Below are positions 1 through 64,000 of a stretch of 64,000 bases of DNA, one piece after another. A program made the translations under genes and the position numbers. Origin of the DNA: Candidatus Hadarchaeota archaeon. GTDB lineage: Archaea > CAYQAE01 > CAYVLA01. The notes below the pieces were generated by a model, which worked only from the letters and a program-made list of their open reading frames with translations, was not told the DNA's origin and did not search any database. The first letter of the stretch is position 1; the number at the start of each line of letters is the position of its first letter. The stretch covers positions 64,001 through 128,000 of the forward strand of contig CAZUNO010000002.1 in NCBI GenBank assembly GCA_964621445.1. Reading direction: 5' to 3'.

Positions 1-885
1 AGCGATCCTCTTATTTCCCTTGGCCTTTCTTAAAAATACCCGGTGGGTGCACTGGTGGGCAACTATATTCCCCCCTACGGGGGCTACCTGATCACCCAGA
101 AGCATATCCACCTTGGCAAGTACCTGATTGGTCACCAAAACGGCAAGGTTGTGCATGTCCGCCAGTTTCTGTAGTTCGTGTACGTGCCGGTTCAGTTTTT
201 GTTGTCTCTCGGCCAGCAGAGCCCTTCCCGCATATTCCGACCTGAAATATGAGGTGAGGGAGTCAACGATCAGGATCCGGACATTCCAATCATCGGCGAT
301 ATTCTCCACCTCGCGAACCAATTCCATCTGATGGTCCGAGCTCTTCGCCTTTCCCACCTTGATATTGGTCAGGATATCCGAGCCGTCCTTATCCAGGTAT
401 TCGGCCATCTGGATTATTCTCTCCGGCCTAAAGGTATTTTCGGTATCGATATACACCACCCTTCCACCAATGCCTCCCTTTTCCTCTGGAAGCTGTACCA
501 TTACCGCGGCCTGGTGGGCTATCTGGGTCTTGCCGGAGGCAAACTCGCCGTACAGTTCCGTAATGGCCTGTGTCTCGATCCCGCCTCCCAGAAGGGTGTC
601 CAGACGCTCGCTTCCGGTGGGTACCTTGCGCACCTGTCCCCTCTTTTCAAGAATGATATCGGCGGTCTCGAAACCCATGTTCATTACCGATCTCGCCGAT
701 CTGATTATCCTCTCCGCCGTATCCTCTGAAATGGAAAGGTCCCCCGACAGTACTACCGGGGATTGTACGGCCAGGTTTCGTATGGTACTGTAACCAGCCT
801 CCCGCAATTTCTTGGCCGTGGACGGTCCCACTGAATCCAGGGACTCGATATCATCGGCCTCTTGCTCCGGGCTAGTAGCGGCCAT
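1..885 (-). CDS. radA: DNA repair and recombination protein RadA (3' end runs off the window)
   Basis: Not in the ORF track. Minus-strand frame from ATG at 885: MAATSPEQEADDIESLDSVGPSTAKKLREAGY (HhH), Walker A GEFASGKTQ, YIDTENTFRPERI, DSLTSYFRSEYAGRALLAERQQKL. The start overlaps the RPA stop (TAATG). Confidence 0.95.
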   Translation of the reverse strand, partial: MAATSPEQEADDIESLDSVGPSTAKKLREAGYSTIRNLAVQSPVVLSGDLSISEDTAERIIRSARSVMNMGFETADIILEKRGQVRKVPTGSERLDTLLGGGIETQAITELYGEFASGKTQIAHQAAVMVQLPEEKGGIGGRVVYIDTENTFRPERIIQMAEYLDKDGSDILTNIKVGKAKSSDHQMELVREVENIADDWNVRILIVDSLTSYFRSEYAGRALLAERQQKLNRHVHELQKLADMHNLAVLVTNQVLAKVDMLLGDQVAPVGGNIVAHQCTHRVFLRKAKGNKRIA

Positions 886-2726
886 TAATTATCACCCGAT
901 AATTCCTCCACCATGGAGACTACCTCTTTCCTCGGGTCCGGTACCTCAACCTCTCCAACTCTAAGACATTCGTTGAGTAAAACCCCGGTGAACAGGAACT
1001 CCAATCCCTTTCGAAAACGGGACCTCATATCGTGAACGGGGCCATCATCGTTGAACAGGGGATCTGATCCCTTTCCGAAGATCGTGCATCGAACCTGGCC
1101 TGAGCCATCATCCAAAAGGCAGGAACAGATGGGTATTTCTTCGCCAAAAGAGGACGTGGTCCTGGCGTCAGTTAAAGCCACGGCTGCTGCGCGTATCTCT
1201 GACCTAACGGCGGGCTCCAGGTCCCTGATGGTGGTCCGGGAAGGGCTCCCCTCCGGGGGCTTTGGTACCTCCTCCTGCAGGTTATTAACCTGGCCCTGGG
1301 ACGAGACATGGACTTCTCCCAGATCATTGACCTTGACACCGGTCAACTTGATTGTGGCCCCCGGCTCCATATCCTTAACACTTTCCACGTGGCCATTCCA
1401 AAACACGGTGGTGGTTCTCCCGGTAACGTCTCCTACCACCGTCCGTACCAGCTTTGAATCCTCGAACTCCTCGGGAAGCCCCACCTCAATCATACGAACA
1501 TCAAGATCGACATTGGACATTCCGGGCTGCAGGTCGCAAATCAAAGGCTCGAAATCCTCAACTTCGATCACCACACGGCCTCTCCAGCCCACGTGAATCT
1601 CAAGTTCATCGTTTCTACCCTTCTTGGTGTATGCGTTTTCAACCGTGACCTCCGAGCCCTCGACCAGGTTATCGGCCATATCCGCGGCCTCCCCCCAGAG
1701 AACGAGTCTGATCTCTCCTGTATCATCGCTAATTATTAGGTTGGCTACCTTACCTTCCTCACCATTTATGCGACTGAAGCTCCTCTTGCCAAAATTCCTC
1801 TCCACCCTGCCACGGACATCCACATCCCTCATCGAATCGGTTACCTTGGAAATGGGGGTCAGGTTTGATTCAATCTCCGGGAGATCGCCTCCGCTTTCCT
1901 CTTTTACCTCAATTTCCGAGGAGGAGGAACAGTGTATCTCCACGGCATCGTTAAAACCCTCCTTGGTATATGCCCCGGTTATCCTTACGACGCTCCCCTT
2001 TCTTAGCCTCCGTATACCTTCAGTTTTTTCATTCCAGAGGGAAACTCGGATCTCCCCAGTTTCGTCCCGGAGGAAAACAGACACAACCCTGCCCTCCCTA
2101 CCATCGGCTCTATTGAAGGTGTTCACGCTGGACACGGAGGACACCACCCCCTCTATGGTCACGTCCCTCATGCCATTCTCGACGTCCCCCACCTTGACCT
2201 CGGTTTCCTCTAACTCGGGCATCGATTCCGATATGGCCGGATTCACCACCAGCCTGCCCCGACGACCTATATGGACTTCCACGTCTCCCGACAGCCCGGT
2301 CCTGGTATAACCCGACCTTACCTGAACAACATCTCCCCGTTTCACTCTCTTCTTCTCAACGGGCTTGGTCTTCTCCCCCCAAAGAACCAAACGAACGTCC
2401 CCCGTCTCATCCATGATCCTTAGATTGGCTACCTTACCTGAACCGTCATCCCGTTCAAATTCACGTACACCGTAGACCCTAAGCACCCGACCCGCAATGT
2501 CCACGCTGCTCATTCCCGGGCTAAGGTTCTTGATCTTGAAGCTGACTTCGGGCGCCTTGAACTTGGCTCCCATCTCCCTGGCCAGTAGCTTAGCCGCTCC
2601 TACCTCGCTCAGAAGTCCATAGTGTTCCTTAACCTTGTCCTGGATCCTGGACCTGAACTCCTCCAAAGTAACTCGGTCACTAACCTTCTCGTATACGTCC
2701 TTGATTGCTTGGAGGTCGTCTGACAT
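885..2726 (-). CDS. rpa: Replication protein A, multi-OB-fold ssDNA-binding protein
   Basis: Repeated OB-fold motifs (GKVANL..DETG.IR.VLW); directly upstream of radA. Confidence 0.9.
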   Translation of the reverse strand: MSDDLQAIKDVYEKVSDRVTLEEFRSRIQDKVKEHYGLLSEVGAAKLLAREMGAKFKAPEVSFKIKNLSPGMSSVDIAGRVLRVYGVREFERDDGSGKVANLRIMDETGDVRLVLWGEKTKPVEKKRVKRGDVVQVRSGYTRTGLSGDVEVHIGRRGRLVVNPAISESMPELEETEVKVGDVENGMRDVTIEGVVSSVSSVNTFNRADGREGRVVSVFLRDETGEIRVSLWNEKTEGIRRLRKGSVVRITGAYTKEGFNDAVEIHCSSSSEIEVKEESGGDLPEIESNLTPISKVTDSMRDVDVRGRVERNFGKRSFSRINGEEGKVANLIISDDTGEIRLVLWGEAADMADNLVEGSEVTVENAYTKKGRNDELEIHVGWRGRVVIEVEDFEPLICDLQPGMSNVDLDVRMIEVGLPEEFEDSKLVRTVVGDVTGRTTTVFWNGHVESVKDMEPGATIKLTGVKVNDLGEVHVSSQGQVNNLQEEVPKPPEGSPSRTTIRDLEPAVRSEIRAAAVALTDARTTSSFGEEIPICSCLLDDGSGQVRCTIFGKGSDPLFNDDGPVHDMRSRFRKGLEFLFTGVLLNECLRVGEVEVPDPRKEVVSMVEELSGDN

Positions 2727-2815
2727 TGGTATCCTCGCAGATCCCCATCACCCCAAACAGCATTTAGTCTTATATAGTTTACCGGAGGGGAATCTGAAAT
2801 TTCCTGAAACAAGGT

Positions 2816-3127
2816 CTACTTATTGAAATCCAGGTCAACACCACAATCCGGGCATTGCCCTCCGTAAGAGCCAAAACAAATCTTGCAGAGGATCTTGCCG
2901 CACTCCGGACATGTGAAGTACCCCCTCTTCATGGAGGTCGTTCCACAAACCGCGCAGGAAATGGTCTCCTTCTCGAAATGTTCAAGATCAATGCCGCAAT
3001 CGGGGCAATTCAGATCGTTCTCCTTTGCACACTTCTCGCAAAGCATCTTCCGGCAATATGGACAGCGATAATAACCGGTCTCTGGTAAGGGGGTCTCACA
3101 AAGGGCACATACTCTTTCTTTGGCCAA
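2816..3127 (-). CDS. Tandem Cys8 (C4C4 RING-like) zinc-finger protein
   Basis: Two repeats of CxxC-x11-CxxC-x4-CxxC-x7-CxxC; likely TTG start at 3127 after a GGTGA RBS (ORF track extends to 3199). Confidence 0.75.
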   Translation of the reverse strand: MAKERVCALCETPLPETGYYRCPYCRKMLCEKCAKENDLNCPDCGIDLEHFEKETISCAVCGTTSMKRGYFTCPECGKILCKICFGSYGGQCPDCGVDLDFNK

Positions 3128-3258
3128 TGGTTTCACCTGGGCTAGAGATATTATTGTCACCGGATCCCTCTCCTGACTTAATAATATATCCGTAACCATT
3201 CAAAACGGGCCGCCCGGGAGGGAAAACCTTTTTCCCAAAATAATCCCCACCAATATGG

Positions 3259-3990
3259 ATGAAGAGAAGATTCAGGGTGATGCCCGCGGTCGACATTAAG
3301 GAAGGGAAGTGCGTGACCTTGGTGGGGGGAGACCCATCCAAGCGGATTTCCGAGCTCGAGGACCCACTCCTGCAGGCCAGGAGATGGGAGAGATGTGGGT
3401 CAAGCATACTACACGTCATAGACCTGGATGGCGCATTGGGGGGACTTCCCGCCAACCTCGACCTAGTCAAGGATATAGCCCGTAAACTGGATATACCGGT
3501 TCAGTTTGGAGGGGGCATTAGAAGCTTGGAAGCAGCGGAGAAGATATTGAATTCGGGCATTTGGAGGATAATTCTTGGAACCCTGGCCCTACATGAGCCA
3601 TCGGTAATAGGGGACCTCTCATCAAGGTTTGACCCGGAGAGGATAATGGTCGCCCTTGATTTCAAGGAAGACAGGGTATTGACCCATGGCTGGAAATCCC
3701 GGTCGGATATTGACCCCTTTACTGCTGCCCAAAGATTCGAAAAATTGGGCGCGGGAAGCGTGCTATTCACAAACGTTGAAGTTGAGGGTAGGATGAAGGG
3801 GCTCCCTATGAAACCCATAAGGAAGATGGTTCGATCAGTTGATATGGAGGTCATTGCCAGCGGGGGCGTTTCCTCGATCGAGGACATAATCTCCATTAAG
3901 AGGGCAGGAGCACAAGGGGCGGTGGTGGGTGCCGCAATATACACGGAAAGAATTAATCTGCGGGAAGCAATAGACCGAGCAGAGAGATAG
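3259..3990 (+). CDS. hisA: ProFAR isomerase HisA
   Basis: PAVDIKEGKCV, LHVIDLDGA, QFGGGIRS, IASGGVSS motifs. Confidence 0.93.
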   Translation: MKRRFRVMPAVDIKEGKCVTLVGGDPSKRISELEDPLLQARRWERCGSSILHVIDLDGALGGLPANLDLVKDIARKLDIPVQFGGGIRSLEAAEKILNSGIWRIILGTLALHEPSVIGDLSSRFDPERIMVALDFKEDRVLTHGWKSRSDIDPFTAAQRFEKLGAGSVLFTNVEVEGRMKGLPMKPIRKMVRSVDMEVIASGGVSSIEDIISIKRAGAQGAVVGAAIYTERINLREAIDRAER

Positions 3991-4587
3991 GTGAAGATAA
4001 TGCTTAAGATAGAGAGGCAAAGGGAGACGAAGGAGACGGATGTATCCATTACCATGGATTTTGATGGATCCGGAAAATCCTCGATAAGTACCGGACTACC
4101 CTTCTTCGACCACATGTTAACCTCCATGGCCAGACATGGAAGGATAGACACCGAGATAGATGTTGAGGGGGATCTTGATGTAGACGACCATCACGTTACC
4201 GAGGACGTGGGAATAGTTCTCGGCGAGGTGATCCTGCAGGCCCAAAAGGAAAGACCCTCGATCCGACGCTTTGGGAGCGCCATAATACCCATGGATGATG
4301 CGCTTATACTCATGGCCATTGACCTTGGGGGCCGGACCTACGTGGATCTAAAGGTCGACTTCAAGAAGGAGTATGTCGGAAGCTTCGTCCTGGATAACAT
4401 CAAGCACTTCATGAGATCGATGGCCGATACCGCCTACATGAATCTCCATGCACACAAGTTATCGGGCAGCGACGATCACCACCTGGCGGAGGCACTATTC
4501 AAGAGCCTGGGAATAAGCCTCTCCCAAGCCCTGAAAAAGGATCCCTCACTCTCCGGAGAGATTCCCAGCACCAAGGGCAGGATCTAG
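3991..4587 (+). CDS. hisB: Imidazoleglycerol-phosphate dehydratase
   Basis: RETKET, FFDHML, DDHHVTED, DDHHLAEALFK, PSTKG. Confidence 0.96.
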   Translation: MKIMLKIERQRETKETDVSITMDFDGSGKSSISTGLPFFDHMLTSMARHGRIDTEIDVEGDLDVDDHHVTEDVGIVLGEVILQAQKERPSIRRFGSAIIPMDDALILMAIDLGGRTYVDLKVDFKKEYVGSFVLDNIKHFMRSMADTAYMNLHAHKLSGSDDHHLAEALFKSLGISLSQALKKDPSLSGEIPSTKGRI

Positions 4588-5249
4588 GACGCTTCATTTC
4601 TTAGGGCTTTTAGGATAAGGAAAATGGCCACCCTTATCCCGCACCACACGGTAACCCCCCGCACGTACTTTTCATACTTTACCGGTACCTCCTTTACCCG
4701 TAGACCCTTGCGCCTCGCCTCGTACAGCAGCTCCGACTCTATCTCGTACTGGTTGGCGGTTAGGTCCATTCCTTCAAGAGCCGAGGCTCGTATGGCCTTC
4801 AACCCGCTCTGGCTATCCCTGACTGGGTTTCGAGTAATCGCATTGGTCAGCTTGGTAAGTCCCCAGTTCCCGATCCTCATGATAAGGGGCGCCGAATCGA
4901 AATAATTGACCCGGTTTCCCAGAACTATGTCCGCCTCGTCATTGAGGATGGGCTCCACCAGGTTGGGGATGTCACTCGGGTAGTGCTCGCCATCACCGTC
5001 AAGCCTTAGAATGATCTCGGCGTCGTATTCCTCCGCTTTCTCCAGCCCTTTCCTGTATGCTGATCCAACTCCCTGGTTCCTATCGATCTTGAACACCTTA
5101 GCCCCTCCCGCAGTCGCCTCCTGGGAGGATAGATCGGTGCTCCCATCATCGATCACTATAACGTTGTCCACATACTTTGAGGCCTCACGGGCTATTTCCT
5201 GAATGGTTTTCTCCTCGTTGTGGACCGGGATCACGCAAATGGTCTTCAA
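4584..5249 (-). CDS. GT2 glycosyltransferase, polyprenol/dolichol-phosphate sugar synthase-like (DPM1/ArnC-like, soluble)
   Basis: VIPVHNEE, DDGSTD, NQGVG, LDGDGEH, DSQSGLKA, YEIESE motifs. Confidence 0.85.
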   Translation of the reverse strand: MKTICVIPVHNEEKTIQEIAREASKYVDNVIVIDDGSTDLSSQEATAGGAKVFKIDRNQGVGSAYRKGLEKAEEYDAEIILRLDGDGEHYPSDIPNLVEPILNDEADIVLGNRVNYFDSAPLIMRIGNWGLTKLTNAITRNPVRDSQSGLKAIRASALEGMDLTANQYEIESELLYEARRKGLRVKEVPVKYEKYVRGVTVWCGIRVAIFLILKALRNEAS

Positions 5250-5297
5250 GTATAATCCCTTACCGTTTGGCTTGAAAGATATCCCGAAAATGCCACC

Positions 5298-5999
5298 TCA
5301 TTTTCTACTCCAGGCAGCGTCTGGTCCCTCATCCACTATCTTTCCATCAACTATGACCAAACCTCTCTTGCAATGCTTAAGAAAGTTGGGATCATGGCTT
5401 ACCGTGATAATGGTTACCCCCAGGTCCTCGTTTACCCTTCCCAGCAGCTCGTAAACCCTTTCCGATGACCTCGAGTCCAGATTTCCGGTCGGCTCGTCCG
5501 CCAGAAGTATTTTTGGATTATTCGCCAGTGCCCGGGCTATGGCAATTCTCTGTTGTTCCCCACCGGATAGCTGATCAGGCTTATTTAAAGCCCTCTGCTT
5601 GAGCCCGATCAACCCAAGCAATTCGCTGGATCTACTGCTCCTGGACTGGCTATCCTTACCTGATAGGACCATGGGGAATTCGATGTTTTCAACCGCGGTT
5701 AGGGTTGGTATGAGATTATATGACTGGAATACAAATCCAATGGTGTGCAGTCTAAGATCCGATAACTCGTCATCGGAAAGCTGTGAGGTATCGCGTCCGA
5801 ATATCTCTACCAGTCCCGAATTTGGTCTATCCAGACAACCCAAAACGTTCAGAAGGGTCGTTTTTCCGGACCCGGAAGGGCCGGAGACTAACACGAAATC
5901 AGCTTCATCTACACTCAAGCTTACTTCTAGGAGCGCTTCCACCTCGATTTCGCCCGCTTTGTAGATTTTTCGCACTTTACGAGTCTCTACTGCCTTCAA
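5298..5999 (-). CDS. ABC transporter ATP-binding subunit, LolD/MacB family
   Basis: GPSGSGKTT, IGFVFQSYNLIP, LSGGEQQRIAIARAL, ADEPTGNLD. Confidence 0.93.
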   Translation of the reverse strand: MKAVETRKVRKIYKAGEIEVEALLEVSLSVDEADFVLVSGPSGSGKTTLLNVLGCLDRPNSGLVEIFGRDTSQLSDDELSDLRLHTIGFVFQSYNLIPTLTAVENIEFPMVLSGKDSQSRSSRSSELLGLIGLKQRALNKPDQLSGGEQQRIAIARALANNPKILLADEPTGNLDSRSSERVYELLGRVNEDLGVTIITVSHDPNFLKHCKRGLVIVDGKIVDEGPDAAWSRK

Positions 6000-6055
6000 T
6001 TTGGCCCCTCAGGGAGCTGGGAAACCCTTTAAAAGTATTCTGATAAATATTCCCC
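6000..6055. promoter_or_regulatory. Short divergent promoter region between the ABC ATPase/GT2 unit and the permease operon
   Basis: 56-bp intergenic stretch between head-to-head genes, with a TATA-like TTTAAAA at about 6028-6034. Confidence 0.45.
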
Positions 6056-7207
6056 ATGGCCGAGGCCCAATCGATCTGGAAGATGGCCTTTAGGAACCTC
6101 TCGAATCAGAACAAGACCACTATACTAACAGTGGCGGCCATAGCAGTCTGTGTGATGACCTTTGTCTCCATCTTCTCAATCCTCGACGGCCTCCAGTTGT
6201 CCGTTGAGAAGGTAATTAGAGGCTTCTACGGGGAGGAAGGTAGAAGTGCATATGTACTTCCCGCTTCGGATGAAATCGAACAGGGACTTATACCCCGTGC
6301 GGTGGCCGAGGAATATAGAGGACTTGATGATGTATACGGCCTTTCCGAGGAGGATGTGGTGAATTCTTACTACCAGGGAAGAGAGGTGGACCTTCTCGGA
6401 GTTAATCTGGATGACCTTGACGCCACCCACGGATTCCAGGGAATTGATGGCAGGAGCATGGAGAAGGGACCGGAATGCATGGTGGGCTCCACGGCCGCCG
6501 AAATACTTGGCATAGATGTCGACCAAGAGATATCATTGGAACTGGATGACAGCACCGTCGACCTTTTGGTTACGGGAATATACGAGGCCAAGACGTCCCT
6601 CAATGCGAATATCCTGGTGAATAACGAATTCCTTTCCTCCAGAATTCCCCGGTTTAAGGTCAATACCTCCATGCTGCGTATTAAGCTCAAGACGGGAAAC
6701 CTGGAATCGGTAGCCGAATTCACCGAGGAAAACCACCCCGAACTCAGAATCAAGGAATCTGTTCAGGTGAGCAAGTTCTTCCAGAAATCCATCATAAACA
6801 TCTCCCGCCTTCTCAGCACCATCATTATTTTCGTTATACTGCTGATGGTCCTTGGTATATACAATTCAATGAACATGGTGGTTTCGGAGCGAAAAAGGGA
6901 AATTGGGATAATAAGGGCTATGGGAGCCAGGAGGTCCTTCATAGTCAAACTGTTCATGGCCGAAAGTACTATGCTTTCACTTCTAGGGGGCTTATTCGGG
7001 GTCGGGTTGGGAATAGCCATGTCGCATGGAATCACATCGATCTTTTCCATCTTCGTTGCCGGTTCCTCATCTGTCGCTCCCCTCACCAAGCTCACCACCA
7101 TTGGCTGGGCCATGTTTGCCTCCCTGTCGATAGGGCTAATTGGAGGAATTTCCCCGGCAAGTAATGCCTCCAAGGTGGAAATCTCAAGAGCCCTCACGGA
7201 GGTGTGA
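6056..7207 (+). CDS. ABC permease, MacB/LolCE/FtsX family
   Basis: N-terminal TM (MAFRNL...), extracytoplasmic core, C-terminal 3 TM with ERKREIGIIRAMGA. Confidence 0.9.
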   Translation: MAEAQSIWKMAFRNLSNQNKTTILTVAAIAVCVMTFVSIFSILDGLQLSVEKVIRGFYGEEGRSAYVLPASDEIEQGLIPRAVAEEYRGLDDVYGLSEEDVVNSYYQGREVDLLGVNLDDLDATHGFQGIDGRSMEKGPECMVGSTAAEILGIDVDQEISLELDDSTVDLLVTGIYEAKTSLNANILVNNEFLSSRIPRFKVNTSMLRIKLKTGNLESVAEFTEENHPELRIKESVQVSKFFQKSIINISRLLSTIIIFVILLMVLGIYNSMNMVVSERKREIGIIRAMGARRSFIVKLFMAESTMLSLLGGLFGVGLGIAMSHGITSIFSIFVAGSSSVAPLTKLTTIGWAMFASLSIGLIGGISPASNASKVEISRALTEV

Positions 7208-10200
7208 ACATAGAGAGCCGTCTTCTCCATGCCATGAAGATATTTCCTCGTCACAGAATGTGGCTATCCTTAGCCGGGATAATGGTATGCGCCATTCTCT
7301 TCTTCGGGGTGCTCTCCGTGGTTCACTGGCTTAGCTATTCCTCAACCTCCTACTTCGGAGAGCAAGAGGGCATATACGTACTGGCGCAGGAGGAGGCGGC
7401 CACCGTCAAACAATCACAAGTTCCCCTCGCCCTGGCTCCGGCACTAACCAGGATGAATGGAATCCAGGTGGTTTGCCCCGAACTCTTCATATATGGGGTG
7501 TTAAATGATAAGGCTGTCATAATCCGTGGGATATTCCCATCGGATTTCCAATCACTTGAACCGGTCACCCTGATTCAAGGGCGGTGGCTCAGGGACGACG
7601 ATATCAAGGCCGCCGTGGCTGGCCAGAATCTAGCCCGAAAACTGGATCTGAAGGTGAACGATACCTACCTGCTTTCAGGATCCGAGGTTGATGACTTCGT
7701 CAGGATCAGGATCGTGGGCATCTTCAAGGGAGGGGGAATGATTGATGACGACCTACTCATGAACATACACTACGCCAGGTATCTCCAACAGGAAACACAA
7801 CCCGGTTATGCCTCAATAATCCGGGCCAAGGTCAACACCACCATCTGGCCCAGCGTAGAAAGCATCTGGCAATCGGTCAGCGGACTTCCCAATATAACGC
7901 CGCTCCAATATGAACCAACTGCTCCCAACAACACCCAGAGACTGCATTTCACCTGCAATGCCACAGCTCATACCGAAGTGGGCTCGGTCATACTCTACTA
8001 CAAAAAGCAGGGTCTCCATCGCACAATCCAAAAGACCATGATAAAGGGAAATTCAAGTCAGTTTAGGACCCAGATCGGCCCTGTGAAGGACTCCTCATGG
8101 GTACTTTGTTGGGCCAACGCCACTGATATTTTGGGCCACGATCGACGGACGCCTGAGGTTAACATCTCAATAACAGATGCCCTGGGACCGGACATATTCG
8201 ATCTGACAATTGAACCGCCCCCGCCCCAGACAAAGGATCACCTGGTAAACGTCTCCTTCAAGGTATTCGATACAAGCGAAATGGTCAGGAACGTAACCGT
8301 CCACACATATAATGTTGGACTTAATCGTACATTCCACGGAAAGGACTCCACGGGGCGGGCTTACGAGCTAACCCTGGGAAGGTTTGAACCGGGACCATTG
8401 ACCCTTTGGATATCCGCCCGGGATAGATTCGGCAATCTGGCACGAACGGCTCGATACAGGTACAGGATCCTCAATAGGACCGATCAATCCCCTCCCGAAA
8501 TAGGTGAGATGGTATTCGAGCCTGACCCCCCGAATGACAACTCCACCCTGACCGTGAACGTTCCAATGTTCGATGACTCAGAGATCGTTACCGCCGACCT
8601 TATCTATGACTATCAGGTCAAGGGCATTCACTACAATGGGACCCTTAAGATGAATAGAAGCCAGGCCCAGGAGGGCCTTTGGGAAGCGGTAACCGGTTCC
8701 TTTCCGGGTGCCACAACGATTCATTTCAGGATATTCGCCAGGGACCAATTCGGGAACGCCGTATACTCGGAGACCAGGGATGTATTCGTGAGATACTCGG
8801 AGCCACCGGAGGAGCTCCAGGTCTACAGATTCCCCCAATATTCCACTCCCGGCCTCAATAATCTGGTATTCGCCGTTCTCTACGACGCGGCGGAGATCCA
8901 GGAGGTCAACTTCACCTTCGTGGAAGCGGGTAGATGGACCAACCTCTCCATACCCGTGGGGATAACTACCTTTAGGGAACCCTTTCTCCTGGGGCGCCTA
9001 TCAACCGGGTTCAAGGAATATAATCTCTCCATGGAGGACAGGCGGGAAGAGGTGACCAGATATCCAGGACAGGGACTGGAAGGGTTCCTTGTTCAGCGAA
9101 AAAGACCCCACATAGAGGATATACAGTATTCCTCGACTGTAAGGAAGGGCTTTCCCCTAATGGTGACCTTCAGGGCAGTCGGCGTCTTCCCACTAAGCGA
9201 GGTATATACCACCGACTCCAGAGGGGTAGTGGAAAAATGCGAAAGGATTGAGGGTGAATATACCGCGATCCTGGGTCCATACTCCAAGCCGGGTGACTAC
9301 TCCTTCAGTATAACTACCCAGGACTGGGCGGGCAATACACGGACCATTGAAGACCGGGAATTCACCGTAGAGGAGGAATCGATAACCGATATCGACTTCA
9401 CGCCAAAACCGCCCATTCTGGGAGAGGAGCTAACCGTGACCTGTAGGGTGATCGGGGACTCTCCCCGCAAGAAGGTCCGGCTCATAGCACCTGTGGGCGG
9501 CAAGTACGTGTTGACTCCAATGGAATTGGAGGAGGGGAGGAGATTCGCGTCCATACCCATCGATAGCCCTGGTATTCTACCCTTCTCGGTACAGGTCGAG
9601 GATGGAGAGGATCTGATACGCTCAAAAACCGTACGGCTTAACGTCGGTTCCAACCACTCATCATTGTACCTGGCTCACAGCCCACCCCATCCTCTGAGTA
9701 CCCAGAATATAACAATCTCCATCTTTGCCAGGTCGGGTCATAACCTGAAATCGCTGGAACTGGAATGGAAAAATGGATCCCACGAGATTCCACATCGCAA
9801 GGTCTGGAGGCTAGAGGGGACGGAAACGAGATTAGACTTCAAACCGGGAAGGCAAATAGAGGGGACCCTTCTTTACAGGGCAATTCTTACCACTGAAATG
9901 GGTAGCCTTACCTATCCCCTGACGGAGGACGAGTGGCTCGGGATCTCCATCACCAAAAACCTGTTTACCCCCCCGGAAATTGGAAGATTATCCCTATCCC
10001 CCCAGACTTACGTGGGACTGGATGGGAACAGGGGACAGGATTTCCTTGTTGAGGTCGGTTGCCCAATTTCCTTTGACCAGGGTATATCCTCGGTTGAGAT
10101 AGATTACGTGGTAGACCAGAGAACCTATAACGAGCCACTCCTACCGGTTTCCCGGAAATACGGGCTCTCCTCAAGGTTTTATTCAGCCTATCTCGGTCCC

Positions 10201-13200
10201 TTCCCCACCAACGAGACCATAAGTTGTCAGGTCACTGCCAGAAGCATCTCGGGATTGGAATCCTCCACCCCGGAGGTGAGCTATGTCCTCCGGGATACGG
10301 AACCTCCGGAGATACAGGATATATATCACGACCCCCTACACCCTGAACCCAAAAAGGAAATAACCATTGGGTGCGAGGTAACCGATGACTCGGGTGTCAA
10401 GGACGTTTTGCTGCTGTACGGCGGCAATGGCACCCAAAATGCAGAGCGCATGATGCGGTACGGAAATACCTACACTCTGGACCTTCTCTCCCCGCCCGCG
10501 GGCGAATCCCTCACCTATGCAATACAGGCCACGGATAACTACGGCAACAGCAACCAGTCCTTGCCGGGTACCGTTACCTCTAGGGACGAAACCCCACCCG
10601 ATATATGGGAGGTCACCCATGACCCGCTGGAACCAACGGATAATGACAGCGTCAACATAACCGTCCGACTCATCGATCGGCAGGATGAAATCGAAAACGT
10701 GACCCTACTCTGGTACCAGTACACCTGGAAGAACCAGACCAAGAAGGGGGGCAGCGGGTACATTACCAGGGTATTCCAGATCGATGCCTCTGAGTTTGAC
10801 CCGGGAATGAACGTACGGTACAAGATCGAGGCCTTTGACCGTTCGGGAAACAAGGCGGTCTACCCCAACGTAGAGCAGGGAGAAACGCCTCCTTCTCCAC
10901 TTCTCTATGGCGATAATCCTAATTCCCTGAGACAGGAAGCATGGGAACCCTATCTCACCTTCCGGGTTGTCGACAGATCCCCTCCCGTTCTCACCCTTGA
11001 TGCCCAGCCCGAAAGTCCAAATGAACTTGAAACCGTTACCTTCGAGGTGTCAGCGGAGGACAATCACCTTCTCAGGAACTACACGCTTCACCTATGGGTG
11101 TCAGGGGTTTACAGGCCTTTCAGCGAGCAGGTAGGTCGTCCTAGCTTCAGGGACGAGTTCTCCTCCGGTCCCCTAGAACCGGCATCCACCATAGTTTGCT
11201 ATCTTGAGGCATACGACAGGTCCGGTAATTATGCCCGGTTTCCGGCTCGCTCCAACCTTACCATAGATGTGGAGAGGTTCGAATGGGGAGGCGAGATGGC
11301 CGCCGTCGATCCCAGGGTTGACCTTGAAGTCGCCGGCCCGGCCGGTTTTTCTCAGGGAATGGCCAGACAGGGAGCGGGAAAGATAATCGCCAGCATAAAT
11401 GGCATCCTTTTCATGACCTTTCTGGCCACCGTGGCCGGCATCGGCAATATAGTCTACACCTCGGTTTTCAAATCGAAGAGGGAAATAGGCCTGGTCCGAA
11501 CATTAGGGGGGAGCAAGAAATTCGTCACCCTTCTGGTGGCCTCGGTTACCGTCCTGCTGGGCCTGACCGCTGCCTTGATCGGGTGTGTAATTGCCTACCT
11601 GCTGATAACGGTGTTTTCTAACCTAGGAGCCTCCCTTGCCTGGGTCACCTTGAAGCCCACATTCAATATCCTTATTCTGGCAGCGACTTCAGCGGCCGCG
11701 GTGACCATTAGCCTCTTCGGTGGAATGGTAGCCCTTACCAGGCTTTTTTCATATACCCCTGTGGAATCGATAAGGACGGTGACCGCGCCCCAAGCGAAGA
11801 GGGAGCATCCAACCTACATCGAGAATACAAGGCGTTTCCCCGCAAAGACCATCGCCGTTTTACTCCTCATCACCATTAGTGCCGCTGCCATGATGCGCCT
11901 ATATCCTACATATATCTCCGAGCAGCCCTTCGATCCCGATTCCTGGTTGCACCTAACCGCTGCATCCGATATGCGGGAGACCGGCCATCTGAGACTCGAT
12001 TACGCTTCCCGGGAAATGCAGGCGGTCAGCGCCCTCCCTGGCCTCAACATCCTGCTGGTCGTATCCCAGGTATTGACCGGGAGCGAGATGATCCCAGCGA
12101 GGATCATAACCCCCATCATATCATCACTTGGCTTGATCCTGGCCTTTGTACTGGCCAGGAAACTCTCCAGGAGCGATATCGTGGCAGGAATGACCGCGAT
12201 CATACTGGCAGTGGTTGGCTTTTATGCCAACCGAACGGCAGCGCTTACCAAGGAGGCCCTCGCACTCCAGATGCTCCTACTCTGCCTCTACATGTTATAC
12301 CTAAGCCACATCTCCAGAAGCACCAAGCACAAGACTCTGCTAGTTGCCATTTCCGTTGCCCTGATGCTGACCCATCACCTAACGGCCATCTATTTCATGC
12401 TGATTTTTGTGGGATACATCTTTCTGAGAATCTTCCACAAGTATTCCCAGGGTGTCATCGACCCCCTGGAGGTCAAGCAGGATGCCCTAACCGGTCTTGG
12501 GGTCCTAACCAGCTATCTTATCATCAGCTTCACCCTGGGCAAGTACGAAACTCCGATACCATTCCAGGACTCCCTTCTGATAATATCCCTGTTCTTCGTG
12601 ACCATCGGATTCGGAAGAATTTTGCTTTCGTCATCATTCTTGGGCCAGCACCGGAGATCTATATCCCTGGTCGCAGCCCTGGGTACGGTTACCTTCCCCT
12701 TCATCGCCTACCGCGCCGGGCTCTTCTCCTACGCACCATGGGAACAGGTCCTCCCCATGATAGCCCCCCACTTGTCCCTTCTGGCCATAGCGATCCTGGC
12801 CCTGTTCCCGGTCTCCCTGCTCTCAGAAAATCGAAAGTCCTTCATCTTGGCCTGGGCCTCTGCCGTGATTCCCTTCCTATTATTTGGACTTGTCAAAAGG
12901 GATATCTTCGGCTACATACTGCTCTTCAGGAACATCTCATACGGTTATCAACTATCGGCCATATTGGTAGGCATCGCCTTCGTCTATGCCTACAAGCGTT
13001 TCGAGGCCGGAGGTCAGGATGGAATCCGCACCGGGCTGGTTGCCATAGCCGCGGTGCTCCTCATGACCAACCTTCTATTCGCCTCCCACATGGGTTTTCT
13101 GTCCCGCCCTTATGAGAAGAAGGACCTATACACGACCACGGAGTTCAACGCGGCCTTGAAGGTGAACCAATCAACCCTAAGAGGTCAGCTGGTAGGGTCG

Positions 13201-13500
13201 GACGAACGTGGTCGCCGGCTTCTATTGTACGTAACTGGGGAGGATGGAGACCAGATCACGACCTACGTCTATATGATCAGGATGGAAAAATGGTTAATAA
13301 ACAGGCTTAACGAACAGGTCAACTTGACCGAGAAGCCGCTGACCCATATCCTCACCTATGACGAGATGTTTGAGGTCGGTTTCGTGGATCAGGTACTGTT
13401 CAAGGATGTGGAAAGGCTAGAGCTCAATCGATATGAGGACGTCATTCTGGACAACGGCGGTGAACACCTCATTTACGTGGCCAGGAAGGAATGGCCGTAG
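7204..13500 (+). CDS. Giant 2098-aa fusion: MacB-type ABC permease with about 11 Ig-like repeats and a C-terminal GT-C-like multi-pass membrane domain
   Basis: TM1 plus MacB core (IIRGI, QGRWL, RIVGIF); about 100-aa repeats starting D.xPPxI..xP..P and often ending AxDxxGN; FtsX motif KSKREIGLVRTLGG at about aa 1425; then PFDPDSWLH...GH, roughly ten TMs, HHLT and a soluble C-terminal domain. Confidence 0.85.
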   Translation: MNIESRLLHAMKIFPRHRMWLSLAGIMVCAILFFGVLSVVHWLSYSSTSYFGEQEGIYVLAQEEAATVKQSQVPLALAPALTRMNGIQVVCPELFIYGVLNDKAVIIRGIFPSDFQSLEPVTLIQGRWLRDDDIKAAVAGQNLARKLDLKVNDTYLLSGSEVDDFVRIRIVGIFKGGGMIDDDLLMNIHYARYLQQETQPGYASIIRAKVNTTIWPSVESIWQSVSGLPNITPLQYEPTAPNNTQRLHFTCNATAHTEVGSVILYYKKQGLHRTIQKTMIKGNSSQFRTQIGPVKDSSWVLCWANATDILGHDRRTPEVNISITDALGPDIFDLTIEPPPPQTKDHLVNVSFKVFDTSEMVRNVTVHTYNVGLNRTFHGKDSTGRAYELTLGRFEPGPLTLWISARDRFGNLARTARYRYRILNRTDQSPPEIGEMVFEPDPPNDNSTLTVNVPMFDDSEIVTADLIYDYQVKGIHYNGTLKMNRSQAQEGLWEAVTGSFPGATTIHFRIFARDQFGNAVYSETRDVFVRYSEPPEELQVYRFPQYSTPGLNNLVFAVLYDAAEIQEVNFTFVEAGRWTNLSIPVGITTFREPFLLGRLSTGFKEYNLSMEDRREEVTRYPGQGLEGFLVQRKRPHIEDIQYSSTVRKGFPLMVTFRAVGVFPLSEVYTTDSRGVVEKCERIEGEYTAILGPYSKPGDYSFSITTQDWAGNTRTIEDREFTVEEESITDIDFTPKPPILGEELTVTCRVIGDSPRKKVRLIAPVGGKYVLTPMELEEGRRFASIPIDSPGILPFSVQVEDGEDLIRSKTVRLNVGSNHSSLYLAHSPPHPLSTQNITISIFARSGHNLKSLELEWKNGSHEIPHRKVWRLEGTETRLDFKPGRQIEGTLLYRAILTTEMGSLTYPLTEDEWLGISITKNLFTPPEIGRLSLSPQTYVGLDGNRGQDFLVEVGCPISFDQGISSVEIDYVVDQRTYNEPLLPVSRKYGLSSRFYSAYLGPFPTNETISCQVTARSISGLESSTPEVSYVLRDTEPPEIQDIYHDPLHPEPKKEITIGCEVTDDSGVKDVLLLYGGNGTQNAERMMRYGNTYTLDLLSPPAGESLTYAIQATDNYGNSNQSLPGTVTSRDETPPDIWEVTHDPLEPTDNDSVNITVRLIDRQDEIENVTLLWYQYTWKNQTKKGGSGYITRVFQIDASEFDPGMNVRYKIEAFDRSGNKAVYPNVEQGETPPSPLLYGDNPNSLRQEAWEPYLTFRVVDRSPPVLTLDAQPESPNELETVTFEVSAEDNHLLRNYTLHLWVSGVYRPFSEQVGRPSFRDEFSSGPLEPASTIVCYLEAYDRSGNYARFPARSNLTIDVERFEWGGEMAAVDPRVDLEVAGPAGFSQGMARQGAGKIIASINGILFMTFLATVAGIGNIVYTSVFKSKREIGLVRTLGGSKKFVTLLVASVTVLLGLTAALIGCVIAYLLITVFSNLGASLAWVTLKPTFNILILAATSAAAVTISLFGGMVALTRLFSYTPVESIRTVTAPQAKREHPTYIENTRRFPAKTIAVLLLITISAAAMMRLYPTYISEQPFDPDSWLHLTAASDMRETGHLRLDYASREMQAVSALPGLNILLVVSQVLTGSEMIPARIITPIISSLGLILAFVLARKLSRSDIVAGMTAIILAVVGFYANRTAALTKEALALQMLLLCLYMLYLSHISRSTKHKTLLVAISVALMLTHHLTAIYFMLIFVGYIFLRIFHKYSQGVIDPLEVKQDALTGLGVLTSYLIISFTLGKYETPIPFQDSLLIISLFFVTIGFGRILLSSSFLGQHRRSISLVAALGTVTFPFIAYRAGLFSYAPWEQVLPMIAPHLSLLAIAILALFPVSLLSENRKSFILAWASAVIPFLLFGLVKRDIFGYILLFRNISYGYQLSAILVGIAFVYAYKRFEAGGQDGIRTGLVAIAAVLLMTNLLFASHMGFLSRPYEKKDLYTTTEFNAALKVNQSTLRGQLVGSDERGRRLLLYVTGEDGDQITTYVYMIRMEKWLINRLNEQVNLTEKPLTHILTYDEMFEVGFVDQVLFKDVERLELNRYEDVILDNGGEHLIYVARKEWP

Positions 13501-14310
13501 GTGCTTGTCTTGGAGAGATCTTTGGCCATCAGAGTAGACATCGACACCATCAAGGGGCTCTTGGATGGGGTCCCCATTCTACTGGACATGTTCGACGACC
13601 TGGGAATCCAGGCCACGTTTTTCGGCTGTGTGGGGCCGGATAAGACCTCGAGAAGTTTCCTGCAAGCTCCGCGAATCGCCAGGCATGTTTCCGTAAATCC
13701 CCTGAAAAAATTCGGGCTCCGTGAAATCATGGGTTCCATTAAAGGCCTTGATTTCCGCAAGCATGACGGGGAACTGAGGGAGATCCAGGAAAGGGGCCAC
13801 GAACTACAGCTCCACGCCTTCGATCATCTGGATTGGATAAAAAGGGTGGAGAACCTTGACCTATCGGGGACCAGGTCACTTATCGAGAGGGGCATACGTA
13901 GCTTTGAGGCAATCACCGGCAGGAAACCCCGGGGTTTCGCATGTCCAGCCTTCAGGGTTACGGAGAATGTCCTGCTGGCTGAACAGGAGCTGGGATTCGA
14001 CTATGCAAGCGATTATCATGATCTTCTGAGGACTGTTCCCTTCAAGCCGCAGGAATCATCGGTTCTACAGATACCGGTGAACGCTCCTCTGATAGAAGAT
14101 ATGGTAGCAAAGGGTTTGAGCGATGCGCAAATACTATCCAGGCTCAAAAACATTGTAGATCAAACCCCGCTGACCGTGTTTTATCTACATCCCTGCTATG
14201 AGCCTCGGCTAAAAGGGGACCTACTGAGGGATTTCATAGAACAGGCCCTGGAAAAGGCCCGTCATGTGAAATTTTGGGAGGTGTGGAAAAGCTGGAGTCA
14301 TTGCGCATAG
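13501..14310 (+). CDS. ArnD-like polysaccharide deacetylase/deformylase (CE4/NodB superfamily)
   Basis: LAIRVDIDT..G...GVP.LL....GIQATFF..VGPD N-terminus resembles ArnD; HELQLHAFDH, GFACPAF, DYASD. Confidence 0.82.
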   Translation: MLVLERSLAIRVDIDTIKGLLDGVPILLDMFDDLGIQATFFGCVGPDKTSRSFLQAPRIARHVSVNPLKKFGLREIMGSIKGLDFRKHDGELREIQERGHELQLHAFDHLDWIKRVENLDLSGTRSLIERGIRSFEAITGRKPRGFACPAFRVTENVLLAEQELGFDYASDYHDLLRTVPFKPQESSVLQIPVNAPLIEDMVAKGLSDAQILSRLKNIVDQTPLTVFYLHPCYEPRLKGDLLRDFIEQALEKARHVKFWEVWKSWSHCA

Positions 14311-15464
14311 TGATGATCTACGAGCTGGGACCTAAGGACGACGGTTCATTTCTCGGTGGCATAGAGTCCCACATACTGGGTCTTGCCAAGGAGCTAGCTC
14401 ATGACCATCAGGTAACCATTCTAACCGGCGCCATACCGGGGGAGAGAGATAAAACTGATCTCGATGGGCTGAATGTCATTAGATCCGATATCATGGGAAT
14501 GGTTTCTCGATCCTGGAACCCCACCAACCTTACAACGAGGCGACAGATCTTCTCCACCCCCGCCTTTCTAAGGACGGGAATCGACCTGGATGCCGACATT
14601 TACCACGGACATATTTACACCTCGGGGATTTCAGCTCTGGGCCTGGCATCGCTTGGTTCCGGTGGTTCGGTTAACACCATACACGGGTCCTACTATGACC
14701 ACTGGGAATCAATTACCAACTCGAGCCTCAAACCCCATGCCTACAGAGTGGCCGAGAGATTATTGGCAACGTTCCTAGCTCGCAATTGCGATAGACAGAT
14801 ACACACGGCAACCGATTTCGCGGTTAAGGTCAGGCAGTGGGGGGCACCGCAAGAAAAGGTCCAGGTAATACTCAACGGGGTTGATACCGATAGATTCTCA
14901 CCTCAGGTAAATCCCCGCGAACAATCGGACATACCAATAGTGATGACGGTTCGTCGGTTGGTACCCAAGAACGGGGTCCACCATTTCATCCAGGCCTGCA
15001 GCCATTTGGAGAGGGAATCTAGATTCGTTATAGTTGGCGATGGTCCTTCCAGACCGGGTCTAGAGTCGCTGGCGAGGAGGATAGGGGTGGACGACCGGGT
15101 TGAATTCCGTGGCGCAATTCCCAACAACCAGATGCCAGGAATCATCGCCGGTGCCGACGTGTTAGTTATCCCCAGTTTGGTCGAGGCCTCCAGCATATCC
15201 CTATTGGAGGCAATGGCCATGGCAAAGCCAACGGTGGTCACCAACATACCGGGCATCGACGAGGTAGCAAGTCCGGAGAGAAGCATCATGGTTCCACCCG
15301 GGAACCCCGAGGCCATCGCAACGGGCATTGATCACCTTCTATCCGATAGGAAGAAAGCGAGGGAACTTGGAAGAAAAGGACGAGAATACGTGGTCGCTAA
15401 TCGATCCATCAAGAAGATGACGGAGAAAACAATGATCATCTACCGCCAGGCACTCGAGTCCTAG
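14301..15464 (+). CDS. GT4 family glycosyltransferase
   Basis: GGIESH, NGVDTDRF, RRLVPKNG, VGDGP, PSLVEASSISLLEAMA; probable TTG start at 14301 (ORF track starts 14274). Confidence 0.9.
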   Translation: MRIVMIYELGPKDDGSFLGGIESHILGLAKELAHDHQVTILTGAIPGERDKTDLDGLNVIRSDIMGMVSRSWNPTNLTTRRQIFSTPAFLRTGIDLDADIYHGHIYTSGISALGLASLGSGGSVNTIHGSYYDHWESITNSSLKPHAYRVAERLLATFLARNCDRQIHTATDFAVKVRQWGAPQEKVQVILNGVDTDRFSPQVNPREQSDIPIVMTVRRLVPKNGVHHFIQACSHLERESRFVIVGDGPSRPGLESLARRIGVDDRVEFRGAIPNNQMPGIIAGADVLVIPSLVEASSISLLEAMAMAKPTVVTNIPGIDEVASPERSIMVPPGNPEAIATGIDHLLSDRKKARELGRKGREYVVANRSIKKMTEKTMIIYRQALES

Positions 15465-15838
15465 ACCCTGGACAGCAGGATCAAGGCCAGTATACCACAC
15501 CCGATCCCTGCCGCTATCCTCAGATCTACCTCCTCGCCCAGCAATACAACGCATAGAACCGCGAACAGGACGTTTCCCAGGACAATAACCAGGTTCAAGC
15601 CCAGTACGGCAGGTACATCGTTTGACAGGAAAGCCAGATCCACCGCCAAAACCACCAGGCCCATCAGAAGAACAAGGTAGACATATGGATTTCTAGCCAG
15701 GGAGAAAAGAAAGGATGGGCTCAGGACCTGGGATAGCGAGGTTTCGTCGAGCTTATCCGCTGCAACCTTGTGAAAAAAGAGATTAAGACCACTAAGCACT
15801 CCAGCAACTATGGCGAATAATAGGATCTTACCCTGCAA
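15461..15838 (-). CDS. Small 4-TM EamA/SMR-type membrane protein, ArnE/ArnF-like putative lipid-linked sugar flippase
   Basis: 125 aa, four hydrophobic segments, LLGEEV...IAAGI ending typical of the DMT superfamily. Confidence 0.65.
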   Translation of the reverse strand: MQGKILLFAIVAGVLSGLNLFFHKVAADKLDETSLSQVLSPSFLFSLARNPYVYLVLLMGLVVLAVDLAFLSNDVPAVLGLNLVIVLGNVLFAVLCVVLLGEEVDLRIAAGIGCGILALILLSRV

Positions 15839-15840
15839 GT

Positions 15841-16656
15841 TTAGCCCCCCGAGGCTTCAGCCGCCCTCTCCTGGCTGGACTCCACCCTCCTAAACACGAA
15901 GAACCAGAAAACGAAGATCCAACCTATAAAGAACACGAAACCAAAATAGTCATGGAAGGTCTTCATGGCCTCAAACCCTATATAATAGGTTATGAGAGAA
16001 AGAACCACTATCCTCACTATATTGGCCGAGTAGGTCCCGGCCGCCCCCACAAGGAAGTAAACGCTACCCATCTTCTTGTCCATCCTATCCCTGAGATCAA
16101 CCAGCATCATGGCGAAGAAAGCCAGGAACAGGAAGGAGGAATGGATCCCCGAACAGGCCTCAGTAACCAGAAGGGTCACCGGCCGAGAGTGGTCGGGGGC
16201 TGAAAGAACTATCTCGTTTCCTGCTCCCGAAAAGGGAATACCCATCATGCTCAGCACCGCCCTGGAAAAATACATCACGTTTCCAAGCCAGGCCCTGCCG
16301 AAAGAGGTCTCCAGTATGTACTTATCGAATCCAATGGTTATCAAGAAATAAAAAACCAGAACCGGGGTAACGAAGAAGTAAAGCAAAGTCCGATAACGTA
16401 GCAGAAAATCGTACTCCCGCGACAGATAGCGATAGGCCAGGAACAAGGAACCGATCCCCACAAAAACCAAGCCGGACGCAACAGCCAGATCAGAGGAACG
16501 AACACGCTGGAAAAGGACGTATGAAACAAGCGCAAAAGCCAGGTACCCATAACCGAGGATCGAAACCTGAGAGAACGACACATTCTCCTTTATGGCGGAG
16601 ACCGGCCTCATAGAGATGAAGGACAGCGTATATCTAATAAATGGCTTGCGAATCAC
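15841..16656 (-). CDS. Archaeosortase/exosortase family transpeptidase
   Basis: Multi-TM; catalytic motif VTEACSGIHS, ANIVRIV (Arg), FHDYFG (His). Confidence 0.9.
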   Translation of the reverse strand: MIRKPFIRYTLSFISMRPVSAIKENVSFSQVSILGYGYLAFALVSYVLFQRVRSSDLAVASGLVFVGIGSLFLAYRYLSREYDFLLRYRTLLYFFVTPVLVFYFLITIGFDKYILETSFGRAWLGNVMYFSRAVLSMMGIPFSGAGNEIVLSAPDHSRPVTLLVTEACSGIHSSFLFLAFFAMMLVDLRDRMDKKMGSVYFLVGAAGTYSANIVRIVVLSLITYYIGFEAMKTFHDYFGFVFFIGWIFVFWFFVFRRVESSQERAAEASGG

Positions 16657-16662
16657 TTTGGT

Positions 16663-17520
16663 TTATAAATCCAACCAGGGCCGGAGTAGAAATGTGCAAA
16701 ACAGCAGACAGCCAAGAGGAATTGCTATCACTATTACCAGGGGCAGGTCTCTCTGGGGCAGGGTACCTGCCTTGATTATCTTGATCGCTTCTGGGTCAGT
16801 AACCCCCTTCTCCTGCATTTTTTCTAGCAAAGCGGTGAGTTGCCAATAGTACGAGGTGAAACTCACAAATGCCGTAAACTCGCTCTCGACCCCTTCTGGA
16901 GGGCTATCCAGCTTGACCGCTTCCCGGTAAGCATCTCTAATGGCCATTGCCTTCTCCCGGTTTTTGCCTATCACGGTTTCATAACTGGGATAATCAAACA
17001 CCGTATTCCCCACCACCATGTACGAATCGCCCTGGATAACTATGGTTTTGCTAGGCATGAAATTGTATTGAGAACCAGAAACTGCAGATCTCACACCCAC
17101 CAGGCAGAGCATCACTATTGAGAAATATACCAGATCACGCCAGGCCGCATTCCAGCCCTTTCTCGAGGGGCACCTAAGGTAGATCAAGGCGATGACGCAC
17201 ACTAATAGTGCCAAAGCAGAAACGGTCACCGGGGGGTCCAGCAGGCCATTGCCGAGGCGGAACTTCTGGCCCAAGAGGTTCAGAACATCGTGGAAAAAAA
17301 ATAGATTGAGCAACGGCCCGGTGTCCAATTTCCCGTCTCCGTAAAGCCGAGTTATTTGTGGAAATACCGCCAGGGACCCCAGTGTGGACACGACTACTGC
17401 CACTCGGTAGGAACTGATCTCGGGGTTATCCTCCTCCCTCCTCTTTGGAATAGAAATTCCAAAGATGATCAAGCAACACCCCACGATCGCGCCGAAAAAG
17501 AAATGCGCGAGAGGATTCAT
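16663..17520 (-). CDS. Membrane protein of unknown function (N-terminus resembles membrane-bound metal-dependent hydrolases)
   Basis: MNPLAHFFFG start, several TMs, FFFHD motif, about 100-aa soluble loop, C-terminal TM; 6 bp upstream of the archaeosortase gene. Confidence 0.6.
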   Translation of the reverse strand: MNPLAHFFFGAIVGCCLIIFGISIPKRREEDNPEISSYRVAVVVSTLGSLAVFPQITRLYGDGKLDTGPLLNLFFFHDVLNLLGQKFRLGNGLLDPPVTVSALALLVCVIALIYLRCPSRKGWNAAWRDLVYFSIVMLCLVGVRSAVSGSQYNFMPSKTIVIQGDSYMVVGNTVFDYPSYETVIGKNREKAMAIRDAYREAVKLDSPPEGVESEFTAFVSFTSYYWQLTALLEKMQEKGVTDPEAIKIIKAGTLPQRDLPLVIVIAIPLGCLLFCTFLLRPWLDL

Positions 17521-17640
17521 TGAAATGAAGCAGCCGACTGGGCTGATTAATATTTCACCGGCATTAAATCAAAGGTAATAGCTTCAAATCCACGGGCTCT
17601 CGATACATTTAAGAGATAAATCGAGCCCCGTTTGCCTGGG

Positions 17641-18897
17641 ATGGGCCGCAAGAAAATAATCATTCTAGGTATGGGTAGGATAGGGCTACCCACTGCTGCA
17701 TGTCTAGCCAACGCTGGTCACCAGGTACTTGGAGTCGATATAGATCAACGAAAGGTTGCCGATATCCGCGAGGGGAGGATAGATGGCAAGGAACCTGGAT
17801 TATCCGAAATGGTACTATCGGCCATGGAGTCGGGGACCCTCCGCATTTCAACGGAGCCGGTCCGGGGCGACGTATTCCTGCTTTGCCTGCCCACCCTGCT
17901 CAAGGAGGATAGGACATGTGATCTATCGGCCATTTCCTCCGCGATGGACTCCATATCAAATGTCATCTCGCCGGGCAATCTGATTATCCTGGAATCCACC
18001 GTGCCGGTACATACCACCCGGGATTTCCTGATACCTGGGCTGGAAAAGAGAGGAGTGGACACCTGTAAGGTGCTCTTCGCTTATGCCCCGGAGAGAATAA
18101 TGTCGGGAAGAATGCTGGAAGAGATAAGGAAGGATGACCGGATAATCGGTGTCACAAGTGAAAAGGCTGCAAAACTAGCCAGAGAGGTGTACGAGAGCTT
18201 CGTTGAGGGGGACATTTTCATTACCGATACCTCCACGGCCGAATTGGTGAAGCTCGCGGAAAACACCTACAGAGACATAAACATAGCTTACGCCAACGAG
18301 GTCGCCCTCTTCTGTCAGCGGGAAGGGATCGATGCCCGACGTGCAATAGAGCTGGCCAATAGGCATCCCCGGGTTGAGATACATCGCCCAGGACCCGGAG
18401 TTGGAGGCCACTGCATACCCGTGGTCCCTCATTTCCTGGCCCAGAATAATAGCTACGATATGATGATAAAAGCGGCGAGAAAAGTAAACGAATCCATGCC
18501 GAGATATATAGCCAACATGATAACCAGGACCATAAGCGGAGCGGAGCAACCAAAGGTCTCCCTTATGGGCATGGCCTATAAGTCCGGCTCAGGGGACACC
18601 GTAAACAGCCCGGGATTACAGATTCTGGAGCATCTCCAGGGTGAGAGGATGGAAATTCTCCTATGCGACCCACTTGTAAGAAACCAGGAAATGGACCTTG
18701 TGGAAATGGAGGAGGCCCTTTCATCGGACTGCATCGTCTTTCTAGTCGCCCATCAGCAATTCAAGGAAATTGATCCACCCAAACCCAAGAAGGCCATGGC
18801 GACCGTCATAGATACCGCAAACTGCATAGAGCCGCGGAAATGGATCCGGCAAGGCTGGAAAATTAAACGTTTCGCATCCAAGAATCCTAAGGCTTAA
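17641..18897 (+). CDS. wecC: Nucleotide-sugar dehydrogenase, UDP-N-acetyl-D-mannosamine dehydrogenase (WecC)-like
   Basis: GMGRIGLP, LESTVP, APERI, KLAENTYRDINIA, PGPGVGGHCIP. Confidence 0.8.
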   Translation: MGRKKIIILGMGRIGLPTAACLANAGHQVLGVDIDQRKVADIREGRIDGKEPGLSEMVLSAMESGTLRISTEPVRGDVFLLCLPTLLKEDRTCDLSAISSAMDSISNVISPGNLIILESTVPVHTTRDFLIPGLEKRGVDTCKVLFAYAPERIMSGRMLEEIRKDDRIIGVTSEKAAKLAREVYESFVEGDIFITDTSTAELVKLAENTYRDINIAYANEVALFCQREGIDARRAIELANRHPRVEIHRPGPGVGGHCIPVVPHFLAQNNSYDMMIKAARKVNESMPRYIANMITRTISGAEQPKVSLMGMAYKSGSGDTVNSPGLQILEHLQGERMEILLCDPLVRNQEMDLVEMEEALSSDCIVFLVAHQQFKEIDPPKPKKAMATVIDTANCIEPRKWIRQGWKIKRFASKNPKA

Positions 18898-20008
18898 CCC
18901 GGGCAAAGCTCAGCATCAAGGTCAAATCCCTATCGACATCAACCTGAGCCACCACGAACTTCTTCTTTACGCTGGCCGCCAACCTGCCCGCTCGAACGAT
19001 CTCCGTTGGCGTGATGTTGGCATCCTTGGGGAACACGTGGATCATAAAGGGGGCGTGGTCGATGCCGGGGCCGTATTCATATACCGCAAAATCCACTCCG
19101 AATTTCATTCCGGATTTTACGATCATTCCCGAGTCCTTCAATCCCTTATAAACCTGGTATCTCTCTCTGAAGTTCTTCTCCCTTGAACCTCTATCCATTA
19201 GATCCTGAGGACTCAGCTCCCTTTCCCCCTCCTTCAACTCCACCCTTCCCTTCTCGGTCAGGTAAAGGGCCTCGATGAATGATAATGTGATGGGCCTTTC
19301 AAAGGTCATGGACTTGGGTTTCCTGAGGCCTATCGGCTTTCCGAAATATCCTTCCTTGTAAAGACTGAGAGCCCCCGTGTGATCCCAAACCACCATCATG
19401 GGCCCCACCAGATCCGCGGAGTCACTCCTATCGGACGGTTCCTCCTCCATAGAGTTGGCATCGAATCTCCTGATTTCGTAGTAGGAGACCTCTCCCTCCT
19501 CATCAACCAGGGCCAGGTAAACTCCCTTTTTGTACCTTGCGCTCAATGATAGCAGTTTCTGAAGCTCGTCGAGGGGTATTCTCTTCTTGCGGGAGAATGA
19601 GGCAACAATATGAGAACAGGGCCTGGAGGGTTTCTCGTAGAAGAAAAGGTAAGGCATGTCATGCATTCCGGCCCGGACCTTTCTACCTTTACTCCTCAGA
19701 TCTCTGTATACCAGATATTTTAGGAATAACATGGGGTCGGATTGCCGCCCTCCGTGGAGCAATTCCTGAAAACTTACCTCTTTTCCCTCCTCAAGGACCT
19801 CGATGATACCCCGGCTTTGAAGATTTAGGGCTGCCACCTTTGGAAGAAGCACCCCTCCTCTTTCGGAGAAACCATATCCCATTTCCCTAAGAGGTGCTCC
19901 GTCCTCCACGAAGACCCCATCTGCCTCCATATTGGCCACAAAAACCTCTTGCTCCTGGGAACCCTCTTCGCCGATCTCTTCATCTACGTCTTCGCGCAAT
20001 GGATACAC
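18887..20008 (-). CDS. endA: tRNA-intron endonuclease, two-unit fused (alpha2-type) form
   Basis: Non-catalytic N-terminal unit (YRDLRSKG) plus catalytic C-terminal unit KSGMKFGVDFAVY..GPGIDHAPF...RLAASVKK; GYFGKPIGLRKPK loop. Confidence 0.93.
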   Translation of the reverse strand: MYPLREDVDEEIGEEGSQEQEVFVANMEADGVFVEDGAPLREMGYGFSERGGVLLPKVAALNLQSRGIIEVLEEGKEVSFQELLHGGRQSDPMLFLKYLVYRDLRSKGRKVRAGMHDMPYLFFYEKPSRPCSHIVASFSRKKRIPLDELQKLLSLSARYKKGVYLALVDEEGEVSYYEIRRFDANSMEEEPSDRSDSADLVGPMMVVWDHTGALSLYKEGYFGKPIGLRKPKSMTFERPITLSFIEALYLTEKGRVELKEGERELSPQDLMDRGSREKNFRERYQVYKGLKDSGMIVKSGMKFGVDFAVYEYGPGIDHAPFMIHVFPKDANITPTEIVRAGRLAASVKKKFVVAQVDVDRDLTLMLSFARVKP

Positions 20009-20171
20009 CCTGGTGTGAGGATGACTAAAACTCGAATTCCGGGCTAGAAGTCATGCTGAACAATGCCCAGACGTTTCATGGAGCCCAAATCGGGTATTAA
20101 ATCTTTTCAGCTGCCAGAATTTGGCATCGATTTGGAGAGATATTTCAACCGTATTCTTAAGGCGGTTCCAG

Positions 20172-21962
20172 ATGAGGATAGCCATAGTCGATCCCGAAAG
20201 ATGCAAGGGCGACAAGGATTGTCCATACCTCTGTCTCAAATTCTGCCCTGGCGTAAGAATGGGCGACGAGACCATAATTATCGATGAAGATACGAAAAAA
20301 CCAGTTATTAGTGAGAGTCTTTGCTCCGGGTGTGGCATCTGTGTAAATAAATGCCAGTTCGACGCCATAAACATCATAAACCTTCTTGAACCCCCGGAGG
20401 AGGGCGAGGTCCACCGCTATGGAAGGAACGCCTTCAGGTTATTCGGCCTCCCACTTCCAAGGGAGGGTAAGGTGGTCGGGGTAATCGGCCAGAACGGGAT
20501 CGGGAAGACAACCGCCATAAAGATTCTGTCAGGGGAGATGAAACCCAATCTTGGTGACTTTGATGGAGGCGAGAAGAACTGGGAAGATGTTTCTCGCTTC
20601 TTCAAAGGCTCCGAACTACAGAGCCATTTCGAATCCCTTTCCAAGGATGGTCTGAAACAGGCAATGAAACCCCAGTATGTGGGACAGATACCCAAGATTG
20701 CCCAAGGCACCGCAGGTGATCTGCTTGAGGATGCCGATGAGAGGGGAGTTTTCGATGAAATCGTGGAGGGACTGGATTTCGAGGAGGCACTGGAAAAGGA
20801 CGTGGCTAGTCTCAGTGGTGGTGAACTCCAGCGACTTGCCATAGGAGCCGTTCTCGGTAAGGCGGCCGACATATTCTTTTTTGATGAACCAACCTCCTAC
20901 CTCGATATCTATCAACGGCTGAATACGTCCAAGATGATCAGAGGTCTGGCCGAAGAGGGAAGATCGGTGCTGCTGATAGAGCATGATATGACCTCGCTGG
21001 ACTACATGAGTGATTACGTCCACCTTCTGGTAGGAGAGCCGGGCGCATATGGACTCGTCTCTGATATCAGGTCGGTGGGCGTGGGTATCAATACCTACCT
21101 GGATGGATTTCTTTCCCAGGAGAACCTGAGAATTCGTGAAAAGGCCATTAGATTCAAAATTCATTCCCCCATTGCCTTTCAAGAGGGGAAGCTGTTGACA
21201 TCATTTTCCGACCTTCAAAAGGACTTCGGCGATCAGTTCTCCCTGAAGGTACATGGGGCCGATATACACAAGAGCTCAGTGATAGGAGTTCTAGGTCCCA
21301 ATGCCATAGGCAAATCCACCTTCATAAAGATGCTCGCTGGTGAGGTTAAGCCCGACCAGGGTAAGGTCGACAGAACACTCAAAATAAGCTACAAACCACA
21401 GTACCTAACCGTGGAGAAGGAGGAAAGGGTCAGAGACCTACTTTGTCGGGTGGGGAAGGAAAGGTTTGATACCTCAATCTACAAGACCCGAATTCTTCGT
21501 CCCCTTGGAATAGATAGGATGCTGGACCTCATGCTCCCAAACCTCAGCGGGGGCGAGCTACAGAAGGTCGCTGTTACCGAGGCCTTGACCAGGGAGTCGG
21601 ACCTGATGGTACTGGACGAACCAACGGCTCATATCGATGTCGAGGACAGGCTTACCCTATCCAAGGTCATCCGAAACTTGGTGGAGCGTGAGGCCAGAGG
21701 GTGCATAGTTGTGGATCACGATACGCAGTTTCTTGATGTGGTCTCCGATAGTCTAATGATATTCGAGGGCATTCCTGGACTGAAAGGCACGGGCAAAGGG
21801 CCTTTTAACAAACGAGAAGGCATGAACAAGTTTCTGAAGGAGATGGAGATAACCTACAGAAGGGATTATCGCACCGGGAGACCCCGGATAAACAAGGAAG
21901 GAAGCAAGTTGGACAAGGAACAGAAACGAAAGGGCGAGTATTATTACCTACCAGGCGGCTAG
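20172..21962 (+). CDS. rli: Ribosome recycling ATPase ABCE1/Rli1
   Basis: N-terminal Fe-S cysteines, two ABC domains, RPRINK..S.LD.EQK..GEYYY; ATG at 20172. Confidence 0.96.
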   Translation: MRIAIVDPERCKGDKDCPYLCLKFCPGVRMGDETIIIDEDTKKPVISESLCSGCGICVNKCQFDAINIINLLEPPEEGEVHRYGRNAFRLFGLPLPREGKVVGVIGQNGIGKTTAIKILSGEMKPNLGDFDGGEKNWEDVSRFFKGSELQSHFESLSKDGLKQAMKPQYVGQIPKIAQGTAGDLLEDADERGVFDEIVEGLDFEEALEKDVASLSGGELQRLAIGAVLGKAADIFFFDEPTSYLDIYQRLNTSKMIRGLAEEGRSVLLIEHDMTSLDYMSDYVHLLVGEPGAYGLVSDIRSVGVGINTYLDGFLSQENLRIREKAIRFKIHSPIAFQEGKLLTSFSDLQKDFGDQFSLKVHGADIHKSSVIGVLGPNAIGKSTFIKMLAGEVKPDQGKVDRTLKISYKPQYLTVEKEERVRDLLCRVGKERFDTSIYKTRILRPLGIDRMLDLMLPNLSGGELQKVAVTEALTRESDLMVLDEPTAHIDVEDRLTLSKVIRNLVEREARGCIVVDHDTQFLDVVSDSLMIFEGIPGLKGTGKGPFNKREGMNKFLKEMEITYRRDYRTGRPRINKEGSKLDKEQKRKGEYYYLPGG

Positions 21963-22492
21963 TCCAGGCCCAAAACTGCAGCAACTTCCGAGAGCGAAAA
22001 GAAGTAATTGGAATCCTTATTCAAGTTGTAATCGGTTCTCAGCAGATAGGAATCAATACCTAGCTCCTTGCTGGGCAGTATATCCCTCTCATAGCTGTCG
22101 CCGACCATTATTACGTCCTTGTTACTGGCCCCCAGTTTAAACATGGCGTACTTGATCGGGGTTAGATCCTCCTTCTTCGCCTGTACAAGGGATGAGGTAA
22201 CCACCACATCCATGTATTCATCTATATTCAGATGCTCAATTATACCGGCGAGGCATTCCTGTATATGGTTGCAAACGACGCCCACCTTGATGTCATTTGC
22301 CTTGAGCTTCTTGAGGAGGGGTATGAGCTTAGGGTTAAGCCGCAGCTCCTCATCGACATATTTCTTCACCTCAGACATGTCCCCGTTGACCAGGTAGAGG
22401 TCAATCACCTTATTACGCACGATATCCGGGTGAAGTCCACTGGCAGAGTTCCACAACGTCCCGCCTGCATCAAAGAAAACGGCCTTTGTCAT
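21959..22492 (-). CDS. HAD-superfamily hydrolase
   Basis: FFDAGGTL, MVGDSYERDI. Confidence 0.8.
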   Translation of the reverse strand: MTKAVFFDAGGTLWNSASGLHPDIVRNKVIDLYLVNGDMSEVKKYVDEELRLNPKLIPLLKKLKANDIKVGVVCNHIQECLAGIIEHLNIDEYMDVVVTSSLVQAKKEDLTPIKYAMFKLGASNKDVIMVGDSYERDILPSKELGIDSYLLRTDYNLNKDSNYFFSLSEVAAVLGLD

Positions 22493-22537
22493 CCCGAGGT
22501 TAACTAGATTGAAGGTGCAGAAAAATATTTTGATGTC

Positions 22538-22960
22538 TTAGCCGATGGAGAACTCTATTTCCCGCCCCAGGCGATCATATGCCTTCACATCCTTCCTGGA
22601 GTATGGATTTGCCATTATGAAATGAACCAATCCCCTTTTCTCGAAGAAATGAACATCGGCTCTCGACGGGTAGGGGTTCGACCCGGGATGACTGTGAGCG
22701 GAACCAATGGTTTCGATCATCGGCGGGAGCATCCCGATTTTCATGAGGACGTTGTCCTTTCCCAGATAGGCTCGAGGTAACACGAATCCCTCCACTCTCA
22801 GAACCTCTTGCTCGAGACCTCCCTCAAGAAGGGCTGCGAATTCACGGGGATGGGCCTTTTTTGCACCGCCCAAAAGGTCATCCAACACCTCGTGTTCAAT
22901 GACCACCCTTACGGTAGGTCCCTTCTCTCCTCCGAACAACCTATCCAGGAACCCTAGCAT
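22538..22960 (-). CDS. JAMM/MPN+ (Mov34) metalloprotease
   Basis: PREFAALL...HSHPGSNPYPSRAD (E..HxH-x7-S-x2-D). Confidence 0.88.
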   Translation of the reverse strand: MLGFLDRLFGGEKGPTVRVVIEHEVLDDLLGGAKKAHPREFAALLEGGLEQEVLRVEGFVLPRAYLGKDNVLMKIGMLPPMIETIGSAHSHPGSNPYPSRADVHFFEKRGLVHFIMANPYSRKDVKAYDRLGREIEFSIG

Positions 22961-23010
22961 TTGTGAATGGGAGGGTACTCCAGCTTAAATATTGGATAGA
23001 TCAGGCCCCT

Positions 23011-24699
23011 TTACCCATTCTCTGTTTCATAGGGCCAGGCCAATAATCCACCCTCCATGACCTTTACATTTTCGAACCCTGCGCCATGAAGGATCCTGGC
23101 CGCCTCGTATCCTCTCAGGCTGATCTTGCACATAGTCACCAAATCCTTATCCCTTGGGAGCTCGTCCAACCTATCCCTCAACTCGCCCAGTGGTATAAGG
23201 GTGGAGCCCGGTATTTGGGATGTCTCATATTCGCCCTTGCTCCTAACGTCCAATAGGAGAAAGTCCTCCCCAGCATCAAACTTTTCCTTTACTTCGAGCA
23301 CCGATATTCCATCAAAGAGCCCATCGATCTTATTACGGGCCACATTGGCCAGAGTAATCAGGGGATCCATCGCCGAGGAATAGGGTGGTGCGTAACCCAG
23401 ATCCAGATTTGCCACCTCGTCGATGGTCATATCATTCATTATTGCAGCCGCGGCGACATCCATCCTCTTTACCACGCCTCCGGCACCGATTCCCTGTACC
23501 CCCAGAAGTCGTCTGGTCTTGGTCTCCACTATGGCCTTCAGTATTATGGGCTTGGCCGTCGGGAAGTAGTGGGCCCGATCCGGGGAGGCAATTACCGCCG
23601 TCGTAGTGTTTAGGCCCAGCTCCTCGCATCCGCGGGTGGTGAGCCCGCTTCTGCCCACGTTTTGGTTAAACACATTCAGGACATTTGTTCCTACAATGCC
23701 CCTGAAGATCTCCTCCCCCCCAGCAACATTAGTTCCGGCTACCCTGCCCTCCTTATTGGCCACGGACCCCATGGGCCAGAGCATGAGCTCACATACGAAT
23801 GAGGCCAGGTGTTCAACACAGTCCCCAGCCGCGTATATGTCCGGGTCCGAGGTCTGCATATGGGAGTTTACCCTAATCCCTCCACTCTCACCTATTTCCA
23901 GGCCAGCATCCCTGGCCAGGCCCACCACGGGCCTCACCCCGACGGCAACAAGCACGAATTCGGTGTCAATCTCCTTCCCGTCATCGGTTACCACCTTGCG
24001 GACGCGGCCATTATCATTGCCAAGGAACTTCTCTACCTTACTATTGGTGTGTATGGTTATGCCTTCCTCCCTCAGTGATTTTTCAAGTTGAAGGGTTAGG
24101 TCAGCATCCAGTAGACCAGGAAGCAGATGTGGCTGCATCTCGACAATTGTCACGTGCTTACCACATTCGCGGACTGCTTCCGTCATTTCACAGCCTATTA
24201 GGCCTCCTCCGACGATGGTAACCCTGTGGCAGGCCTTGGAAAAGGCCTCGTGAAGGGCGGCCGCGTCGTCGGGGTCCTTGAGTTGGGTCACGTTTTTCAG
24301 GTTAGCCCCATCAATTTTGAGTTCTATCGGTTCCGACCCGGTAGCTATTACCAGTTTGTCGTAGGGCACCTCGGACTTATTTCCGTCCCCGACGTTCTCG
24401 CAGTAAATAACCTTTTTCTCACGGTCGATTTCCAGCGCTTTTGTCCGGTTAAGAGCCTTTATGTCCTTAGCCTTGGCAAAGAATTTAGGGTCTCTCATCA
24501 CGCCAATTGGTGTTGAGATAAGCTCCTTCTTGTCCTTTACCACTCCAGAAATCCAATAGGGAAGTCCACATCCAGCATAGGAAAGTATCTCCTCCTTCTC
24601 TATGATGGTGATATCGGCTTCCGGATCCACTCTGCGCGCGCGAGCCGCGGCCTTTGGTCCAGCCGCAACTCCACCGATTACTACAATCTTATTTGGCAT
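23011..24699 (-). CDS. CoA-disulfide/persulfide reductase with C-terminal rhodanese domain
   Basis: GGVAAG, SYAGCGLP, GGGLIG, YAPPYS, rhodanese DVR...CKISLRG...GGLLAW. Confidence 0.88.
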   Translation of the reverse strand: MPNKIVVIGGVAAGPKAAARARRVDPEADITIIEKEEILSYAGCGLPYWISGVVKDKKELISTPIGVMRDPKFFAKAKDIKALNRTKALEIDREKKVIYCENVGDGNKSEVPYDKLVIATGSEPIELKIDGANLKNVTQLKDPDDAAALHEAFSKACHRVTIVGGGLIGCEMTEAVRECGKHVTIVEMQPHLLPGLLDADLTLQLEKSLREEGITIHTNSKVEKFLGNDNGRVRKVVTDDGKEIDTEFVLVAVGVRPVVGLARDAGLEIGESGGIRVNSHMQTSDPDIYAAGDCVEHLASFVCELMLWPMGSVANKEGRVAGTNVAGGEEIFRGIVGTNVLNVFNQNVGRSGLTTRGCEELGLNTTTAVIASPDRAHYFPTAKPIILKAIVETKTRRLLGVQGIGAGGVVKRMDVAAAAIMNDMTIDEVANLDLGYAPPYSSAMDPLITLANVARNKIDGLFDGISVLEVKEKFDAGEDFLLLDVRSKGEYETSQIPGSTLIPLGELRDRLDELPRDKDLVTMCKISLRGYEAARILHGAGFENVKVMEGGLLAWPYETENG

Positions 24700-24779
24700 G
24701 CTCGAGATCACTCTTCTACTAAACGCCTAGGCTGTCAAATTCGCTTAAAACGATTGTGGTGCTTGGTAAGAGATTTCAG

Positions 24780-25556
24780 ATGAGTTATATAGAAACCTCT
24801 ATGGACCCGAGAATCGAGAGACATGTCCGCGAAATAAACCGGTGTAACCAGAGAGGAGGTCGCATGCTGTCCATCCTGGACCTATTGGACGCGGGTACAC
24901 TGGATCGGGATATGGCGACATCCCTAATTGCTATGATGCTCGATGGCAAGTCCTTCCTGGTGGGAGCAAGGCCGGGAGGTGCGGGTAAGACCACGGTGAT
25001 GGGTGCGTTTCTAAATTTTATACCTGACATAGAGATCGTCCCCACTGAGAATAGCCAGGTGATCGAGCAAGGTCTGGATGATTCTCAAAGGAAATGCTAT
25101 GTGGCGCACGAGATAGGATCGGGTAGCTGGTATGCCTACATATGGGGTCAAGACGTGTCAAATTTCCTGGAACTGGCAGATACCCACATGATTGCCGGAA
25201 ATCTACATGCCGACACCGTCGAAGATGTATTAACGGCGTCCGGTATCAGACAGGACAATATTACACAACTTGAGCTGCTCATATTCCTCAAGATGGAAAG
25301 GGGATTTGGGTCCACGATAAGAAGGATAAATACGATTTACGAGAATATGGGAAGAGATGGTCCCGATGCCTTCAAGCCAATCTACACCTGGAGGGAGGAA
25401 GATGATGATTTCGAGAAGATCGGGGACCCCTCCATGGTGGAAACCTCTGAACTTCGATCCGCAGAGGAATTGCTTGATAGAATCGTTGGAAATGAACTAC
25501 GTAAAATAGAGGAGGTTCGGGCTCTGGCCCTCGAATACCTCGATGAGGAGAAATAG
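24780..25556 (+). CDS. Stand-alone VirB11/CpaF/FlaI-like secretion ATPase catalytic domain
   Basis: SILDLLDAGTLD, Walker A GARPGGAGKTT, AHEIG, GNLHAD His box. Confidence 0.65.
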   Translation: MSYIETSMDPRIERHVREINRCNQRGGRMLSILDLLDAGTLDRDMATSLIAMMLDGKSFLVGARPGGAGKTTVMGAFLNFIPDIEIVPTENSQVIEQGLDDSQRKCYVAHEIGSGSWYAYIWGQDVSNFLELADTHMIAGNLHADTVEDVLTASGIRQDNITQLELLIFLKMERGFGSTIRRINTIYENMGRDGPDAFKPIYTWREEDDDFEKIGDPSMVETSELRSAEELLDRIVGNELRKIEEVRALALEYLDEEK

Positions 25557-25561
25557 GGTTA

Positions 25562-27457
25562 TCACTTACCCTTTAACTGATCGGCGACGTACTCCAACCC
25601 CAGGTCCCTCAGTTTTCCAAAGGTTGGAACGCCATCTCCATCCCATCCGCACAGCTCATAGTACTCATCCAGCATCTCATCGAGTCTCACCACCATGCCC
25701 TCACAGGGCCCGCTCCTATGCGGTTCCTCCAAACAACGGGCAGGAAGGGAGTCATCCGCCCTACCAAATCCCTCTCGAACGTTGAATGCCCTGGTGAGGT
25801 TATCTATTCTCTCCCCTATCTCCAGGAATTTCCCCATGCTATATCCAAATCCGGTGGCTGCATTTACCATTTTCAAAACCGTATTTTCATCGTAGGCAAA
25901 GGAGGAGAAAAGGCATAGACCGGTGGAGTCCCAAACCACAGCTATATTTTCAGTCCCCGCCCTTACTTCCTGTGCTTTTCCCTCAGTGGTCTTGGGGTCC
26001 ATAGGGTCCCAACCCATCAGCTCCCTTCCCGCGGTCCAAGGGCGGAGGTGACAGGCACCCCTGTCGGATCTTGCATATGACAGGCCCATCCCCTGGGCTG
26101 CTCTGGGCATATATGCAGGGAACTCAAGCCCCTTTGTGTGCATTGCAAAGCGCTCGGAGTCCCCGCCGATCTCCTCTGCCGCTCTCTTAACGCCATTTCC
26201 AACCAGTTTACCCAATTTGCCTATTAGGGTTCCCGCCCTATTCACGGCTTCCAGAAGGGCCCCGCAGTCACCGAATTTCAGGTCCACGCCGTCTATATCT
26301 TCAGGCGAGATCAACCCCTTCTCTCGGCATTCCATGAGGAAGCCGATCGTATTTCCAACCGAGATGGTATCCATCCCGTAGTAATCCGAAAGGTAATCCC
26401 CTCTTGCTATGGTCTCCCGATCAGCGATCCCACACTGGGGGCCAAATGCCCAAACCGTCTCGTATTCCGGGCCTTCAGTCACAGTTCCGGCCATCGGACC
26501 TTCTGACACCACCCCGACATGGGCACACTGGATGGGGCAATTCCAGCAGGGACGGCTGCCGGGTGCCTCCCTCGGCACCCAGAGCTTCTTGGAAAAGGAT
26601 TCCCCGCTGACTGCCTCAACCTCTTCGAAACTGCCCTCTTGAAAATTCCTGGTCGGCCACCCTCCGGCCTCATTTATACCATGGATTATATTACAGGTCC
26701 CCCTGATCACAAGGGCCCCTTCCTTCGACCTGCTAGTTCTGAAATCCTCGGCTATCTTCCTATGGGCCTCCTTCACCGCCTCCAGGAAATTCTCCTCGTC
26801 CTTGACCAGATCTCCAGGTCCTTTAACATTACCACTCACAACTATGGCCTTTAGCCCCTTGGAGCCCATTACCGCCCCTGCTCCCCCACGGCCTGCCGCC
26901 CTCACCTCGGAAAGTATGCTTGCCAGCAATGCGCCACGCTCGCCGGCGGGGCCTATCTCAAGGACCTTTGAGCGCCGTTTTCCGGAGTGTTTATCCTTTA
27001 GAAACCGCTCAGTGGTGAAGGTATCCGCACCCCAGAGCCAACTTGCATCCTCCAATTCGCAACCATGTTCGTCTATTGCCAGGTACTTTGGATCCTCAGA
27101 CATTCCCTCGACAATAATTCCATCAAATCCAGACCACTTCAATTCTGGACCCCAAGACCCTCCACAATGGGAATCAAGCCATGTGCCGGTCAGAGGTGAT
27201 TTAGTGCAGATGCAGAAACGGTTACCTGTAGGGGCCCGGGTCCCAGTTAAGGGACCGGTCATGAACATGATTTTATTTTCCTCTCCAAGGGGATCAACGC
27301 CCCTTTTCATCTCCTGGAAAAGGGTTCCGGCGCAGTAACCCTTTCCTCCCAGAAGTGAATTTGTCATCTCACGGCTTGTTTCCTCCTCTTCCACAGTATC
27401 AGAGGATAGGTTAACTCTCAACATCTTTCCATTGAACCCAGACCAATCGGACGACAT
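25562..27457 (-). CDS. aor: Tungsten-dependent aldehyde:ferredoxin oxidoreductase family protein
   Basis: KSPLTG, GPAGE, AAGRGGAGAVMGSK, CWNCPIQC, EGPEYET, GMDTIS, RGACHL. Confidence 0.92.
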   Translation of the reverse strand: MSSDWSGFNGKMLRVNLSSDTVEEEETSREMTNSLLGGKGYCAGTLFQEMKRGVDPLGEENKIMFMTGPLTGTRAPTGNRFCICTKSPLTGTWLDSHCGGSWGPELKWSGFDGIIVEGMSEDPKYLAIDEHGCELEDASWLWGADTFTTERFLKDKHSGKRRSKVLEIGPAGERGALLASILSEVRAAGRGGAGAVMGSKGLKAIVVSGNVKGPGDLVKDEENFLEAVKEAHRKIAEDFRTSRSKEGALVIRGTCNIIHGINEAGGWPTRNFQEGSFEEVEAVSGESFSKKLWVPREAPGSRPCWNCPIQCAHVGVVSEGPMAGTVTEGPEYETVWAFGPQCGIADRETIARGDYLSDYYGMDTISVGNTIGFLMECREKGLISPEDIDGVDLKFGDCGALLEAVNRAGTLIGKLGKLVGNGVKRAAEEIGGDSERFAMHTKGLEFPAYMPRAAQGMGLSYARSDRGACHLRPWTAGRELMGWDPMDPKTTEGKAQEVRAGTENIAVVWDSTGLCLFSSFAYDENTVLKMVNAATGFGYSMGKFLEIGERIDNLTRAFNVREGFGRADDSLPARCLEEPHRSGPCEGMVVRLDEMLDEYYELCGWDGDGVPTFGKLRDLGLEYVADQLKGK

Positions 27458-27500
27458 GAAGGGTGTAACCTCCCTTATCTCATTTAACTATTGGCAGTGA

Positions 27501-28274
27501 TTAGTAGGTTGGAGATTCCTCATACATTATGAGGAAAAGCTTCACCACCATGGCAACCAGGCCAAATATAATTCCAGCTATGATTACCATCATTAGAGGC
27601 CCGATTTTATCCCTTGAGCCGAACTCTACATAAACCCTGGCCTGTTCAGCACTCCTTTCGGTGAATACCCAGGTTATGGTCTGGGCGTCCTCGGTGAAGG
27701 GCAGCACGGTTACATTTTCCGTGGGAAGGAAATTTGACACAACCTCCCCAGGGGGCAGGTGGACGAGGACTTTGGTTTTGTTCGATACAAGATTGCATTC
27801 TGCAGTTACCATCGAGAATCTCTTACGGCTTCCTCCTCCTACCAGAAATGGATTCGCGTAATGCCTTACATCCTCCACTACATCCAGAAGCTTTATCTCG
27901 GTGTTAATCCAGGCCATCTCATCACATTGGGAAAGATCGAGGAACAGCTCCGTCCTATCCTTTGCGAATTGTGGATCCTGAACTGCCTTGCATCCCCCCA
28001 GTGTAACCTTGAACCTATCCTCGGGAGTTAGGATCTCCCCCGGTCCCTCGAATATATGGTCGATGCCAAAGGGATAGGTTATCTTCACCTGTCCATTCCA
28101 GTTCTTTACTCCCTCAATTGACATATGGTGTTCTAGATTGACCTCTCCATCCTTTTCAAACTGAATTTCAAACTGCTGAAAGGAAATCAAAGGCTTAGTA
28201 TACTCCCCACCGACATTAACGGAAACAAGTAATAATGACAGAAGGAGCCCCAGCCTCACCGGTTTCCCGCTCAT
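27501..28274 (-). CDS. Exported, C-terminally membrane-anchored hypothetical protein
   Basis: N-terminal signal peptide, beta-rich body, single C-terminal TM. Confidence 0.65.
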   Translation of the reverse strand: MSGKPVRLGLLLSLLLVSVNVGGEYTKPLISFQQFEIQFEKDGEVNLEHHMSIEGVKNWNGQVKITYPFGIDHIFEGPGEILTPEDRFKVTLGGCKAVQDPQFAKDRTELFLDLSQCDEMAWINTEIKLLDVVEDVRHYANPFLVGGGSRKRFSMVTAECNLVSNKTKVLVHLPPGEVVSNFLPTENVTVLPFTEDAQTITWVFTERSAEQARVYVEFGSRDKIGPLMMVIIAGIIFGLVAMVVKLFLIMYEESPTY

Positions 28275-28334
28275 GTTTCCAGCCCACCCATTTCTAGAAT
28301 GCTTTTCACATTGAAATAGTAGGCCATCGACCTC

Positions 28335-28859
28335 CTAAATCTTGTTGGATAGCTTCCTAACAGCCTCTATCAAAGCTCCTTCCTCAAAAAGCAAGGCCAC
28401 CACGGGAATCCTCACCACCTTCTCAAGCGTATTTGCGGCGATCGGTCCACAGATTATCCCCTTCATCTTCTCCCTTTCAGCCCGTATACCCTGAATGATC
28501 TCCTCCTCTATAGTCATTGCCGGATATTCTCGGATGGCTATGGGCTTCGATTTGCCTTCCAGGGAAACAGTCCGCCTTAAGGTATCCAGAGCCCCTCTTG
28601 CGGTTATCACGCCTATAGTCAGCTCCACCTCGGCACGGTCTATTTTTCTCATGGACCTAACCAACTTCCTGAGACTGGAAAGCATGAAGTCCTCCCTCGT
28701 TCCGGCCAATATCTTGTATAGTGTGTTCTTGGGAATGACCTCCGTCCTATCACAGAACTCCTTGGCGGATAGATTCCTCTCCGCCAGGAATGTCTTTATT
28801 GCCTCCACTAGCTCGTCCGTCGATTCAATTGAGGCCATCAGCACATCGTCAGCATCCAT
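28335..28859 (-). CDS. Cro/XRE-type HTH transcriptional regulator with C-terminal ligand domain (COG4800-like)
   Basis: LSAKEFC...IPKNTLYKIL HTH; TIEEEI..GIRAE..GIICGPIAA; divergent from the ABC operon. Confidence 0.75.
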   Translation of the reverse strand: MDADDVLMASIESTDELVEAIKTFLAERNLSAKEFCDRTEVIPKNTLYKILAGTREDFMLSSLRKLVRSMRKIDRAEVELTIGVITARGALDTLRRTVSLEGKSKPIAIREYPAMTIEEEIIQGIRAEREKMKGIICGPIAANTLEKVVRIPVVALLFEEGALIEAVRKLSNKI

Positions 28860-28980
28860 TTATTTTCCTCCCAGGAAAAATTGATCGAATATACTATTAA
28901 GCTTTTTCCTATTAAGGTTAATTATATTCCTCATACAGAAAAAGCTTTTAAGATAGTCTCATGCCCGGTTTCCGGTGACA

Positions 28981-29964
28981 ATGTTGAATATCCGAAGCCT
29001 TGGGGCCATTATCGTGACAACCGCCCTGGTGACCCTAGCAGCAGCTTGCATAATGACGCCGGAGGAGGCCCACATTAGATATGGTGGTCAGTACTATCCG
29101 GGGGAGTTCCTACTTTACGGTTTAGGGGAGGAATTCTGGAATGAATACGACCTTAACGTAAGCCATATCATCTTCAGCTCGGCCGGAGAAAGTAACCAAG
29201 CCCTCATATCGGGTGATATCGACATTAACTGTGGAGCCGATAGTAGAACCGTTGCCCTGTTCAATGCCATACCGGACCAAGCTCTGGTCATAGGTACCGT
29301 TCAGAGAGGGAACAGGTACTCCACTGTAGTTAGAAAGGATAGTGAATATCAAAATTGGAACGACCTGAAGGGAGAAAAGATAGGATTAAAACTCGGGACT
29401 GGAGCGGAGGGCGTACTCCGCAAGTATTTCGACCAGGAAGGTCTGGGCTGGAATGACTACGAATGGATCAATCTGAATGTGGAGGACATGATCGCCAACC
29501 TCGAGCAAGGCACGATAGAGGCATTTCACGCCTGGGAATTCACACCTTCGATTGCTGAGGCAAAGGGCGTGGGCGTTGTAATGAGAACCTATGGAGACGT
29601 GGCCCTGGTACCGGCATCTATCCACACTACTAAGGAGTTCGCCAAGAATAACCGGGATGCAGTGGTTCGATTTCTAGCCGCACACCTTGAGAAGGCGGAT
29701 ATGATCGCAAATGATCCCCAAAATGCAGCCGGGATAGCCTCCGCGGCGGCGGACGAAATGGGCCTTGATGTATCAGAGGACGCATTCATTAGGGTCTTTG
29801 GAAGGATCAACTTCCAGATAGAGTTCAACGAGACGGTCATAGACGCCATTAGATCAACAGCTCAGTTCCTTGAATCCGAGGGCAAGATCGAGGAAGCCCC
29901 CGAAATAGTTGCAGATTCGAGTTATCTCGAGGAAGCCAAGGAACTCTACGAAAGCAGGAAATAG
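28981..29964 (+). CDS. ABC importer substrate-binding protein, SsuA/TauA/NMT1 family
   Basis: Signal peptide with LAAAC lipobox-like Cys; ALISGDID, DLKGEKIG, AWE motifs. Confidence 0.85.
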   Translation: MLNIRSLGAIIVTTALVTLAAACIMTPEEAHIRYGGQYYPGEFLLYGLGEEFWNEYDLNVSHIIFSSAGESNQALISGDIDINCGADSRTVALFNAIPDQALVIGTVQRGNRYSTVVRKDSEYQNWNDLKGEKIGLKLGTGAEGVLRKYFDQEGLGWNDYEWINLNVEDMIANLEQGTIEAFHAWEFTPSIAEAKGVGVVMRTYGDVALVPASIHTTKEFAKNNRDAVVRFLAAHLEKADMIANDPQNAAGIASAAADEMGLDVSEDAFIRVFGRINFQIEFNETVIDAIRSTAQFLESEGKIEEAPEIVADSSYLEEAKELYESRK

Positions 29965-29978
29965 GTTTGTGAAAGAGA

Positions 29979-30785
29979 ATGCAGGAGAGCGGATTTAAGA
30001 AACACATCTATGAGTTTCTCTCCTTCGTCCTCCCTCTCCTGATATTTGCTGCAGCATGGGAATCCATATCTCGATCTGGCTTCATTAAACCCATATTATT
30101 GCCACCGCCCTCGGATATTCTGAATCGAATCTACCTGGAGGCCACCAAGGGAGCCGGGGAGATCGGTGTTTTTGACCACGTCTTCAACAGCCTTTATCGA
30201 TTGGTCCTCGGCTTCACAACCGGAGCATCGGTTGGCGCCCTCACTGGATTGGCGATGGGGACCAACAAGGCCATATACAGGTATCTTAATCCAATAGTAA
30301 GCGTCCTCATGCCGGTTCCGGGGATCACCTGGACCCCCATATTGGTCCTGGTTCTTGGATTTGGCGACCCAACCCTGATCACCATCACCTTCATAGCCTC
30401 CTTTTTCCCGGTCGTCTATAATACGGCTAGCGGTGTCCGCAGTGTTAACCGCGATTTCCTTCGAGCTGGGAGCATAATGGGTGCGAGAAGGACCGATACC
30501 TTCTTTCGCATACTTGTTCCTGCCAGCGCCGCCTACATCATTACTGGCCTCAAACTCGGGCTCGCCCGGGGCTGGAGAACACTCATAGCGTGCGAAATGA
30601 TCGCTGCTGCCCTCAAAGGTCTCGGCTACTGGATATTCGACGCAAAGGAATACCTGAGGACCGATATCATATATGGCGGCATACTGGTGATGGCGGTGAT
30701 ATTCGTCCTTGTGGACAGGATAGGATTTGCCTTCCTGGAAAGAAGAACCATAGAAAAATGGGGGATGGCAACTGAAATCTCTTAA
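29979..30785 (+). CDS. ABC importer permease, SsuC/TauC family
   Basis: LLPPPSDI, NTASGVRSV, GWRTLIACEM. Confidence 0.9.
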   Translation: MQESGFKKHIYEFLSFVLPLLIFAAAWESISRSGFIKPILLPPPSDILNRIYLEATKGAGEIGVFDHVFNSLYRLVLGFTTGASVGALTGLAMGTNKAIYRYLNPIVSVLMPVPGITWTPILVLVLGFGDPTLITITFIASFFPVVYNTASGVRSVNRDFLRAGSIMGARRTDTFFRILVPASAAYIITGLKLGLARGWRTLIACEMIAAALKGLGYWIFDAKEYLRTDIIYGGILVMAVIFVLVDRIGFAFLERRTIEKWGMATEIS

Positions 30786-30828
30786 CGGGACACGGAAGCT
30801 GAAGGATTTCACGATCTTCCTCCTCCCC

Positions 30829-31548
30829 ATGGCCTCCTTGGTAGCGATTTGGTGGGTCACATATCATCTTGACATAATACGAGTTCTGCCCTCGCCAGCC
30901 GAAGTTGCCTCCACATTGGTTGGCGAATGGTCAATGCTGGCCTCAGATTTGGCCACTAGCGCCTTTAGAATCGCTATCGGGTTCTCCATCGCCATGATCA
31001 TGGGCATACCAATCGGTCTGCTGATGGGCACCAACCGATATGCTTACTTCCTCCTAAGACCCGTCTTCGCGCTACTACTTCCAGTTCCAACCCTGGCCTG
31101 GGTTCCAATCCTACTTATTTTGTGGGGCATAGGCAATCAGACCATCATCTTTGCCATATTCCTTGGAGGATTCTTCAGCATTACCTACAATACGGCCACT
31201 GGCGTACGCAGTATAGATAAGGACCTGATTCTAGCCGCCAAGGTAATGGGGGCCTCAAGATGGGGCCTTCTCAAGAAGGTTCTGCTTCCGGGGTCAATGG
31301 TTTCCATGTTGGCCGGGCTCAGGCTGGCGGTGGGTTATTCCTGGAGAGCCTTGGTTGGGGCTGAGATGCTAGCTGCGGCCAATGCAGGGTTGGGGTTTAG
31401 AGTTTTCAATGCCCGGAGGTTTATGGCAGTTGACGTAATGTTTGCCAGTTTAGTAATAATCATGATCGCAGGATTCTTCATGGAGCGTTTCCTAATAGCT
31501 CCCCTTGAGGAGAGGACGGTGAAGAGATGGGGAATGCTGAGGATATAG
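30829..31548 (+). CDS. Second ABC importer permease, SsuC/TauC family
   Basis: LPSPAEV, NTATGVRSID, SWRALVGAEM, GLG; the true start may be slightly upstream. Confidence 0.88.
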   Translation: MASLVAIWWVTYHLDIIRVLPSPAEVASTLVGEWSMLASDLATSAFRIAIGFSIAMIMGIPIGLLMGTNRYAYFLLRPVFALLLPVPTLAWVPILLILWGIGNQTIIFAIFLGGFFSITYNTATGVRSIDKDLILAAKVMGASRWGLLKKVLLPGSMVSMLAGLRLAVGYSWRALVGAEMLAAANAGLGFRVFNARRFMAVDVMFASLVIIMIAGFFMERFLIAPLEERTVKRWGMLRI

Positions 31549-32357
31549 TTCGCTCCAGCAAATACAAACTGGAAGCCAGAAATATCCGCAAGGAGTTCAA
31601 TGACGGCGAATCAAGCGTCGTGGCCATCGAAGATCTCAACCTTTCGGTCGATCAAAGCGAGTTCTGCGTACTTGTCGGGCCTTCAGGATGCGGTAAATCC
31701 ACTTTTCTATATCTTGCCGCCGGCTTCGAAAAGCCCACCTCGGGTGAAATACTTCTGAATGGGACACCGATTGATGGCCCTGGTCCCGATCGCGGATTTG
31801 TTTTCCAGGAATTCGCCCTCTACCCCTGGAAGACAGTGCTATCAAACGTGAGTTTCGGTCTGGAGATTCAGGGAATGGACAAGACAGAAGCAAGGAAAAG
31901 GGCCGAGAAGTACATAAGGACAATAGGTTTAGAGGGCTTCGAAAACTCCTATCCCCATACTCTATCCGGGGGAATGAAGCAGCGCGTTGGCATTGCTCGG
32001 GCCCTGGCCTACGACCCCGAAGTGCTTTTAATGGATGAGCCTTTTGGCTCTCTTGATGCCCAGACCAAGAAGCTGATGCAACAGGAGCTGCTCAGGGTAT
32101 GGACGGAGACCCAAAAAACTGTACTTTACGTGACCCATAGCGTGGTCGAGGCTTCCTTTCTGGCTGACCGTGTCGTCGTTCTCACCGCCAGGCCTTCCCG
32201 CGTGAAGGGCATAATCGATATCGACATTCCACGTCCACGTAGCTACACCGACGATGACTACCTCGATGTGAGGGAGAGGATCCTATCCCTACTTGACGAG
32301 GAAGTGGAAAGGGCATTCGAAAAGGACAGGGGACGGGCCGAAGAACCCAAAACCTGA
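31527..32357 (+). CDS. ABC importer ATP-binding protein, SsuB/TauB family
   Basis: GPSGCGKST, LSGGMKQR, MDEPFGSLDAQT. Confidence 0.93.
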   Translation: MGNAEDIVRSSKYKLEARNIRKEFNDGESSVVAIEDLNLSVDQSEFCVLVGPSGCGKSTFLYLAAGFEKPTSGEILLNGTPIDGPGPDRGFVFQEFALYPWKTVLSNVSFGLEIQGMDKTEARKRAEKYIRTIGLEGFENSYPHTLSGGMKQRVGIARALAYDPEVLLMDEPFGSLDAQTKKLMQQELLRVWTETQKTVLYVTHSVVEASFLADRVVVLTARPSRVKGIIDIDIPRPRSYTDDDYLDVRERILSLLDEEVERAFEKDRGRAEEPKT

Positions 32358-32358
32358 A

Positions 32359-33108
32359 TTACTCGATGAGGAAGGAAAGCTCCCGTTCCACCACGCTGTT
32401 TTCAAGTTTCTCGTACCTCTCAAGACTTCCAACGTCGTACCAGAAGGAGTCCGTGAGGTAACCCTCAACCTTGTCCCCCTCTTCTATCAATTGGGGTATC
32501 ACCTCGCCGGTGAGGTCGACGCTCAATTTATCGCCGGCCTTCCTCTTCCGGGCCTCGATCTCCTCAACCAACTCGATGGCCCTTCTGTTTAGACAAAAGA
32601 TTCCCATGGCTACTGGTCTGCCCAACATGGGTTTCTCAACGAAACCCATTAGTTCATTGTCCGGGCCCAGGTCAGCAACTCCGACCCTAACCGGGAAATC
32701 GCGAGCCAAAACCACGGTACATGCTGAATCAGTCTCGATATGATTTTTCCAAAGTTCCCCCATGTCAACGGCGGAGAGTATATCCCCGTAATATACGATG
32801 AAATTCTCCTCTAGATCATCCTTGGCGTTTAAAAGAGCTCCACCGGTTCCAGTGACCTCCTGGCTATCCTGTATATACTTGAAATGCGCATTAAACCTTC
32901 CACCCTGATTGAAATAATTGGTAATTTGATTGGCTCGATAATTGATAAGCATGATAATATCATCGAAACCGTGATGGGTCAGCAACCTGACAACCCACTC
33001 CAGGAGTGGTTTCTCCTGATGGCCAACGGGGACCATGGTCTTCTGGAAATAATAGGTAAGCGGACGTAGCCTTACGCCTTCTCCTCCGCAGAGAACAACT
33101 GCCTGCAT
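32359..33108 (-). CDS. Sugar-phosphate nucleotidyltransferase
   Basis: LCGGEGVRLRPLT..K, GTGGAL, YGD, FVEKP, WYDVG. Confidence 0.88.
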   Translation of the reverse strand: MQAVVLCGGEGVRLRPLTYYFQKTMVPVGHQEKPLLEWVVRLLTHHGFDDIIMLINYRANQITNYFNQGGRFNAHFKYIQDSQEVTGTGGALLNAKDDLEENFIVYYGDILSAVDMGELWKNHIETDSACTVVLARDFPVRVGVADLGPDNELMGFVEKPMLGRPVAMGIFCLNRRAIELVEEIEARKRKAGDKLSVDLTGEVIPQLIEEGDKVEGYLTDSFWYDVGSLERYEKLENSVVERELSFLIE

Positions 33109-33226
33109 GTTCCTATTTTTGAGCGTCTATTGAAAAAACTCCCCGAAAATACGGTTATCGAATAAGCTTACCCGGATACAAAATGCTTCAATACAAATTT
33201 ATTTCACCTGGACCCGGAGTAAAAAC

Positions 33227-33856
33227 GTGGAGGATGACCCAAGTGAAGCCCAGCTGGTTCCCGCCGCCAGATCCTTTCTGGGTTCTCTAGCAAAGGAACA
33301 CCTCATAGCTCAGGAAGTGCCGTCCCCGTGGGGTAGACCCGATCTAATTGCTCTGAGTGCGGAGGTCTTTCTCGATAATGTGGAGCCGCTTTCTAGAAAA
33401 TCGTTGAACATCGTGCATAAGATTCGTGGCAACGGTCCAATGAATATTAGCACGCTTTCAGACCGGCTGGGCCTGGCCGAAAAGACCGTTGACAGGCTTC
33501 TCGAAATACCCTTGTCGAGAGGACTCGTGGAAAAAAGGGACGGGGAATTCACTTCGGCAAATGTCTTAAGATGCCCAGAGCACATCATAGCTGTGGAGAT
33601 AAAGGTAAGCGATTGGATCTCGGGTCTACGTCAAGCCCGTAGATACAAGTCATTTGCTGACCAAGTCTACCTATTTCTGGGTAAGAACCCCTCCACATTG
33701 GACCATGATGTATTCCGTGAACAAGGCCTGGGAGTTGCCGAGATAGGCCCTCACCCCACCCTCCTGATAGAAGCCGGGGACTCCACTAAGGAAAACGTAC
33801 CCACGGCTAGGGGAATAATCACCGAGAACGCTCGGCGTATTTTTGGATCTAGGTAA
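33227..33856 (+). CDS. PD-(D/E)xK nuclease-like protein with inserted winged-HTH
   Basis: QEV..PWGRPDL, HTH segment (NISTLSDRLGLAEKTVDRLL), AVEIKVSDW..GLRQARRY..FAD. Confidence 0.7.
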   Translation: MEDDPSEAQLVPAARSFLGSLAKEHLIAQEVPSPWGRPDLIALSAEVFLDNVEPLSRKSLNIVHKIRGNGPMNISTLSDRLGLAEKTVDRLLEIPLSRGLVEKRDGEFTSANVLRCPEHIIAVEIKVSDWISGLRQARRYKSFADQVYLFLGKNPSTLDHDVFREQGLGVAEIGPHPTLLIEAGDSTKENVPTARGIITENARRIFGSR

Positions 33857-34661
33857 ATACTTCCCTTAGGTACTCAAGGCTTTTTCTGGCGATCTTTTTG
33901 GGCCCTGGGGAGAAATCAAAGACCTCTACTGACACATAGCCGTCGTAGCCGGTGTCGTGCAAAGCATCCGCGATGGGCACGAAATCTGTATTCCCGAATC
34001 CCGGTCCCAACTTGTTTTCATCATTTACATGGACATGGGCAAACTTGCCCTCCGCACTGCGGATAATCGAGGGGATATCCTTTTCCTCGCTGCTCATGGC
34101 CTTAATATCCAAGATGGCCTTGAAGTTGGGGTGATCAATTTCATCGACCATTCTCAGGGCATCGTCAACGGTATTTATGAAATCGGTCTCTTCAGGGGCC
34201 AGGGCTTCTATACATAGGGTAACCCCCTTTTCCTCCGCCTCGGGGAGGCACCTTGAGAAGGAATCCTTCGCTAGTTCCCAGGCCTCGTCATACGAGATGC
34301 CTTCAACAACGTTCCTTTGCTTCGGAGAACCAATGACCATGACTTGACCACCGATATCTCCACAAAACCGGGTGAGTTTCTGCAGATATTCATAGGTCTT
34401 GCTACGTATAGAGGTATCGGGGTGATTGATGTAAAGACCTTCCGGCTTGACAAGGAGCCAGTGGAGACCCACTATGTCAAGGCCCAGCTCATCTGCGTTG
34501 TTTGCCAGAGATGTTCTCTCCTCTTTGGAAACCTCAACCACGGACTCACACATGGTAAATGGGGCGATTTCAACGCCGTCGTAACCCGTGGATTTGGCGA
34601 ACTCCATTACATCCTCAATATCCCAATCCTCAAACATCTCATTGCAGATCGAAAACCTCAT
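33849..34661 (-). CDS. Sugar phosphate isomerase/epimerase (tagatose/psicose 3-epimerase-like TIM barrel)
   Basis: GYDGVEI, LCIEAL..ET.FIN, HVHVND.N..GPG.G, GYVSVEVF. Confidence 0.88.
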   Translation of the reverse strand: MRFSICNEMFEDWDIEDVMEFAKSTGYDGVEIAPFTMCESVVEVSKEERTSLANNADELGLDIVGLHWLLVKPEGLYINHPDTSIRSKTYEYLQKLTRFCGDIGGQVMVIGSPKQRNVVEGISYDEAWELAKDSFSRCLPEAEEKGVTLCIEALAPEETDFINTVDDALRMVDEIDHPNFKAILDIKAMSSEEKDIPSIIRSAEGKFAHVHVNDENKLGPGFGNTDFVPIADALHDTGYDGYVSVEVFDFSPGPKKIARKSLEYLREVFT

Positions 34662-34717
34662 ATTATCCCGAAAGCGGTCTTGGACTGCCGCTGATTAATA
34701 TCTTGCCTAATGCGTAC

Positions 34718-35722
34718 CTACCAGGCAGACCTTGCAGATTCCACCATCAACTCGATTGATTCCTTGGGCGTCTGGGGAGGTACCTCACATCCAGTTGAGA
34801 AAACAAAGAGACCTTTTCTATCCCTTTCCTTTGCAGCATTTACTATTGCCCTGGACTTGCTCTCGATATTCTCCGGAGAACCAAAACGTACGACCGAGGG
34901 GTCAAGGTTGCCCTTTATCACTCCATGATCCAGGTCCCTAAGGGAATCCTCAATATCAACCTTGTGGTCGACATCCACGATATCAACCATGTCATCGAGG
35001 TTCGTTAGGATCGCGGTGGTATCCCCGCATATATGCATCTGAACAAGAGCCCCTTCCTTTCCTATGGCCTTGGATAGAGCCCTATCATATGGAGCTAGCT
35101 TTTCCAGATATGTCTTTGGAGAAAGCACATCCATGGAGGAGGAGGCGTTCCCGATGGCGATCACGTCGGAACCCTCCTCGATCAGAACCTTGGCGAACTC
35201 GCTACTAACCTCCAGGCATTTGTCAAGGAGCGGTTCCACCTTTTCGTCTCCACGCATGAGATCTATTATCATGTTTTTGAATCCTCTCAACTGGGCAGCC
35301 AGCTGATATGCACTCATGACCCAGGAAATGACGGCAAATTCCTCCTTAGCCAAGCTTTTCACGGCACCTATCTTCATGGGGAATCTTCCCTCACTGGTAA
35401 CATCAGGAATGGGAATTTCCTCGACGTTCAGGGTGTCCAGGGCTGGCTTATCTAGTTTAGGAAAGTCGTTTTGGGGGCGGTAGGAGGTACTACCCATGGT
35501 CTCTGCCTCTATCAATACGTCGCTGGCCACGTTCACGGAGTCCACATCAAAGGCTCTCGCACATTTAAGCTGAGCCCTAGCCATGTCCTCGGCGTTCTCG
35601 CAGTAAGCCTTTATTGAAATATCCGAGATCTCGCAGGCGGTTGCCTTAAGAAATGGAGCAACGGATAATTCTTCAATGGGTCCTTCGGAACACCCTTTCA
35701 GGAATCTTTCTCTTGGAGTCAA
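34718..35722 (-). CDS. Uroporphyrinogen decarboxylase / MtaA-CmuA family methyltransferase
   Basis: IEAETMG, Zn ligands HICG and STGCEVP, KGNLDP. Confidence 0.82.
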   Translation of the reverse strand: MTPRERFLKGCSEGPIEELSVAPFLKATACEISDISIKAYCENAEDMARAQLKCARAFDVDSVNVASDVLIEAETMGSTSYRPQNDFPKLDKPALDTLNVEEIPIPDVTSEGRFPMKIGAVKSLAKEEFAVISWVMSAYQLAAQLRGFKNMIIDLMRGDEKVEPLLDKCLEVSSEFAKVLIEEGSDVIAIGNASSSMDVLSPKTYLEKLAPYDRALSKAIGKEGALVQMHICGDTTAILTNLDDMVDIVDVDHKVDIEDSLRDLDHGVIKGNLDPSVVRFGSPENIESKSRAIVNAAKERDRKGLFVFSTGCEVPPQTPKESIELMVESARSAW

Positions 35723-35820
35723 TTAATCATCCACTAAAACAAAATCCGGAAACAAGGACTTATTTCTTTTCACTTTTGCATTAATTATCTACTTGAACTT
35801 TTGGCCAATTTATTAGTCCC

Positions 35821-37014
35821 GTGAAAGGAACATGCGATGGTTTCCAGTGGTTGATTAGACCCACCTTTAGCATGATATCCGGTGAACCCAAGCTATATTC
35901 CCTTTACGCAGACGGTATCCTCCTTGAGGCAGGGCACTTCCTCCTCCGGCGACGGTATCTCCAAAGGAACTTCGGAAGCCGGATAGTAACCATGGACCCC
36001 AGGACCCCCGTCTTCCAATTTCTTTCGGATGCCCTGATCAACCACAAAACGAAAAAGGTGCGTTCCAGCTATCTCAAGCTAGCAAGAAAACATGGAGGAC
36101 CCGTATGGGATCGTACCTCCCATCTCAAGCCCGTTAAGCCTTCAGACCTATCTTTGGCCGAATGTAAAGACCTTTGTTATGGTTTAAACGATCTGTACCA
36201 GGAGGCTGAATGTTCCATCGTGTTACCTCCCTACTTCGTATTTCAAAGCCTGGAAGACAAATGGTTCCGTATCAATATTTCACTCTTCCAATCGATGCGT
36301 GAGCTATCCAAAGATCCCGTGTTTATGGTTCTGGCCTTCGATTATCGCTTACTGGAGAACACCGATGACCTCATTAGGCTCAGAGATATCCTAGTCAGCT
36401 ATTCCCCCGATGGCTACGCCATATGGCCCATTTCCTTGGATGAGACGTCAGCGGCTCCAGAGTTCCTCTACGGTTTGGCGCTTCTACTGGAAGGACTTAA
36501 AGCGCCGGCTCTGATGCTCTATGGTGGATTTTTCACCATGCTTCTTTCAGCGATTACCAGAGCTTCCTTTAGCAATGGTCCATGTTTCTATGAAAAAAGA
36601 GATGCGCAAGTGGCTCCTGCCCTCAACTTTAGGCTTAAATGTGGATATTACCTGCCCCAGATATATCGTAGAGTGGACCCCGTGGCGGCTGTTGTATTCT
36701 ACAGATTACTCAGGGAAATGGGCATGGAGAGCTCGTTATGTCGGGTCTGTCAACAGAACACGCAAAAAATTGGACTGGATGGCCTGGCCTCAATGCCGGA
36801 ACTGGATGTTTTTGAACATAATCTGCTGGTTAAAAGAGGCGAAATGGAATATCTTGACGGTCTTTCCAACATTCTCTTGGGTATTGAGTCCGACTTCTCT
36901 GAAGCATTGGCCAACAGGGATGAATTTTCCAGATTTCGTCCCCTGAATCACATCGAGAACTGGCTCTCAGCGGTCAGGGAGATGATCTCCAACCCTCCAC
37001 GCAACAGATATTAA
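35821..37014 (+). CDS. Hypothetical protein, possible TGT-like TIM barrel
   Basis: 397-aa ORF; DPRT, PPYF, DGYAIW, YYLP, CRVC...HNL motifs; the fold is an inference. Confidence 0.55.
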   Translation: MKGTCDGFQWLIRPTFSMISGEPKLYSLYADGILLEAGHFLLRRRYLQRNFGSRIVTMDPRTPVFQFLSDALINHKTKKVRSSYLKLARKHGGPVWDRTSHLKPVKPSDLSLAECKDLCYGLNDLYQEAECSIVLPPYFVFQSLEDKWFRINISLFQSMRELSKDPVFMVLAFDYRLLENTDDLIRLRDILVSYSPDGYAIWPISLDETSAAPEFLYGLALLLEGLKAPALMLYGGFFTMLLSAITRASFSNGPCFYEKRDAQVAPALNFRLKCGYYLPQIYRRVDPVAAVVFYRLLREMGMESSLCRVCQQNTQKIGLDGLASMPELDVFEHNLLVKRGEMEYLDGLSNILLGIESDFSEALANRDEFSRFRPLNHIENWLSAVREMISNPPRNRY

Positions 37015-37027
37015 ATGTCGAAGACAG

Positions 37028-38119
37028 GTGCAAAACATGTCACTCATGATCGTCGTCGGGACTAGGCCCGAAATCATCAAAATGGCCCCCGTCATCATTG
37101 AAGCGAGGAACAGAGATCTTGATTTTGATCTGGTACACACCGATCAGCATTATGACCAGAATCTATCCGGCAGTTTTTTCGACCAGCTTGAATTACCTTC
37201 GCCGGATTATCACCTCAACGTTAAGTCCGGAAGCCAGGCCGAGCAAACGGCCAGGATTTTGCTCTCCCTGGAGCCGGTAATCGATGAAAGAGGACCTGAT
37301 GTAGTACTTGCTCAAGGGGATACAAACACGGTTCTCGGAACCGGAATCACGGCCGTTAAATTGGGAACTGACATAGGCCATGTGGAGGCCGGGTTAAGAA
37401 GCAGGGATCTTCGCATGCCAGAGGAACACAACCGACGGATAGTGGACCACATATCCCAATATCTCTTCGCCCCTACCCAAAAAAGCGCTGCCAATTTACA
37501 AAACGAGAACGTCTGGGGACAGATCGAGGTTACCGGTAATACGGTAATAGATGCATTGGACCTCTTCATTGAAAGGGCACTTGATCAATCCAGCTTCCTG
37601 GACCAAGTTCCCTTTAATCATTATGCCCTGGTCACCATCCATAGGGCTGAAAATGTTGATGATCCCGAAACCCTGCGAAAGGTCGTAGAAATTCTGGAGG
37701 ACATAATCGAGATCCCGGTCCTTTTTCCCATTCACCCTAGGACGGTATCCCGTCTCCAATCAATGAATCTATATGATCGGGTCTCTGAGAACGATAGGAT
37801 CATGCTCACTAACCCCATCCCCTACTTTGACTTTCTGACCGCCATGCAGGGATCTGATTTCATTGTGACCGATTCAGGAGGAGTTCAGGAGGAGGCCACC
37901 CATCCCAAGATACGGAAACCAGTTATCGTCACCCGCTTGTCGACCGAGCGGCCGGAGGCCATTGCTGCCGGATTTGCTGTTGTGGTGGGTTTCCATCTGG
38001 ATGAGATATCCAGAGCTATCTCCGAAATAGACGCCGAGGGACTTCCGCATAAATCCCCCTTTGGAAACGGTGATGCCTCCAAGAAGATCCTGAATGTGAT
38101 CCAAAACCGGCTATCATAG
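37028..38119 (+). CDS. wecB: UDP-N-acetylglucosamine 2-epimerase (non-hydrolysing)
   Basis: GTRPEIIK, HTDQHYD, QGDTNT, HVEAGLRS, PEEHNR, TDSGGVQEE. Confidence 0.95.
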   Translation: MQNMSLMIVVGTRPEIIKMAPVIIEARNRDLDFDLVHTDQHYDQNLSGSFFDQLELPSPDYHLNVKSGSQAEQTARILLSLEPVIDERGPDVVLAQGDTNTVLGTGITAVKLGTDIGHVEAGLRSRDLRMPEEHNRRIVDHISQYLFAPTQKSAANLQNENVWGQIEVTGNTVIDALDLFIERALDQSSFLDQVPFNHYALVTIHRAENVDDPETLRKVVEILEDIIEIPVLFPIHPRTVSRLQSMNLYDRVSENDRIMLTNPIPYFDFLTAMQGSDFIVTDSGGVQEEATHPKIRKPVIVTRLSTERPEAIAAGFAVVVGFHLDEISRAISEIDAEGLPHKSPFGNGDASKKILNVIQNRLS

Positions 38120-38248
38120 CCCGAGTCTCCCCAATAAGAAGCTTCTGACCGCAAAAGATTTTAATCTCTTAATGCGTTTCCAACCATGCCTGTAAGTCCT
38201 AGACTTTATGTTTCGCTCTAGAATGTCGGCCCGAAGGAGAATGATAAT

Positions 38249-38980
38249 ATGGGATTCTTTGATGCATTCAAATCGCCTGAGACCTTGGAGAAGGAAGGCA
38301 AGCTGAAAGAAGCGGCTCACAAGTATTGGAAAAAGAAAAAGTACGAGGGGGCTGCCAGATGTTACGAGAATTTAGGCTGGTATGATTCTGCAGCGTGGGC
38401 CTGGGAGGAACTTGAGGCCTGGGAAAAGGTAGCAGAGAACAAGGAAAAGGCAGCTGAAGAGGACAGCATGTACTGGAAAGATGCCGCGGAAGCCTGGGAG
38501 AAAGCCGAAAAATTCGGACAGGCCGCGAAGTGCTATGAGAAATATGCGGAGGAAGAACCCTGGTACTGGGAAAATGCTGCCGAGAGCTGGAAAAAGGCGG
38601 ATGAAAAGGACAAAAGCAAGGAGGCCTGGCTCGAATCCGCCAAATATTACGCTAAGGAAGCCGTCGAGGACGAAGGTATATGGTGGGAGGATGCTGCCAA
38701 GGGATTTGAAAAGGCTGGAGAGAAAGAGAAAGCAATAAAGTGCATGAAATATTACCTGAAGTACTGCCTTGAGCAGGCCGAAAAGGAGAAATGGTATTAC
38801 AAGGAAATTGCTGAGGTTCTTGAGAAATTCGGGCAGGAGGAAAAAGCGGCTCAATACATGAAAAAATACGAGGAATACGAAAAGGAACGTAAGGAGAGAG
38901 CCCTTAAGAGACTTGAAGAGGAGAAGAAGGCCCGTCAGGAAAAAGCCGAACAGACTGCAGACGTAACACCAACCGATTAA
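38249..38980 (+). CDS. Trp/Glu/Lys-rich helical-repeat (TPR/SNAP-like) protein
   Basis: Repeated W.(D/N)AA..(W/F)(E/K)KA...(K/Q)A..(Y/W) units. Confidence 0.7.
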   Translation: MGFFDAFKSPETLEKEGKLKEAAHKYWKKKKYEGAARCYENLGWYDSAAWAWEELEAWEKVAENKEKAAEEDSMYWKDAAEAWEKAEKFGQAAKCYEKYAEEEPWYWENAAESWKKADEKDKSKEAWLESAKYYAKEAVEDEGIWWEDAAKGFEKAGEKEKAIKCMKYYLKYCLEQAEKEKWYYKEIAEVLEKFGQEEKAAQYMKKYEEYEKERKERALKRLEEEKKARQEKAEQTADVTPTD

Positions 38981-39053
38981 TGGTTATTTTATTTTCGCTC
39001 CTGGATGGGATATTGTATAGTATGCTTTCACCCCATCTAGTATTCGATTTAAG

Positions 39054-39572
39054 ATGTCTCTTCATGATCCCGATGCATTTGAATTGGAGCAAGCGTTCCG
39101 AACCTTTCGAGGGGGAGAACAAACTTTACCCGAAATTTGCAATGATTTGGGAATAAGGCCTGGACCGGTATACGACTACTACGTTGAGGACCTGAAGGAG
39201 AATCGAGAGGTTCCCGAATCCAATAGAGTTCGTGTTAACGTCGACCAACACGCGGGCTTTGACCGGGTATACAATGATCTGCCCATAATGGTTAACCAGA
39301 TATCGGGAAAGTATCCTAAATACTCCCTATACGAGCTGGCTGATTACGAGCCTTTACCGGATACTGAATGGGTGATATTTTTCATTCCCAACCTGGGCTT
39401 CATCAAGCTGTATACTTCCCTTTTCTATGATCTCGGGTGCTATCTGGAGGCCCTCATACCCGACTCCTCTCGTAAACGAGAGGCCGAACGTTTAGTCGAA
39501 AAGATGCGCATCGAACTGAACAGGTTTTATCGAGAAAAATCGGAGAGGGAAACTAGCCTTTCCCATGGATAG
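39054..39572 (+). CDS. Hypothetical protein
   Basis: 172-aa ORF filling the gap before the tRNA; no recognised motif. Confidence 0.55.
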   Translation: MSLHDPDAFELEQAFRTFRGGEQTLPEICNDLGIRPGPVYDYYVEDLKENREVPESNRVRVNVDQHAGFDRVYNDLPIMVNQISGKYPKYSLYELADYEPLPDTEWVIFFIPNLGFIKLYTSLFYDLGCYLEALIPDSSRKREAERLVEKMRIELNRFYREKSERETSLSHG

Positions 39573-39573
39573 G

Positions 39574-39685
39574 TGGGGCCGCCCGGATTTCCATGGCCAG
39601 TGGCCAATTTGAACCGGAGTCACGAGGACCCGAACCTCGGAGGATATCCTCCTTGTGGATATGGACCAGGCTACCCTACGGCCCC
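39574..39685 (-). tRNA. tRNA-Pro(CGG) with two non-canonical introns (17 nt at 22/23; 20 nt at 59/60)
   Basis: Removing 39644-39660 and 39588-39607 gives a 75-nt cloverleaf: GGGGCCG/CGGCCCC acceptor, CGAGG-TTCGGGT-CCTCG anticodon arm, TCCGG-TTCAAAT-CCGGG T arm; both junctions fold as BHB or BHB-like motifs. Confidence 0.93.
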
Positions 39686-39730
39686 TTCTTGGGAGGGATA
39701 AACGCTCCGGGTAAAAATCTTTTCCGGGAA

Positions 39731-40609
39731 CTATCTATACATGTTAGTTTCGGATAGGCCCCCCTCGCCCTTTTCTCCACCTCGTTGGGCGAATCTCTTG
39801 GCCAGGGCCTGCAGGGTTCGCTGCTTTATCTCCTGCTGATCCCTTTGCTGACTGGTCTCCCTATCAAGATCCTCATCGATCTTCTCAAAATCGAGATCCA
39901 AATCGGCCAAACTGGATATCTTTGTCAAGACCTGGCGAATTGCATCGCCATCCATAGTTGTCCCCTGCCCTGACATGATCGCCGTTCCCAGGAAGAAAAC
40001 CGAGGGTATACCCCTCCTCATCGCCAACATGGGTAGTGCAGCCTGGAAACCCTGTCCTGCATTTAGGACCTTGGTTATCCCCTCTGCGTCCTGAATATCA
40101 TCGATCTTCGCGATTTCATGCTTTTTCATAAAATCATCGGCGTCGGACCCGTTTGGCCTGCCCACTATTCCCGGCATCTCCTCCTTATCTGCGACTCCAA
40201 AACCTCCAACAGACAGCATCAGGGAATCATCGCTAACCGCGTCGATTACCTCGAATATGGCCTCGCTGGCGAAATGGGATTCCCAGGAAGCCGGCTGCCG
40301 AGGACCAAATGCTAGAAGAACCGGGACATCTCCCTTGTCAGTGAAGTTAAGCTTAACTCCAGGACTATCGAAATATCCGGTTTCCTCGCTCACTATGGGA
40401 TCGGAAAGCATGCTCAATGAGCTTATTTCTCCCAGGTACTTGAAGTCCAAATCCTGTTTCTGAAGATAAAATCCCGTCATAAAGGCTACTAGTCCAATTC
40501 CTGTGCCCGTGCAGACCACCGCCAACAGGTCATCAACCTTGGGTAGTTCGTCCTCTATATCGGCGATGGCGTATTGAACCTGTTGCCCATAGGGGGTTTG
40601 TTCGGTCAT
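39731..40609 (-). CDS. PAC2-family proteasome assembly chaperone/activator (PbaA/PbaB-like)
   Basis: G.GIGLVA..G.YL, G..QP, LSVGGF, LDLDF...L; C-terminal HbYX motif (MYR). Confidence 0.72.
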   Translation of the reverse strand: MTEQTPYGQQVQYAIADIEDELPKVDDLLAVVCTGTGIGLVAFMTGFYLQKQDLDFKYLGEISSLSMLSDPIVSEETGYFDSPGVKLNFTDKGDVPVLLAFGPRQPASWESHFASEAIFEVIDAVSDDSLMLSVGGFGVADKEEMPGIVGRPNGSDADDFMKKHEIAKIDDIQDAEGITKVLNAGQGFQAALPMLAMRRGIPSVFFLGTAIMSGQGTTMDGDAIRQVLTKISSLADLDLDFEKIDEDLDRETSQQRDQQEIKQRTLQALAKRFAQRGGEKGEGGLSETNMYR

Positions 40610-40745
40610 TACCTGATCTCCGCCAATTATTAGGTCATTGACAATGCCTCAAATATATTACTCGAGCGGTTCGTCAACGCCTGCCCGAGTGAAGGGTCTT
40701 CGGTAACATATTATAAACTCTCCAAAACCTCCGAAATGGGATAAC

Positions 40746-41561
40746 ATGGAGCTTTTGAAGAAGAGCGAGGAGAAGATCGGCTATCGATCAATCGTGGATG
40801 ACCCGGAGCTCTGTAACTTCATTAAGTTTGGGCTGGTCACTCTGCCTAAGGGGAGAAGCTATGAGGCCGAAACCGCTGGAGATGAAACCTGCCTAGTTAT
40901 TCTGGCCGGTAAATGTACTGTTTCGGCCGGAGAGGAAAAATGGGATAATATCGGGTCCAGGAGCAATGTCTTCGAGGGAAATCCCTATTCCGTCTATCTT
41001 CCTAAGGACTATTCCTTCGAGGTAGTTGCCTCCACCGATTGTAGCATTGCCATCTGCCGCTCTCCAGCGAAAACCAAGAGAGTTCCGCGCCTCATCCCTC
41101 CCGAAGATGTCAAATGCCGGATGTCTGGAAAATGGAACTGGAGCCGAAAGGTATGCGACATCATGGGAAATGACTCCGATATTCCGGAGAACCTGATAAT
41201 TGGCGAGACCTTCAACCCGCCTGGTAACTGGTCCAGTGCCCCTCCTCACAAACACGATGTCGATAATCTACCCGAGGAATCCAAGCTGGAGGAGGTATAT
41301 TTCTACAAACTTCAGCCAAGGCAAGGTTTCGGGGTGCAAAGGGTATACACCGAGGAGGGGGACATCGACGAGGCATATGTCATTGAGGATGGAGACGCAG
41401 TCGCCATTCCCAAGGGCTATCACCCGGTCGTGGCCGGCCCTGGCTATCAACTCTACTATCTGTGGGTCCTGGCCGGTGAGACGAGAATGATGGCGCCCAA
41501 TGACGATCCAGAACACGCCTGGCTCAAGAACTGCGAGCCAATAATCTCTCAGATTAGATAG
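40746..41561 (+). CDS. iolB: 5-deoxy-glucuronate isomerase
   Basis: GNWSSAPPHKHD, LEEVYFY, IPKGYHPV, YYLWVLAG. Confidence 0.92.
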   Translation: MELLKKSEEKIGYRSIVDDPELCNFIKFGLVTLPKGRSYEAETAGDETCLVILAGKCTVSAGEEKWDNIGSRSNVFEGNPYSVYLPKDYSFEVVASTDCSIAICRSPAKTKRVPRLIPPEDVKCRMSGKWNWSRKVCDIMGNDSDIPENLIIGETFNPPGNWSSAPPHKHDVDNLPEESKLEEVYFYKLQPRQGFGVQRVYTEEGDIDEAYVIEDGDAVAIPKGYHPVVAGPGYQLYYLWVLAGETRMMAPNDDPEHAWLKNCEPIISQIR

Positions 41562-41578
41562 AAAACCTGGGTAGCGGA

Positions 41579-42673
41579 CTAGTTCCCGGTACCCATTGCC
41601 CGGGTTACTTCCTCAAAGGCATCCATAGTTCGGTTCACGTCCTCTAAGGTCGTCGAGCCCAAGTGCGCTATGCGAATTATATTTTCCTTGTAATCCTCGT
41701 GTCCAGTAGCAACTATGATGTCGTGTTCCCGGTCCATTCTGGACTGGATCTCGGTAGCCGACATCGATCTGGGCATCTTAATTGCAGTAAGGGTCCTTGA
41801 ATAGTTCTTTTCAAGAGGGGGAAAGAGCTCGAAGCCAAGTTCCGTTACCCGTCTCCGGGCTAGCTGTGCCATATTCCTATGCCGCTCAAATCTGGCTTGG
41901 ACTCCCTCCTCCATAATCTCGTCGAGGGCCGCCCGCAAGGCAAAGAGAAGCGACTCGCTCTGGGTGAAAGGTGTCTGTCCCTTGCTTCTTCTATCTCTCG
42001 ATCGGTACCTTCGGAGATCAAGATAGTACGACCTTGGACTCGTATCCTCCATAAGGCCCCAGGCCTTCTCACTGACGGAAATCATTGATAGCCCTGGTGG
42101 ACAACCAAAGGCCTTCTGAGTTCCCGCCACACACATATCGACCTTCCACTCATCCACTGGAATATCATCCCCTCCCATGGAGGAAACGGCATCCACGATT
42201 AGAAGGCCATCCTTATCCGACAGGAAATCACCAATTCTTGAAAGGTCAACACGTACCCCGGAAGACGTCTCATTTTGAACAACGGCCACGGCCTTAACTT
42301 CTCCGCTGTACAATGATTTGATCTGGGGCAATATCGGTGCTTGTCCCCAGGGCAATTGAATATCCAAGGGCTGGCCGCCATAACTCTGTATTATCTGCCT
42401 AAACCTAGCGCTGAACTTTCCATAAACGGGGACTATAACCTTGTCACCGGGAGATATCCAAGAGGATATGGCTGCATCCATTCCAGAGGTCGAGGACCCT
42501 GAAATGATGTGAATTTCATTCTCTGTTTGGTATACCTTCTTCAAATCCTCTCGGATTTCGTAGACATAATCCCCAAAAGCCTCGGTCCTGTGAGCACACA
42601 TCTGGGATGATAGAGCCTCCAATACCATTTTGGAAAGCATGGTTGGGCCGGGGATCATCAGAAGCTTTTTCAT
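41579..42673 (-). CDS. Class V PLP aminotransferase (serine-pyruvate/alanine-glyoxylate family)
   Basis: LMIPGPT, NETSSG, VDAVSS, GTQKAFGCPPG. Confidence 0.9.
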   Translation of the reverse strand: MKKLLMIPGPTMLSKMVLEALSSQMCAHRTEAFGDYVYEIREDLKKVYQTENEIHIISGSSTSGMDAAISSWISPGDKVIVPVYGKFSARFRQIIQSYGGQPLDIQLPWGQAPILPQIKSLYSGEVKAVAVVQNETSSGVRVDLSRIGDFLSDKDGLLIVDAVSSMGGDDIPVDEWKVDMCVAGTQKAFGCPPGLSMISVSEKAWGLMEDTSPRSYYLDLRRYRSRDRRSKGQTPFTQSESLLFALRAALDEIMEEGVQARFERHRNMAQLARRRVTELGFELFPPLEKNYSRTLTAIKMPRSMSATEIQSRMDREHDIIVATGHEDYKENIIRIAHLGSTTLEDVNRTMDAFEEVTRAMGTGN

Positions 42674-42730
42674 ACCTTATCTCCAATTTCGGGGAGAGAG
42701 TTCTTTTAAATATTCGCGCCTTCACTCTTA

Positions 42731-43429
42731 GTGGAGGAGTTCATTTTGAAAACCGGTTTTGCATTCAAATCCTCGATAATTCTCCTCGCTCTGTACATAG
42801 TATTTGGACTCCTTCAAGCGCCCTCATATCTAAAGGTGGACCCTCAGGCATCCCTCAGCGAATCCCTGGCCTCGGTTTTCATATTTTCTGGAATTCTATT
42901 ACCCTGTGCATACTGGGGGGCAAGAATTGAGCCCGAAGGCCTGCCAATTCTTGCCAATTTTCTCGAACAACGCAAAACAGGTATGAAACCGGTTGTGAAG
43001 ACCATCTTGTTTGGACTTGGGTTTGCTGTACTGGCCTTTGCAGCAAACGTCATCATAACCTTCCTATTTCAGGAGTTTTGGTTAGCACCAACTACGCAGG
43101 ATTATGTGTTAAAATTTTCTCTTCTGGACAAGTTGACTACGTCCATCTCCTCGGGAATTTGGGAGGAAACTATCTTCAGGCTGTTTTTAATTGGAGCTCT
43201 TTCCTCCCTCTTCCGAACCAGGATAGGAGGGGTTTTGGTGGCCAATGGGATTTTCACCTACATGCATGTGATCTTCCAGGATCCTCCCTATAACCTTCCT
43301 GCTCTCATAATAGTGTTCATTATCGGTTTGGTATATTCAAGATGTTTTCTGGAAAGGGGCCTCGGTTCTGCCATAACCTGCCATGCGGGAATGAACCTGT
43401 TATCCATGCTACTAGCCCCGGCAATATAG
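42731..43429 (+). CDS. CPBP (CAAX/Abi) intramembrane metalloprotease
   Basis: WEETIFR, F.YMH, H.GMN. Confidence 0.85.
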   Translation: MEEFILKTGFAFKSSIILLALYIVFGLLQAPSYLKVDPQASLSESLASVFIFSGILLPCAYWGARIEPEGLPILANFLEQRKTGMKPVVKTILFGLGFAVLAFAANVIITFLFQEFWLAPTTQDYVLKFSLLDKLTTSISSGIWEETIFRLFLIGALSSLFRTRIGGVLVANGIFTYMHVIFQDPPYNLPALIIVFIIGLVYSRCFLERGLGSAITCHAGMNLLSMLLAPAI

Positions 43430-43437
43430 AGGCCCCT

Positions 43438-44253
43438 TTAGGAAATCAGCACCAGGGCATCAAAAAGGGCTGACCCCACGGAATGGGTAATCCAGCTGGG
43501 AATGATTGATTTGCTTCTATAGTTGGCCCATCCAAATATTATGCCGGCCACCAAAGCGTAAGGAACCTCGATCGACGGCTTCCCCAGATGTAGGTAGGCA
43601 TAGGGAATGCTCTGAAATACTATTGCTCCCCACTTAGATTTCTTAGCGAATGTGAAGAGAACTAATCCCCGGAAGAAGAACTCACCCGCGAGCATTATTC
43701 CGGTAAAGATCAATTCGTAATATACGAAGTCACCAACGGTGACCGTGCCTCCATTATCCCAAATTGGATAGTATCCCCTCATCCCAGGTACGAACAGGCC
43801 AACTAGGGAAGCCAACAGGGCTAGAGTCAGGAGAAGGGCGGTGGTCCGAGCTGTTTTCCTACCGATTCCCAGTGAAAGCCCAATGGCCCTGAAATATATA
43901 CCCCCCTTGGCCAGCCAGAATAGACAAAGAGGTACTGCAAGGTAGATAAGGAGGTCCTCTAGCATCCGAGATTCGAGAGTTCTGAAGAACATGAGCTGAT
44001 CGGACATGGGAACTGCGAATACAAGGCCAGCCACCAGTATCTCCTCGGAACTCCACCTACAATACAGACCCACACCCAGGGATAACAATAGCCCGGGAAG
44101 TAAAACGTAGCTTTTATGATTCGGACCCGGGAAGCTGGCTAGTTTAAGGTATAGTAAGCAGAAAACCGCAAAACCGGAAATAATAGCTATCCTTCGAAAT
44201 GTAACCACGGTTAACCTAATAGGGGGTCTCGGATATTTGTGTTCCTTTGTCAA
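43438..44253 (-). CDS. CPBP (CAAX/Abi) intramembrane metalloprotease
   Basis: GEFFFRG, YAYLHLGKP..E, SWITH. Confidence 0.85.
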   Translation of the reverse strand: MTKEHKYPRPPIRLTVVTFRRIAIISGFAVFCLLYLKLASFPGPNHKSYVLLPGLLLSLGVGLYCRWSSEEILVAGLVFAVPMSDQLMFFRTLESRMLEDLLIYLAVPLCLFWLAKGGIYFRAIGLSLGIGRKTARTTALLLTLALLASLVGLFVPGMRGYYPIWDNGGTVTVGDFVYYELIFTGIMLAGEFFFRGLVLFTFAKKSKWGAIVFQSIPYAYLHLGKPSIEVPYALVAGIIFGWANYRSKSIIPSWITHSVGSALFDALVLIS

Positions 44254-44256
44254 ACT

Positions 44257-44607
44257 CTAAGGCCCTACCGGCGTGCCGCAATATGGACAGAATTCTGCGT
44301 TTTCGGGCAACTCCTCGCCACAGGTATCGCAACGGCTCTTGGCATGCTTGGTCATCCGGTATATCTGGAAATAAAAGAAGAGAAAGCCCGATATGGCGGC
44401 TGCCACAAGTCCAAACACCAGCGAGAGAAATACTAGTCCCACCGTGACTATTATACCCGGTTCTATGGCAACGTATAGGAAATATCCAAGCAAAAAGGCG
44501 GACAGACCACCCACTACCAAACCTGCTATCAAAGGTCTAAAGTAATGTCTACTCATTATATAATGGCGAAGGTACCTTCCCAGTCGCACTCTGATCAATC
44601 CGACCAA
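44257..44607 (-). CDS. Two-TM membrane protein with C-terminal zinc ribbon
   Basis: CDTCG...AEFCPYCG; start uncertain. Confidence 0.7.
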   Translation of the reverse strand: MVGLIRVRLGRYLRHYIMSRHYFRPLIAGLVVGGLSAFLLGYFLYVAIEPGIIVTVGLVFLSLVFGLVAAAISGFLFFYFQIYRMTKHAKSRCDTCGEELPENAEFCPYCGTPVGP

Positions 44608-44649
44608 ACCTTCTAAACTGGTACGATTTGTGGGCCCCTATTACTGTTT

Positions 44650-44946
44650 CTAGGATTCCTCTTCCGGAGATGGGAAGTTCTTCTCCAGGACGTGCCTGGG
44701 TTCAATGTCCTCCAACTGGTTCCTGTCCTGGTATATCTTGGCGAAACCTCTGTCTCTCCCCCAACCGTATTCCGTCTCAATCCCGTCAACAATCGTCATC
44801 TCATCCTTGGAATTTAGCTCCGCTCGTAGCAGGCCCCTAACGTCCTCAAGGGACGGAGTAGCCTCTCCGTCATGGAGAACCTCAAACTCTATTTCCTCCC
44901 TTTCCAGGAGCTTGTTCTCCGTTCTGTTCTTTATTTCAATTTCCAT
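44650..44946 (-). CDS. rps24e: 30S ribosomal protein S24e
   Basis: N.LLEREEI, H.GEATPS, GFAKIY; synteny. Confidence 0.93.
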   Translation of the reverse strand: MEIEIKNRTENKLLEREEIEFEVLHDGEATPSLEDVRGLLRAELNSKDEMTIVDGIETEYGWGRDRGFAKIYQDRNQLEDIEPRHVLEKNFPSPEEES

Positions 44947-45466
44947 CTGTCGACACCCTCGTCCTTTCCAGAATGGATTTGACGGCCTTCTTTGATCTGG
45001 AATCTACATCAACTACGACTATCCCGTGGCCAGGTTGACCATATAAAACAAGGGAACCGAGCGGAGCCTTGTCAATTGCGGGAAGTCCTAGCAGGTCCTC
45101 CTCGCCCAGAACCTCAACCGCAAACTGCCCTGAAAGGCTTATTAATCTTTTCAGCACTTCACAGGCTTCCTCGGTAAGGGTACCCGAGGGGTTAACCGTC
45201 CTTCTAATCTCGTATCCCTCCAGAAGATGACGCGGAAAAAGTTCCCTCTTCCTCATGGACATATCATCAAAGACCACAATTTCAGGTCTGAACTCATTTT
45301 CCAGCAGAGTCCTGGAAACCACATCGCCCACGGAAAGGACCATTCCACAAAACCCCTTAACCCTACCCAAGGCCGTGGCCTCTCCCACAACCTGGCCCAG
45401 AGGTTTCGATAACTCCTCTCTGATCTCCGGGTCCTCGAAAATATACTTTACCGCCAAAGGATTCAC
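44936..45466 (-). CDS. GTP-dependent dephospho-CoA kinase (DUF359)
   Basis: VGDVV, NPSGTLT, GEEDLL, LYGQP..G. Confidence 0.9.
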   Translation of the reverse strand: MNPLAVKYIFEDPEIREELSKPLGQVVGEATALGRVKGFCGMVLSVGDVVSRTLLENEFRPEIVVFDDMSMRKRELFPRHLLEGYEIRRTVNPSGTLTEEACEVLKRLISLSGQFAVEVLGEEDLLGLPAIDKAPLGSLVLYGQPGHGIVVVDVDSRSKKAVKSILERTRVSTDGN

Positions 45467-45655
45467 TCATGAAACGCTTAGAGCGTACTTGCCTTTCTTG
45501 GTTATATTTAGTTTTTCCGCGATTTCCGATTTTTTAGGATCAATTACCACTAGTAGGCCATTCCATCGCGTTGAAAAGGACTCCCCTTTACAGATGGGGC
45601 ACACCCTGCCTTTGGTAACGATATGATGGCAGTCTTGGCATGCTTTGCCCCGCAT
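45467..45655 (-). CDS. spt4: Transcription elongation factor Spt4 (RpoE'')
   Basis: KACQDC...CPIC, W.G..V.IDP..SEIA..L.I...GKYA. Confidence 0.93.
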   Translation of the reverse strand: MRGKACQDCHHIVTKGRVCPICKGESFSTRWNGLLVVIDPKKSEIAEKLNITKKGKYALSVS

Positions 45656-46209
45656 CAGGCCACCTCCCTTTTGTCCTCTTCAATCCACTCCATCTTGCCT
45701 AGCCCGGGTTGCCTCATTGTGAGGGCTATCTTTCCACTAATGGTTGGCCCGCCCTTTATGCTCACGGCCACGATTCTTGCTCTAACCAAATCCCCTTCCC
45801 TGAGCACCCGGTTGCTTTCCTTGCCTATGAATCTAGCGTTCTTCTTATCGTGGATGATAAAATCGTCGGTGATCTGGGAGACGTGGACAAGTCCGTCAAG
45901 CGGACCCAGCCTCACGAAGGCCCCGAAATCTACGAGCTCCACCACTCTTCCCATGGTAAGCTCCTGAAGCTCCGGTATGTAGGTTAAAACCTCGAAAGTG
46001 GTGTCATGATAAGTGGCTCCGTCACCGGGAGTTATTATCCCCTTGCCGACCTCTATTACCTCCATCACACAGATTATGAGGCCAAGGTCCTTATCCAGTA
46101 TGCCTTCATAATCCTCTCTGAGCAGTTTGGCTACCACCTCTTTCTTCTCCTTACCAAAAAGGCTTGGTGGTACGCGAACTGTATCTTTCAATCTCACGAC
46201 TTTATACAT
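45655..46209 (-). CDS. rpoE1: DNA-directed RNA polymerase subunit Rpo7 (E')
   Basis: DTVRVPP, GDGATY, FGAFV.LGPLDGLVHVSQI, TMRQPGLGK.EW. Confidence 0.96.
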   Translation of the reverse strand: MYKVVRLKDTVRVPPSLFGKEKKEVVAKLLREDYEGILDKDLGLIICVMEVIEVGKGIITPGDGATYHDTTFEVLTYIPELQELTMGRVVELVDFGAFVRLGPLDGLVHVSQITDDFIIHDKKNARFIGKESNRVLREGDLVRARIVAVSIKGGPTISGKIALTMRQPGLGKMEWIEEDKREVA

Positions 46210-46247
46210 GACTTCACCTACTGATCAACGTAATTAAATTTAGAAAT

Positions 46248-46645
46248 TCACAAGAAGTCGAGGCGTGAATTACTCCTAACCCCGACTACCTTCACCCCAC
46301 CGGCTTTTAATATGTTTTTCAGGGCCCTGTCATTTGTACACACTATAACCTTCCCTTCCAGGGAGTCAACTAGTTTTAGGATGGCTTTATCCGCGTATTC
46401 CCCACCCGTTTCCATCGTATCCAGATCCGAAATGAGATTTAGGCCCAATCGGGCAGCTGCGGCCGGCTTTCCCTTACCTTTGGATATCTCCTTAAGCTCC
46501 TCATGGACCTGAATTGGTAGTACCACTCGGTATGAACGAGAGAGAAGCCTGTCGAGTTCCTCAAAAATCTGAAATGAGGCCCCGTAAGCACTCATAAAAA
46601 ATTGGTATCCAGCACCACGATTATTTCCTTACTGGACCGTTCCAT
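46248..46645 (-). CDS. PIN-domain nuclease (Fcf1/Utp24-like); frameshifted in a T6 run at 46596-46601
   Basis: MERSSKEIIVVLDTNF (from ATG 46645) is out of frame with MSAY...V.EEL...AD...CTND..L; conserved position between aIF2gamma and rpo7. Confidence 0.82.
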
Positions 46646-47876
46646 ATCCAATCAGTCTCCAGCGATAGCCAATTCTACGGCTTATCGCAGCCCTTGAACC
46701 CACCGAGGTACATACTGGCAATCGTAGCTTCACGTGCGCACCGGATCCCGATAACTTTTCAACCGCTCCGGCGGTACGCGCGGTCCCCACGTTTAGCATG
46801 AGAAGTTCGTTGGTCTTTATCGGTTCGACCTCCATCTCCTTCTCAGTACCCACCACCTTGTCCATCAGGCTTGTATCCAGGTCCAATTCATGCCAAACTT
46901 GAGGAAGATCGCCTGGATGTCCCACCATGTGACCCACGAAAGCATCGGATTTTGTTAGAGAGGGATCTAAATTGGTCCCCAGTCCGATAAGCCCACCTGG
47001 CCTGGCCTCCTCAACAATTGAGTTTTCACGCATTATTGAGGAGATCTCGGTTCTAACCGGTTCCCAGATCGTTCTACCGCCCTCCTCCTTGCGGGAACCG
47101 GGAAGGACCTCTATCTCATCCCCAACCTTTAATATTCCCTGTGACAGGGTTCCACCAATCACTCCACCTACCAGCTCCTGAGGATCGGTGCCAGGCTTGT
47201 TAACGTCGAAGGAACGTGCCACCATCATTATGGGTGGTTTCTCAAGCGATTTCTTGGGAGGCTCGAATTTGGAATCCATGGTCTGAAGAAGTATGTCTAT
47301 ATTAGCCTCCTGTTGGGCCGAAACGGGAACGATGAGGGGGACCGGTATGCTTGATCTTGATATGAAATCCTGTATCTGCTGATAATTGTCCCTGGCCTCC
47401 TTTTCACTAACCAGGTCTATCTTATTCTGAACAACGATTAAATCCTTTACCTTAAGGATCTCCAGTCCCCTCAGGTGTTCCTTTGTCTGGGGTTGAGGGC
47501 AGGACTCGTTGGCTGCCACCACCAGCATGGCGCCATCCATTATAGCCCCACCGGAGAGCATGGTGGCCATCAAGGTCTCGTGACCTGGAGCATCGACGAA
47601 GGAAACCTTCTTCACGGGCACCGTTTCCTCCCCGCATTCCTCACATTTCTCCTTGGTGGTATAGCACTCGGGTTCGCCGCAGCTGGGACATTTCCTAATG
47701 ATGGTATCCGCATACCCCAGTCTGATCGTTATGCCCTTTCTAAGTTCCTCGGAATGAGTATCAGTCCATACGCCGGACAGAGCAGCAGTTAGAGTCGTCT
47801 TTCCGTGATCGACATGCCCCACCATGCCGATATTGACGTGAGGTAGGTCATCAGCGTCCTCGCCATTTTCCGCTAT
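46629..47876 (-). CDS. eif2g: Translation initiation factor aIF2 gamma subunit
   Basis: PHVNIGMVGHVDHGKTT, GITIRLGY, DAPGHE, NKID, WRLIG; conserved N-terminus extends upstream of ATG 47825, probable ATA start at 47876. Confidence 0.96.
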   Translation of the reverse strand: MAENGEDADDLPHVNIGMVGHVDHGKTTLTAALSGVWTDTHSEELRKGITIRLGYADTIIRKCPSCGEPECYTTKEKCEECGEETVPVKKVSFVDAPGHETLMATMLSGGAIMDGAMLVVAANESCPQPQTKEHLRGLEILKVKDLIVVQNKIDLVSEKEARDNYQQIQDFISRSSIPVPLIVPVSAQQEANIDILLQTMDSKFEPPKKSLEKPPIMMVARSFDVNKPGTDPQELVGGVIGGTLSQGILKVGDEIEVLPGSRKEEGGRTIWEPVRTEISSIMRENSIVEEARPGGLIGLGTNLDPSLTKSDAFVGHMVGHPGDLPQVWHELDLDTSLMDKVVGTEKEMEVEPIKTNELLMLNVGTARTAGAVEKLSGSGAHVKLRLPVCTSVGSRAAISRRIGYRWRLIGYGTVQ

Positions 47877-47887
47877 CTGAAGACCCC

Positions 47888-48274
47888 CTAGTTGCCTCCC
47901 TCTTCAAGGATCTCCTCAAGAGGAGACTTTCCCTCCTCGGTTACCACGAAGTTCAGTTGCTCGATATCATCGGTTACGATTTCCCCGGCGACGCTCCTTC
48001 TTCTCCTTATGCCTTCCTTTCCCCCCGGGAACCCAGGCCCACCTCTAAGCAGGAGCGAGACTCTACCGGTCCTATGTACCCCTCTCCTCATAGGAAAGCC
48101 CTGCTTGTCCGTTCCCCCGGTGAGCTTTAAAACATATCCAGGTAGGCCAATGAACCCGCCATCGACTTCATCTCCAATCCTGTTATTCATGATTCCGCCC
48201 ATTTTGGATGGGTCTACCTCTACTTGGTAGCTCTTTCCAGTTTTTGGATCATTGACAACTATTTTTGGCAACAA
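47888..48274 (-). CDS. rps6e: 30S ribosomal protein S6e
   Basis: DPKTGKS, LTGGTDKQGFPM, G.RRRRSV.G, QLN. Confidence 0.95.
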   Translation of the reverse strand: MLPKIVVNDPKTGKSYQVEVDPSKMGGIMNNRIGDEVDGGFIGLPGYVLKLTGGTDKQGFPMRRGVHRTGRVSLLLRGGPGFPGGKEGIRRRRSVAGEIVTDDIEQLNFVVTEEGKSPLEEILEEGGN

Positions 48275-48309
48275 AATCCTCCCAATGCTTTCCGGTAGGA
48301 AGCTTAGGG

Positions 48310-50088
48310 CTAACGACCCCAGAATAGGTCCTTTTCCCTCTTGAGCTCTATGAATTCTTTAAATGTTTTCATTTCCGACGGGCTGAGTGTGGATAATAGC
48401 TTCTCCTGAATTATCTTGGCATCCTCTTCAGGTATATCGACATATAGCTGGTCGCCTTCCTCCAGGTTCCGCCCCACGACTGTCCCGGTTATGGACACGG
48501 CAACTTCCATTCCCTCTTCAGCCTCGGAAACCGTCTCCGACTCGTCCTGAATCTCCTTGGCCATTCCAACCCTTACACCCTTTTCATTTACCAGGGTTCT
48601 TCTAGGATTCAGTTTACCTGCAATTATCTCAACCCCGCAGATCGCCGGTTTGGATCTACGGAATACATATCCAGGGATTATCCTTATCTTGCAGGGAGTA
48701 GTCACCTTCTCCTTGAGAAGTTCTATCTGTCTTTCCTCCCATTCCCTTCTCCAATCATCGTATTCCTCCAGCATTTCAAAGATTACGTCGTTTCTGATCA
48801 GCTTGATATTTTGCTCCTCGATGAATTCCTTGGCATCGCCGGAAACGGGCACGTTGAAACCGAATATTACACCGAGTAATGGATCCTTCCTTGATACTAT
48901 TTGTGCATCGATAGCTTCTCGCTTAGATATCGGCCCTACGTCGGCCAACCTTACATCCACGCCCCTTTCCTTTAGCTGTTCCACGACGGCCTCCAGGGTC
49001 CCAAGAGCATCGGCCTTCACCACAACCCCAATGTCATCGGTGTGGATTCTTATGCCCTTAACCTCCTCCCTTATCATCTCGTCCACCTCTTCCTCTTTTC
49101 CGGGCGGAACGACGAATAGGGGCGAACCTCCCATGGCCTCCTCCAAATCGGGGGCAACGATCTTAACCCCTGCTGCGGCGGTCACTTCGGAAACCTGCTT
49201 GAAACGTTCCTTGGGATCCCTCATTTCATCGAGTGGTTTGGGGAGAAGGAGGGCCCTGATCTTGGTGTGAATTATGTCCATTCGACCTGGAAGGGCTATG
49301 GTGTCATTCTTATGGATTATTCCATCGTAGACTATGGCGTGAACCGTTTTTCCGGTCCCCGCCTCCTCCTTAACTTCGAGCACCGTTGACTTGCCGGGCC
49401 CCTCTACCTCAATGTTCAGGGATTCCTCAAGATATCTCTGGGTTATGCCAGCTATGAACACTATTAGGTCCTGTATTCCCTCACCCGTTTCTGCCGAGAC
49501 GGGGACGATGCATATGTCCCTTGTGAAATCCTTGACTCTGTCAAACCTCTCCGATCTGTAGCCTAGATCATGCAATTTTCCAATTAGCTCATAGGTGAGG
49601 TCGCTCAATTCCTGAACAGGGGTATCAGACTGCTTCTTCATTGATTCCAAAATGCTGGCGTTAGGAATCGGCTGCCAGCCGGTGATTTTGTCTATCTTGT
49701 TAAAGGCGATTATGAAGGGGGTCTTGAATATTTTGAGTATCTCGAGTGCTTCCTTGGTTTGGGGCATTATACCCTCGTTTACGTCAATTACCAGAACCGC
49801 GAAATCGGCTATCGACCCCCCTCTTCTCCTGAGATTGGTGAACGCCTCATGTCCAGGGGTATCTATGAAAAGAAGACCGGGTACATCTATCTCGAACCCG
49901 CCCTCTTCCATTAGCTTACCGCTGATGGCCTTTAAAGCTTCCAGGGGCACGTAGGAGGCGCCTATGGCCTGAGTAATAGCACCGGCCTCTCTGGCCATCA
50001 CCGTTGTTCCACGGATCTTGTCGAGCAAAGCTGTTTTACCGTGGTCCACATGCCCGAGAACCGATATCACGGGCTGTCTTAGCACCAA
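48310..50088 (-). CDS. infB: Translation initiation factor aIF5B (IF-2)
   Basis: RQPVISVLGHVDHGKT, DTPGHEAFTNLRRRGG, KADALGTLEA. Confidence 0.97.
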   Translation of the reverse strand: MVLRQPVISVLGHVDHGKTALLDKIRGTTVMAREAGAITQAIGASYVPLEALKAISGKLMEEGGFEIDVPGLLFIDTPGHEAFTNLRRRGGSIADFAVLVIDVNEGIMPQTKEALEILKIFKTPFIIAFNKIDKITGWQPIPNASILESMKKQSDTPVQELSDLTYELIGKLHDLGYRSERFDRVKDFTRDICIVPVSAETGEGIQDLIVFIAGITQRYLEESLNIEVEGPGKSTVLEVKEEAGTGKTVHAIVYDGIIHKNDTIALPGRMDIIHTKIRALLLPKPLDEMRDPKERFKQVSEVTAAAGVKIVAPDLEEAMGGSPLFVVPPGKEEEVDEMIREEVKGIRIHTDDIGVVVKADALGTLEAVVEQLKERGVDVRLADVGPISKREAIDAQIVSRKDPLLGVIFGFNVPVSGDAKEFIEEQNIKLIRNDVIFEMLEEYDDWRREWEERQIELLKEKVTTPCKIRIIPGYVFRRSKPAICGVEIIAGKLNPRRTLVNEKGVRVGMAKEIQDESETVSEAEEGMEVAVSITGTVVGRNLEEGDQLYVDIPEEDAKIIQEKLLSTLSPSEMKTFKEFIELKREKDLFWGR

Positions 50089-50117
50089 CTTATCGCCTCC
50101 TATTTACCTGAGCGAGG

Positions 50118-50585
50118 TTAAATCTCGTAGATTGAGGACGACGGCAACCGGTAGTCGAATATCTCCCCGCTGTCGAAGTACAACTCTATCTCCCTGGCGG
50201 CTGACTCCGGTGAATCGGAGGCGTGCACCAGATTGAATATGACCGTCCTTCTCTCAAGCGCCAAATCCCCCCGTATGCTTCCCGGACTGGCCTCCGAGGG
50301 ATCCGTTGAACCCACCATTTTTCTCATCGCTGCCACCGCCTTTCGGCCCTCTATCACCATGGCCACGCTGGGAGCCGAGGATATGTAATTGACCAGGAGC
50401 TCATAGTAGGGTTTTCCCACGTGATCCTCGTAGTGCTTTTCAGCATCCTCCCTCTGCAGCCACACGAATTTCAGGCCCAGTATCTTTAGACCTTTGTTCT
50501 CAATTCTGCGAATTGTTTCGCCCACTAACCCTCTTAGAACGCCGTCGGGCTTTATCATAACGAAGGTCCTTTCTCTCCGGGGCAA
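50118..50585 (-). CDS. ndk: Nucleoside diphosphate kinase
   Basis: [26 protein letters not shown]. Confidence 0.96.
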
Positions 50586-50587
50586 GA

Positions 50588-50863
50588 TCAGTCCTCCGAT
50601 TCCTCGTCTTCATCTTCCTCTGATGATTCGTCTGAATCGGGTTTCTCTTCCTGTTCCTCGGGCTGGGGCGGCGTTGGGCCCTTTTCGTAGGATTCCGTCC
50701 ATTTCAGGTTTCTGGCTTTTCTTCCCAGCTTGAGCATGTTCTTTTCGCATTTATGGCTACAGAAGTAGTAGCGCTGATTATCATTACGAACATACATCAC
50801 ACCTGTTCCTGGCTCGATCTCCTTCCCGCAGAAGGAGCAATTTACCTTTAGTGGCAATGTCAA
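50588..50863 (-). CDS. rpl24e: 50S ribosomal protein L24e with acidic tail
   Basis: CSFCG.EIEPGTG.MYV, FCSHKC, R..R.LKWT. Confidence 0.95.
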
Positions 50864-50868
50864 GACCT

Positions 50869-51087
50869 CTATGGAGTCGATATCTCTCTTGCCTCACGCT
50901 CCGTTTCACGGAGCATGAGAACATCGCCCACTCTAACCGGTCCTTTGGTGTTCCTTCTAATTATCCTTCCCTTGTCTCGCCCGGCCAGAATCCTGCACCT
51001 TACCTGGATTACCTCACCGTAAACTCCGGTTCTACCCCGGACCTCTATTACCTCTGCTGGAATTGACTCGGGCATCTCTTCCGACAA
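50869..51087 (-). CDS. rps28e: 30S ribosomal protein S28e
   Basis: GRTG..GE..QV.C, RN..GPVR.GD.L.L.ETEREA. Confidence 0.96.
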
Positions 51088-51119
51088 TGATATTCACCAG
51101 GACCTAAACGGATTCTATT

Positions 51120-51539
51120 TTAACTACTCTCCTCGGCGTCCTCCTCTGACGCCTCTTCCTGGGGGAGTTCCTCTCCTCGCCTCAGGGCCTCCAAGTTCTC
51201 CATGATCTCATTGAATGTGGAACCGGCCTTGCCAGGTTTCACAACTGCCACGGCGGCGGTTGGCACCTCAAGACCTGCTGCCATTCCAAGTTCATCCTTG
51301 CTAGGAACGAAGAGGAAGGATATCCCTTTCTCCTCGCAGAGTAATGGAAGATGAGCTATCACTTCTTCCGGGTCCACATCCTTGGCAAGGTATACCAGTT
51401 TGGCCTGGCCCCTTTCCACGGTTTTGGTTACCTCATTAGATCCTTTTTTCACCCTTCCCGTGTCTCGGGCCAACTCCAATGCATCGTAAGCGTCCTCGGT
51501 CAGTTCCTTTGGAACTTCATATTCATCGAACAACGACAA
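51120..51539 (-). CDS. rpl7ae: 50S ribosomal protein L7Ae
   Basis: [23 protein letters not shown]...HLP.LCEEK. Confidence 0.96.
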
Positions 51540-51644
51540 GATAACACCTCCCCTACCCCAGATCCTTAAAGATTAAACGCTAGGGTCTGCTAGGGGCTTT
51601 TAGGTTAACTAGTCCCTAGGCTCTTAAATTGTTTCATGCCCCGG

Positions 51645-52718
51645 TTAGGGGAGGGAAGCCCGGGAACCATCGGCTTCCAATCCCCGGTCACGGATCCAAT
51701 CCCTCAACCAGCCTCCGATAAACAAGTTCTCTCTTCCTAGGTCCTTCATCTGCCTAGACCCGGTGAGAAAAATCGAGGCCCTAATCTGTCTCTCGACAAG
51801 ATCTATAAATTGGTTTAATCCTTCCTCGCCATCTACGGCCGCCTTAAGGAACGGGGATGCCATTCCAGCACAATTCGCCCCCAGAGCCAGGGCCTTAACT
51901 ACATCAATTCCATTCCGAATTCCCCCGCTGGCAATGACCCTTAGGCCCTCTACCTGCGTCGTTTCCAGGACGCTGGCTGCGGTAGGAATTCCCCATGTTC
52001 CCAGGGATTCGGCCAATTCCCTGCCCACGCCGCTGGCCCTGAAGGCCTCCACAGCCGCGAAGCTGGTTCCCCCACATCCCCCGGTATCAATCCATTCCAC
52101 GCCCACTGAAGCTAGAGACCTGGCAGTCTCGCTTGAGATTCCGCCACCGGTTTCCTTAACTATAACCGGGAGGTGGGAGCTGGACACGAACTCTTCGATG
52201 GTCTCCAGGCCGCCTCTGAAATCGACCTCACCCTCGGGCTGAGCCACCTCCTGCAGGGCGTTCAAGTGTATGGCCACGGCATCGACATCAACCTCTTCCA
52301 TGGCACTAAATACCGGTGCAAAATCGCGGGAAAGCAACTGGGGCAGGCCGATGTTTCCCACCAGGAGTATGTCTGGGGCCTGTTCTCTAACCATATAGGT
52401 ATCTGCTACATTTGGGTCCTCGATCATGGCCCGCATGCTGCCTAGTCCAAATCCCAGTCCGTTTCGCTGGGCAGCGCTCGCTAGAAGCCTGTTCCATTTC
52501 CTGGCTCCCTTAAACCCGCCGGTCATCCCACTGATCATCAATGGCATGTCAAGCCTTTTATCAAGGACATCCACCCCAATGTCCAGGGCAGCCTCATTAA
52601 TTTCCGGAAGTGCCTCATGAACTAGAGCAACACAATCGAGACCCGTACCTTCAAATTCTACGTCCTCCTTCAATACGACATCGACGTGATCGGCCTTCCT
52701 CCTCCTGGTTCCGGTCAT
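51645..52718 (-). CDS. fni: Type 2 isopentenyl-diphosphate isomerase (FMN)
   Basis: RKADH, H.ALPE, GMTGG, HLNALQE..QPEG, KETG, GGTSFA, WGIPT. Confidence 0.95.
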   Translation of the reverse strand: MTGTRRRKADHVDVVLKEDVEFEGTGLDCVALVHEALPEINEAALDIGVDVLDKRLDMPLMISGMTGGFKGARKWNRLLASAAQRNGLGFGLGSMRAMIEDPNVADTYMVREQAPDILLVGNIGLPQLLSRDFAPVFSAMEEVDVDAVAIHLNALQEVAQPEGEVDFRGGLETIEEFVSSSHLPVIVKETGGGISSETARSLASVGVEWIDTGGCGGTSFAAVEAFRASGVGRELAESLGTWGIPTAASVLETTQVEGLRVIASGGIRNGIDVVKALALGANCAGMASPFLKAAVDGEEGLNQFIDLVERQIRASIFLTGSRQMKDLGRENLFIGGWLRDWIRDRGLEADGSRASLP

Positions 52719-52752
52719 TCGCACCCCTGACCCAACCTGCAATAACTACTTA

Positions 52753-53151
52753 TCAAGCTTTCTCCACCGTGGCTTCTTCCCCATCAACCACTAGCAGATC
52801 GCCGGTTTCAATCTTGGTTATGTCTATCCCATCAATGCAAGGGATACCCGCCAGTATGGCTCCGGTGGCAACAATGGTTTCCGTCTCCTCATTAATTATG
52901 GCCGCCGGTGCCAAGCCCCTCTTCTTAAGGCCATAGATAACGTAAGACCCGACCGTTGAACCCTTGCCCCTAGGGAATACCAGCACCTTTCCCCCAACCT
53001 TCTCTCCCTCCAATTGATGCCCCTTTTCCCTCACCACGCCAGTCTCGGGGTCCAGACCGCCATAGAAACTGATTGGCTCGCTGGTAACCAAGGCCCGACC
53101 TTTTGCCTTACCCGGATTGATCGTCCTTCCCTTCATCTTCGATGGCTCCAA
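52753..53151 (-). CDS. Phosphomevalonate dehydratase small subunit (AcnX swivel, DUF126)
   Basis: ISFYGG.DP.TG, GKVLVFP.GKGSTVGSY. Confidence 0.9.
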   Translation of the reverse strand: MEPSKMKGRTINPGKAKGRALVTSEPISFYGGLDPETGVVREKGHQLEGEKVGGKVLVFPRGKGSTVGSYVIYGLKKRGLAPAAIINEETETIVATGAILAGIPCIDGIDITKIETGDLLVVDGEEATVEKA

Positions 53152-54319
53152 TCAGATCATCAAGGTTCTTGAAAATTACCTTCTGTTGGCAGAAATTCGG
53201 AAGATAGTGGGCCGCCTTGGCAGAATTAACTCCAGTCGAGTTGAACCCCATTTTCTCAAGTGGGGTAACTACCATGCAGGTGTCGGCCACTAATTTCCCT
53301 CCCAATCCTTCAATTCTATCCGCCAATCCCATATTCTGGGCCGCCGTCTTCACCGACCTGGAGGTGCAGATCCATAGTGGTTTCTCGAAATTTTTCCCCT
53401 CCATGCGCTGAGCCAGTTGTAGTAGTTCACCGATCGAGGCGTGGGGACAACCTAAAATCACTATGTCCGGGATTTCTCCAGAGTTTAAGTCCCGCCGCTG
53501 TCGGTCCAAGTCATACTGAGTTATGGTGATTCTCTCCAGTCCCTTGCTGTCCATCCCCTCGGCTTCGGGGGTAATCTCTTCGACGTGGTACAGGGCGACC
53601 GCACCCGAGGCGGCCATCGCCGCTCCCAGTGATTTCAAGTGATCCACACTTGGGTCCTTCAAACCGCGGATATAAGGTTTCTTGTCCCCTGCTAGCTCAC
53701 CTATCCTATATCCCAGGGTCCCGTAATCACAGATATTTCGCAATTCTGCCTCTACCTCAAATACCATATCGGGCATTCTGTTTTCGTCAAGGTGCAGCCC
53801 ATAATTGGGCGTGACTCCGCAAATCGCTGCGGCAAGGGCCGAGGGTCCTCCTTCCCTATTGGTTCTAGCTCCTATTACCGAATTAGCAAATGACACGGCC
53901 GAGGACTCGCTCCAGGCGATGTGTTCCCTGAATCGTGGCAGGTTTCCAGCCAGGTAGGGTGTGCAGGTGGCACTCACCAACACGCCCATGGCCTTGAAGG
54001 CGTTTACTATCCTTTCCTGCTTACGGGCAAAATCCTCGGGGATCCCCATAACCCTCCAATCCCGAAGATCCATTCCAGCGGGATTCAGATAGGTCAGCGC
54101 TTTGACCTGAGCCCCCTTTTGCGCAAAATCCTCCAGAAACTCCATGCCCGGATCGCCTATTGATTTATGTGATACCCCCGAAACCTGGGCGGACCCAATC
54201 GGTATCATTCTCCGGGCTCCATACACATCACCAAGGCGCACCAGCAATCTGAATAGACGTTGAGCCACCTCTCCCCTCTCTCCCCCCAACATCCTCTCCT
54301 GTTCCCTTGTCAGGTACAA
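53108..54319 (-). CDS. Phosphomevalonate dehydratase large subunit (AcnX, DUF521)
   Basis: YLTREQE.ML.GE.G, SGVS.K.IGD.G, TCTPY, WSESSAV, GCPH, DTC.VV; TTG start 54319. Confidence 0.9.
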   Translation of the reverse strand: MYLTREQERMLGGERGEVAQRLFRLLVRLGDVYGARRMIPIGSAQVSGVSHKSIGDPGMEFLEDFAQKGAQVKALTYLNPAGMDLRDWRVMGIPEDFARKQERIVNAFKAMGVLVSATCTPYLAGNLPRFREHIAWSESSAVSFANSVIGARTNREGGPSALAAAICGVTPNYGLHLDENRMPDMVFEVEAELRNICDYGTLGYRIGELAGDKKPYIRGLKDPSVDHLKSLGAAMAASGAVALYHVEEITPEAEGMDSKGLERITITQYDLDRQRRDLNSGEIPDIVILGCPHASIGELLQLAQRMEGKNFEKPLWICTSRSVKTAAQNMGLADRIEGLGGKLVADTCMVVTPLEKMGFNSTGVNSAKAAHYLPNFCQQKVIFKNLDDLIGAIEDEGKDDQSG

Positions 54320-54320
54320 T

Positions 54321-55601
54321 TCAATCCTCCAGGTATTCCTCAATATCAATTTCCATGGGGAGCCCTGGTCTTTTGAATTCCTCCTTATCCTTCCCCCAGG
54401 GAACCGTGAGATCAAAACCCACCTTTGTGGTTATGTGGGTTTCCGGATCGGAGGATGGATCGAGGGAGGACCCCTTTTCTCTCCTGGTTACCAGGTCGCT
54501 ATCGGCCTGAAATCTCGTAGCCATCGCCCACTCTATTTCCTCCGATTTGTCGATATCTATGTCCTCATCAACCACGAAAAGGTGTTTCATGGATCGGTGA
54601 GCTCTGAATGCGGCATCGATTGCCCTTTCCGGGTCCTTCTCTTCCCTTCTCCTAATGCTCACCACTCCATGAAGCCAGGAGCAACCGCCGGGAGTGACCC
54701 TCACATCCAGCACATCACATTGCTTCTTCACTTCCCGATACATGCTGGCCTCCCTAGGCATCCCCATCAGTATCTTGTGCTCCATCCCACCCGGGAGTAG
54801 GGCGTGGAAGAGGGGATTTCTCCTGATCAATATCTCCTTGCATTCAACTACCGGCTGTAATCTCACCTTGTCGGGTGTCTGGGTCAGGTCAAGAAATGGA
54901 CCTTCGTCGTGGAGTTCACCGGTGAGCTCCATGATCATGATGATCTCCGCCGGTGGCACCAAATATCCCTTCATATCCATCAGGGGCGTTGGTTGCAGGG
55001 AGTTGGCAATGGATAGCTCGCTTACTCCGGGGGACTCGGATACTGCGGAGGCCACGAGGACCGAGATTGGATTCCCAATACAATAGGCAAATTTGGTGAG
55101 CCCCCTCCTGATATAGCTATCAAGGTCCCTTTTCACTATCCTAAGGACCAGCTGGTTTTCGGAAATCACCATGCCCCGGTGAAAGGAAGAATTCAGACCA
55201 TACTCCGGGTCCTTTGCCACCACAATTCCCGATGTTATGTATGGACCTCCATCGAATGGGTAATAGGTAGGGATCGGCAGGTTCAATAGGTCCGGCTCCA
55301 TCTCGATATAGTCCTCTGACTTCATTATCTGTGGATCCCTGGGTTGTGATATTGCATCAACCAGTTTTTCGGTTAGGTTTCCCTCCTCAATCCCAAGGCC
55401 CCGTGCAACGGAAAGTCGGCTGGAACAGATATTTCCCAGTACAGGGATATCGCGGTTTTTTACATTTTCAAAGATGATCGGGATTCCATCCAACGTACGC
55501 ATGATGGCGGGTATTTCAAATTGGATGTCCACTTCCTTTTGGACTCTTTTCAGAAGACCGGCACCCTCCAACTGGTTTACGAATTCACGCAACAAAGCCA
55601 T
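54321..55601 (-). CDS. UbiD-family decarboxylase, probable anhydromevalonate phosphate decarboxylase
   Basis: DGGPYIT, EGPF.D.T, EH..LMG.P.E, GG.SWLH, VVD.DID, WA.ATRFQ, SSLDPS; adjacent to AcnX and mvk. Confidence 0.88.
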   Translation of the reverse strand: MALLREFVNQLEGAGLLKRVQKEVDIQFEIPAIMRTLDGIPIIFENVKNRDIPVLGNICSSRLSVARGLGIEEGNLTEKLVDAISQPRDPQIMKSEDYIEMEPDLLNLPIPTYYPFDGGPYITSGIVVAKDPEYGLNSSFHRGMVISENQLVLRIVKRDLDSYIRRGLTKFAYCIGNPISVLVASAVSESPGVSELSIANSLQPTPLMDMKGYLVPPAEIIMIMELTGELHDEGPFLDLTQTPDKVRLQPVVECKEILIRRNPLFHALLPGGMEHKILMGMPREASMYREVKKQCDVLDVRVTPGGCSWLHGVVSIRRREEKDPERAIDAAFRAHRSMKHLFVVDEDIDIDKSEEIEWAMATRFQADSDLVTRREKGSSLDPSSDPETHITTKVGFDLTVPWGKDKEEFKRPGLPMEIDIEEYLED

Positions 55602-55658
55602 GATACTCCTCCCTTTCAGATTCCACCAAACGATATATCTTTTTCGTCATTTGTCGAT

Positions 55659-56657
55659 TTAATCATCGTCATTTGACGAACTCACCCCTATTAGAGTGGG
55701 GATAGCCTCATACCCCGACTTTCGCATAGCTCCCACTACCCTATCACGCACCTCCGGTTCGGGAGTTAAGGCGATCATGTGCCCTCCCAGACCGCCTCCA
55801 GTCATCTTCGCCCCCTTCGCCCCCTCTCTTCTGGCAATCTCAACTAGATGATCAAGCTTCGGATGGGAGACCCCGATTTCCTGGAGCAGGCCATGATTGG
55901 CATACATTAGGTCCCCGACCGCGTCCAGGTCATGATCTCTCAATGATTTAACCGCGCTCTCTATGAGTTCTTCCGCCCGTAAGAAGATTCGTGAATATCT
56001 TTCTTCGTTTCTCTCCTTTCTCCTTCTAACACCAGCCACCGCCGTCTTGGTCCTACCTCTTATCCCCGTATTTCCCATTACCATGGGCATTGGCTCCCGT
56101 ACTGAAAGCCTCTCAACCGTATTATCTCCTCCCTGGAGGTTCTTTGCGAAGTAAATCATTCCCCCGAAGGTAGAAACGGTATTATCTATGCCCGAAGGGG
56201 TTCCGGCATAGGCCTTTTCCGCCTCATACGCTATCTCGTTGATATCCTGGGCCTTGAGGCCCAGGTCAAACTCCTGGTTCAGGGCCCTAGTAATGGAGAC
56301 ACAGAAGGCTGCACTGGATCCAATTCCCCCCGTGGTCTCCAGCTCTCCCTCAATGGTTATCTTAATGTTCTTTTCGGTGGGATCAAAGTTCGCGGCGTCG
56401 AAAATTCTAAGCACCGGCCCCGGTTCCAGAAAATCATCCGTAGAGCGGTTCAAGGCATTTAAACGGACGTCCTCCAGAGCCCATCCATCACCGACCAGAA
56501 AACCGGAGCCACGGAACCCCTCCAGCAAGGCCTCATTGGCTCTCTCAACCGTGGCTTTGATCTTTGAATCGATCGATGAGGCTATGGCCGGTATTCCATA
56601 TACTACGAAATGCTCGTTGAACAGGATGACCTTCCGAAACCCGATTCCGGTTCCCAT
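55659..56657 (-). CDS. mvk: Mevalonate kinase
   Basis: KVILFNEHFVVYG.PAIA, GIGSSAA, GTPSGIDN, AKMTGGG.GG; ATG 56657. Confidence 0.92.
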   Translation of the reverse strand: MGTGIGFRKVILFNEHFVVYGIPAIASSIDSKIKATVERANEALLEGFRGSGFLVGDGWALEDVRLNALNRSTDDFLEPGPVLRIFDAANFDPTEKNIKITIEGELETTGGIGSSAAFCVSITRALNQEFDLGLKAQDINEIAYEAEKAYAGTPSGIDNTVSTFGGMIYFAKNLQGGDNTVERLSVREPMPMVMGNTGIRGRTKTAVAGVRRRKERNEERYSRIFLRAEELIESAVKSLRDHDLDAVGDLMYANHGLLQEIGVSHPKLDHLVEIARREGAKGAKMTGGGLGGHMIALTPEPEVRDRVVGAMRKSGYEAIPTLIGVSSSNDDD

Positions 56658-56799
56658 ATCGATCCCATTCCCGTATTTATAACCCCACTTATGTGTATTA
56701 CCGCCGGGATAATCTACGAGAATATTTAATTGGTCCCGCGCTCGATGACCGGTGTAAAAGCCTCGCAAATCTTTTTTCTAGATCGGTGGATAATGTAAG

Positions 56800-57618
56800 A
56801 TGTCAAGTATTGTCGTCAAGATTGGGGGATCATTCCTTACCGCAAAATCCGAAAGCCATAGATTCCCCCTAAATATAGAAGAGATCAGGAGCCAGGCCAG
56901 GGAGTTCTTAAACCTGGGCCGATTGAAGGGCATATCCAGGGATATTCGTCATATCCTAGAATCGCACAGGATCCTGCTGGTACATGGGGCAGGTCCATTT
57001 GGACATGCGATGGTAGAGGGATTGAAATCCGGGTATGACATTGACCCCATGCACATCCACGCCTCCATGCTGGTATTAAACGAATTTGTCATCCGGGCAT
57101 TAACGGATATCGGGGTGCTGTGTGAGAGGGTGAGCCCCATGGACTCGGTGCTTCACCGGGGAAAATTCCACACCGATCGATTGGTCAAGGAGATGGTATC
57201 AAAGGAGAGATCAGGTATCCTTCCTGTTAGTCATGGTGATATCGTCCCTAGCAAGAACGGTGAGATCGATGGACACCAGGTAATCTCCGGGGACTTGGTC
57301 GTGCGCGATTTGTCATTGTCCTGGCCCGCCGATCGCCTGATAATGGTGACTGATATGAATGGAATCCTGGATACCGACCCAAGAAAGGGTGAGGGGAGAA
57401 CCATTCCAAGGATCACCCTGGATAAGTGCACGGACCTACTGAAAGGGAGGAGTGGAAAGGGATCCGATGTAACCGGTGGTATACTCCAGAAGGTAATTAG
57501 CTGTGCTGAGCCCATTTCCGCCGGCATACCGGTTCAAATTATCTCTGACGAAATCAATAATGCCCTAATCGCAGCCTGTAATGGCCAGGAAGTGGGAACA
57601 ATCATAGAGCCTGGGTGA
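56800..57618 (+). CDS. ipk: Isopentenyl phosphate kinase
   Basis: KIGGS.LT.K, HGAGPFGH, HGDIV, ISGD, DVTGGI..K. Confidence 0.88.
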   Translation: MSSIVVKIGGSFLTAKSESHRFPLNIEEIRSQAREFLNLGRLKGISRDIRHILESHRILLVHGAGPFGHAMVEGLKSGYDIDPMHIHASMLVLNEFVIRALTDIGVLCERVSPMDSVLHRGKFHTDRLVKEMVSKERSGILPVSHGDIVPSKNGEIDGHQVISGDLVVRDLSLSWPADRLIMVTDMNGILDTDPRKGEGRTIPRITLDKCTDLLKGRSGKGSDVTGGILQKVISCAEPISAGIPVQIISDEINNALIAACNGQEVGTIIEPG

Positions 57619-57622
57619 TTTC

Positions 57623-59218
57623 TTGCCAAAATCCTACATCGAACATCCCCTAATCAATTGTAACACGATTGAATCCAGGATCTATCAACAGGTGGTATAC
57701 GCGAAGGCAGTAAAGTCAAATACGCTTTTTGTGGCCCCCACAGCGCTGGGAAAGACGGTTCTATGCATCATGGTGGTTGCTCACCGTCTTCACAAGGTAG
57801 GTGGAAGGGCTCTTATGATGGCCCCTACCCGGCCCCTGGTCCTTCAGCATGCGGAATCTTTCAAAAAATTCATGAATCTGCCCCAGGAGGAAATAGTCGA
57901 TGTCAGCGGGAGGATTCGTCCCAGTGAAAGGGAGGAGGTCTGGCCCGCATCAAAGGTGGCCATAGCCACCCCTCAGGTGGTGAAAAACGATCTCGAGGCG
58001 GGGCGAATGGATCTTTCGCCGTATTCTCTCCTCGTTTTCGACGAGGCCCATAGAGCTGTGGGTGATTATGCATACGTTCCTATAGCCAGGATCTACGTTG
58101 AAACCGCGGATGACCCCCTGGTCCTTGGGCTAACCGCCTCTCCCGGAAACAGGGAGGAGGTAATCCGAGAGGTCTGCGAAAACCTCGACATATCTAATAT
58201 CGAGACCAGGACCGAAAGCGACCCGGATGTAAAGCCTTATATCAACCCCATAGAGGTCGATTGGAGAAAGGTTGTGCTGCCGGACTCAATCCGCATGGCC
58301 TCCAGGCGTATGAGAGCTTATCTCGAGGAGAGATTTGACAGCCTTAGAAAGATTGGTCTAATACAATCCGAAAGACCGACCAGAAGGGACCTTCTTGAGG
58401 CGGGAAAAGCATTAGGAATCGGCCCCCAACGTTTCTCAGCTTCCTTCGGAAAACCGGAATTCATGTATTATAAATCGCTGATGGACTACGCAACCGGCCT
58501 CAAGGCCGAACATGCTCTGGAACTGATCGAGACTCAGGGAATAGAACAGGCCCTGAAATATATGGAGAAACTTTCCCAGGAAGCGGAAAAGAAGAAAACT
58601 CCCAGATCTACCAAGTCATTCATCCATAACGACCTGGTCAAGCAATTCACAAACAGGCTTCGGGATCTCCGTGAAAAGGGGGTTCAGCATCCCAAGATCC
58701 CGGAAACGGAGGACATCGTGACCCGGGAGTTAAACTCTAATCCCGATAGCAGGATCATCGTATTCACTAACTTTAGGGACACGGTTGACCTCCTTGTATC
58801 CCGGCTTTCCAAGCAGAGGAAATCTCGAGCTACCAGATTCGTTGGACAGTCCTCAAAGAGATCAAGAGGGCTTAGCCAGGCAGAGCAAGCAGAGATCCTT
58901 GATCTCTTCAAGAAGGGCAAATACAATATTCTAGTGGCCACATCCGTCGCCGAGGAGGGCCTGGATATTGCAGAAGTCCAGCTAGTACTTTTTTACGATT
59001 GCACCGCCAGCGCTGTTAGGAATATTCAAAGACGGGGGAGAACAGGAAGGAGAGAGGCGGGCAAGGTTATAGTGCTTATCACTGAGGATACTAGGGAGGA
59101 AGCCTACCATTGGGCGGGAAGAGCCCGGGAAAAAAGGATGCGGCAGGTGCTCAAGAAGGTTGATCTGGAACTCAGCGACAAGCAGCTGAACCTTGACGGA
59201 TTCATGAAAGGTTCTTAG
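57623..59218 (+). CDS. hef: Hef/FANCM-like (ERCC4-like) DEAH helicase lacking the C-terminal nuclease
   Basis: HPLI...IE.R.YQ, PTALGKT, DEAHRA.G.YAY, TASPG, ATSVAEEGLDI, QRRGRTGR; ends in PIP-like QLNLDGF. Confidence 0.88.
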   Translation: MPKSYIEHPLINCNTIESRIYQQVVYAKAVKSNTLFVAPTALGKTVLCIMVVAHRLHKVGGRALMMAPTRPLVLQHAESFKKFMNLPQEEIVDVSGRIRPSEREEVWPASKVAIATPQVVKNDLEAGRMDLSPYSLLVFDEAHRAVGDYAYVPIARIYVETADDPLVLGLTASPGNREEVIREVCENLDISNIETRTESDPDVKPYINPIEVDWRKVVLPDSIRMASRRMRAYLEERFDSLRKIGLIQSERPTRRDLLEAGKALGIGPQRFSASFGKPEFMYYKSLMDYATGLKAEHALELIETQGIEQALKYMEKLSQEAEKKKTPRSTKSFIHNDLVKQFTNRLRDLREKGVQHPKIPETEDIVTRELNSNPDSRIIVFTNFRDTVDLLVSRLSKQRKSRATRFVGQSSKRSRGLSQAEQAEILDLFKKGKYNILVATSVAEEGLDIAEVQLVLFYDCTASAVRNIQRRGRTGRREAGKVIVLITEDTREEAYHWAGRAREKRMRQVLKKVDLELSDKQLNLDGFMKGS

Positions 59219-59574
59219 AATCTCCGGCGAAACTCCCTCTTTCTAAGAATACGCAAGAGCACCGATTTCAGCTTGTAGTTATCGGAACACTGCTGATTTT
59301 CCATCTCGTACTGAACGGCCCCCATGATATCCTCGTTCTTGTTCTTAATACCCTTGGCAAACATGCTCATGCTGCCCTTGCCATAAAGGTCAGCTGACTG
59401 TTTATACAACTCAGCTGCCTTCTTGAGCAGGGAAACCCTCAGACGGTGATCGTCCTTCTCTTTGTAGGCTTTGATAAGACACATATCGGCTTGCCCTTCA
59501 AGCCATGATGCTTTTCTGACGTGGTCGGCCTCGAATCTCAAAATAGCACCGGGGCGCTTTACCGCGCTCGACAA
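59215..59574 (-). CDS. Hypothetical helical protein
   Basis: 119-aa ORF preceded by an AT-rich intergenic region. Confidence 0.5.
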   Translation of the reverse strand: MSSAVKRPGAILRFEADHVRKASWLEGQADMCLIKAYKEKDDHRLRVSLLKKAAELYKQSADLYGKGSMSMFAKGIKNKNEDIMGAVQYEMENQQCSDNYKLKSVLLRILRKREFRRRF

Positions 59575-59764
59575 ATATAAATATTATTTATGGAAACTAA
59601 ACAAAAATCTTTGACCTTCTACTTTCTTGTGCAAACCGCAATTGAAAAATTGGATTATGTCGGTAATTATGGAAATAAATCTACTAAAAGTATGGCTCAC
59701 CGAAAACCGCATCGGTGAACTCAAGAATTTAGAACGAGACGGGAAAATTGTCCCAGCTTCCTAA

Positions 59765-60184
59765 CTATTCCTCATTCTCGCCTCGGTGGGGCACTACAAC
59801 TGAGTTCTTTAATTCCTGTATGGCGCCCAGCAAATCCACAAGACTATGCAAGACCTCGACATCTGACTGAACCCGGACAGCTTCCTCACCCGAATCCAGC
59901 CTTTCGGAGAATAGCCTTATCTTGTTAAGAACCGTACCTTCCGCATCTTCCACTGCACCCCAGGGGTCGTCCCTGGCTGTTCTTTCCTTAGTCCTTGGTT
60001 GGGTCCCACCCTGGGGGGCCTCGGTTTCAGTCATCTCCTTCGCTTGTTTACCCTTTTCAAACCCGCACTTGGCACAGAAGGTCCGCCCCTCTTGCTGGAA
60101 GAGTGGTGCATTACAATTGGGGCAGCTCTCGTTCAACATCTTGCCCCCCTTTAGCATAATATCTGCCATGTCCTTGATTTCCAC
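59765..60184 (-). CDS. UPF0148 / Sjogren's-scleroderma autoantigen 1 family zinc-ribbon protein
   Basis: MA..ML.G.KML..SCP.C..PLF...G..FC..C; probable GTG start 60184. Confidence 0.82.
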   Translation of the reverse strand: MEIKDMADIMLKGGKMLNESCPNCNAPLFQQEGRTFCAKCGFEKGKQAKEMTETEAPQGGTQPRTKERTARDDPWGAVEDAEGTVLNKIRLFSERLDSGEEAVRVQSDVEVLHSLVDLLGAIQELKNSVVVPHRGENEE

Positions 60185-60247
60185 TGGTTCACCCGAAAAG
60201 AGATTTATACCCTCGTTCTTAAAAACGTTCAGGAGGATTGCCCGAAA

Positions 60248-60505
60248 ATGAATGACGAGCAAAAAATGGATGCAGTCTCACAGGTCCTTGAGCAGATTAC
60301 AGAGGACACTTCAGTCCCAAGAAACATCAGACGTGCCGCCAACGAGGCCATCGAATGGCTTCAGAATGACAACCATACGCCGGGAGTCAGAGCGAGTTCC
60401 GCGGTGAATATATTGGATGAGATAAGCGAGGACCCCAACATGCCCGTTCACACACGAACTATGATATGGAACGTGGTCAGCGAGCTGGAAGTGATTCAGG
60501 ATTAG
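60248..60505 (+). CDS. UPF0147 family protein
   Basis: DTSVPRNIRRAA, L.EIS.DPNMP.H.RT.IW. Confidence 0.92.
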   Translation: MNDEQKMDAVSQVLEQITEDTSVPRNIRRAANEAIEWLQNDNHTPGVRASSAVNILDEISEDPNMPVHTRTMIWNVVSELEVIQD

Positions 60506-60564
60506 CTACCACTCCTTGAACCTGAAAGACCTCCCTATTCTCGATTGCCTATCTTGGATTAGGT

Positions 60565-61332
60565 CTAGAAATCCGCCTCGATTCCCCTTTTAAGAAAATC
60601 CAGGTTTATCTCCGCTGCTTCAATTGGGTTGTCCGTGGATTTGGTTTCCAGGACCAGCCAGCCATCGTAACCTATATCCCCAATTTTGGATAAATTACGG
60701 GGCCAATCCATCTCTCCCTCACCCAGCAAGTCCCCTTCCAGTTCCTTTATGTGTATCATGACTATCCATGGGGAAAGGATCTCGGTCATCTCCAGGGGGT
60801 CATGCCCGTATATCCTGTTGTTGGCAAGATCCTGGTATATTCCAACATGGTTGGAGCCCACTTCCCGGACCATGCGTTTGAGCTGTTGATAGGAGAAACT
60901 AGTCTCAATTCCGATGTTAACCCCTTCCCTTTCGGCTGCTGGAGCACACCGTTTCAAACCTCTCACATAGCGCTCTTCCCCTTTCGGACCCAGATCAATT
61001 TTCTCACGGTCAAAATGCGGCAGGAGAATAGCCTCTGCCCCTAAGGCCTCACATGCGGCTATGCTAAGTTCCACAAAGGAGATGCTAGTTTCCATGTCGA
61101 TGTCCAGGGAGAAATTGTATTCCCGGAAAGGGCCAACGCTCAAGGAGCAAACTTGGATACCGGAATCCCGACACAATTCAAGTATTCGGTCGGCATCACT
61201 TTCAACGATATTAATCAGGTTCTCTTTCGATCCGATAACCAGTTCCACACCATCATAGCCCACACAGCCAGCTGCCTCTATTGATCCCTCCCAATCCATG
61301 TCCAGAGAACTGTTTCTAATCCCGTATTTCAT
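60565..61332 (-). CDS. Sugar phosphate isomerase/epimerase (TIM barrel)
   Basis: GYDGVEL, A.AAE..GV.IG.E, YQD.AN, HIKE, GYDGW.VLE. Confidence 0.85.
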   Translation of the reverse strand: MKYGIRNSSLDMDWEGSIEAAGCVGYDGVELVIGSKENLINIVESDADRILELCRDSGIQVCSLSVGPFREYNFSLDIDMETSISFVELSIAACEALGAEAILLPHFDREKIDLGPKGEERYVRGLKRCAPAAEREGVNIGIETSFSYQQLKRMVREVGSNHVGIYQDLANNRIYGHDPLEMTEILSPWIVMIHIKELEGDLLGEGEMDWPRNLSKIGDIGYDGWLVLETKSTDNPIEAAEINLDFLKRGIEADF

Positions 61333-62326
61333 ACGAATCCCTCGATCATATCCTCCAAGCAAATCCTTTCTCCAGTTCTTGCCGACTGGGCCACGCCCTG
61401 GGTCACCGCCACCGCTATCATTCCATCCCTAAGGGTGTTCTCGTATCTCCTTGACGTGCTCCCGGTTATGAGATCCGCGAAATGGTTCTGCATCTTCATT
61501 ACCGGGTCATGATCATCATGGGTAGGGATGCTTTGAACGTCTTTGTCAATGGCCCCCTATGCCGCATCACCTCCAGGGTCTTCATATCATTGGTTGTCAA
61601 GCTCCCCTTTCTCCCAACGACCTGTATTATATTCTGCGTATTTGGAGCACCCATGCTGGTTATTATGGTAACCGAACGTCCACCATCGAAATCGATCATC
61701 ATGTTGGCGAAATCTATGGTGTCGCCTCCCCTGAAAGTTCCCCTTCTCAACGTGGCGTAAACACCCTTCGGCTTCCCCTCCATCAGCCATAGGCCCCGAT
61801 GAATAGTGTGTGAAGCCGTATCTATAACCCCTCCATAATGCTCGGGAAAGAAGTACTGGGGAGCCATCATGCCCCTCTGCACGGTTAGAAGAGCCTGAAG
61901 TGGTTCCAGGGATTGGGCTTCCTTCTTTAAGGTAGAGGATAATTCGGTAAATCTAAGCTGATATGCAACCATGCCCACGACCGCCTCCTCATCGGCAGCT
62001 CGAATCAGTTTTTTTCCGGTTTCCACCGAATCTACAAGAGGTTTTTCGACAAGGATATGCTTTCCTGCCCTCGCCGCATCAATTGCGATGTTTCCATGGT
62101 GTTTGGTATGGGTGGCTATGATCACCGAGTCAAGGTCCTCCCTTTCGAGGAGCTCCTTGTAATCGAGGACGTAATCCACCCCCAGAAGCTCGCTCGTTCT
62201 TCTTGCCCTGGATTCATCAAGGTCACATACGGCGAGAAGGCGCAGCTTACGGGAAGAATTGGTACGCTGTCCATGCCATGGGCCGCGTTGCCCGCACCCT
62301 ATCAGTGCCGTGGTTACCTCTTTCAT
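61329..62326 (-). CDS. Gfo/Idh/MocA oxidoreductase; frameshifted in a G5 run at 61553-61557
   Basis: IGCG, GKHILVEKP; the typical C-terminus (HFADLI...TLRDG..A.AV..G..QSA.TG) continues in another frame to a TGA overlapping the next ATG. Confidence 0.82.
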
Positions 62327-62421
62327 GATTCAACCTCCATTCGGTTTCCCTCTCAAAAATAGGTTACTCCCTCAAATCATATTAGGTCCTATATACCTAT
62401 GACCGGATGCCAGAATTATTT

Positions 62422-63927
62422 CTACTCCACCCAGATGGGCGAGGACCATGCTGTCTGACCATCCTCCTGTTGGACCCTGACATAGTAGTAGTTATTGCCT
62501 TCATCTATGGGCAGATCCTGCAAATCCATTCCGACCAGGCATGCATCCCGGGGATAGGCAGGATGGAATTTCACCTTTCGTGCATTGTGATAGTAGATAT
62601 CGGGGTTCCGGACCTCCTTCTCCTTAAGGCCAAAGGTCGATTCCACCCTTTCGATCGATTCCTCCATGAATGGAAATAGATGAGCCGAATCCAAACATTC
62701 GATAAGATCAAGACTAAACTCTCTATCATCTATCGATAGATTCAAGGTTGTCGATTTACCTCCCTCAATGGTGAATATTAGTCCCTGCCTGAAAGACGGG
62801 CGTCCATCGCGAGATGTGGTCAGCTCGAAGCTGCAGCTATCCTTCTTCCGGTGAAACCTTTGACCCAGGCCCGAGAACCTTGGCTCGACCTTTATCATCT
62901 GGCCGTTTATAACCCTCAACCTCCCCGCCCATTCCTGTTGCACGTCCTCAAAACCGTAACGCTTGGCCGGCCCCCAACCGAACTCGACCAGAATCTTGAA
63001 AATGCCCTCCTCTTGGACCCCCCACTTGCCGGCGTGGCAATATGTCTCGATGATTTGGCCGTTGTGTATCAGCTCAACTCTATCCAGGGGCTGTGGGCAT
63101 TCGACATCTATTCGCCCCTCTAATTTTCCCGGATCTTTCATTATTGAACCGAGTGGTTTTCCATTGATTTCAAACCAAAGATTGATCCTATCTCCCGTCG
63201 AGGCAATGGTGCGCCTATCCTTCAGGGCCTCCCATATGGCTTCGCGGGTCAGACTTTTAGCCCAAATCCCAGCGATACCCAGAGGCCAACTTCCGGGCAG
63301 GCCGGCACTATCATTTGATGCGATACAACCTATTCTAATCCCCCTGTCCAGGGCGTCCCTAAAGTTACCCCCACTGGTCCTCGGCCCCATGGACCTATTG
63401 CCTTCCATCTTGACCCTGGTGTCCACACCCTCGGAGGAGCCATGGGTGGAATATATCTCCATCACTGGGCATAGAGATGAATCTATCACGTCCCAATTTT
63501 TGCCTCTGTGTTCGGGTATGTAGGCGGTGTGGTGTGGAATTGCCAGGGCATCTCGGTTCCTCAAGTGGGAAAAAAGGTTTTCAAGTTCCCAGGCATCATC
63601 CAGGGGTCCGTCCTCGAAGTAGATAACGTTGTGATCGCCGTATTCGGTACGGTTTCCATGCCACTCATATCCAAGAAATGTTACGAAATCCCCCTCCCTG
63701 TTGTGGTCCCTTGAAGCCGTGCGGAGCCTTTTCCACCACTCCAGGAAGTCGGGTCTTTGTCTAACCGATTCAATCCTCGCTCCCTTTACTCTATCCCATT
63801 GAAAGGGGTAACAAAGAACACAATAAACGTCCAGATTATATTTTGCATAATCAATTATTTGGTCACATCTATCCATATCAACTAGGTGTTTATGGAAGTC
63901 TCCCCAGTATAGATTAAAACCCGACAT
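62422..63927 (-). CDS. DUF3604 / PHP-like metallohydrolase
   Basis: YWGDFHKH, F.TFLGYEW, GDHNV, IPHH, EIYS.HG, IASND, YYYVRV.Q.DG..AWSSPIW. Confidence 0.8.
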   Translation of the reverse strand: MSGFNLYWGDFHKHLVDMDRCDQIIDYAKYNLDVYCVLCYPFQWDRVKGARIESVRQRPDFLEWWKRLRTASRDHNREGDFVTFLGYEWHGNRTEYGDHNVIYFEDGPLDDAWELENLFSHLRNRDALAIPHHTAYIPEHRGKNWDVIDSSLCPVMEIYSTHGSSEGVDTRVKMEGNRSMGPRTSGGNFRDALDRGIRIGCIASNDSAGLPGSWPLGIAGIWAKSLTREAIWEALKDRRTIASTGDRINLWFEINGKPLGSIMKDPGKLEGRIDVECPQPLDRVELIHNGQIIETYCHAGKWGVQEEGIFKILVEFGWGPAKRYGFEDVQQEWAGRLRVINGQMIKVEPRFSGLGQRFHRKKDSCSFELTTSRDGRPSFRQGLIFTIEGGKSTTLNLSIDDREFSLDLIECLDSAHLFPFMEESIERVESTFGLKEKEVRNPDIYYHNARKVKFHPAYPRDACLVGMDLQDLPIDEGNNYYYVRVQQEDGQTAWSSPIWVE

Positions 63928-64000
63928 CTTAACCCATTACCTCTTTTCAAGAAGATAACATGGCATCTATTAGGTCTTATCCAGGGGATTGGGAATTCTC

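Follow-up and report, generated by a model that had tools for sequence, protein, structure and literature searches.

An archaeal ten-gene island that brings together an archaeosortase, amino-sugar enzymes and a transporter-glycosyltransferase fusion

We describe a ten-gene island in a 64,000-nt stretch of Candidatus Hadarchaeota DNA (the window). As a whole, the island is best explained, tentatively, as a cell-surface maturation unit built from two modules. Module A consists of a LolD/MacB-like ATPase, two MacB/FtsX permeases and an oligosaccharyltransferase (OST)-like GT-C domain; Module B consists of an ArnD-like de-N-acylase, a GT4 glycosyltransferase and an exosortase-family archaeosortase. 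The two modules are separable. Judging from gene neighbourhoods, the sortase, de-N-acylase and GT4 are probably functionally linked.

Gene content and layout

Ten ORFs fill positions 4584-18897:

4584..5249, minus strand: GT2, 221 aa, with one C-terminal hydrophobic helix (PF00535, 89.4 bits)
5298..5999, minus strand: ABC ATPase of the LolD/MacB/FtsE group (PF00005, 108.6 bits)
6056..7207, plus strand: MacB-type permease 1, 383 aa (FtsX, 62.9 bits; MacB_PCD, 43.9 bits)
7204-13500, plus strand: giant permease, 2098 aa (MacB_PCD, FtsX and a C-terminal multi-TM GT-C domain)
7204..11763, plus strand: giant protein residues 1-1520 (MacB_PCD, 49.6 bits; FtsX, 35.9 bits)
11794..13500, plus strand: giant protein residues 1531-2098, OST-like GT-C plus small C-terminal globular domain (predicted fold)
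13501..14310, plus strand: ArnD-like CE4 de-N-acylase, 269 aa (PF01522, 45.2 bits)
14274..15464, plus strand: cytoplasmic GT4 glycosyltransferase, 396 aa (PF00534, 115.4 bits)
15461..15838, minus strand: small membrane protein with four TM helices, 125 aa, candidate SMR/EamA-type flippase; its gene is the last in the sortase operon
15841..16656, minus strand: exosortase/archaeosortase-family transpeptidase (PF09721, 63.4 bits, cut-off 25.7; TIGR04178, 57 bits, cut-off 23)
16663..17520, minus strand: membrane protein, 285 aa, first gene of the sortase operon (sub-threshold Pfam matches only)
17632..18897, plus strand: WecC-like nucleotide-sugar 6-dehydrogenase, UDP-N-acetyl-hexosamine type (TIGR03026, 368.7 bits, cut-off 189.8)

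The initial annotation had proposed ten contiguous, closely spaced genes. The genes are real, neighbours are separated by -37 to +111 nt, and the borders are housekeeping genes: hisA/hisB on the left, and a tRNA-splicing endonuclease gene and RLI/ABCE1 on the right. The proposed order of membrane protein and archaeosortase has to be reversed, since it is the sortase that adjoins the small protein, with the membrane protein beyond it. The reading frames from permease 1 through the giant protein and de-N-acylase to the GT4 overlap or abut (by 4 nt between the permease 1 and giant-protein genes, and by 37 nt between the de-N-acylase and GT4 genes), and the three sortase-operon genes are spaced by 2-6 nt (2 nt between the small-protein and sortase genes).

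Family calls were made for all ten proteins with Pfam at E ≤ 0.01 and with NCBIfam profiles; the multi-TM domain was retested up to E 10. Nine of the ten proposed families stand. The tenth, an ArnE/F-like flippase, is suggested only by protein size, membrane topology and a feature-based lead: the small 4-TM protein had no Pfam or NCBIfam match at E ≤ 0.01, ArnE/F and flippases included, its EamA match was at E 0.22, and the ESM Atlas clusters closest to it contain 118-133-aa proteins of the EamA/Multi_Drug_Res type (scores 0.94-0.95). The GT2 is likely a polyprenyl(dolichyl)-phosphate sugar synthase by its profile scores (AglJ 120.5, PpgS 92.2, Dol-P-hexose transferase 71.9 and ArnC 33.6 bits, none reaching its cut-off). 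The dehydrogenase has three UDPG_MGDP_dh Pfam domains and scored 332.2 bits against WecC (PRK11064, cut-off 459) and 321.5 bits against the archaeal UDP-ManNAc dehydrogenase model (cut-off 750).

Synteny of the whole block extends to three genomes from the same family, with protein identities of 40-79%. The housekeeping flanks are equally syntenic, and the linkage of the sortase to the GT2, ABC, GT-C, small protein and WecC-like genes may therefore reflect mere inheritance. Taken further, this could mean that the island is no functional unit, and that envelope genes became neighbours by chance and were co-inherited in one family; consistent with this, most island genes show no sortase linkage elsewhere. 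We consider this explanation already disfavoured and very improbable, given the overlapping and abutting frames, the retention of the sortase/de-N-acylase/GT4 triad across three phylum-level groups despite rearrangement, and the fused, split or co-operonic ABC/GT-C genes of independent lineages.

The archaeosortase, de-N-acylase and GT4

The sortase passes the PF09721 and TIGR04178 cut-offs. Its ArtC score (60.5 bits, cut-off 100) and the ArnD score of the de-N-acylase (NF011923, 102.1 bits, E 3e-29, cut-off 382) fall short. By these scores the sortase belongs to an unclassified exosortase-family subfamily, with ArtC nearest. Its database orthologues begin at Met16, the likely start (position 16611). 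Its Cys/Arg/His are retained: in an alignment of ten sequences, R200 and H220 never vary, and nine of the ten have C153. The 285-aa protein has orthologues in three related genomes (40-44% identity, many residues invariant); it is confined to the host family, with no homologue at other sortase loci.

Residues 9-258 of the de-N-acylase align to positions 4-259 of the 294-position ArnD profile, nearly its full length, and hydropathy analysis found no signal peptide, TM helix or hydrophobic segment. Since the enzyme appears cytoplasmic and ArnD-like from end to end, we infer that, like ArnD, it acts before export. This bears on the idea of a cationic exopolysaccharide of the Pel/PNAG type, in which the GT4 would polymerise HexNAc, the CE4 enzyme would partly deacetylate it, the ABC would export it and sortase clients would embed in it. 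CE4 and GT4 genes together are typical of such loci, and an exopolysaccharide is the classical view of exosortase loci as presented in PMC1569441. The GT4s score 47-69 bits on the PelF model, under its cut-off of 100. PelA and PgaB, however, are periplasmic, unlike the island de-N-acylase, and MacB-type ABCs are not known to export polysaccharides. Moreover, Pfam and NCBIfam found no polymerase, co-polymerase, Wzx/Wzy or chain-length family among the ten proteins, which, with only two cytoplasmic glycosyltransferases, favours a short unit over a polymer. We therefore regard this explanation as distinctly improbable.

The GT4 scored highest against the XrtA-system glycosyltransferase model (TIGR03088, 113.2 bits), followed by EpsE (105.8) and BshA (84.3), all under their cut-offs. 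Its orthologues (40-42% identity) adjoin the de-N-acylase gene in three genomes (G235, G245 and G005). We compared 20 related loci outside the host family, which include Heimdallarchaeota and one Hydrothermarchaeota record; the 17 Heimdallarchaeota loci have an extended synteny in common and are treated as a single lineage. An ArnD-like gene lies no more than 4 kb from the sortase in 16 of the 20, and 14 have an orthologous GT4 (E 1e-80 to 1e-96); the de-N-acylase is missing from one locus whose flanks are complete (L112). The three genes remain neighbours in three phylum-level groups of archaea, across which their order changes, being de-N-acylase, GT4, sortase in the Hydrothermarchaeota type, and sortase followed on the opposite strand by a GT4′, the de-N-acylase and the GT4 in the Heimdall type. 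Only in the host family is the sortase joined by the GT2, ABC, GT-C, small 4-TM protein and WecC-like genes. Co-conservation, the check that the initial annotation had proposed, thus divides the island: the ArnD-like and GT4 genes stay with the sortase and the remainder do not.

A GPI-like system had been suggested, with a LolCDE-like ABC moving the sortase products. The conserved triad agrees with part of that idea. The Lol-like trafficking has no comparative support, since the ABC and GT-C are tied to the sortase in one family only and recur without sortase or de-N-acylase, and at Pfam E ≤ 0.01 the ten proteins contain no GPI-specific family: there is no PIG-L (PF02585), and the GT4 does not match the PIGA domain.

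A genome scan for a cognate C-terminal signal returned 16 ORFs with [IVLMT][PS]E, a TM helix and a basic tail, and 2-12 for control motifs; the enrichment is only about 3-fold, with certain controls reaching 10-12. About 16 secreted proteins, among them a pectate lyase and glycosidase-like proteins, thus carry a candidate [IVL]-x-E signal, and their tails are conserved in related genomes. In G005, the de-N-acylase and GT4 genes are followed by one for a secreted 177-aa protein ending in VPEF, a TM helix and RQKGRYR. The host genome encodes a second exosortase-family protein whose phyletic pattern is the same, and the candidate motif from the scan is therefore not assignable to one sortase; that it belongs to the island enzyme rather than the paralogue is our reading.

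The transporter-glycosyltransferase module

The ATPase scored 228.9 bits against LolD, 226.8 against MacB and 209.5 against FtsE, all under equivalog cut-offs, and its homologues (42-44% identity) adjoin FtsX permeases in G329, G153 and G190. Permease 1 has TM1, a periplasmic core domain and FtsX TM2-4 (lolCE model, 69.9 bits, cut-off 362 not reached). The giant protein has TM1 and a MacB periplasmic core domain (aa 20-198), an extracellular Ig-like array of about 1200 aa (aa 199-1393, with a weak Big_13 match) and FtsX TM2-4 (aa 1394-1520, profile match at aa 1401-1518). Permeases of similar size (1397-1411 aa) occur in G153 and G245.

The 568-aa C-terminal multi-TM domain had no Pfam match even at E 10. 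Its AF2 model (pLDDT 87.5, pTM 0.91) predicts a GT-C fold resembling AglB/STT3/PglB. The best 34 Foldseek matches listed from the PDB are all GT-C proteins, led by STT3/AglB/PglB (E 6e-10 to 1e-6), and VIA-align gave Z 29.4 for AfAglB (rmsd 4.0, 437 aa), 26.9 for STT3B, 23.2 for PglB and 19.7 for ArnT. The C-terminal globular domain matches the AglB-S2 C-domain with Z 8.6. Near-invariant residues are D49, K153, H194, H195, R379 and D470 (domain numbering). The fusion recurs in P0025 and P0042, which together with the predicted fold bears out the proposed permease/GT-C fusion; in G153 the permease and GT-C genes are split with a 4-nt overlap, and in G329 one operon holds the ATPase and GT-C. 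In other archaea, Module A genes recur as neighbours or split, without sortase or de-N-acylase.

We considered whether the GT2, ArnD-like enzyme, small flippase and GT-C might instead perform an Arn/Lgm-type charge modification, placing a cationic amino sugar on a lipid or glycan, with a MacB/Bce-like ABC exporting or sensing antimicrobials and the sortase operon unrelated. All four Arn roles are represented, G360 also pairs a GT2 homologue (31% identity) with an ArnD-like gene, and GT2/flippase/GT-C systems of three components are described as widespread in PMC11127046. However, in other phyla the ArnD-like gene accompanies the sortase and GT4 rather than a GT2 or GT-C, ABC and GT-C modules elsewhere lack an ArnD-like gene, the candidate flippase is predicted from its 2-nt spacing to be co-transcribed with the sortase, and the predicted GT-C fold is closer to the OSTs than to ArnT. 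We conclude that such a modification is improbable.

A stronger alternative, which we still consider unlikely, is that the OST-like GT-C transfers a short amino-sugar glycan to surface proteins (sortase clients, the Ig-like stalk) or to the matrix. Sortase clients would then be anchored elsewhere, for example to the kind of ethanolamine lipid proposed for ArtA, and the genes would be neighbours because envelope biogenesis is co-regulated, as it is in bacterial PEP-CTERM/EPS loci. The AglB-like fold and globular domain suggest this, as do the AglJ-like GT2 and dehydrogenase, which parallel Agl pathway parts. The stalk has 29 N-X-S/T sequons, a density of 2.43 per 100 aa and a 5.6-fold enrichment over the genome-wide 0.43. 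The G235 cassette ends in an STT3-like gene (84.8 bits against 'OST, archaeosortase A system-associated', below cut-off), and G005, G245 (weak) and L115 have GT-C genes ≤10 kb from their sortase. In the account of Haft 2006 (PMC1569441), GT1-family and PF01522 genes enter the exosortase profile as EPS genes. The GT-C also suggests that the lipid-linked sugar is a transfer donor, not the final anchor, which counts against the main reading. On the other hand, the invariant cross-phylum partners of the sortase are the de-N-acylase and GT4, with no GT-C; the domain lacks an STT3 Pfam match and WWD motif; and the host already encodes canonical STT3 in two genes. A glycan alone would leave the constant amine-exposing neighbour unexplained.

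A model for surface maturation

In the two-module reading, the GT4 would make a lipid-linked unit containing an N-acetyl-hexosamine on the cytoplasmic face, to which, in the host family, the AglJ/PpgS-like GT2 and WecC-like dehydrogenase may add. The ArnD-like enzyme would strip the N-acyl group in the cytoplasm to leave a primary amine, and the small 4-TM protein would flip the product. Outside, the sortase would cut secreted proteins at [IVL]-x-E before the C-terminal TM helix, and the sugar amine would resolve the Cys thioester, leaving the protein amide-linked to an amino-sugar glycoconjugate. Module A may be an ATP-driven, mechanotransmitting glycosyltransferase machine with a glycosylated stalk, its polyprenyl-phosphate-linked donor outside the membrane and probably carrying the same amino sugar, and its acceptor extracellular.

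That the free sugar amine receives the protein, a step we propose, is the central chemical point of the model, and we rate it as a possibility somewhat short of even. It agrees with the published ArtA model: according to PMC7157517, ArtA requires PssA/PssD, encoded by genes flanking artA in Methanosarcina, and the proposed nucleophile is an amine lipid. It also agrees with models of the T9SS linking sugar and of exosortases; PMC7468200 describes T9SS cargo as amide-linked to a deacetylated, aminoacylated sugar and suggests the same for exosortases. It counts against the main reading that bacterial exopolysaccharide loci contain the same gene trio, as presented in PMC1569441. Close precedents are found in the exosortase/EPS loci of bacteria and in the linking sugar of the T9SS.

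The island unites a protein-sorting enzyme, amino-sugar enzymes and an unusual transporter-glycosyltransferase fusion in an uncultured archaeon. Since the core of the island is also found in distant archaea, the long-standing question of archaeosortase attachment chemistry becomes testable.

Composition of the ten-gene block

The block consists of ten ORFs at window positions 4584-18897, with intergenic gaps of -37 to +111 nt, and is flanked by convergent housekeeping genes: hisA/hisB on the left, and a tRNA-splicing endonuclease gene followed by RLI/ABCE1 on the right. Judging by RadA, RPA and the tRNA-splicing endonuclease, the source genome, an assembly of 3.2 Mb in 89 contigs, is archaeal. 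Two leftward genes, for a GT2 glycosyltransferase and an ABC ATPase, are followed by four rightward genes, for a first permease, a 2098-aa giant permease, an ArnD-like de-N-acylase and a GT4; by three leftward genes, for a 125-aa membrane protein, an archaeosortase and a 285-aa membrane protein; and by a rightward gene for a WecC-like dehydrogenase. The two permease genes overlap by 4 nt, the giant permease and deacylase genes abut, and the deacylase and GT4 genes overlap by 37 nt; only 2 nt separate the 125-aa protein gene from the sortase gene, and 6 nt the sortase gene from that for the 285-aa protein. The families and gene order of the initial annotation stand, except that it had the sortase and the larger membrane protein in swapped order.

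The highest-scoring Pfam and NCBIfam models for the GT2 were polyprenyl-phosphate sugar synthases (AglJ, PpgS and a Dol-P-hexose transferase), all under their curated cut-offs. The ATPase is of the LolD/MacB/FtsE type, those three NCBIfam models scoring best, with a LolD equivalog score of 228.9 bits (cut-off 307.75). Both permeases match MacB_PCD and FtsX above the Pfam cut-offs, which makes them MacB-type (type VII) ABC permeases; the lolCE score, 69.9 bits, is below the cut-off of 362 for the LolC/LolE equivalog. The GT4 has its best NCBIfam match in an XrtA-system GT (TIGR03088), below the subfamily cut-off. Four TM helices are predicted in the 125-aa protein, which matches no NCBIfam or Pfam model at E ≤ 0.01, those for ArnE and ArnF included (EamA appears at E 0.22); its nearest ESM Atlas clusters, of EamA/SMR type, score 0.94-0.95 and carry EamA/Multi_Drug_Res in 13-38% of members, which is a language-model lead only. 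No family could be assigned to the 285-aa protein in Pfam and NCBIfam scans.

The dehydrogenase is closest to UDP-ManNAc dehydrogenases. It scores above the cut-off of TIGR03026 (368.7 vs 189.8 bits) and below those of the equivalogs PRK11064 (WecC; 332.2 vs 459) and archaeal NF040825 (321.5 vs 750). A WecB-like UDP-GlcNAc 2-epimerase (PF02350, 326.7 bits) is encoded 18 kb from it, at 37028-38119 on the forward strand, and could be a source of UDP-ManNAc; the ORFs of 397 and 243 aa that adjoin the epimerase gene belong to no family.

The sortase belongs to the exosortase/archaeosortase family (TIGR04178, 57 bits, cut-off 23; PF09721, 63.4 bits, cut-off 25.7), and the deacylase is of the CE4/NodB type (PF01522, 45.2 bits, cut-off 23.1). 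For these two enzymes the initial annotation had proposed HMM subfamily assignment. The nearest models were ArtC (TIGR03762; 60.5 bits, cut-off 100) for the sortase and the ArnD equivalog NF011923 (102.1 bits, cut-off 382) for the deacylase, so that a closest subfamily can be named in each case at a score under its cut-off. The ArnD alignment runs from residue 9 to 258, over positions 4-259 of the 294-position profile, and the deacylase scores only 30.8 bits against TIGR03006. Among ten aligned sortase sequences, C153 (in EACSGI) is kept in nine, and R200 and H220 are invariant. The tenth, from archaeal genome G005 (locus L092, 3566-4396), has Ser at the position of the catalytic Cys, APSSGI as against xxCSGI in the other nine.

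The deacylase has no hydrophobic segment, signal peptide or TM helix, and is thus predicted to be cytoplasmic. Given that it also resembles ArnD over its full length, its expected substrate is an N-acyl amino sugar, either lipid-linked or activated, which it would modify at the cytoplasmic face prior to export. Two cytoplasmic GTs, and the lack of any polymerase, Wzx, Wzy or chain-length family among the ten proteins, point to a short unit as the likely product. The alternative that the block makes a Pel/PNAG-like polymer is disfavoured, since the deacylase is predicted to be cytoplasmic and the ten proteins include no polymer genes.

The giant permease and its OST-like domain

The giant permease, encoded on the forward strand, is composed as follows:

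Residues 1-198: TM1 and MacB core domain
Middle, about 1200 residues (window 7798-11382): extracellular array with weak Ig-like matches
Residues 1394-1520: FtsX TM2-4, then a basic linker
C-terminal 568 residues (1531-2098): multi-TM domain

The Ig-like array contains 29 N-X-S/T sequons, or 2.43 per 100 aa, compared with 0.43 in all ORFs of at least 120 aa in the source genome, which suggests that it is heavily N-glycosylated. No internal repeats were detected in it by blastp at E ≤ 1e-3.

Sequence comparisons did not place the C-terminal domain. It has no match in Pfam at E ≤ 10, PF02516 and ArnT/PMT_2 included; a sequence-profile search of the PDB with an 85-sequence alignment returned no GT-C enzyme, the best matches being transporters (E 0.002); and a word-based homologue search returned fragments of orthologues only. 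When 1.84 billion representatives were searched with a profile, 325 relatives emerged at E ≤ 1e-3, mostly stand-alone proteins of about 520-560 aa. Among 35 remote homologues that we scanned, six have PMT_2 (PF13231) matches of 17.9-23.7 bits, below the cut-off of 26.1, and two (P0025, 1121 aa; P0042, 817 aa) have the same fusion of MacB_PCD, FtsX and this domain, without the long array.

We predicted the structure of the domain with AlphaFold2. The model from a 7-sequence alignment (pLDDT 47) was discarded; that from the 85-sequence alignment had a pLDDT of 87.5 and a pTM of 0.91. In a Foldseek search of the PDB with this model, the best 34 rows were all GT-C enzymes, led by STT3, AglB and PglB. 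VIA-align gave Z scores of 12-29 against 20 GT-C entries, highest for Archaeoglobus fulgidus AglB (Z 29.4, rmsd 4.0 over 437 residues), followed by STT3B (26.9), PglB (23.2), ALG12 (22.5), ArnT (19.7) and Pmt (19.5), and the last ~120 residues match the C-terminal globular domain of AglB-S2 (Z 8.6). In the numbering of the domain, D49 (in FDPDSW, directly after TM1) is conserved in at least 90% of the 85 sequences and provides the acidic residue in the first external loop that is characteristic of GT-C enzymes; K153, H194, H195, R379 and D470 are also near-invariant. The domain thus resembles AglB, STT3 and PglB in its predicted GT-C_A fold, 13-TM-type architecture, acidic first-loop residue and AglB-like C-terminal globular domain. 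It differs from them in its length of 568 aa, in its fusion to FtsX, in having no PF02516 match and neither a WWDYG motif nor any WWD, and in sharing only about 13% identity. Canonical STT3/AglB genes occur elsewhere in the source genome as a divergent pair side by side on contig C32 (L066, L067), and two further paralogues of the giant's own GT-C family lie on contig C5 (L069, L070). We conclude that the C-terminal domain is, by its predicted structure, an OST-like GT-C outside the STT3 family; the "GT-C-like" label of the initial annotation is borne out by the model, Foldseek and VIA-align alike.

Like MacB, LolCDE and FtsEX (type VII) transporters, the block combines a LolD-like ATPase with two different 4-TM permeases that have a periplasmic core, in the layout of a LolC/LolE heterodimer. 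Unlike them, it has in one permease an Ig-like insertion of 1200 aa together with a GT-C at the C-terminus; and in contrast to LolCDE, it is archaeal, with no outer membrane, no Lol partners and scores short of the equivalog cut-offs. We searched 401 archaeal genomes for this combination of MacB-type ABC and OST-like GT-C (module A), using the shorter fused homologue P0025. Among the matches listed, those reaching the GT-C part came only from the four genomes of the source family and from two others, G329 and G153. In G329, a GT-C-like gene follows an ABC ATPase gene on the same strand and adjoins two FtsX permease genes. In G153, a gene for an FtsX permease of 1411 aa, which also has an insertion of Ig-like type, shares its last 4 nt with a GT-C-like gene, and a short FtsX gene and an ATPase gene are adjacent to the pair; this arrangement is the split form of the giant fusion. 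A sortase, an ArnD-like gene and a Dol-P-type GT2 are all missing from both loci; at E ≤ 1e-12, ArnD-like matches came from 14 of the 401 genomes, and G329 and G153 were not among these. We conclude that the MacB-type ABC and OST-like GT-C form a unit of their own. That they are found fused, split or co-operonic suggests an ATP-coupled glycosyltransferase, which would work on some extracytoplasmic acceptor. The Lol-like trafficking role put forward in the initial annotation finds no support beyond family resemblance, module A recurring without the sortase.

Two further observations concern loci retrieved in this survey. Locus L060 of G329 includes, at 3409-4881, a MoxR-type AAA_3 ATPase gene with an internal intein-splicing domain match. 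In locus L064 of archaeal genome G190 (4394-6225), a PIG-L de-N-acetylase and GT4 pair lies ~5 kb from a MacB-type ABC, with SMC and RNase HII genes between.

Within the limited literature collection that we searched, GT-C and AglB papers made no mention of FtsX or MacB among the matches listed, no paper joined archaeosortases with MacB, and no description of the MacB-type ABC plus OST-like GT-C architecture was found. The MacB-permease/Ig-stalk/OST-like GT-C fusion and its split relatives are new.

The sortase, deacylase and GT4 across archaea

Three genomes of the family preserve the entire block in synteny (40-79% protein identity). Its flanks are equally syntenic, so that synteny within the family is in itself no proof of functional linkage. 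Neither the sortase nor an ArnD-like gene was found in G004, the single other genome of the same class. A word-indexed database yielded only close orthologues of the sortase (17 proteins, at least 66% identity). A pattern scan with an alignment of the sortase clade, run across prokaryotic species with each represented by one genome, returned 23 loci. By record title, three belong to the family ('Candidatus Hadarchaeota archaeon' and 'uncultured Thermococci archaeon'), 17 to Heimdallarchaeota, and one each to Thorarchaeota, an 'uncultured archaeon' and Candidatus Hydrothermarchaeum profundi.

Local phmmer searches with the window proteins found an ArnD-like gene within 4 kb of the sortase gene in 16 of the 20 loci outside the family, and an orthologous GT4 (E 1e-80 to 1e-96) next to the ArnD-like gene in 14. 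Three of the four loci without an ArnD-like gene (L110, L117, L122) break off within 2 kb on the downstream side of the sortase; the fourth, L112, has full flanks and truly lacks the gene. Gene order differs between groups: deacylase, GT4 and sortase follow one another on one strand in the Hydrothermarchaeota-type locus; in the Heimdall type, a sortase gene is followed by oppositely oriented genes for a second GT4, the deacylase and the GT4; and in the window, the deacylase and GT4 genes converge on those for the 125-aa protein and the sortase. The Heimdall loci have one extended synteny in common (Ribophorin I homologue, E1-like enzyme, acetyltransferase, sortase, second GT4, deacylase, GT4, GT2 and PLP decarboxylase) and were counted as one lineage; loci from G235 and G245, identical in gene order to two of the 23, were counted once. 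In the G245 locus (L091, 810-2942 and neighbours), the Ribophorin I homologue (PF04597, 50.8 bits), a ThiF/MoeB-like E1 and a NeuD-like acetyltransferase stand beside the cassette, and the PLP decarboxylase scores 153.6 bits, below the cut-off, against an 'exosortase A system-associated' model. In G005, the deacylase and GT4 genes are followed, two genes on, by one for a secreted 177-aa protein ending in VPEF, a TM helix and RQKGRYR; the sortase homologue is on a separate contig, beside GT2, GT4 and GT-C genes.

The remaining genes of the block do not travel with these three. Of the 23 loci, only the three from the family have homologues of the MacB permeases, of the Dol-P-type GT2 and of the 125- and 285-aa proteins, the last two having no homologue in any other cassette, and a WecC-like gene occurs outside the family in L112 alone, 5-9 kb from the sortase. 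In a quick, unfinished sortase tree, the four family sequences group together as a clade, set apart from the remainder by very long branches. The co-occurrence across archaea anticipated by the initial annotation thus holds for the sortase, ArnD-like enzyme and GT4; it does not extend to the GT2, the ABC components or the 125-aa protein. Arn-type charge modification, with the sortase as an unrelated neighbour, fits the parts list but does not account for the linkage across phyla. Chance adjacency of the block genes is likewise disfavoured by the sequences, because of the gene overlaps, the triad that is rearranged but kept, and the fusion and split forms. We consider it likely that the sortase, deacylase and GT4 are functionally linked.

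Several of the fetched loci have additional features. In G235 (L083, 7267-8693), the ArnD-like, GT4 and sortase genes are immediately preceded by genes for a FlaK-like prepilin peptidase and an intramembrane protease of the CPBP (myxosortase-like) type, and the sortase gene is followed by one for a protein of 137 aa that has a TM helix at either terminus and ends in RR. A family relative (L103, 6961-9010) has ~2 kb between the 285-aa protein and WecC-like genes that is absent from the window. FemAB-like/GNAT (Acetyltransf_6) genes adjoin ArnD-like genes in G020 (L089, 6098-7189) and G138 (L087, 4560-5609), the pairing also seen for VimA and VimE in the T9SS linking-sugar pathway.

The genome-wide scan for a C-terminal sorting motif suggested in the initial annotation gave a candidate signal. 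Of the 9777 ORFs in a six-frame set from the source genome, 176 finish with a TM helix and a basic tail; in 16 of them, [IVLMT][PS]E immediately precedes the helix, compared with 2-12 for permuted or substituted control motifs. The 16 include pectate-lyase-like, glycosidase-like, 'choice-of-anchor X' and OmpL47-type domain proteins. Orthologues and paralogues in related genomes keep the tail, within a longer module, GNYGPAR..YPL.L...[IVL]xE-TM-basic. Searches with 'GNYGPAR..YPLRL..IxE' gave five matches in the source genome (two of them training sequences), one weak match in G245 and none in G004, G005 or G235, indicating that this module is family-specific in sequence and provides no link between phyla. 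Curated CTERM models gave only insignificant VPDSG and Heimdall-CTERM matches among 20 candidate clients (E ≤ 1), and Heimdall-CTERM had no match in the source genome or its relative G001 and seven sub-threshold matches in G245.

The signal cannot be assigned to one enzyme, since the source genome has a second, unclassified exosortase-family gene (contig C19; L019, 9252-10088, reverse strand; TIGR04178, 33.6 bits), whose neighbours encode a large surface protein and two hydrolases, one CehA/McbA-like and one of the CocE/NonD type. The family genomes G001-G003 have both sortases, and neither was found in G004, so that phyletic profiles do not separate them, and the second paralogue could be the cognate enzyme. 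The window sortase is the more ArtC-like of the two. The signal of ArtC is PEF-CTERM.

A possible amine acceptor and its precedents

The attachment target of exosortases and most archaeosortases has been an open question since 2006, when excerpts of the exosortase study describe it as an 'unknown periplasmic nucleophile' and list PF00534 and PF01522 in the exosortase profile (Haft 2006, PMC1569441). In bacterial PEP-CTERM/exosortase (EpsH/XrtA) EPS loci, as the same excerpts have it, a transpeptidase likewise stands beside a GT4 (PF00534) and a CE4 enzyme (PF01522) (TIGR03006, TIGR03087/03088/04063; PMC1569441), and the clients, like those proposed here, have C-terminal signals of motif, TM helix and basic residues. 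The block differs in being archaeal, in its ArnD-like, apparently cytoplasmic deacylase, in lacking polymerisation and export genes, a PEP motif and PrsK/R/T regulators, in its MacB-type ABC/GT-C fusion, and in having all subfamily models under cut-off.

In the archaeal ArtA system, pssA and pssD flank artA in Methanosarcina and are needed for ArtA-dependent lipidation, and a thioester intermediate resolved by a lipid amine has been proposed, according to portions of PMC7157517; in Haloferax and Methanosarcina, ArtA with PssA/PssD is thus likewise an archaeosortase with neighbours making an amine-bearing membrane compound (PMC7157517). The window sortase, however, is nearest ArtC (below cut-off) and not ArtA, there is no PGF-CTERM, and the candidate amine would be on a GT4 + CE4 sugar, not on archaetidylethanolamine. 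In T9SS, excerpts of PMC7468200 describe cargo amide-linked to a sugar made by a UDP-HexNAc dehydrogenase, the CE4 deacetylase VimE, the FemAB-like VimA and the GT4 VimF, and suggest the same linkage for exosortases, whose loci have a deacetylase, GTs and EpsH. The PorU/A-LPS Wbp/Vim roles (PMC7468200) can be matched to the block, WbpA with the WecC-like dehydrogenase, VimE with the ArnD-like enzyme, VimF with the GT4 and the transpeptidase with the sortase, although the sortases are non-homologous and the island lacks a VimA/FemAB-like aminoacyl transferase, an outer membrane and LPS.

The sortase's constant partners are an amine-exposing enzyme and a GT4, and three precedents fit, which leads us to an amine-acceptor model. 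The cassette would make a lipid-linked, de-N-acetylated amino sugar, whose amine would resolve the sortase thioester; by analogy this step is possible, and we hold it tentatively. In the family version, the cassette would be joined to the GT2, the WecC-like dehydrogenase, a candidate flippase in the sortase operon and module A; given the dehydrogenase, the sugar may be a hexosaminuronic acid. Three-component extracytoplasmic glycosylation systems, described as widespread (PMC11127046), include GtrABV, Lgm and PpgS/Rv3779. ArnC/D/E/F/T and such systems share several parts with the block: the polyprenyl-P GT2, the de-N-acylase that would act prior to flipping, a candidate flippase with four TM helices and an external GT-C. 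No protein of the block reaches an Arn equivalog cut-off, and the GT-C is OST-like, not ArnT-like, and fused to an ABC permease.

The full proposal is that, in an archaeosortase clade of Heimdallarchaeota, Hydrothermarchaeota and the Hadarchaeota-like family, an amide bond would join the new C-terminus of the secreted clients to a lipid-linked sugar of glucosamine type, through the free amine left on it by the adjacent GT4 and ArnD-like enzyme; the family version would in addition be coupled to a MacB-GT-C machine, powered by ATP, for further processing or relocation of the product. As a whole we regard it as doubtful. A glycan-only scheme, in which surface proteins are glycosylated by the OST-like enzyme and anchored by the sortase to a different target, is nearly as likely as the amine-acceptor model. 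Amine linkage to a glycolipid would recall eukaryotic GPI, which likewise has a GT4 adding HexNAc to lipid, a de-N-acetylase and a transpeptidase-like swap of a C-terminal TM signal for a glycolipid. The initial annotation had proposed a GPI-like system: the three-step logic and the adjacency of sortase, ArnD-like enzyme and GT4 agree with it, and the GPI-specific families do not, PIG-L (PF02585), the PIGA domain, a PIG-K-type transamidase and EtN-P transferases all being absent from the ten proteins (Pfam, E ≤ 0.01). In GPI, moreover, the protein is joined to ethanolamine and not to a glucosamine amine.

The component families, the association of exosortase, GT4 and deacetylase in bacteria, and the amine-acceptor idea for ArtA and, speculatively, exosortases were already known. 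The archaeal cassette with an ArnD-like cytoplasmic deacylase, common to Heimdallarchaeota, a Hydrothermarchaeota record and the Hadarchaeota-like family, is new, as is the candidate C-terminal signal. In the limited literature collection, the term 'archaeosortase' was absent among the matches listed for Heimdall, Hadarchaeota or Asgard, and the matches listed for archaeosortases and Asgard were, from the portions available there, reviews or Haloferax studies.

A minimal cassette of three genes, for a sortase, a cytoplasmic de-N-acylase and a GT4, is kept across three archaeal phylum-level groups, and so offers a small, expressible system for identifying the acceptor by mass spectrometry. Its occurrence in Heimdallarchaeota, next to a Ribophorin I homologue, is relevant to how the surface-anchoring logic of eukaryotes arose. 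If the proposal is true, it would be a prokaryotic protein-glycolipid anchor with the three-step logic of GPI (GT4, de-N-acetylase, transpeptidase) in the closest archaeal relatives of eukaryotes.

Follow-up and report, generated by a model that had tools for sequence, protein, structure and literature searches.

ABC permeases of the MacB/FtsX type form a tightly packed four-helix bundle that has no known transmembrane substrate path and acts on substrates already outside the cell; those of the MacB/LolCE type usually terminate shortly after the fourth TM helix. FtsEX, with EnvC, PcsB, RipC or CwlO, is an example of an ABC motor that activates an enzyme outside the cell; in these systems the enzyme is a soluble protein of its own, a hydrolase that binds to the extracytoplasmic domain. 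GT-C glycosyltransferases (GT-C_A class) have as their hallmark an acidic residue in the first extracytoplasmic loop, and we know of no Arn- or Gtr-type system with an ABC motor fused to its GT-C enzyme. Passages of one paper on such systems set out a three-component logic of a polyprenyl-phosphate sugar synthase, a flippase (SMR or MATE) and a GT-C (PMC11127046).

The locus described here lies in a window (the whole stretch of DNA analysed) of 64,000 nucleotides from a Candidatus Hadarchaeota archaeon (GCA_964621445.1 CAZUNO010000002.1:64001-128000). It resembles LolCDE and MacB in having two different FtsX/MacB_PCD permeases and a separate LolD/MacB-type ATPase, and one of these permeases, fused to a GT-C-fold domain, keeps the order of TM1, extracytoplasmic core and three-TM FtsX block with a conserved KREIG loop. 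It differs from them in that the fused protein is archaeal, with an insert of ~1165 aa after the core and a GT-C extension of 578 aa, and in that the heterodimer is here a predicted one; the LolCE equivalog cut-off is 362 bits, against 13.5 and 69.9 bits for the proteins of this locus. As in FtsEX, a type VII ABC module goes together with an extracytoplasmic cell-surface enzyme, and the ATPase matches FtsE at 4.5e-62; here, however, the predicted enzyme is a membrane glycosyltransferase joined covalently at the cytoplasmic C-terminus.

Architecture and conservation of the fused protein

The fused protein consists, from N- to C-terminus, of TM1 with a MacB periplasmic core, an all-beta insert, an FtsX three-TM block, a basic linker and a 558-aa C-terminal region, encoded as follows.

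7204..13500, plus strand: whole fused gene, a single open frame of 2098 aa from GTG 7204, probably 2088 aa from ATG 7234
7204..7878, plus strand: TM1 (aa 22-40) and MacB-type extracytoplasmic core (aa 1-225), from Pfam MacB_PCD and hydropathy
7879..11373, plus strand: extracellular insert of ~1165 aa (aa 226-1390), from an all-beta AF2 model, Foldseek and sequon count
11374..11763, plus strand: FtsX three-TM block with KREIG loop motif (aa 1391-1520), from Pfam FtsX
11764..11847, plus strand: linker of 28 aa (aa 1521-1548), predicted to be cytoplasmic from charge count and gap-free alignment
11848..13098, plus strand: GT-C-fold membrane domain of about 13 helices (aa 1549-1965) carrying PFDPDSWLH and HHLT, from AF2 and Foldseek
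13099..13497, plus strand: small soluble alpha/beta C-terminal domain (aa 1966-2098), predicted to be extracellular, from the secondary structure of the model

The frame lies in DNA of 52-55% GC and its open length is far beyond chance. An initial annotation made from the sequence alone had read 7204..13500 as one uninterrupted frame of 2098 aa, and both translation and eight collinear proteins bear this out. It had also placed the start at nt 7204, a GTG; the orthologues argue for a different codon, as a Met aligned with aa 11 of the fusion (ATG, nt 7234) is the starting residue in four of eight and is present in three more, and ATG 7234 is thus likely to be the true start. The four motifs it quoted were all found where it had put them, with KREIG at aa 1425 (nt 11476-11490), PVESIR at aa 1519, PFDPDSWLH at aa 1575 (nt 11926-11952) and HHLT at aa 1724 (nt 12373-12384). 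The MacB core and FtsX block that it recognised both score above their Pfam gathering cut-offs: MacB_PCD (PF12704) covers aa 20-198 with 49.6 bits against 27 (E 8e-13), and FtsX (PF02687) covers aa 1401-1518 with 35.9 bits against 25.5 (E 8.7e-9).

Identity between orthologues is 69-82% in the TM1/MacB core region and 66-84%, without gaps, in the FtsX block of the fused proteins, where R1426, E1427, I1428 and G1429 of the KREIG loop are invariant (9/9). Unlike type VII permeases, which normally end soon after TM4, the fused protein continues for 578 residues beyond PVESIR. The linker that follows TM4, at the junction for which the initial annotation had advised a check of read support, has a constant length, is basic (six K/R versus three D/E) and aligns without gaps in all nine fused proteins; given this basic character, the first TM helix of the GT-C domain is predicted to run from inside to outside, which places D1579 outside the cell and gives a self-consistent topology.

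Eight other proteins of ~2090 aa (2074-2109 aa) in public collections are collinear with the fused protein, and all eight, which are encoded on other contigs, align with it across the junction (aa 1500-1560) without gaps and at 39-71% identity. The domain order read by the initial annotation is shared not only by these but also by a fused form of ~1120 aa (five clusters, ~1106-1127 aa, one of them from Theionarchaea) and by a single protein of 817 aa, the C-terminal part of which matches PMT_2 at 6.7e-5. In a tree of the GT-C family all MacB-fused forms fall on one side of a branch (SH-aLRT 82, 91 and 100).

The AF2 model of the insert is all-beta (pLDDT 73.2, pTM 0.42) and comprises roughly a dozen Ig/FN3-like beta-sandwich modules. 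Its Foldseek matches were generic tandem Ig/FN3/macroglobulin arrays only, and its Pfam match, to Big_13, was weak (0.002). It contains 28 N-glycosylation sequons, or 2.4 per 100 aa by comparison with 0.51 expected, and 11 of the 28 are kept across all eight orthologues. The segment had been described as a repeat insertion of ~1130 aa. An insert between the two domains is indeed present, at ~1165 aa, and PP[ED]I and D..GN motifs recur along it; it is not, however, a sequence repeat, as BLASTP self-comparison at E<=0.01 gave no internal matches, and it is better regarded as a string of beta-sandwich modules too diverged for such matches. The insert is lineage-specific, being short in the 1120-aa form and missing from the 817-aa form.

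The C-terminal domain and its relatives

The AF2 model of aa 1541-2098 (558 aa) is a confident one, with a pLDDT of 88.9 and a pTM of 0.91. In Foldseek searches of the PDB all 26 matches at E<=1e-3 were GT-C enzymes, namely OST (STT3/PglB/AglB), DPY19, AftA, ArnT or ALG12 entries; the first match outside GT-C had an E-value of 1.2e-2 and a TMq of 0.15. The top matches were catalytic subunits of OSTs (E 3.8e-9 to 6e-6, TMq 0.48-0.59), with sequence identities of 9-14% over the structural alignments, and the match to ArnT was weaker (2.7e-4, TMq 0.42). The GT-C fold anticipated by the initial annotation is therefore upheld, although its estimate of about ten TM helices gives way to about 13; hydropathy delineated 11 strongly hydrophobic segments and the model 14 long helices.

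Sequence comparisons of the same region gave no Pfam match at E<=10 (STT3 included) and no NCBIfam match at E<=1; likewise, the GT-C part matched no PDB sequence, and no OST was found by phmmer or by profile. PMT_2 matched only five of 66 members of the GT-C family (best 1.1e-4). PFDPD.WLH and HHLT, the first of which had been singled out as an acidic first-loop motif, are invariant in all nine fused proteins, as are D1577 and D1579. Among the candidate catalytic residues D1579, which sits 8-12 residues past the first TM helix of the domain, K1683, H1724 and R1909 are each kept in at least 90% of the 66-sequence family alignment. The soluble domain (~130 aa) has a weak PAS-like profile match (E 0.003); 90% or more of the 66 members retain its D2000 and G2059, and all eight orthologues its sequon N1988.

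STT3, AglB and PglB are the best structural matches of the domain, which like them combines about 13 TM helices with a C-terminal domain on the outside and has a DxD-like acidic motif in its first external loop. It differs from them in having no STT3 Pfam match, a C-terminal domain of only ~130 aa and no WWD or WW[DE][YWF]G motif anywhere in aa 1541-2098. Stand-alone predicted archaeal glycosyltransferases of the PMT_2/RgtA-D-like kind are homologous across the whole GT-C domain (E down to 6e-16) and have the same D, K, H and R, but no fused ABC permease; Atlas neighbours of the domain are archaeal clusters of ~545-564 aa, one of them auto-named RgtA/B/C/D-like. By description only, the family can be set beside arCOG00563 and arCOG00566, which passages of PMC5898192 give as stand-alone predicted archaeal glycosyltransferases. 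A full-text literature search found no published description of a permease combined with a GT-C, in line with the statement of the initial annotation that no characterised protein has this architecture, and the joining of a MacB/Lol-type ABC subunit and a GT-C in one conserved protein is apparently an undescribed combination.

Genes adjoining the fusion

The fused gene is flanked by the following genes.

4584..5249, minus strand: GT2 glycosyltransferase of the polyprenyl-phosphate sugar synthase kind, 221 aa (Pfam Glycos_transf_2, 3.4e-25)
5298..5999, minus strand: ABC ATPase of the LolD/MacB/FtsE kind, 233 aa (NCBIfam LolD, 4.9e-68)
6056..7207, plus strand: ordinary-sized MacB/FtsX-type permease, 383 aa (Pfam FtsX 3.8e-17, MacB_PCD 4.4e-11)
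13501..14310, plus strand: ArnD-like CE4 deacetylase/deformylase, 269 aa, no TM (NCBIfam ArnD, Pfam Polysacc_deac_1)
14274..15464, plus strand: GT4 (GT-B fold) glycosyltransferase, the last operon gene (Pfam Glycos_transf_1 2.6e-33, Glyco_transf_4 6.4e-19)
15461..15838, minus strand: small 4-TM membrane protein, 125 aa (Atlas features search only)
15841-16656, minus strand: archaeosortase (exo_archaeo signature, 57 bits against a cut-off of 23; ArtC 2.2e-16)

The ATPase is intact, with Walker A (GPSGSGKT), Q-loop, LSGGE, Walker B (ILLADE) and H-switch (SHD) all present, and also matches the MacB NBD (4.3e-67); its gene and the permease operon are transcribed divergently, with an A+T-rich spacer of 56 bp between them. 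The 383-aa permease matches NCBIfam lolCE at 1.8e-19 and its stop codon overlaps the GTG at 7204; it is 56-61% identical to proteins encoded at the equivalent position in the related loci L001, L002 and L004, and is the predicted heterodimer partner of the fused protein.

The GT2 gene is co-oriented with that of the ATPase, and its product is 78-81% identical in L001, L002 and L004. Its NCBIfam matches, all under the equivalog cut-offs, were AglJ (8.5e-35), PpgS (3.1e-26), dolichyl-phosphate hexose transferase (3.5e-20) and ArnC (2e-8); in the PDB it matched the P. furiosus Dol-P-Man synthase 5mlz (3e-12) and ArnC 9hwj (9.6e-6). Such similarities make it the predicted maker of a lipid-linked donor. 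The ArnD-like gene begins at the base directly after the stop codon of the fusion. Its product matches NCBIfam ArnD over 250 aa (3.2e-29; 102 bits against an equivalog cut-off of 382), ArnD 8t0j in the PDB (7.4e-18) and E. coli ArnD (27% identity over 233 aa, E 2e-24), and is predicted to remove an N-acyl group from a lipid-linked sugar. For the GT4 gene ATG 14313 is the likelier start. The small 4-TM protein had no match in Pfam, NCBIfam or the PDB, and BLASTP showed no similarity to ArnE or ArnF of E. coli; a language-model search of Atlas features grouped it with EamA/SMR clusters (score 0.94-0.95, 203-207 shared features), a lead by which it is a candidate for flipping the lipid-linked sugar, as ArnE/F or GtrA would. 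It is found with 62-69% identity at the equivalent place in L001, L003 and L004, the three related loci that cover the position.

The Arn pathway of aminoarabinose lipid A modification (ArnC, ArnD, ArnE/F, ArnT) and the three-component Gtr-type systems (PMC11127046) are comparable in that, here too, a GT2 of the polyprenyl-phosphate kind is clustered with an ArnD-like deacetylase, a small protein of four TM helices and a GT-C-fold domain. By comparison with Arn, the GT-C family here is not detectably ArnT/GT83, the small protein is unlike ArnE and ArnF, and no counterparts of ArnA or ArnB were seen adjoining the cluster. As hhalign of the GT-C family profile with E. coli ArnT gave a probability of only 2.7% (E 0.017), the analogy is one of pathway logic, not of orthology. 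Conserved gene order was seen only in the close relatives L001-L004 (53-59% identity), where synteny also spans unrelated genes (hisB, tRNA endonuclease, RLI), and for this reason it is not by itself proof of functional linkage.

A proposed ABC motor for sugar transfer

On balance we favour a reading in which the locus carries out lipid-linked sugar transfer of the Arn/Gtr type, with its GT-C welded to a LolCDE-like type VII ABC motor that handles the acceptor or product and does not carry the sugar. In the ABC machine the 383-aa permease would pair with the fused protein, presumably as a heterodimer, and the LolD-like ATPase would be present in two copies; the fused subunit would pass via its short cytoplasmic linker into a complete GT-C-fold glycosyltransferase. 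At the cytoplasmic face GT2 would charge dolichyl or polyprenyl phosphate with a sugar that is probably an N-acyl amino sugar, and the ArnD-like enzyme would then strip the acyl group; use by the GT-C of a polyprenyl-phosphate-linked donor is suggested by the genomic context, that is by the AglJ/PpgS/DPMS-like GT2 and the ArnD-like gene in the cluster. The small SMR/EamA-like protein, or possibly another factor, may flip the lipid-linked sugar, which the GT-C domain would move to a putative acceptor outside the cell by means of first-loop D1579. ATP binding and hydrolysis by the ABC half would move the extracytoplasmic domain, which in this lineage bears a glycosylated arm of about 12 beta-sandwich modules, and through such movement the acceptor or product would be captured, positioned or released where the GT-C has its active site, by analogy with LolCDE extracting lipoproteins and FtsEX switching on extracellular enzymes. 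We infer the direction and nature of the coupling between the ABC and GT-C halves, as well as the donor and acceptor; the initial annotation, too, had put forward mechanical coupling of glycosyl transfer to the ABC cycle as an inference.

A bolder extension, which we put forward only tentatively, is that this would be the first energy-coupled GT-C: an enzyme on the ATP-free outside of the cell, with a catalytic cycle that a cytoplasmic ABC motor drives or gates mechanically via the covalently attached MacB-type permease. The step so driven or gated could be capture of the acceptor, release of the product or the extraction of a product with a lipid anchor. A single origin of the fusion in archaea would have been followed by growth of its heavily glycosylated beta-sandwich arm, the proteins reaching 817, then ~1120, then ~2090 aa. 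The combination hints at energy-coupled sugar attachment on the cell surface, and on this view the locus would encode a dedicated envelope-building or envelope-modifying machine of Hadarchaeota- and Theionarchaea-like archaea.

Given that a transporter fused to the enzyme consuming its cargo makes sense, the ABC half could instead be a flippase that replaces GtrA, ArnEF or MATE and hands the lipid-linked sugar made by GT2 and the deacetylase directly to the fused GT-C. We consider this rather improbable, as permeases of this type have no known transmembrane substrate path and an SMR/EamA-like 4-TM gene is conserved in every related locus covering its position, although the flippase assignment of that small protein is itself weak. 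In a different clade of the GT-C family one protein (P0117, 1061 aa) does match MatE, in the part that precedes its GT-C region, and MATE proteins are proposed flippases of three-component systems in passages of PMC11127046.

An unlikely reading of similar standing is that the locus serves surface maturation linked to archaeosortase, with the LolCDE-like module extracting or handling archaeosortase-processed lipid-anchored proteins and the GT-C incidentally glycosylating either these or the fused protein's own sequon-rich arm. The archaeosortase and a 285-aa membrane protein are encoded four genes downstream of the fusion and both are kept in L001, L003 and L004, but this adjacency is limited to close relatives, in which synteny is broad. 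In NCBIfam the GT4 is closest to the PEP-CTERM/XrtA-system glycosyltransferase stp2 (1.3e-32, under its cut-off) and the deacetylase matches an XrtA-system deacetylase model at 1.6e-7, although far less well than it matches ArnD. In structure the GT-C domain comes closest to OSTs, which glycosylate proteins, yet the OST-defining WWDxG motif is absent; LolD and LolCE are the top-scoring models for the ATPase and the partner permease respectively, and no sorting-signal substrate was found.

Some GT-C-like folds have no demonstrated activity, and the domain matches no curated glycosyltransferase family at the sequence level. Even so, it is very unlikely to be a non-transferase, whether a module for binding or sensing a lipid carrier or glycolipid or a membrane anchor, serving a MacB-type exporter or FtsEX-like regulator. 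At least 90% of the 66 distant members retain the first-loop Asp and the Lys, His and Arg, as would be expected of a catalytic site, most relatives are stand-alone proteins of ~520-560 aa, a typical GT-C size, and the operon provides a predicted donor-making GT2 and lipid-sugar deacetylase.

Finally, a join of two separate genes by an assembly or frame artefact has next to no probability despite the indels that the initial annotation claimed elsewhere in the assembly and a related MAG in which the gene is split inside the insert over two contig ends (L002 and L003), because, even without reads, it is refuted by the gap-free junction of the eight ~2090-aa relatives and by the domain order of the more distant ~1120-aa and 817-aa forms, and GC content is even across the junction.

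Reality and relatives of the fused protein

The fused gene at window 7204–13500 (+) reads without interruption through 2098 codons, as the initial annotation had it, and the motifs cited there lie where they were placed: KREIG (aa 1425), PVESIR (aa 1519), PFDPDSWLH (aa 1575, nt 11926) and HHLT (aa 1724). The start codon is more likely the ATG at nt 7234, as the Met aligned with it is the first residue in four of eight orthologues and is present in three more. The whole protein matches MacB_PCD (aa 20–198, 8e-13) and FtsX (aa 1401–1518, 8.7e-9) in Pfam, both above the gathering score, and no other Pfam family.

A word-index search with aa 1540–2098 recovered eight further proteins of 2074–2109 aa, each on a separate contig and 55–69% identical to the window protein across the entire C-terminal part. 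The junction (aa 1500–1560) is gap-free in all nine aligned ~2090-aa sequences; the 28-aa linker is constant in length and basic (6 K/R versus 3 D/E). With the C-terminal part as query, an exhaustive HMMER search yielded 107 matches at E ≤ 1e-3. A Pfam scan took in 84 of these, leaving out P0006 and others that are mostly short fragments, and 77 of the 84 are without any Pfam family. Three of the matched proteins carry permease domains ahead of the GT-C-type domain.

Matched proteins with permease and GT-C-type domains
P0016, 1121 aa: MacB_PCD, short insert, FtsX, then a GT-C-type domain at 32% identity
P0072, 817 aa: MacB_PCD, FtsX and GT-C-type domain, without insert; C-terminal part matches PMT_2 at 6.7e-5
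P0014, fragment: FtsX and GT-C-type domain

A search seeded with P0016 found five clusters of 1106–1127 aa which likewise carry MacB_PCD and FtsX, one of them from a Theionarchaea MAG; their source names are 'ABC transporter permease' or 'lipoprotein release system permease', public labels which overlook half of the protein. A profile search for longer proteins missed P0016 despite its in-range length, so the word-index searches are incomplete and the numbers of fused forms given here are minima. The initial annotation had allowed that two separate genes might have been joined by an assembly error. This is excluded by the gap-free junction in eight relatives and by the ~1120-aa clusters: the same domain order was found in fused relatives of three sizes, namely the eight ~2090-aa proteins, the five ~1120-aa clusters and the 817-aa P0072.

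A quick maximum-likelihood tree built on the GT-C domain places the fused forms together as (P0072, (P0016, ten ~2090-aa-type sequences)), the SH-aLRT values being 82, 91 and 100. The tree has 94 rows, being the 95 of 118 matched proteins whose match spans > 350 profile positions minus P0005, which was dropped as identical to the window protein. This topology is compatible with one fusion event, the insert perhaps growing afterwards, but P0072 forms a long, compositionally odd branch.

The insert (aa 226–1390) was modelled as an all-beta string of about 90 strands (pLDDT 73.2, pTM 0.42), for which Foldseek returned generic tandem Ig/FN3/macroglobulin arrays only, with no pointer to function. 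When the insert was compared with itself by BLASTP, no repeat reached E ≤ 0.01; the modules can be made out only from short motifs and the structure model. There are 28 N-x-S/T sequons, or 2.4 per 100 aa versus 0.51 expected from composition, and 11 of the 28 are kept in all eight orthologues. Given this excess and conservation, the insert very probably lies outside the cell and is glycosylated. The 1120-aa family has a short version and P0072 has none, so the insert does not belong to the core that is conserved in this architecture. The orthologue of one Hadarchaeota MAG runs off two contig ends (L002, match 5388–8392, and L003, match 1–4221), the pieces corresponding to query aa 1–1218 and aa 287–2098 with an overlap of ~930 aa; this reflects either an assembly break within the repeat-like insert or two strain variants.

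A GT-C fold in the C-terminal domain

The GT-C assignment comes from fold comparison alone, the sequence-only routes having failed: aa 1541–2098 has no match in Pfam at E ≤ 10 or in NCBIfam at E ≤ 1, and comparison with PDB sequences, by phmmer or with a 66-sequence profile, gave nothing meaningful. An alignment (A2) was built from the window piece and 65 of the 106 other matches (P0015 and 64 stand-alone proteins of ~480–580 aa), leaving out fused, much longer and fragmentary rows. The AlphaFold2 model of aa 1541–2098 made from A2 has a mean pLDDT of 88.9 and a pTM of 0.91. A Foldseek search of the PDB gave 26 matches at E ≤ 1e-3, each of them a GT-C glycosyltransferase or a chain of an OST-containing complex, bearing out the fold that had been expected from the sequence.

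Foldseek matches to the model of aa 1541–2098 at E ≤ 1e-3
Ranks 1–19: STT3, PglB and AglB entries, E 3.8e-9 to 6e-6, TMq 0.48–0.59
Ranks 20, 21 and 23: DPY19
Rank 22: AftA
Ranks 24 and 26: ArnT
Rank 25: ALG12

The first unrelated fold in the list has an E of 1.2e-2 and a TMq of 0.15. A strict oligosaccharyltransferase or OST paralogue was rejected, as the domain has neither the WWDxG motif nor a sequence match to STT3. Identity with ArnT was not detectable, the 66-sequence profile aligning with E. coli ArnT at an hhalign probability of 2.7%. The only sequence-level links to curated GT-C families are weak PMT_2 matches in 5 of 66 relatives and the neighbours in Atlas, a database of protein clusters; these are archaeal clusters of ~545–564 aa, one auto-named RgtA/B/C/D-like and another with PMT_2 in 12% of its members. 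A sizeable archaeal GT-C family thus escapes Pfam and NCBIfam.

Residues conserved in at least 90% of the 66-sequence family are P1575, D1579, P1612, K1683, H1724, R1909, D2000 and G2059, with D1579 lying within a DPD in the first loop after TM1 of the GT-C domain. In the established MacB topology, TM4 of FtsX ends in the cytoplasm; together with the basic linker this orients GT-C TM1 from inside to outside and so places D1579 outside, the predicted side being that expected for a GT-C first-loop acidic residue. The ~130-aa C-terminal domain of the model is probably also outside, given the OST-like fold of ~13 helices and the sequon at N1988, which is kept in all eight orthologues. A complex prediction with TM1 (aa 11–60), FtsX (aa 1385–1530) and GT-C (aa 1541–2098) as separate chains, run without controls, scored 0.00 and speaks neither for nor against docking.

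Other domain combinations occur in the wider family. P0110 (680 aa) has DUF1616 N-terminal to the GT-C-type domain. P0117 (1061 aa), from another clade, has MatE (MATE/MOP, aa 264–388) ahead of its GT-C region (aa 522–967) and may be a flippase–GT-C fusion; the arrangement is of interest as MATE proteins have been proposed as the flippases in three-component systems (PMC11127046).

Gene neighbourhood and proposed mechanism

The fused gene lies in a cluster with the following neighbours.

Neighbours of the fused gene
Directly upstream, overlapping the fused gene via its own stop codon: permease of 383 aa, ordinary FtsX/MacB_PCD
Divergent across a spacer: ATPase of LolD/MacB/FtsE type, all catalytic motifs intact
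Divergent, beside the ATPase: GT2 of 221 aa; best matches AglJ 8.5e-35, PpgS (polyprenyl-phospho-GalNAc synthase) 3.1e-26, dolichyl-phosphate hexose transferase 3.5e-20
Downstream, from the first base after the fusion stop codon: cytoplasmic CE4 enzyme; ArnD models 3.2e-29, structure 8t0j 7.4e-18
Next after the CE4 gene: GT4
After GT4, opposite strand: conserved four-helix protein of 125 aa, grouped by Atlas with EamA/SMR (score 0.94–0.95)
15841–16656 (-): archaeosortase-family gene; exo_archaeo 57 bits (cut-off 23), ArtC 2.2e-16, below the ArtC cut-off
16663–17520 (-): membrane protein of 285 aa beside the archaeosortase, without family match

The spacer, 56 bp and A+T-rich, separates the permease operon from the two divergently transcribed genes. 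Among structures GT2 matches the P. furiosus Dol-P-Man synthase (3e-12), and ArnD is by a wide margin the best match of the CE4 enzyme (27% identity to annotated E. coli ArnD, E 2e-24). The archaeosortase-family protein, scoring below the ArtC cut-off, may be a distinct subtype. Gene order is conserved in the related loci L001 and L004 and in the contig pieces L002 and L003, with the archaeosortase and the 285-aa membrane protein at 70–74% and 40–42% identity respectively in L001, L003 and L004. This synteny is weak evidence of functional linkage, since the relatives also have unrelated flanking genes in common. In L001 the small 4-TM orthologue (18272–18597, -) aligns in two pieces (aa 1–80 and aa 77–109), suggesting a frameshift or a sequencing indel. 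Pfam identified no AglB/STT3 gene in the window among the main ORFs to 22 kb and 40 of the 45 ORFs of at least 150 aa beyond, the other five being nested in longer ORFs on the other strand.

The three-component paradigm of Arn or Gtr type is set out in PMC11127046. The cluster has a counterpart for each of its roles (lipid-sugar synthase, lipid-sugar deacylase, small flippase candidate and GT-C transferase) and adds a complete LolCDE-like ABC set. On this basis the fused protein would be the GT-C transferase of an Arn/Gtr-type route, joined to one of the two permeases in a heterodimeric type VII ABC motor.

Type VII permeases, as in MacB, LolCDE and FtsEX, pass ATP-driven movement to their external domain and are not known to conduct substrate across the membrane. 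The most parsimonious reading is therefore that the ABC half would present the acceptor to the GT-C site or clear the product from it. This role is our inference, and so are the pairing of the two permeases in a heterodimer, an amino sugar as the donor and the action of the small protein as flippase.

GT-C enzymes, including oligosaccharyltransferase, ArnT, PMTs and the mycobacterial arabinosyltransferases, act on the far membrane side, and the lipid-linked donor is regarded as their only source of energy; the known route for ATP energy to cross the membrane as movement is that of the MacB, LolCDE and FtsEX machines. Both halves of the fused protein are of known kinds, so the protein is not categorically new; the conservation of their covalent fusion points to ATP driving or gating surface glycosylation in some archaea. 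The protein offers a single polypeptide in which such coupling could be probed structurally and by mutation. Full-text searches of the main text of openly available papers did not find the combination in print. Archaeal PMT-family glycosyltransferases appear, in other contexts, in PMC5898192, and the words FtsX, MacB and permease are all absent from the main text of PMC11237513, a survey of archaeal fusions.

Other genes of the window

The window is archaeal, as judged from genes for a tRNA-splicing endonuclease, RLI/ABCE1, an RPA-like OB-fold protein, archaeosortase, aIF2-gamma and aIF5B; its nearest counterparts among genome records are Hadarchaeota MAGs and a MAG labelled 'uncultured Thermococci'. 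Further regions were noted.

17632–18897 (+): nucleotide-sugar dehydrogenase, nearest UDP-ManNAc dehydrogenase (3.5e-99, below the equivalog cut-off)
37028–38119 (+): UDP-GlcNAc 2-epimerase (1.9e-97)
42731–43429 (+) and 43438–44253 (-): adjoining convergent genes for Rce1-like CAAX-type intramembrane proteases (2.1e-12 and 9.6e-14)
51645–57618: run of genes for an FMN-dependent dehydrogenase-like protein (possibly IDI2), aconitase X (1.4e-155), a UbiD-family decarboxylase, a GHMP kinase and an amino-acid-kinase-family protein (possibly isopentenyl phosphate kinase)

The dehydrogenase and epimerase together point to synthesis of UDP-ManNAcA, from which the locus might draw its sugar. The run at 51645–57618 resembles the archaeal-type mevalonate pathway and, if so assigned, would provide the isoprenoid lipids and carriers on which the proposed glycosylation system depends.
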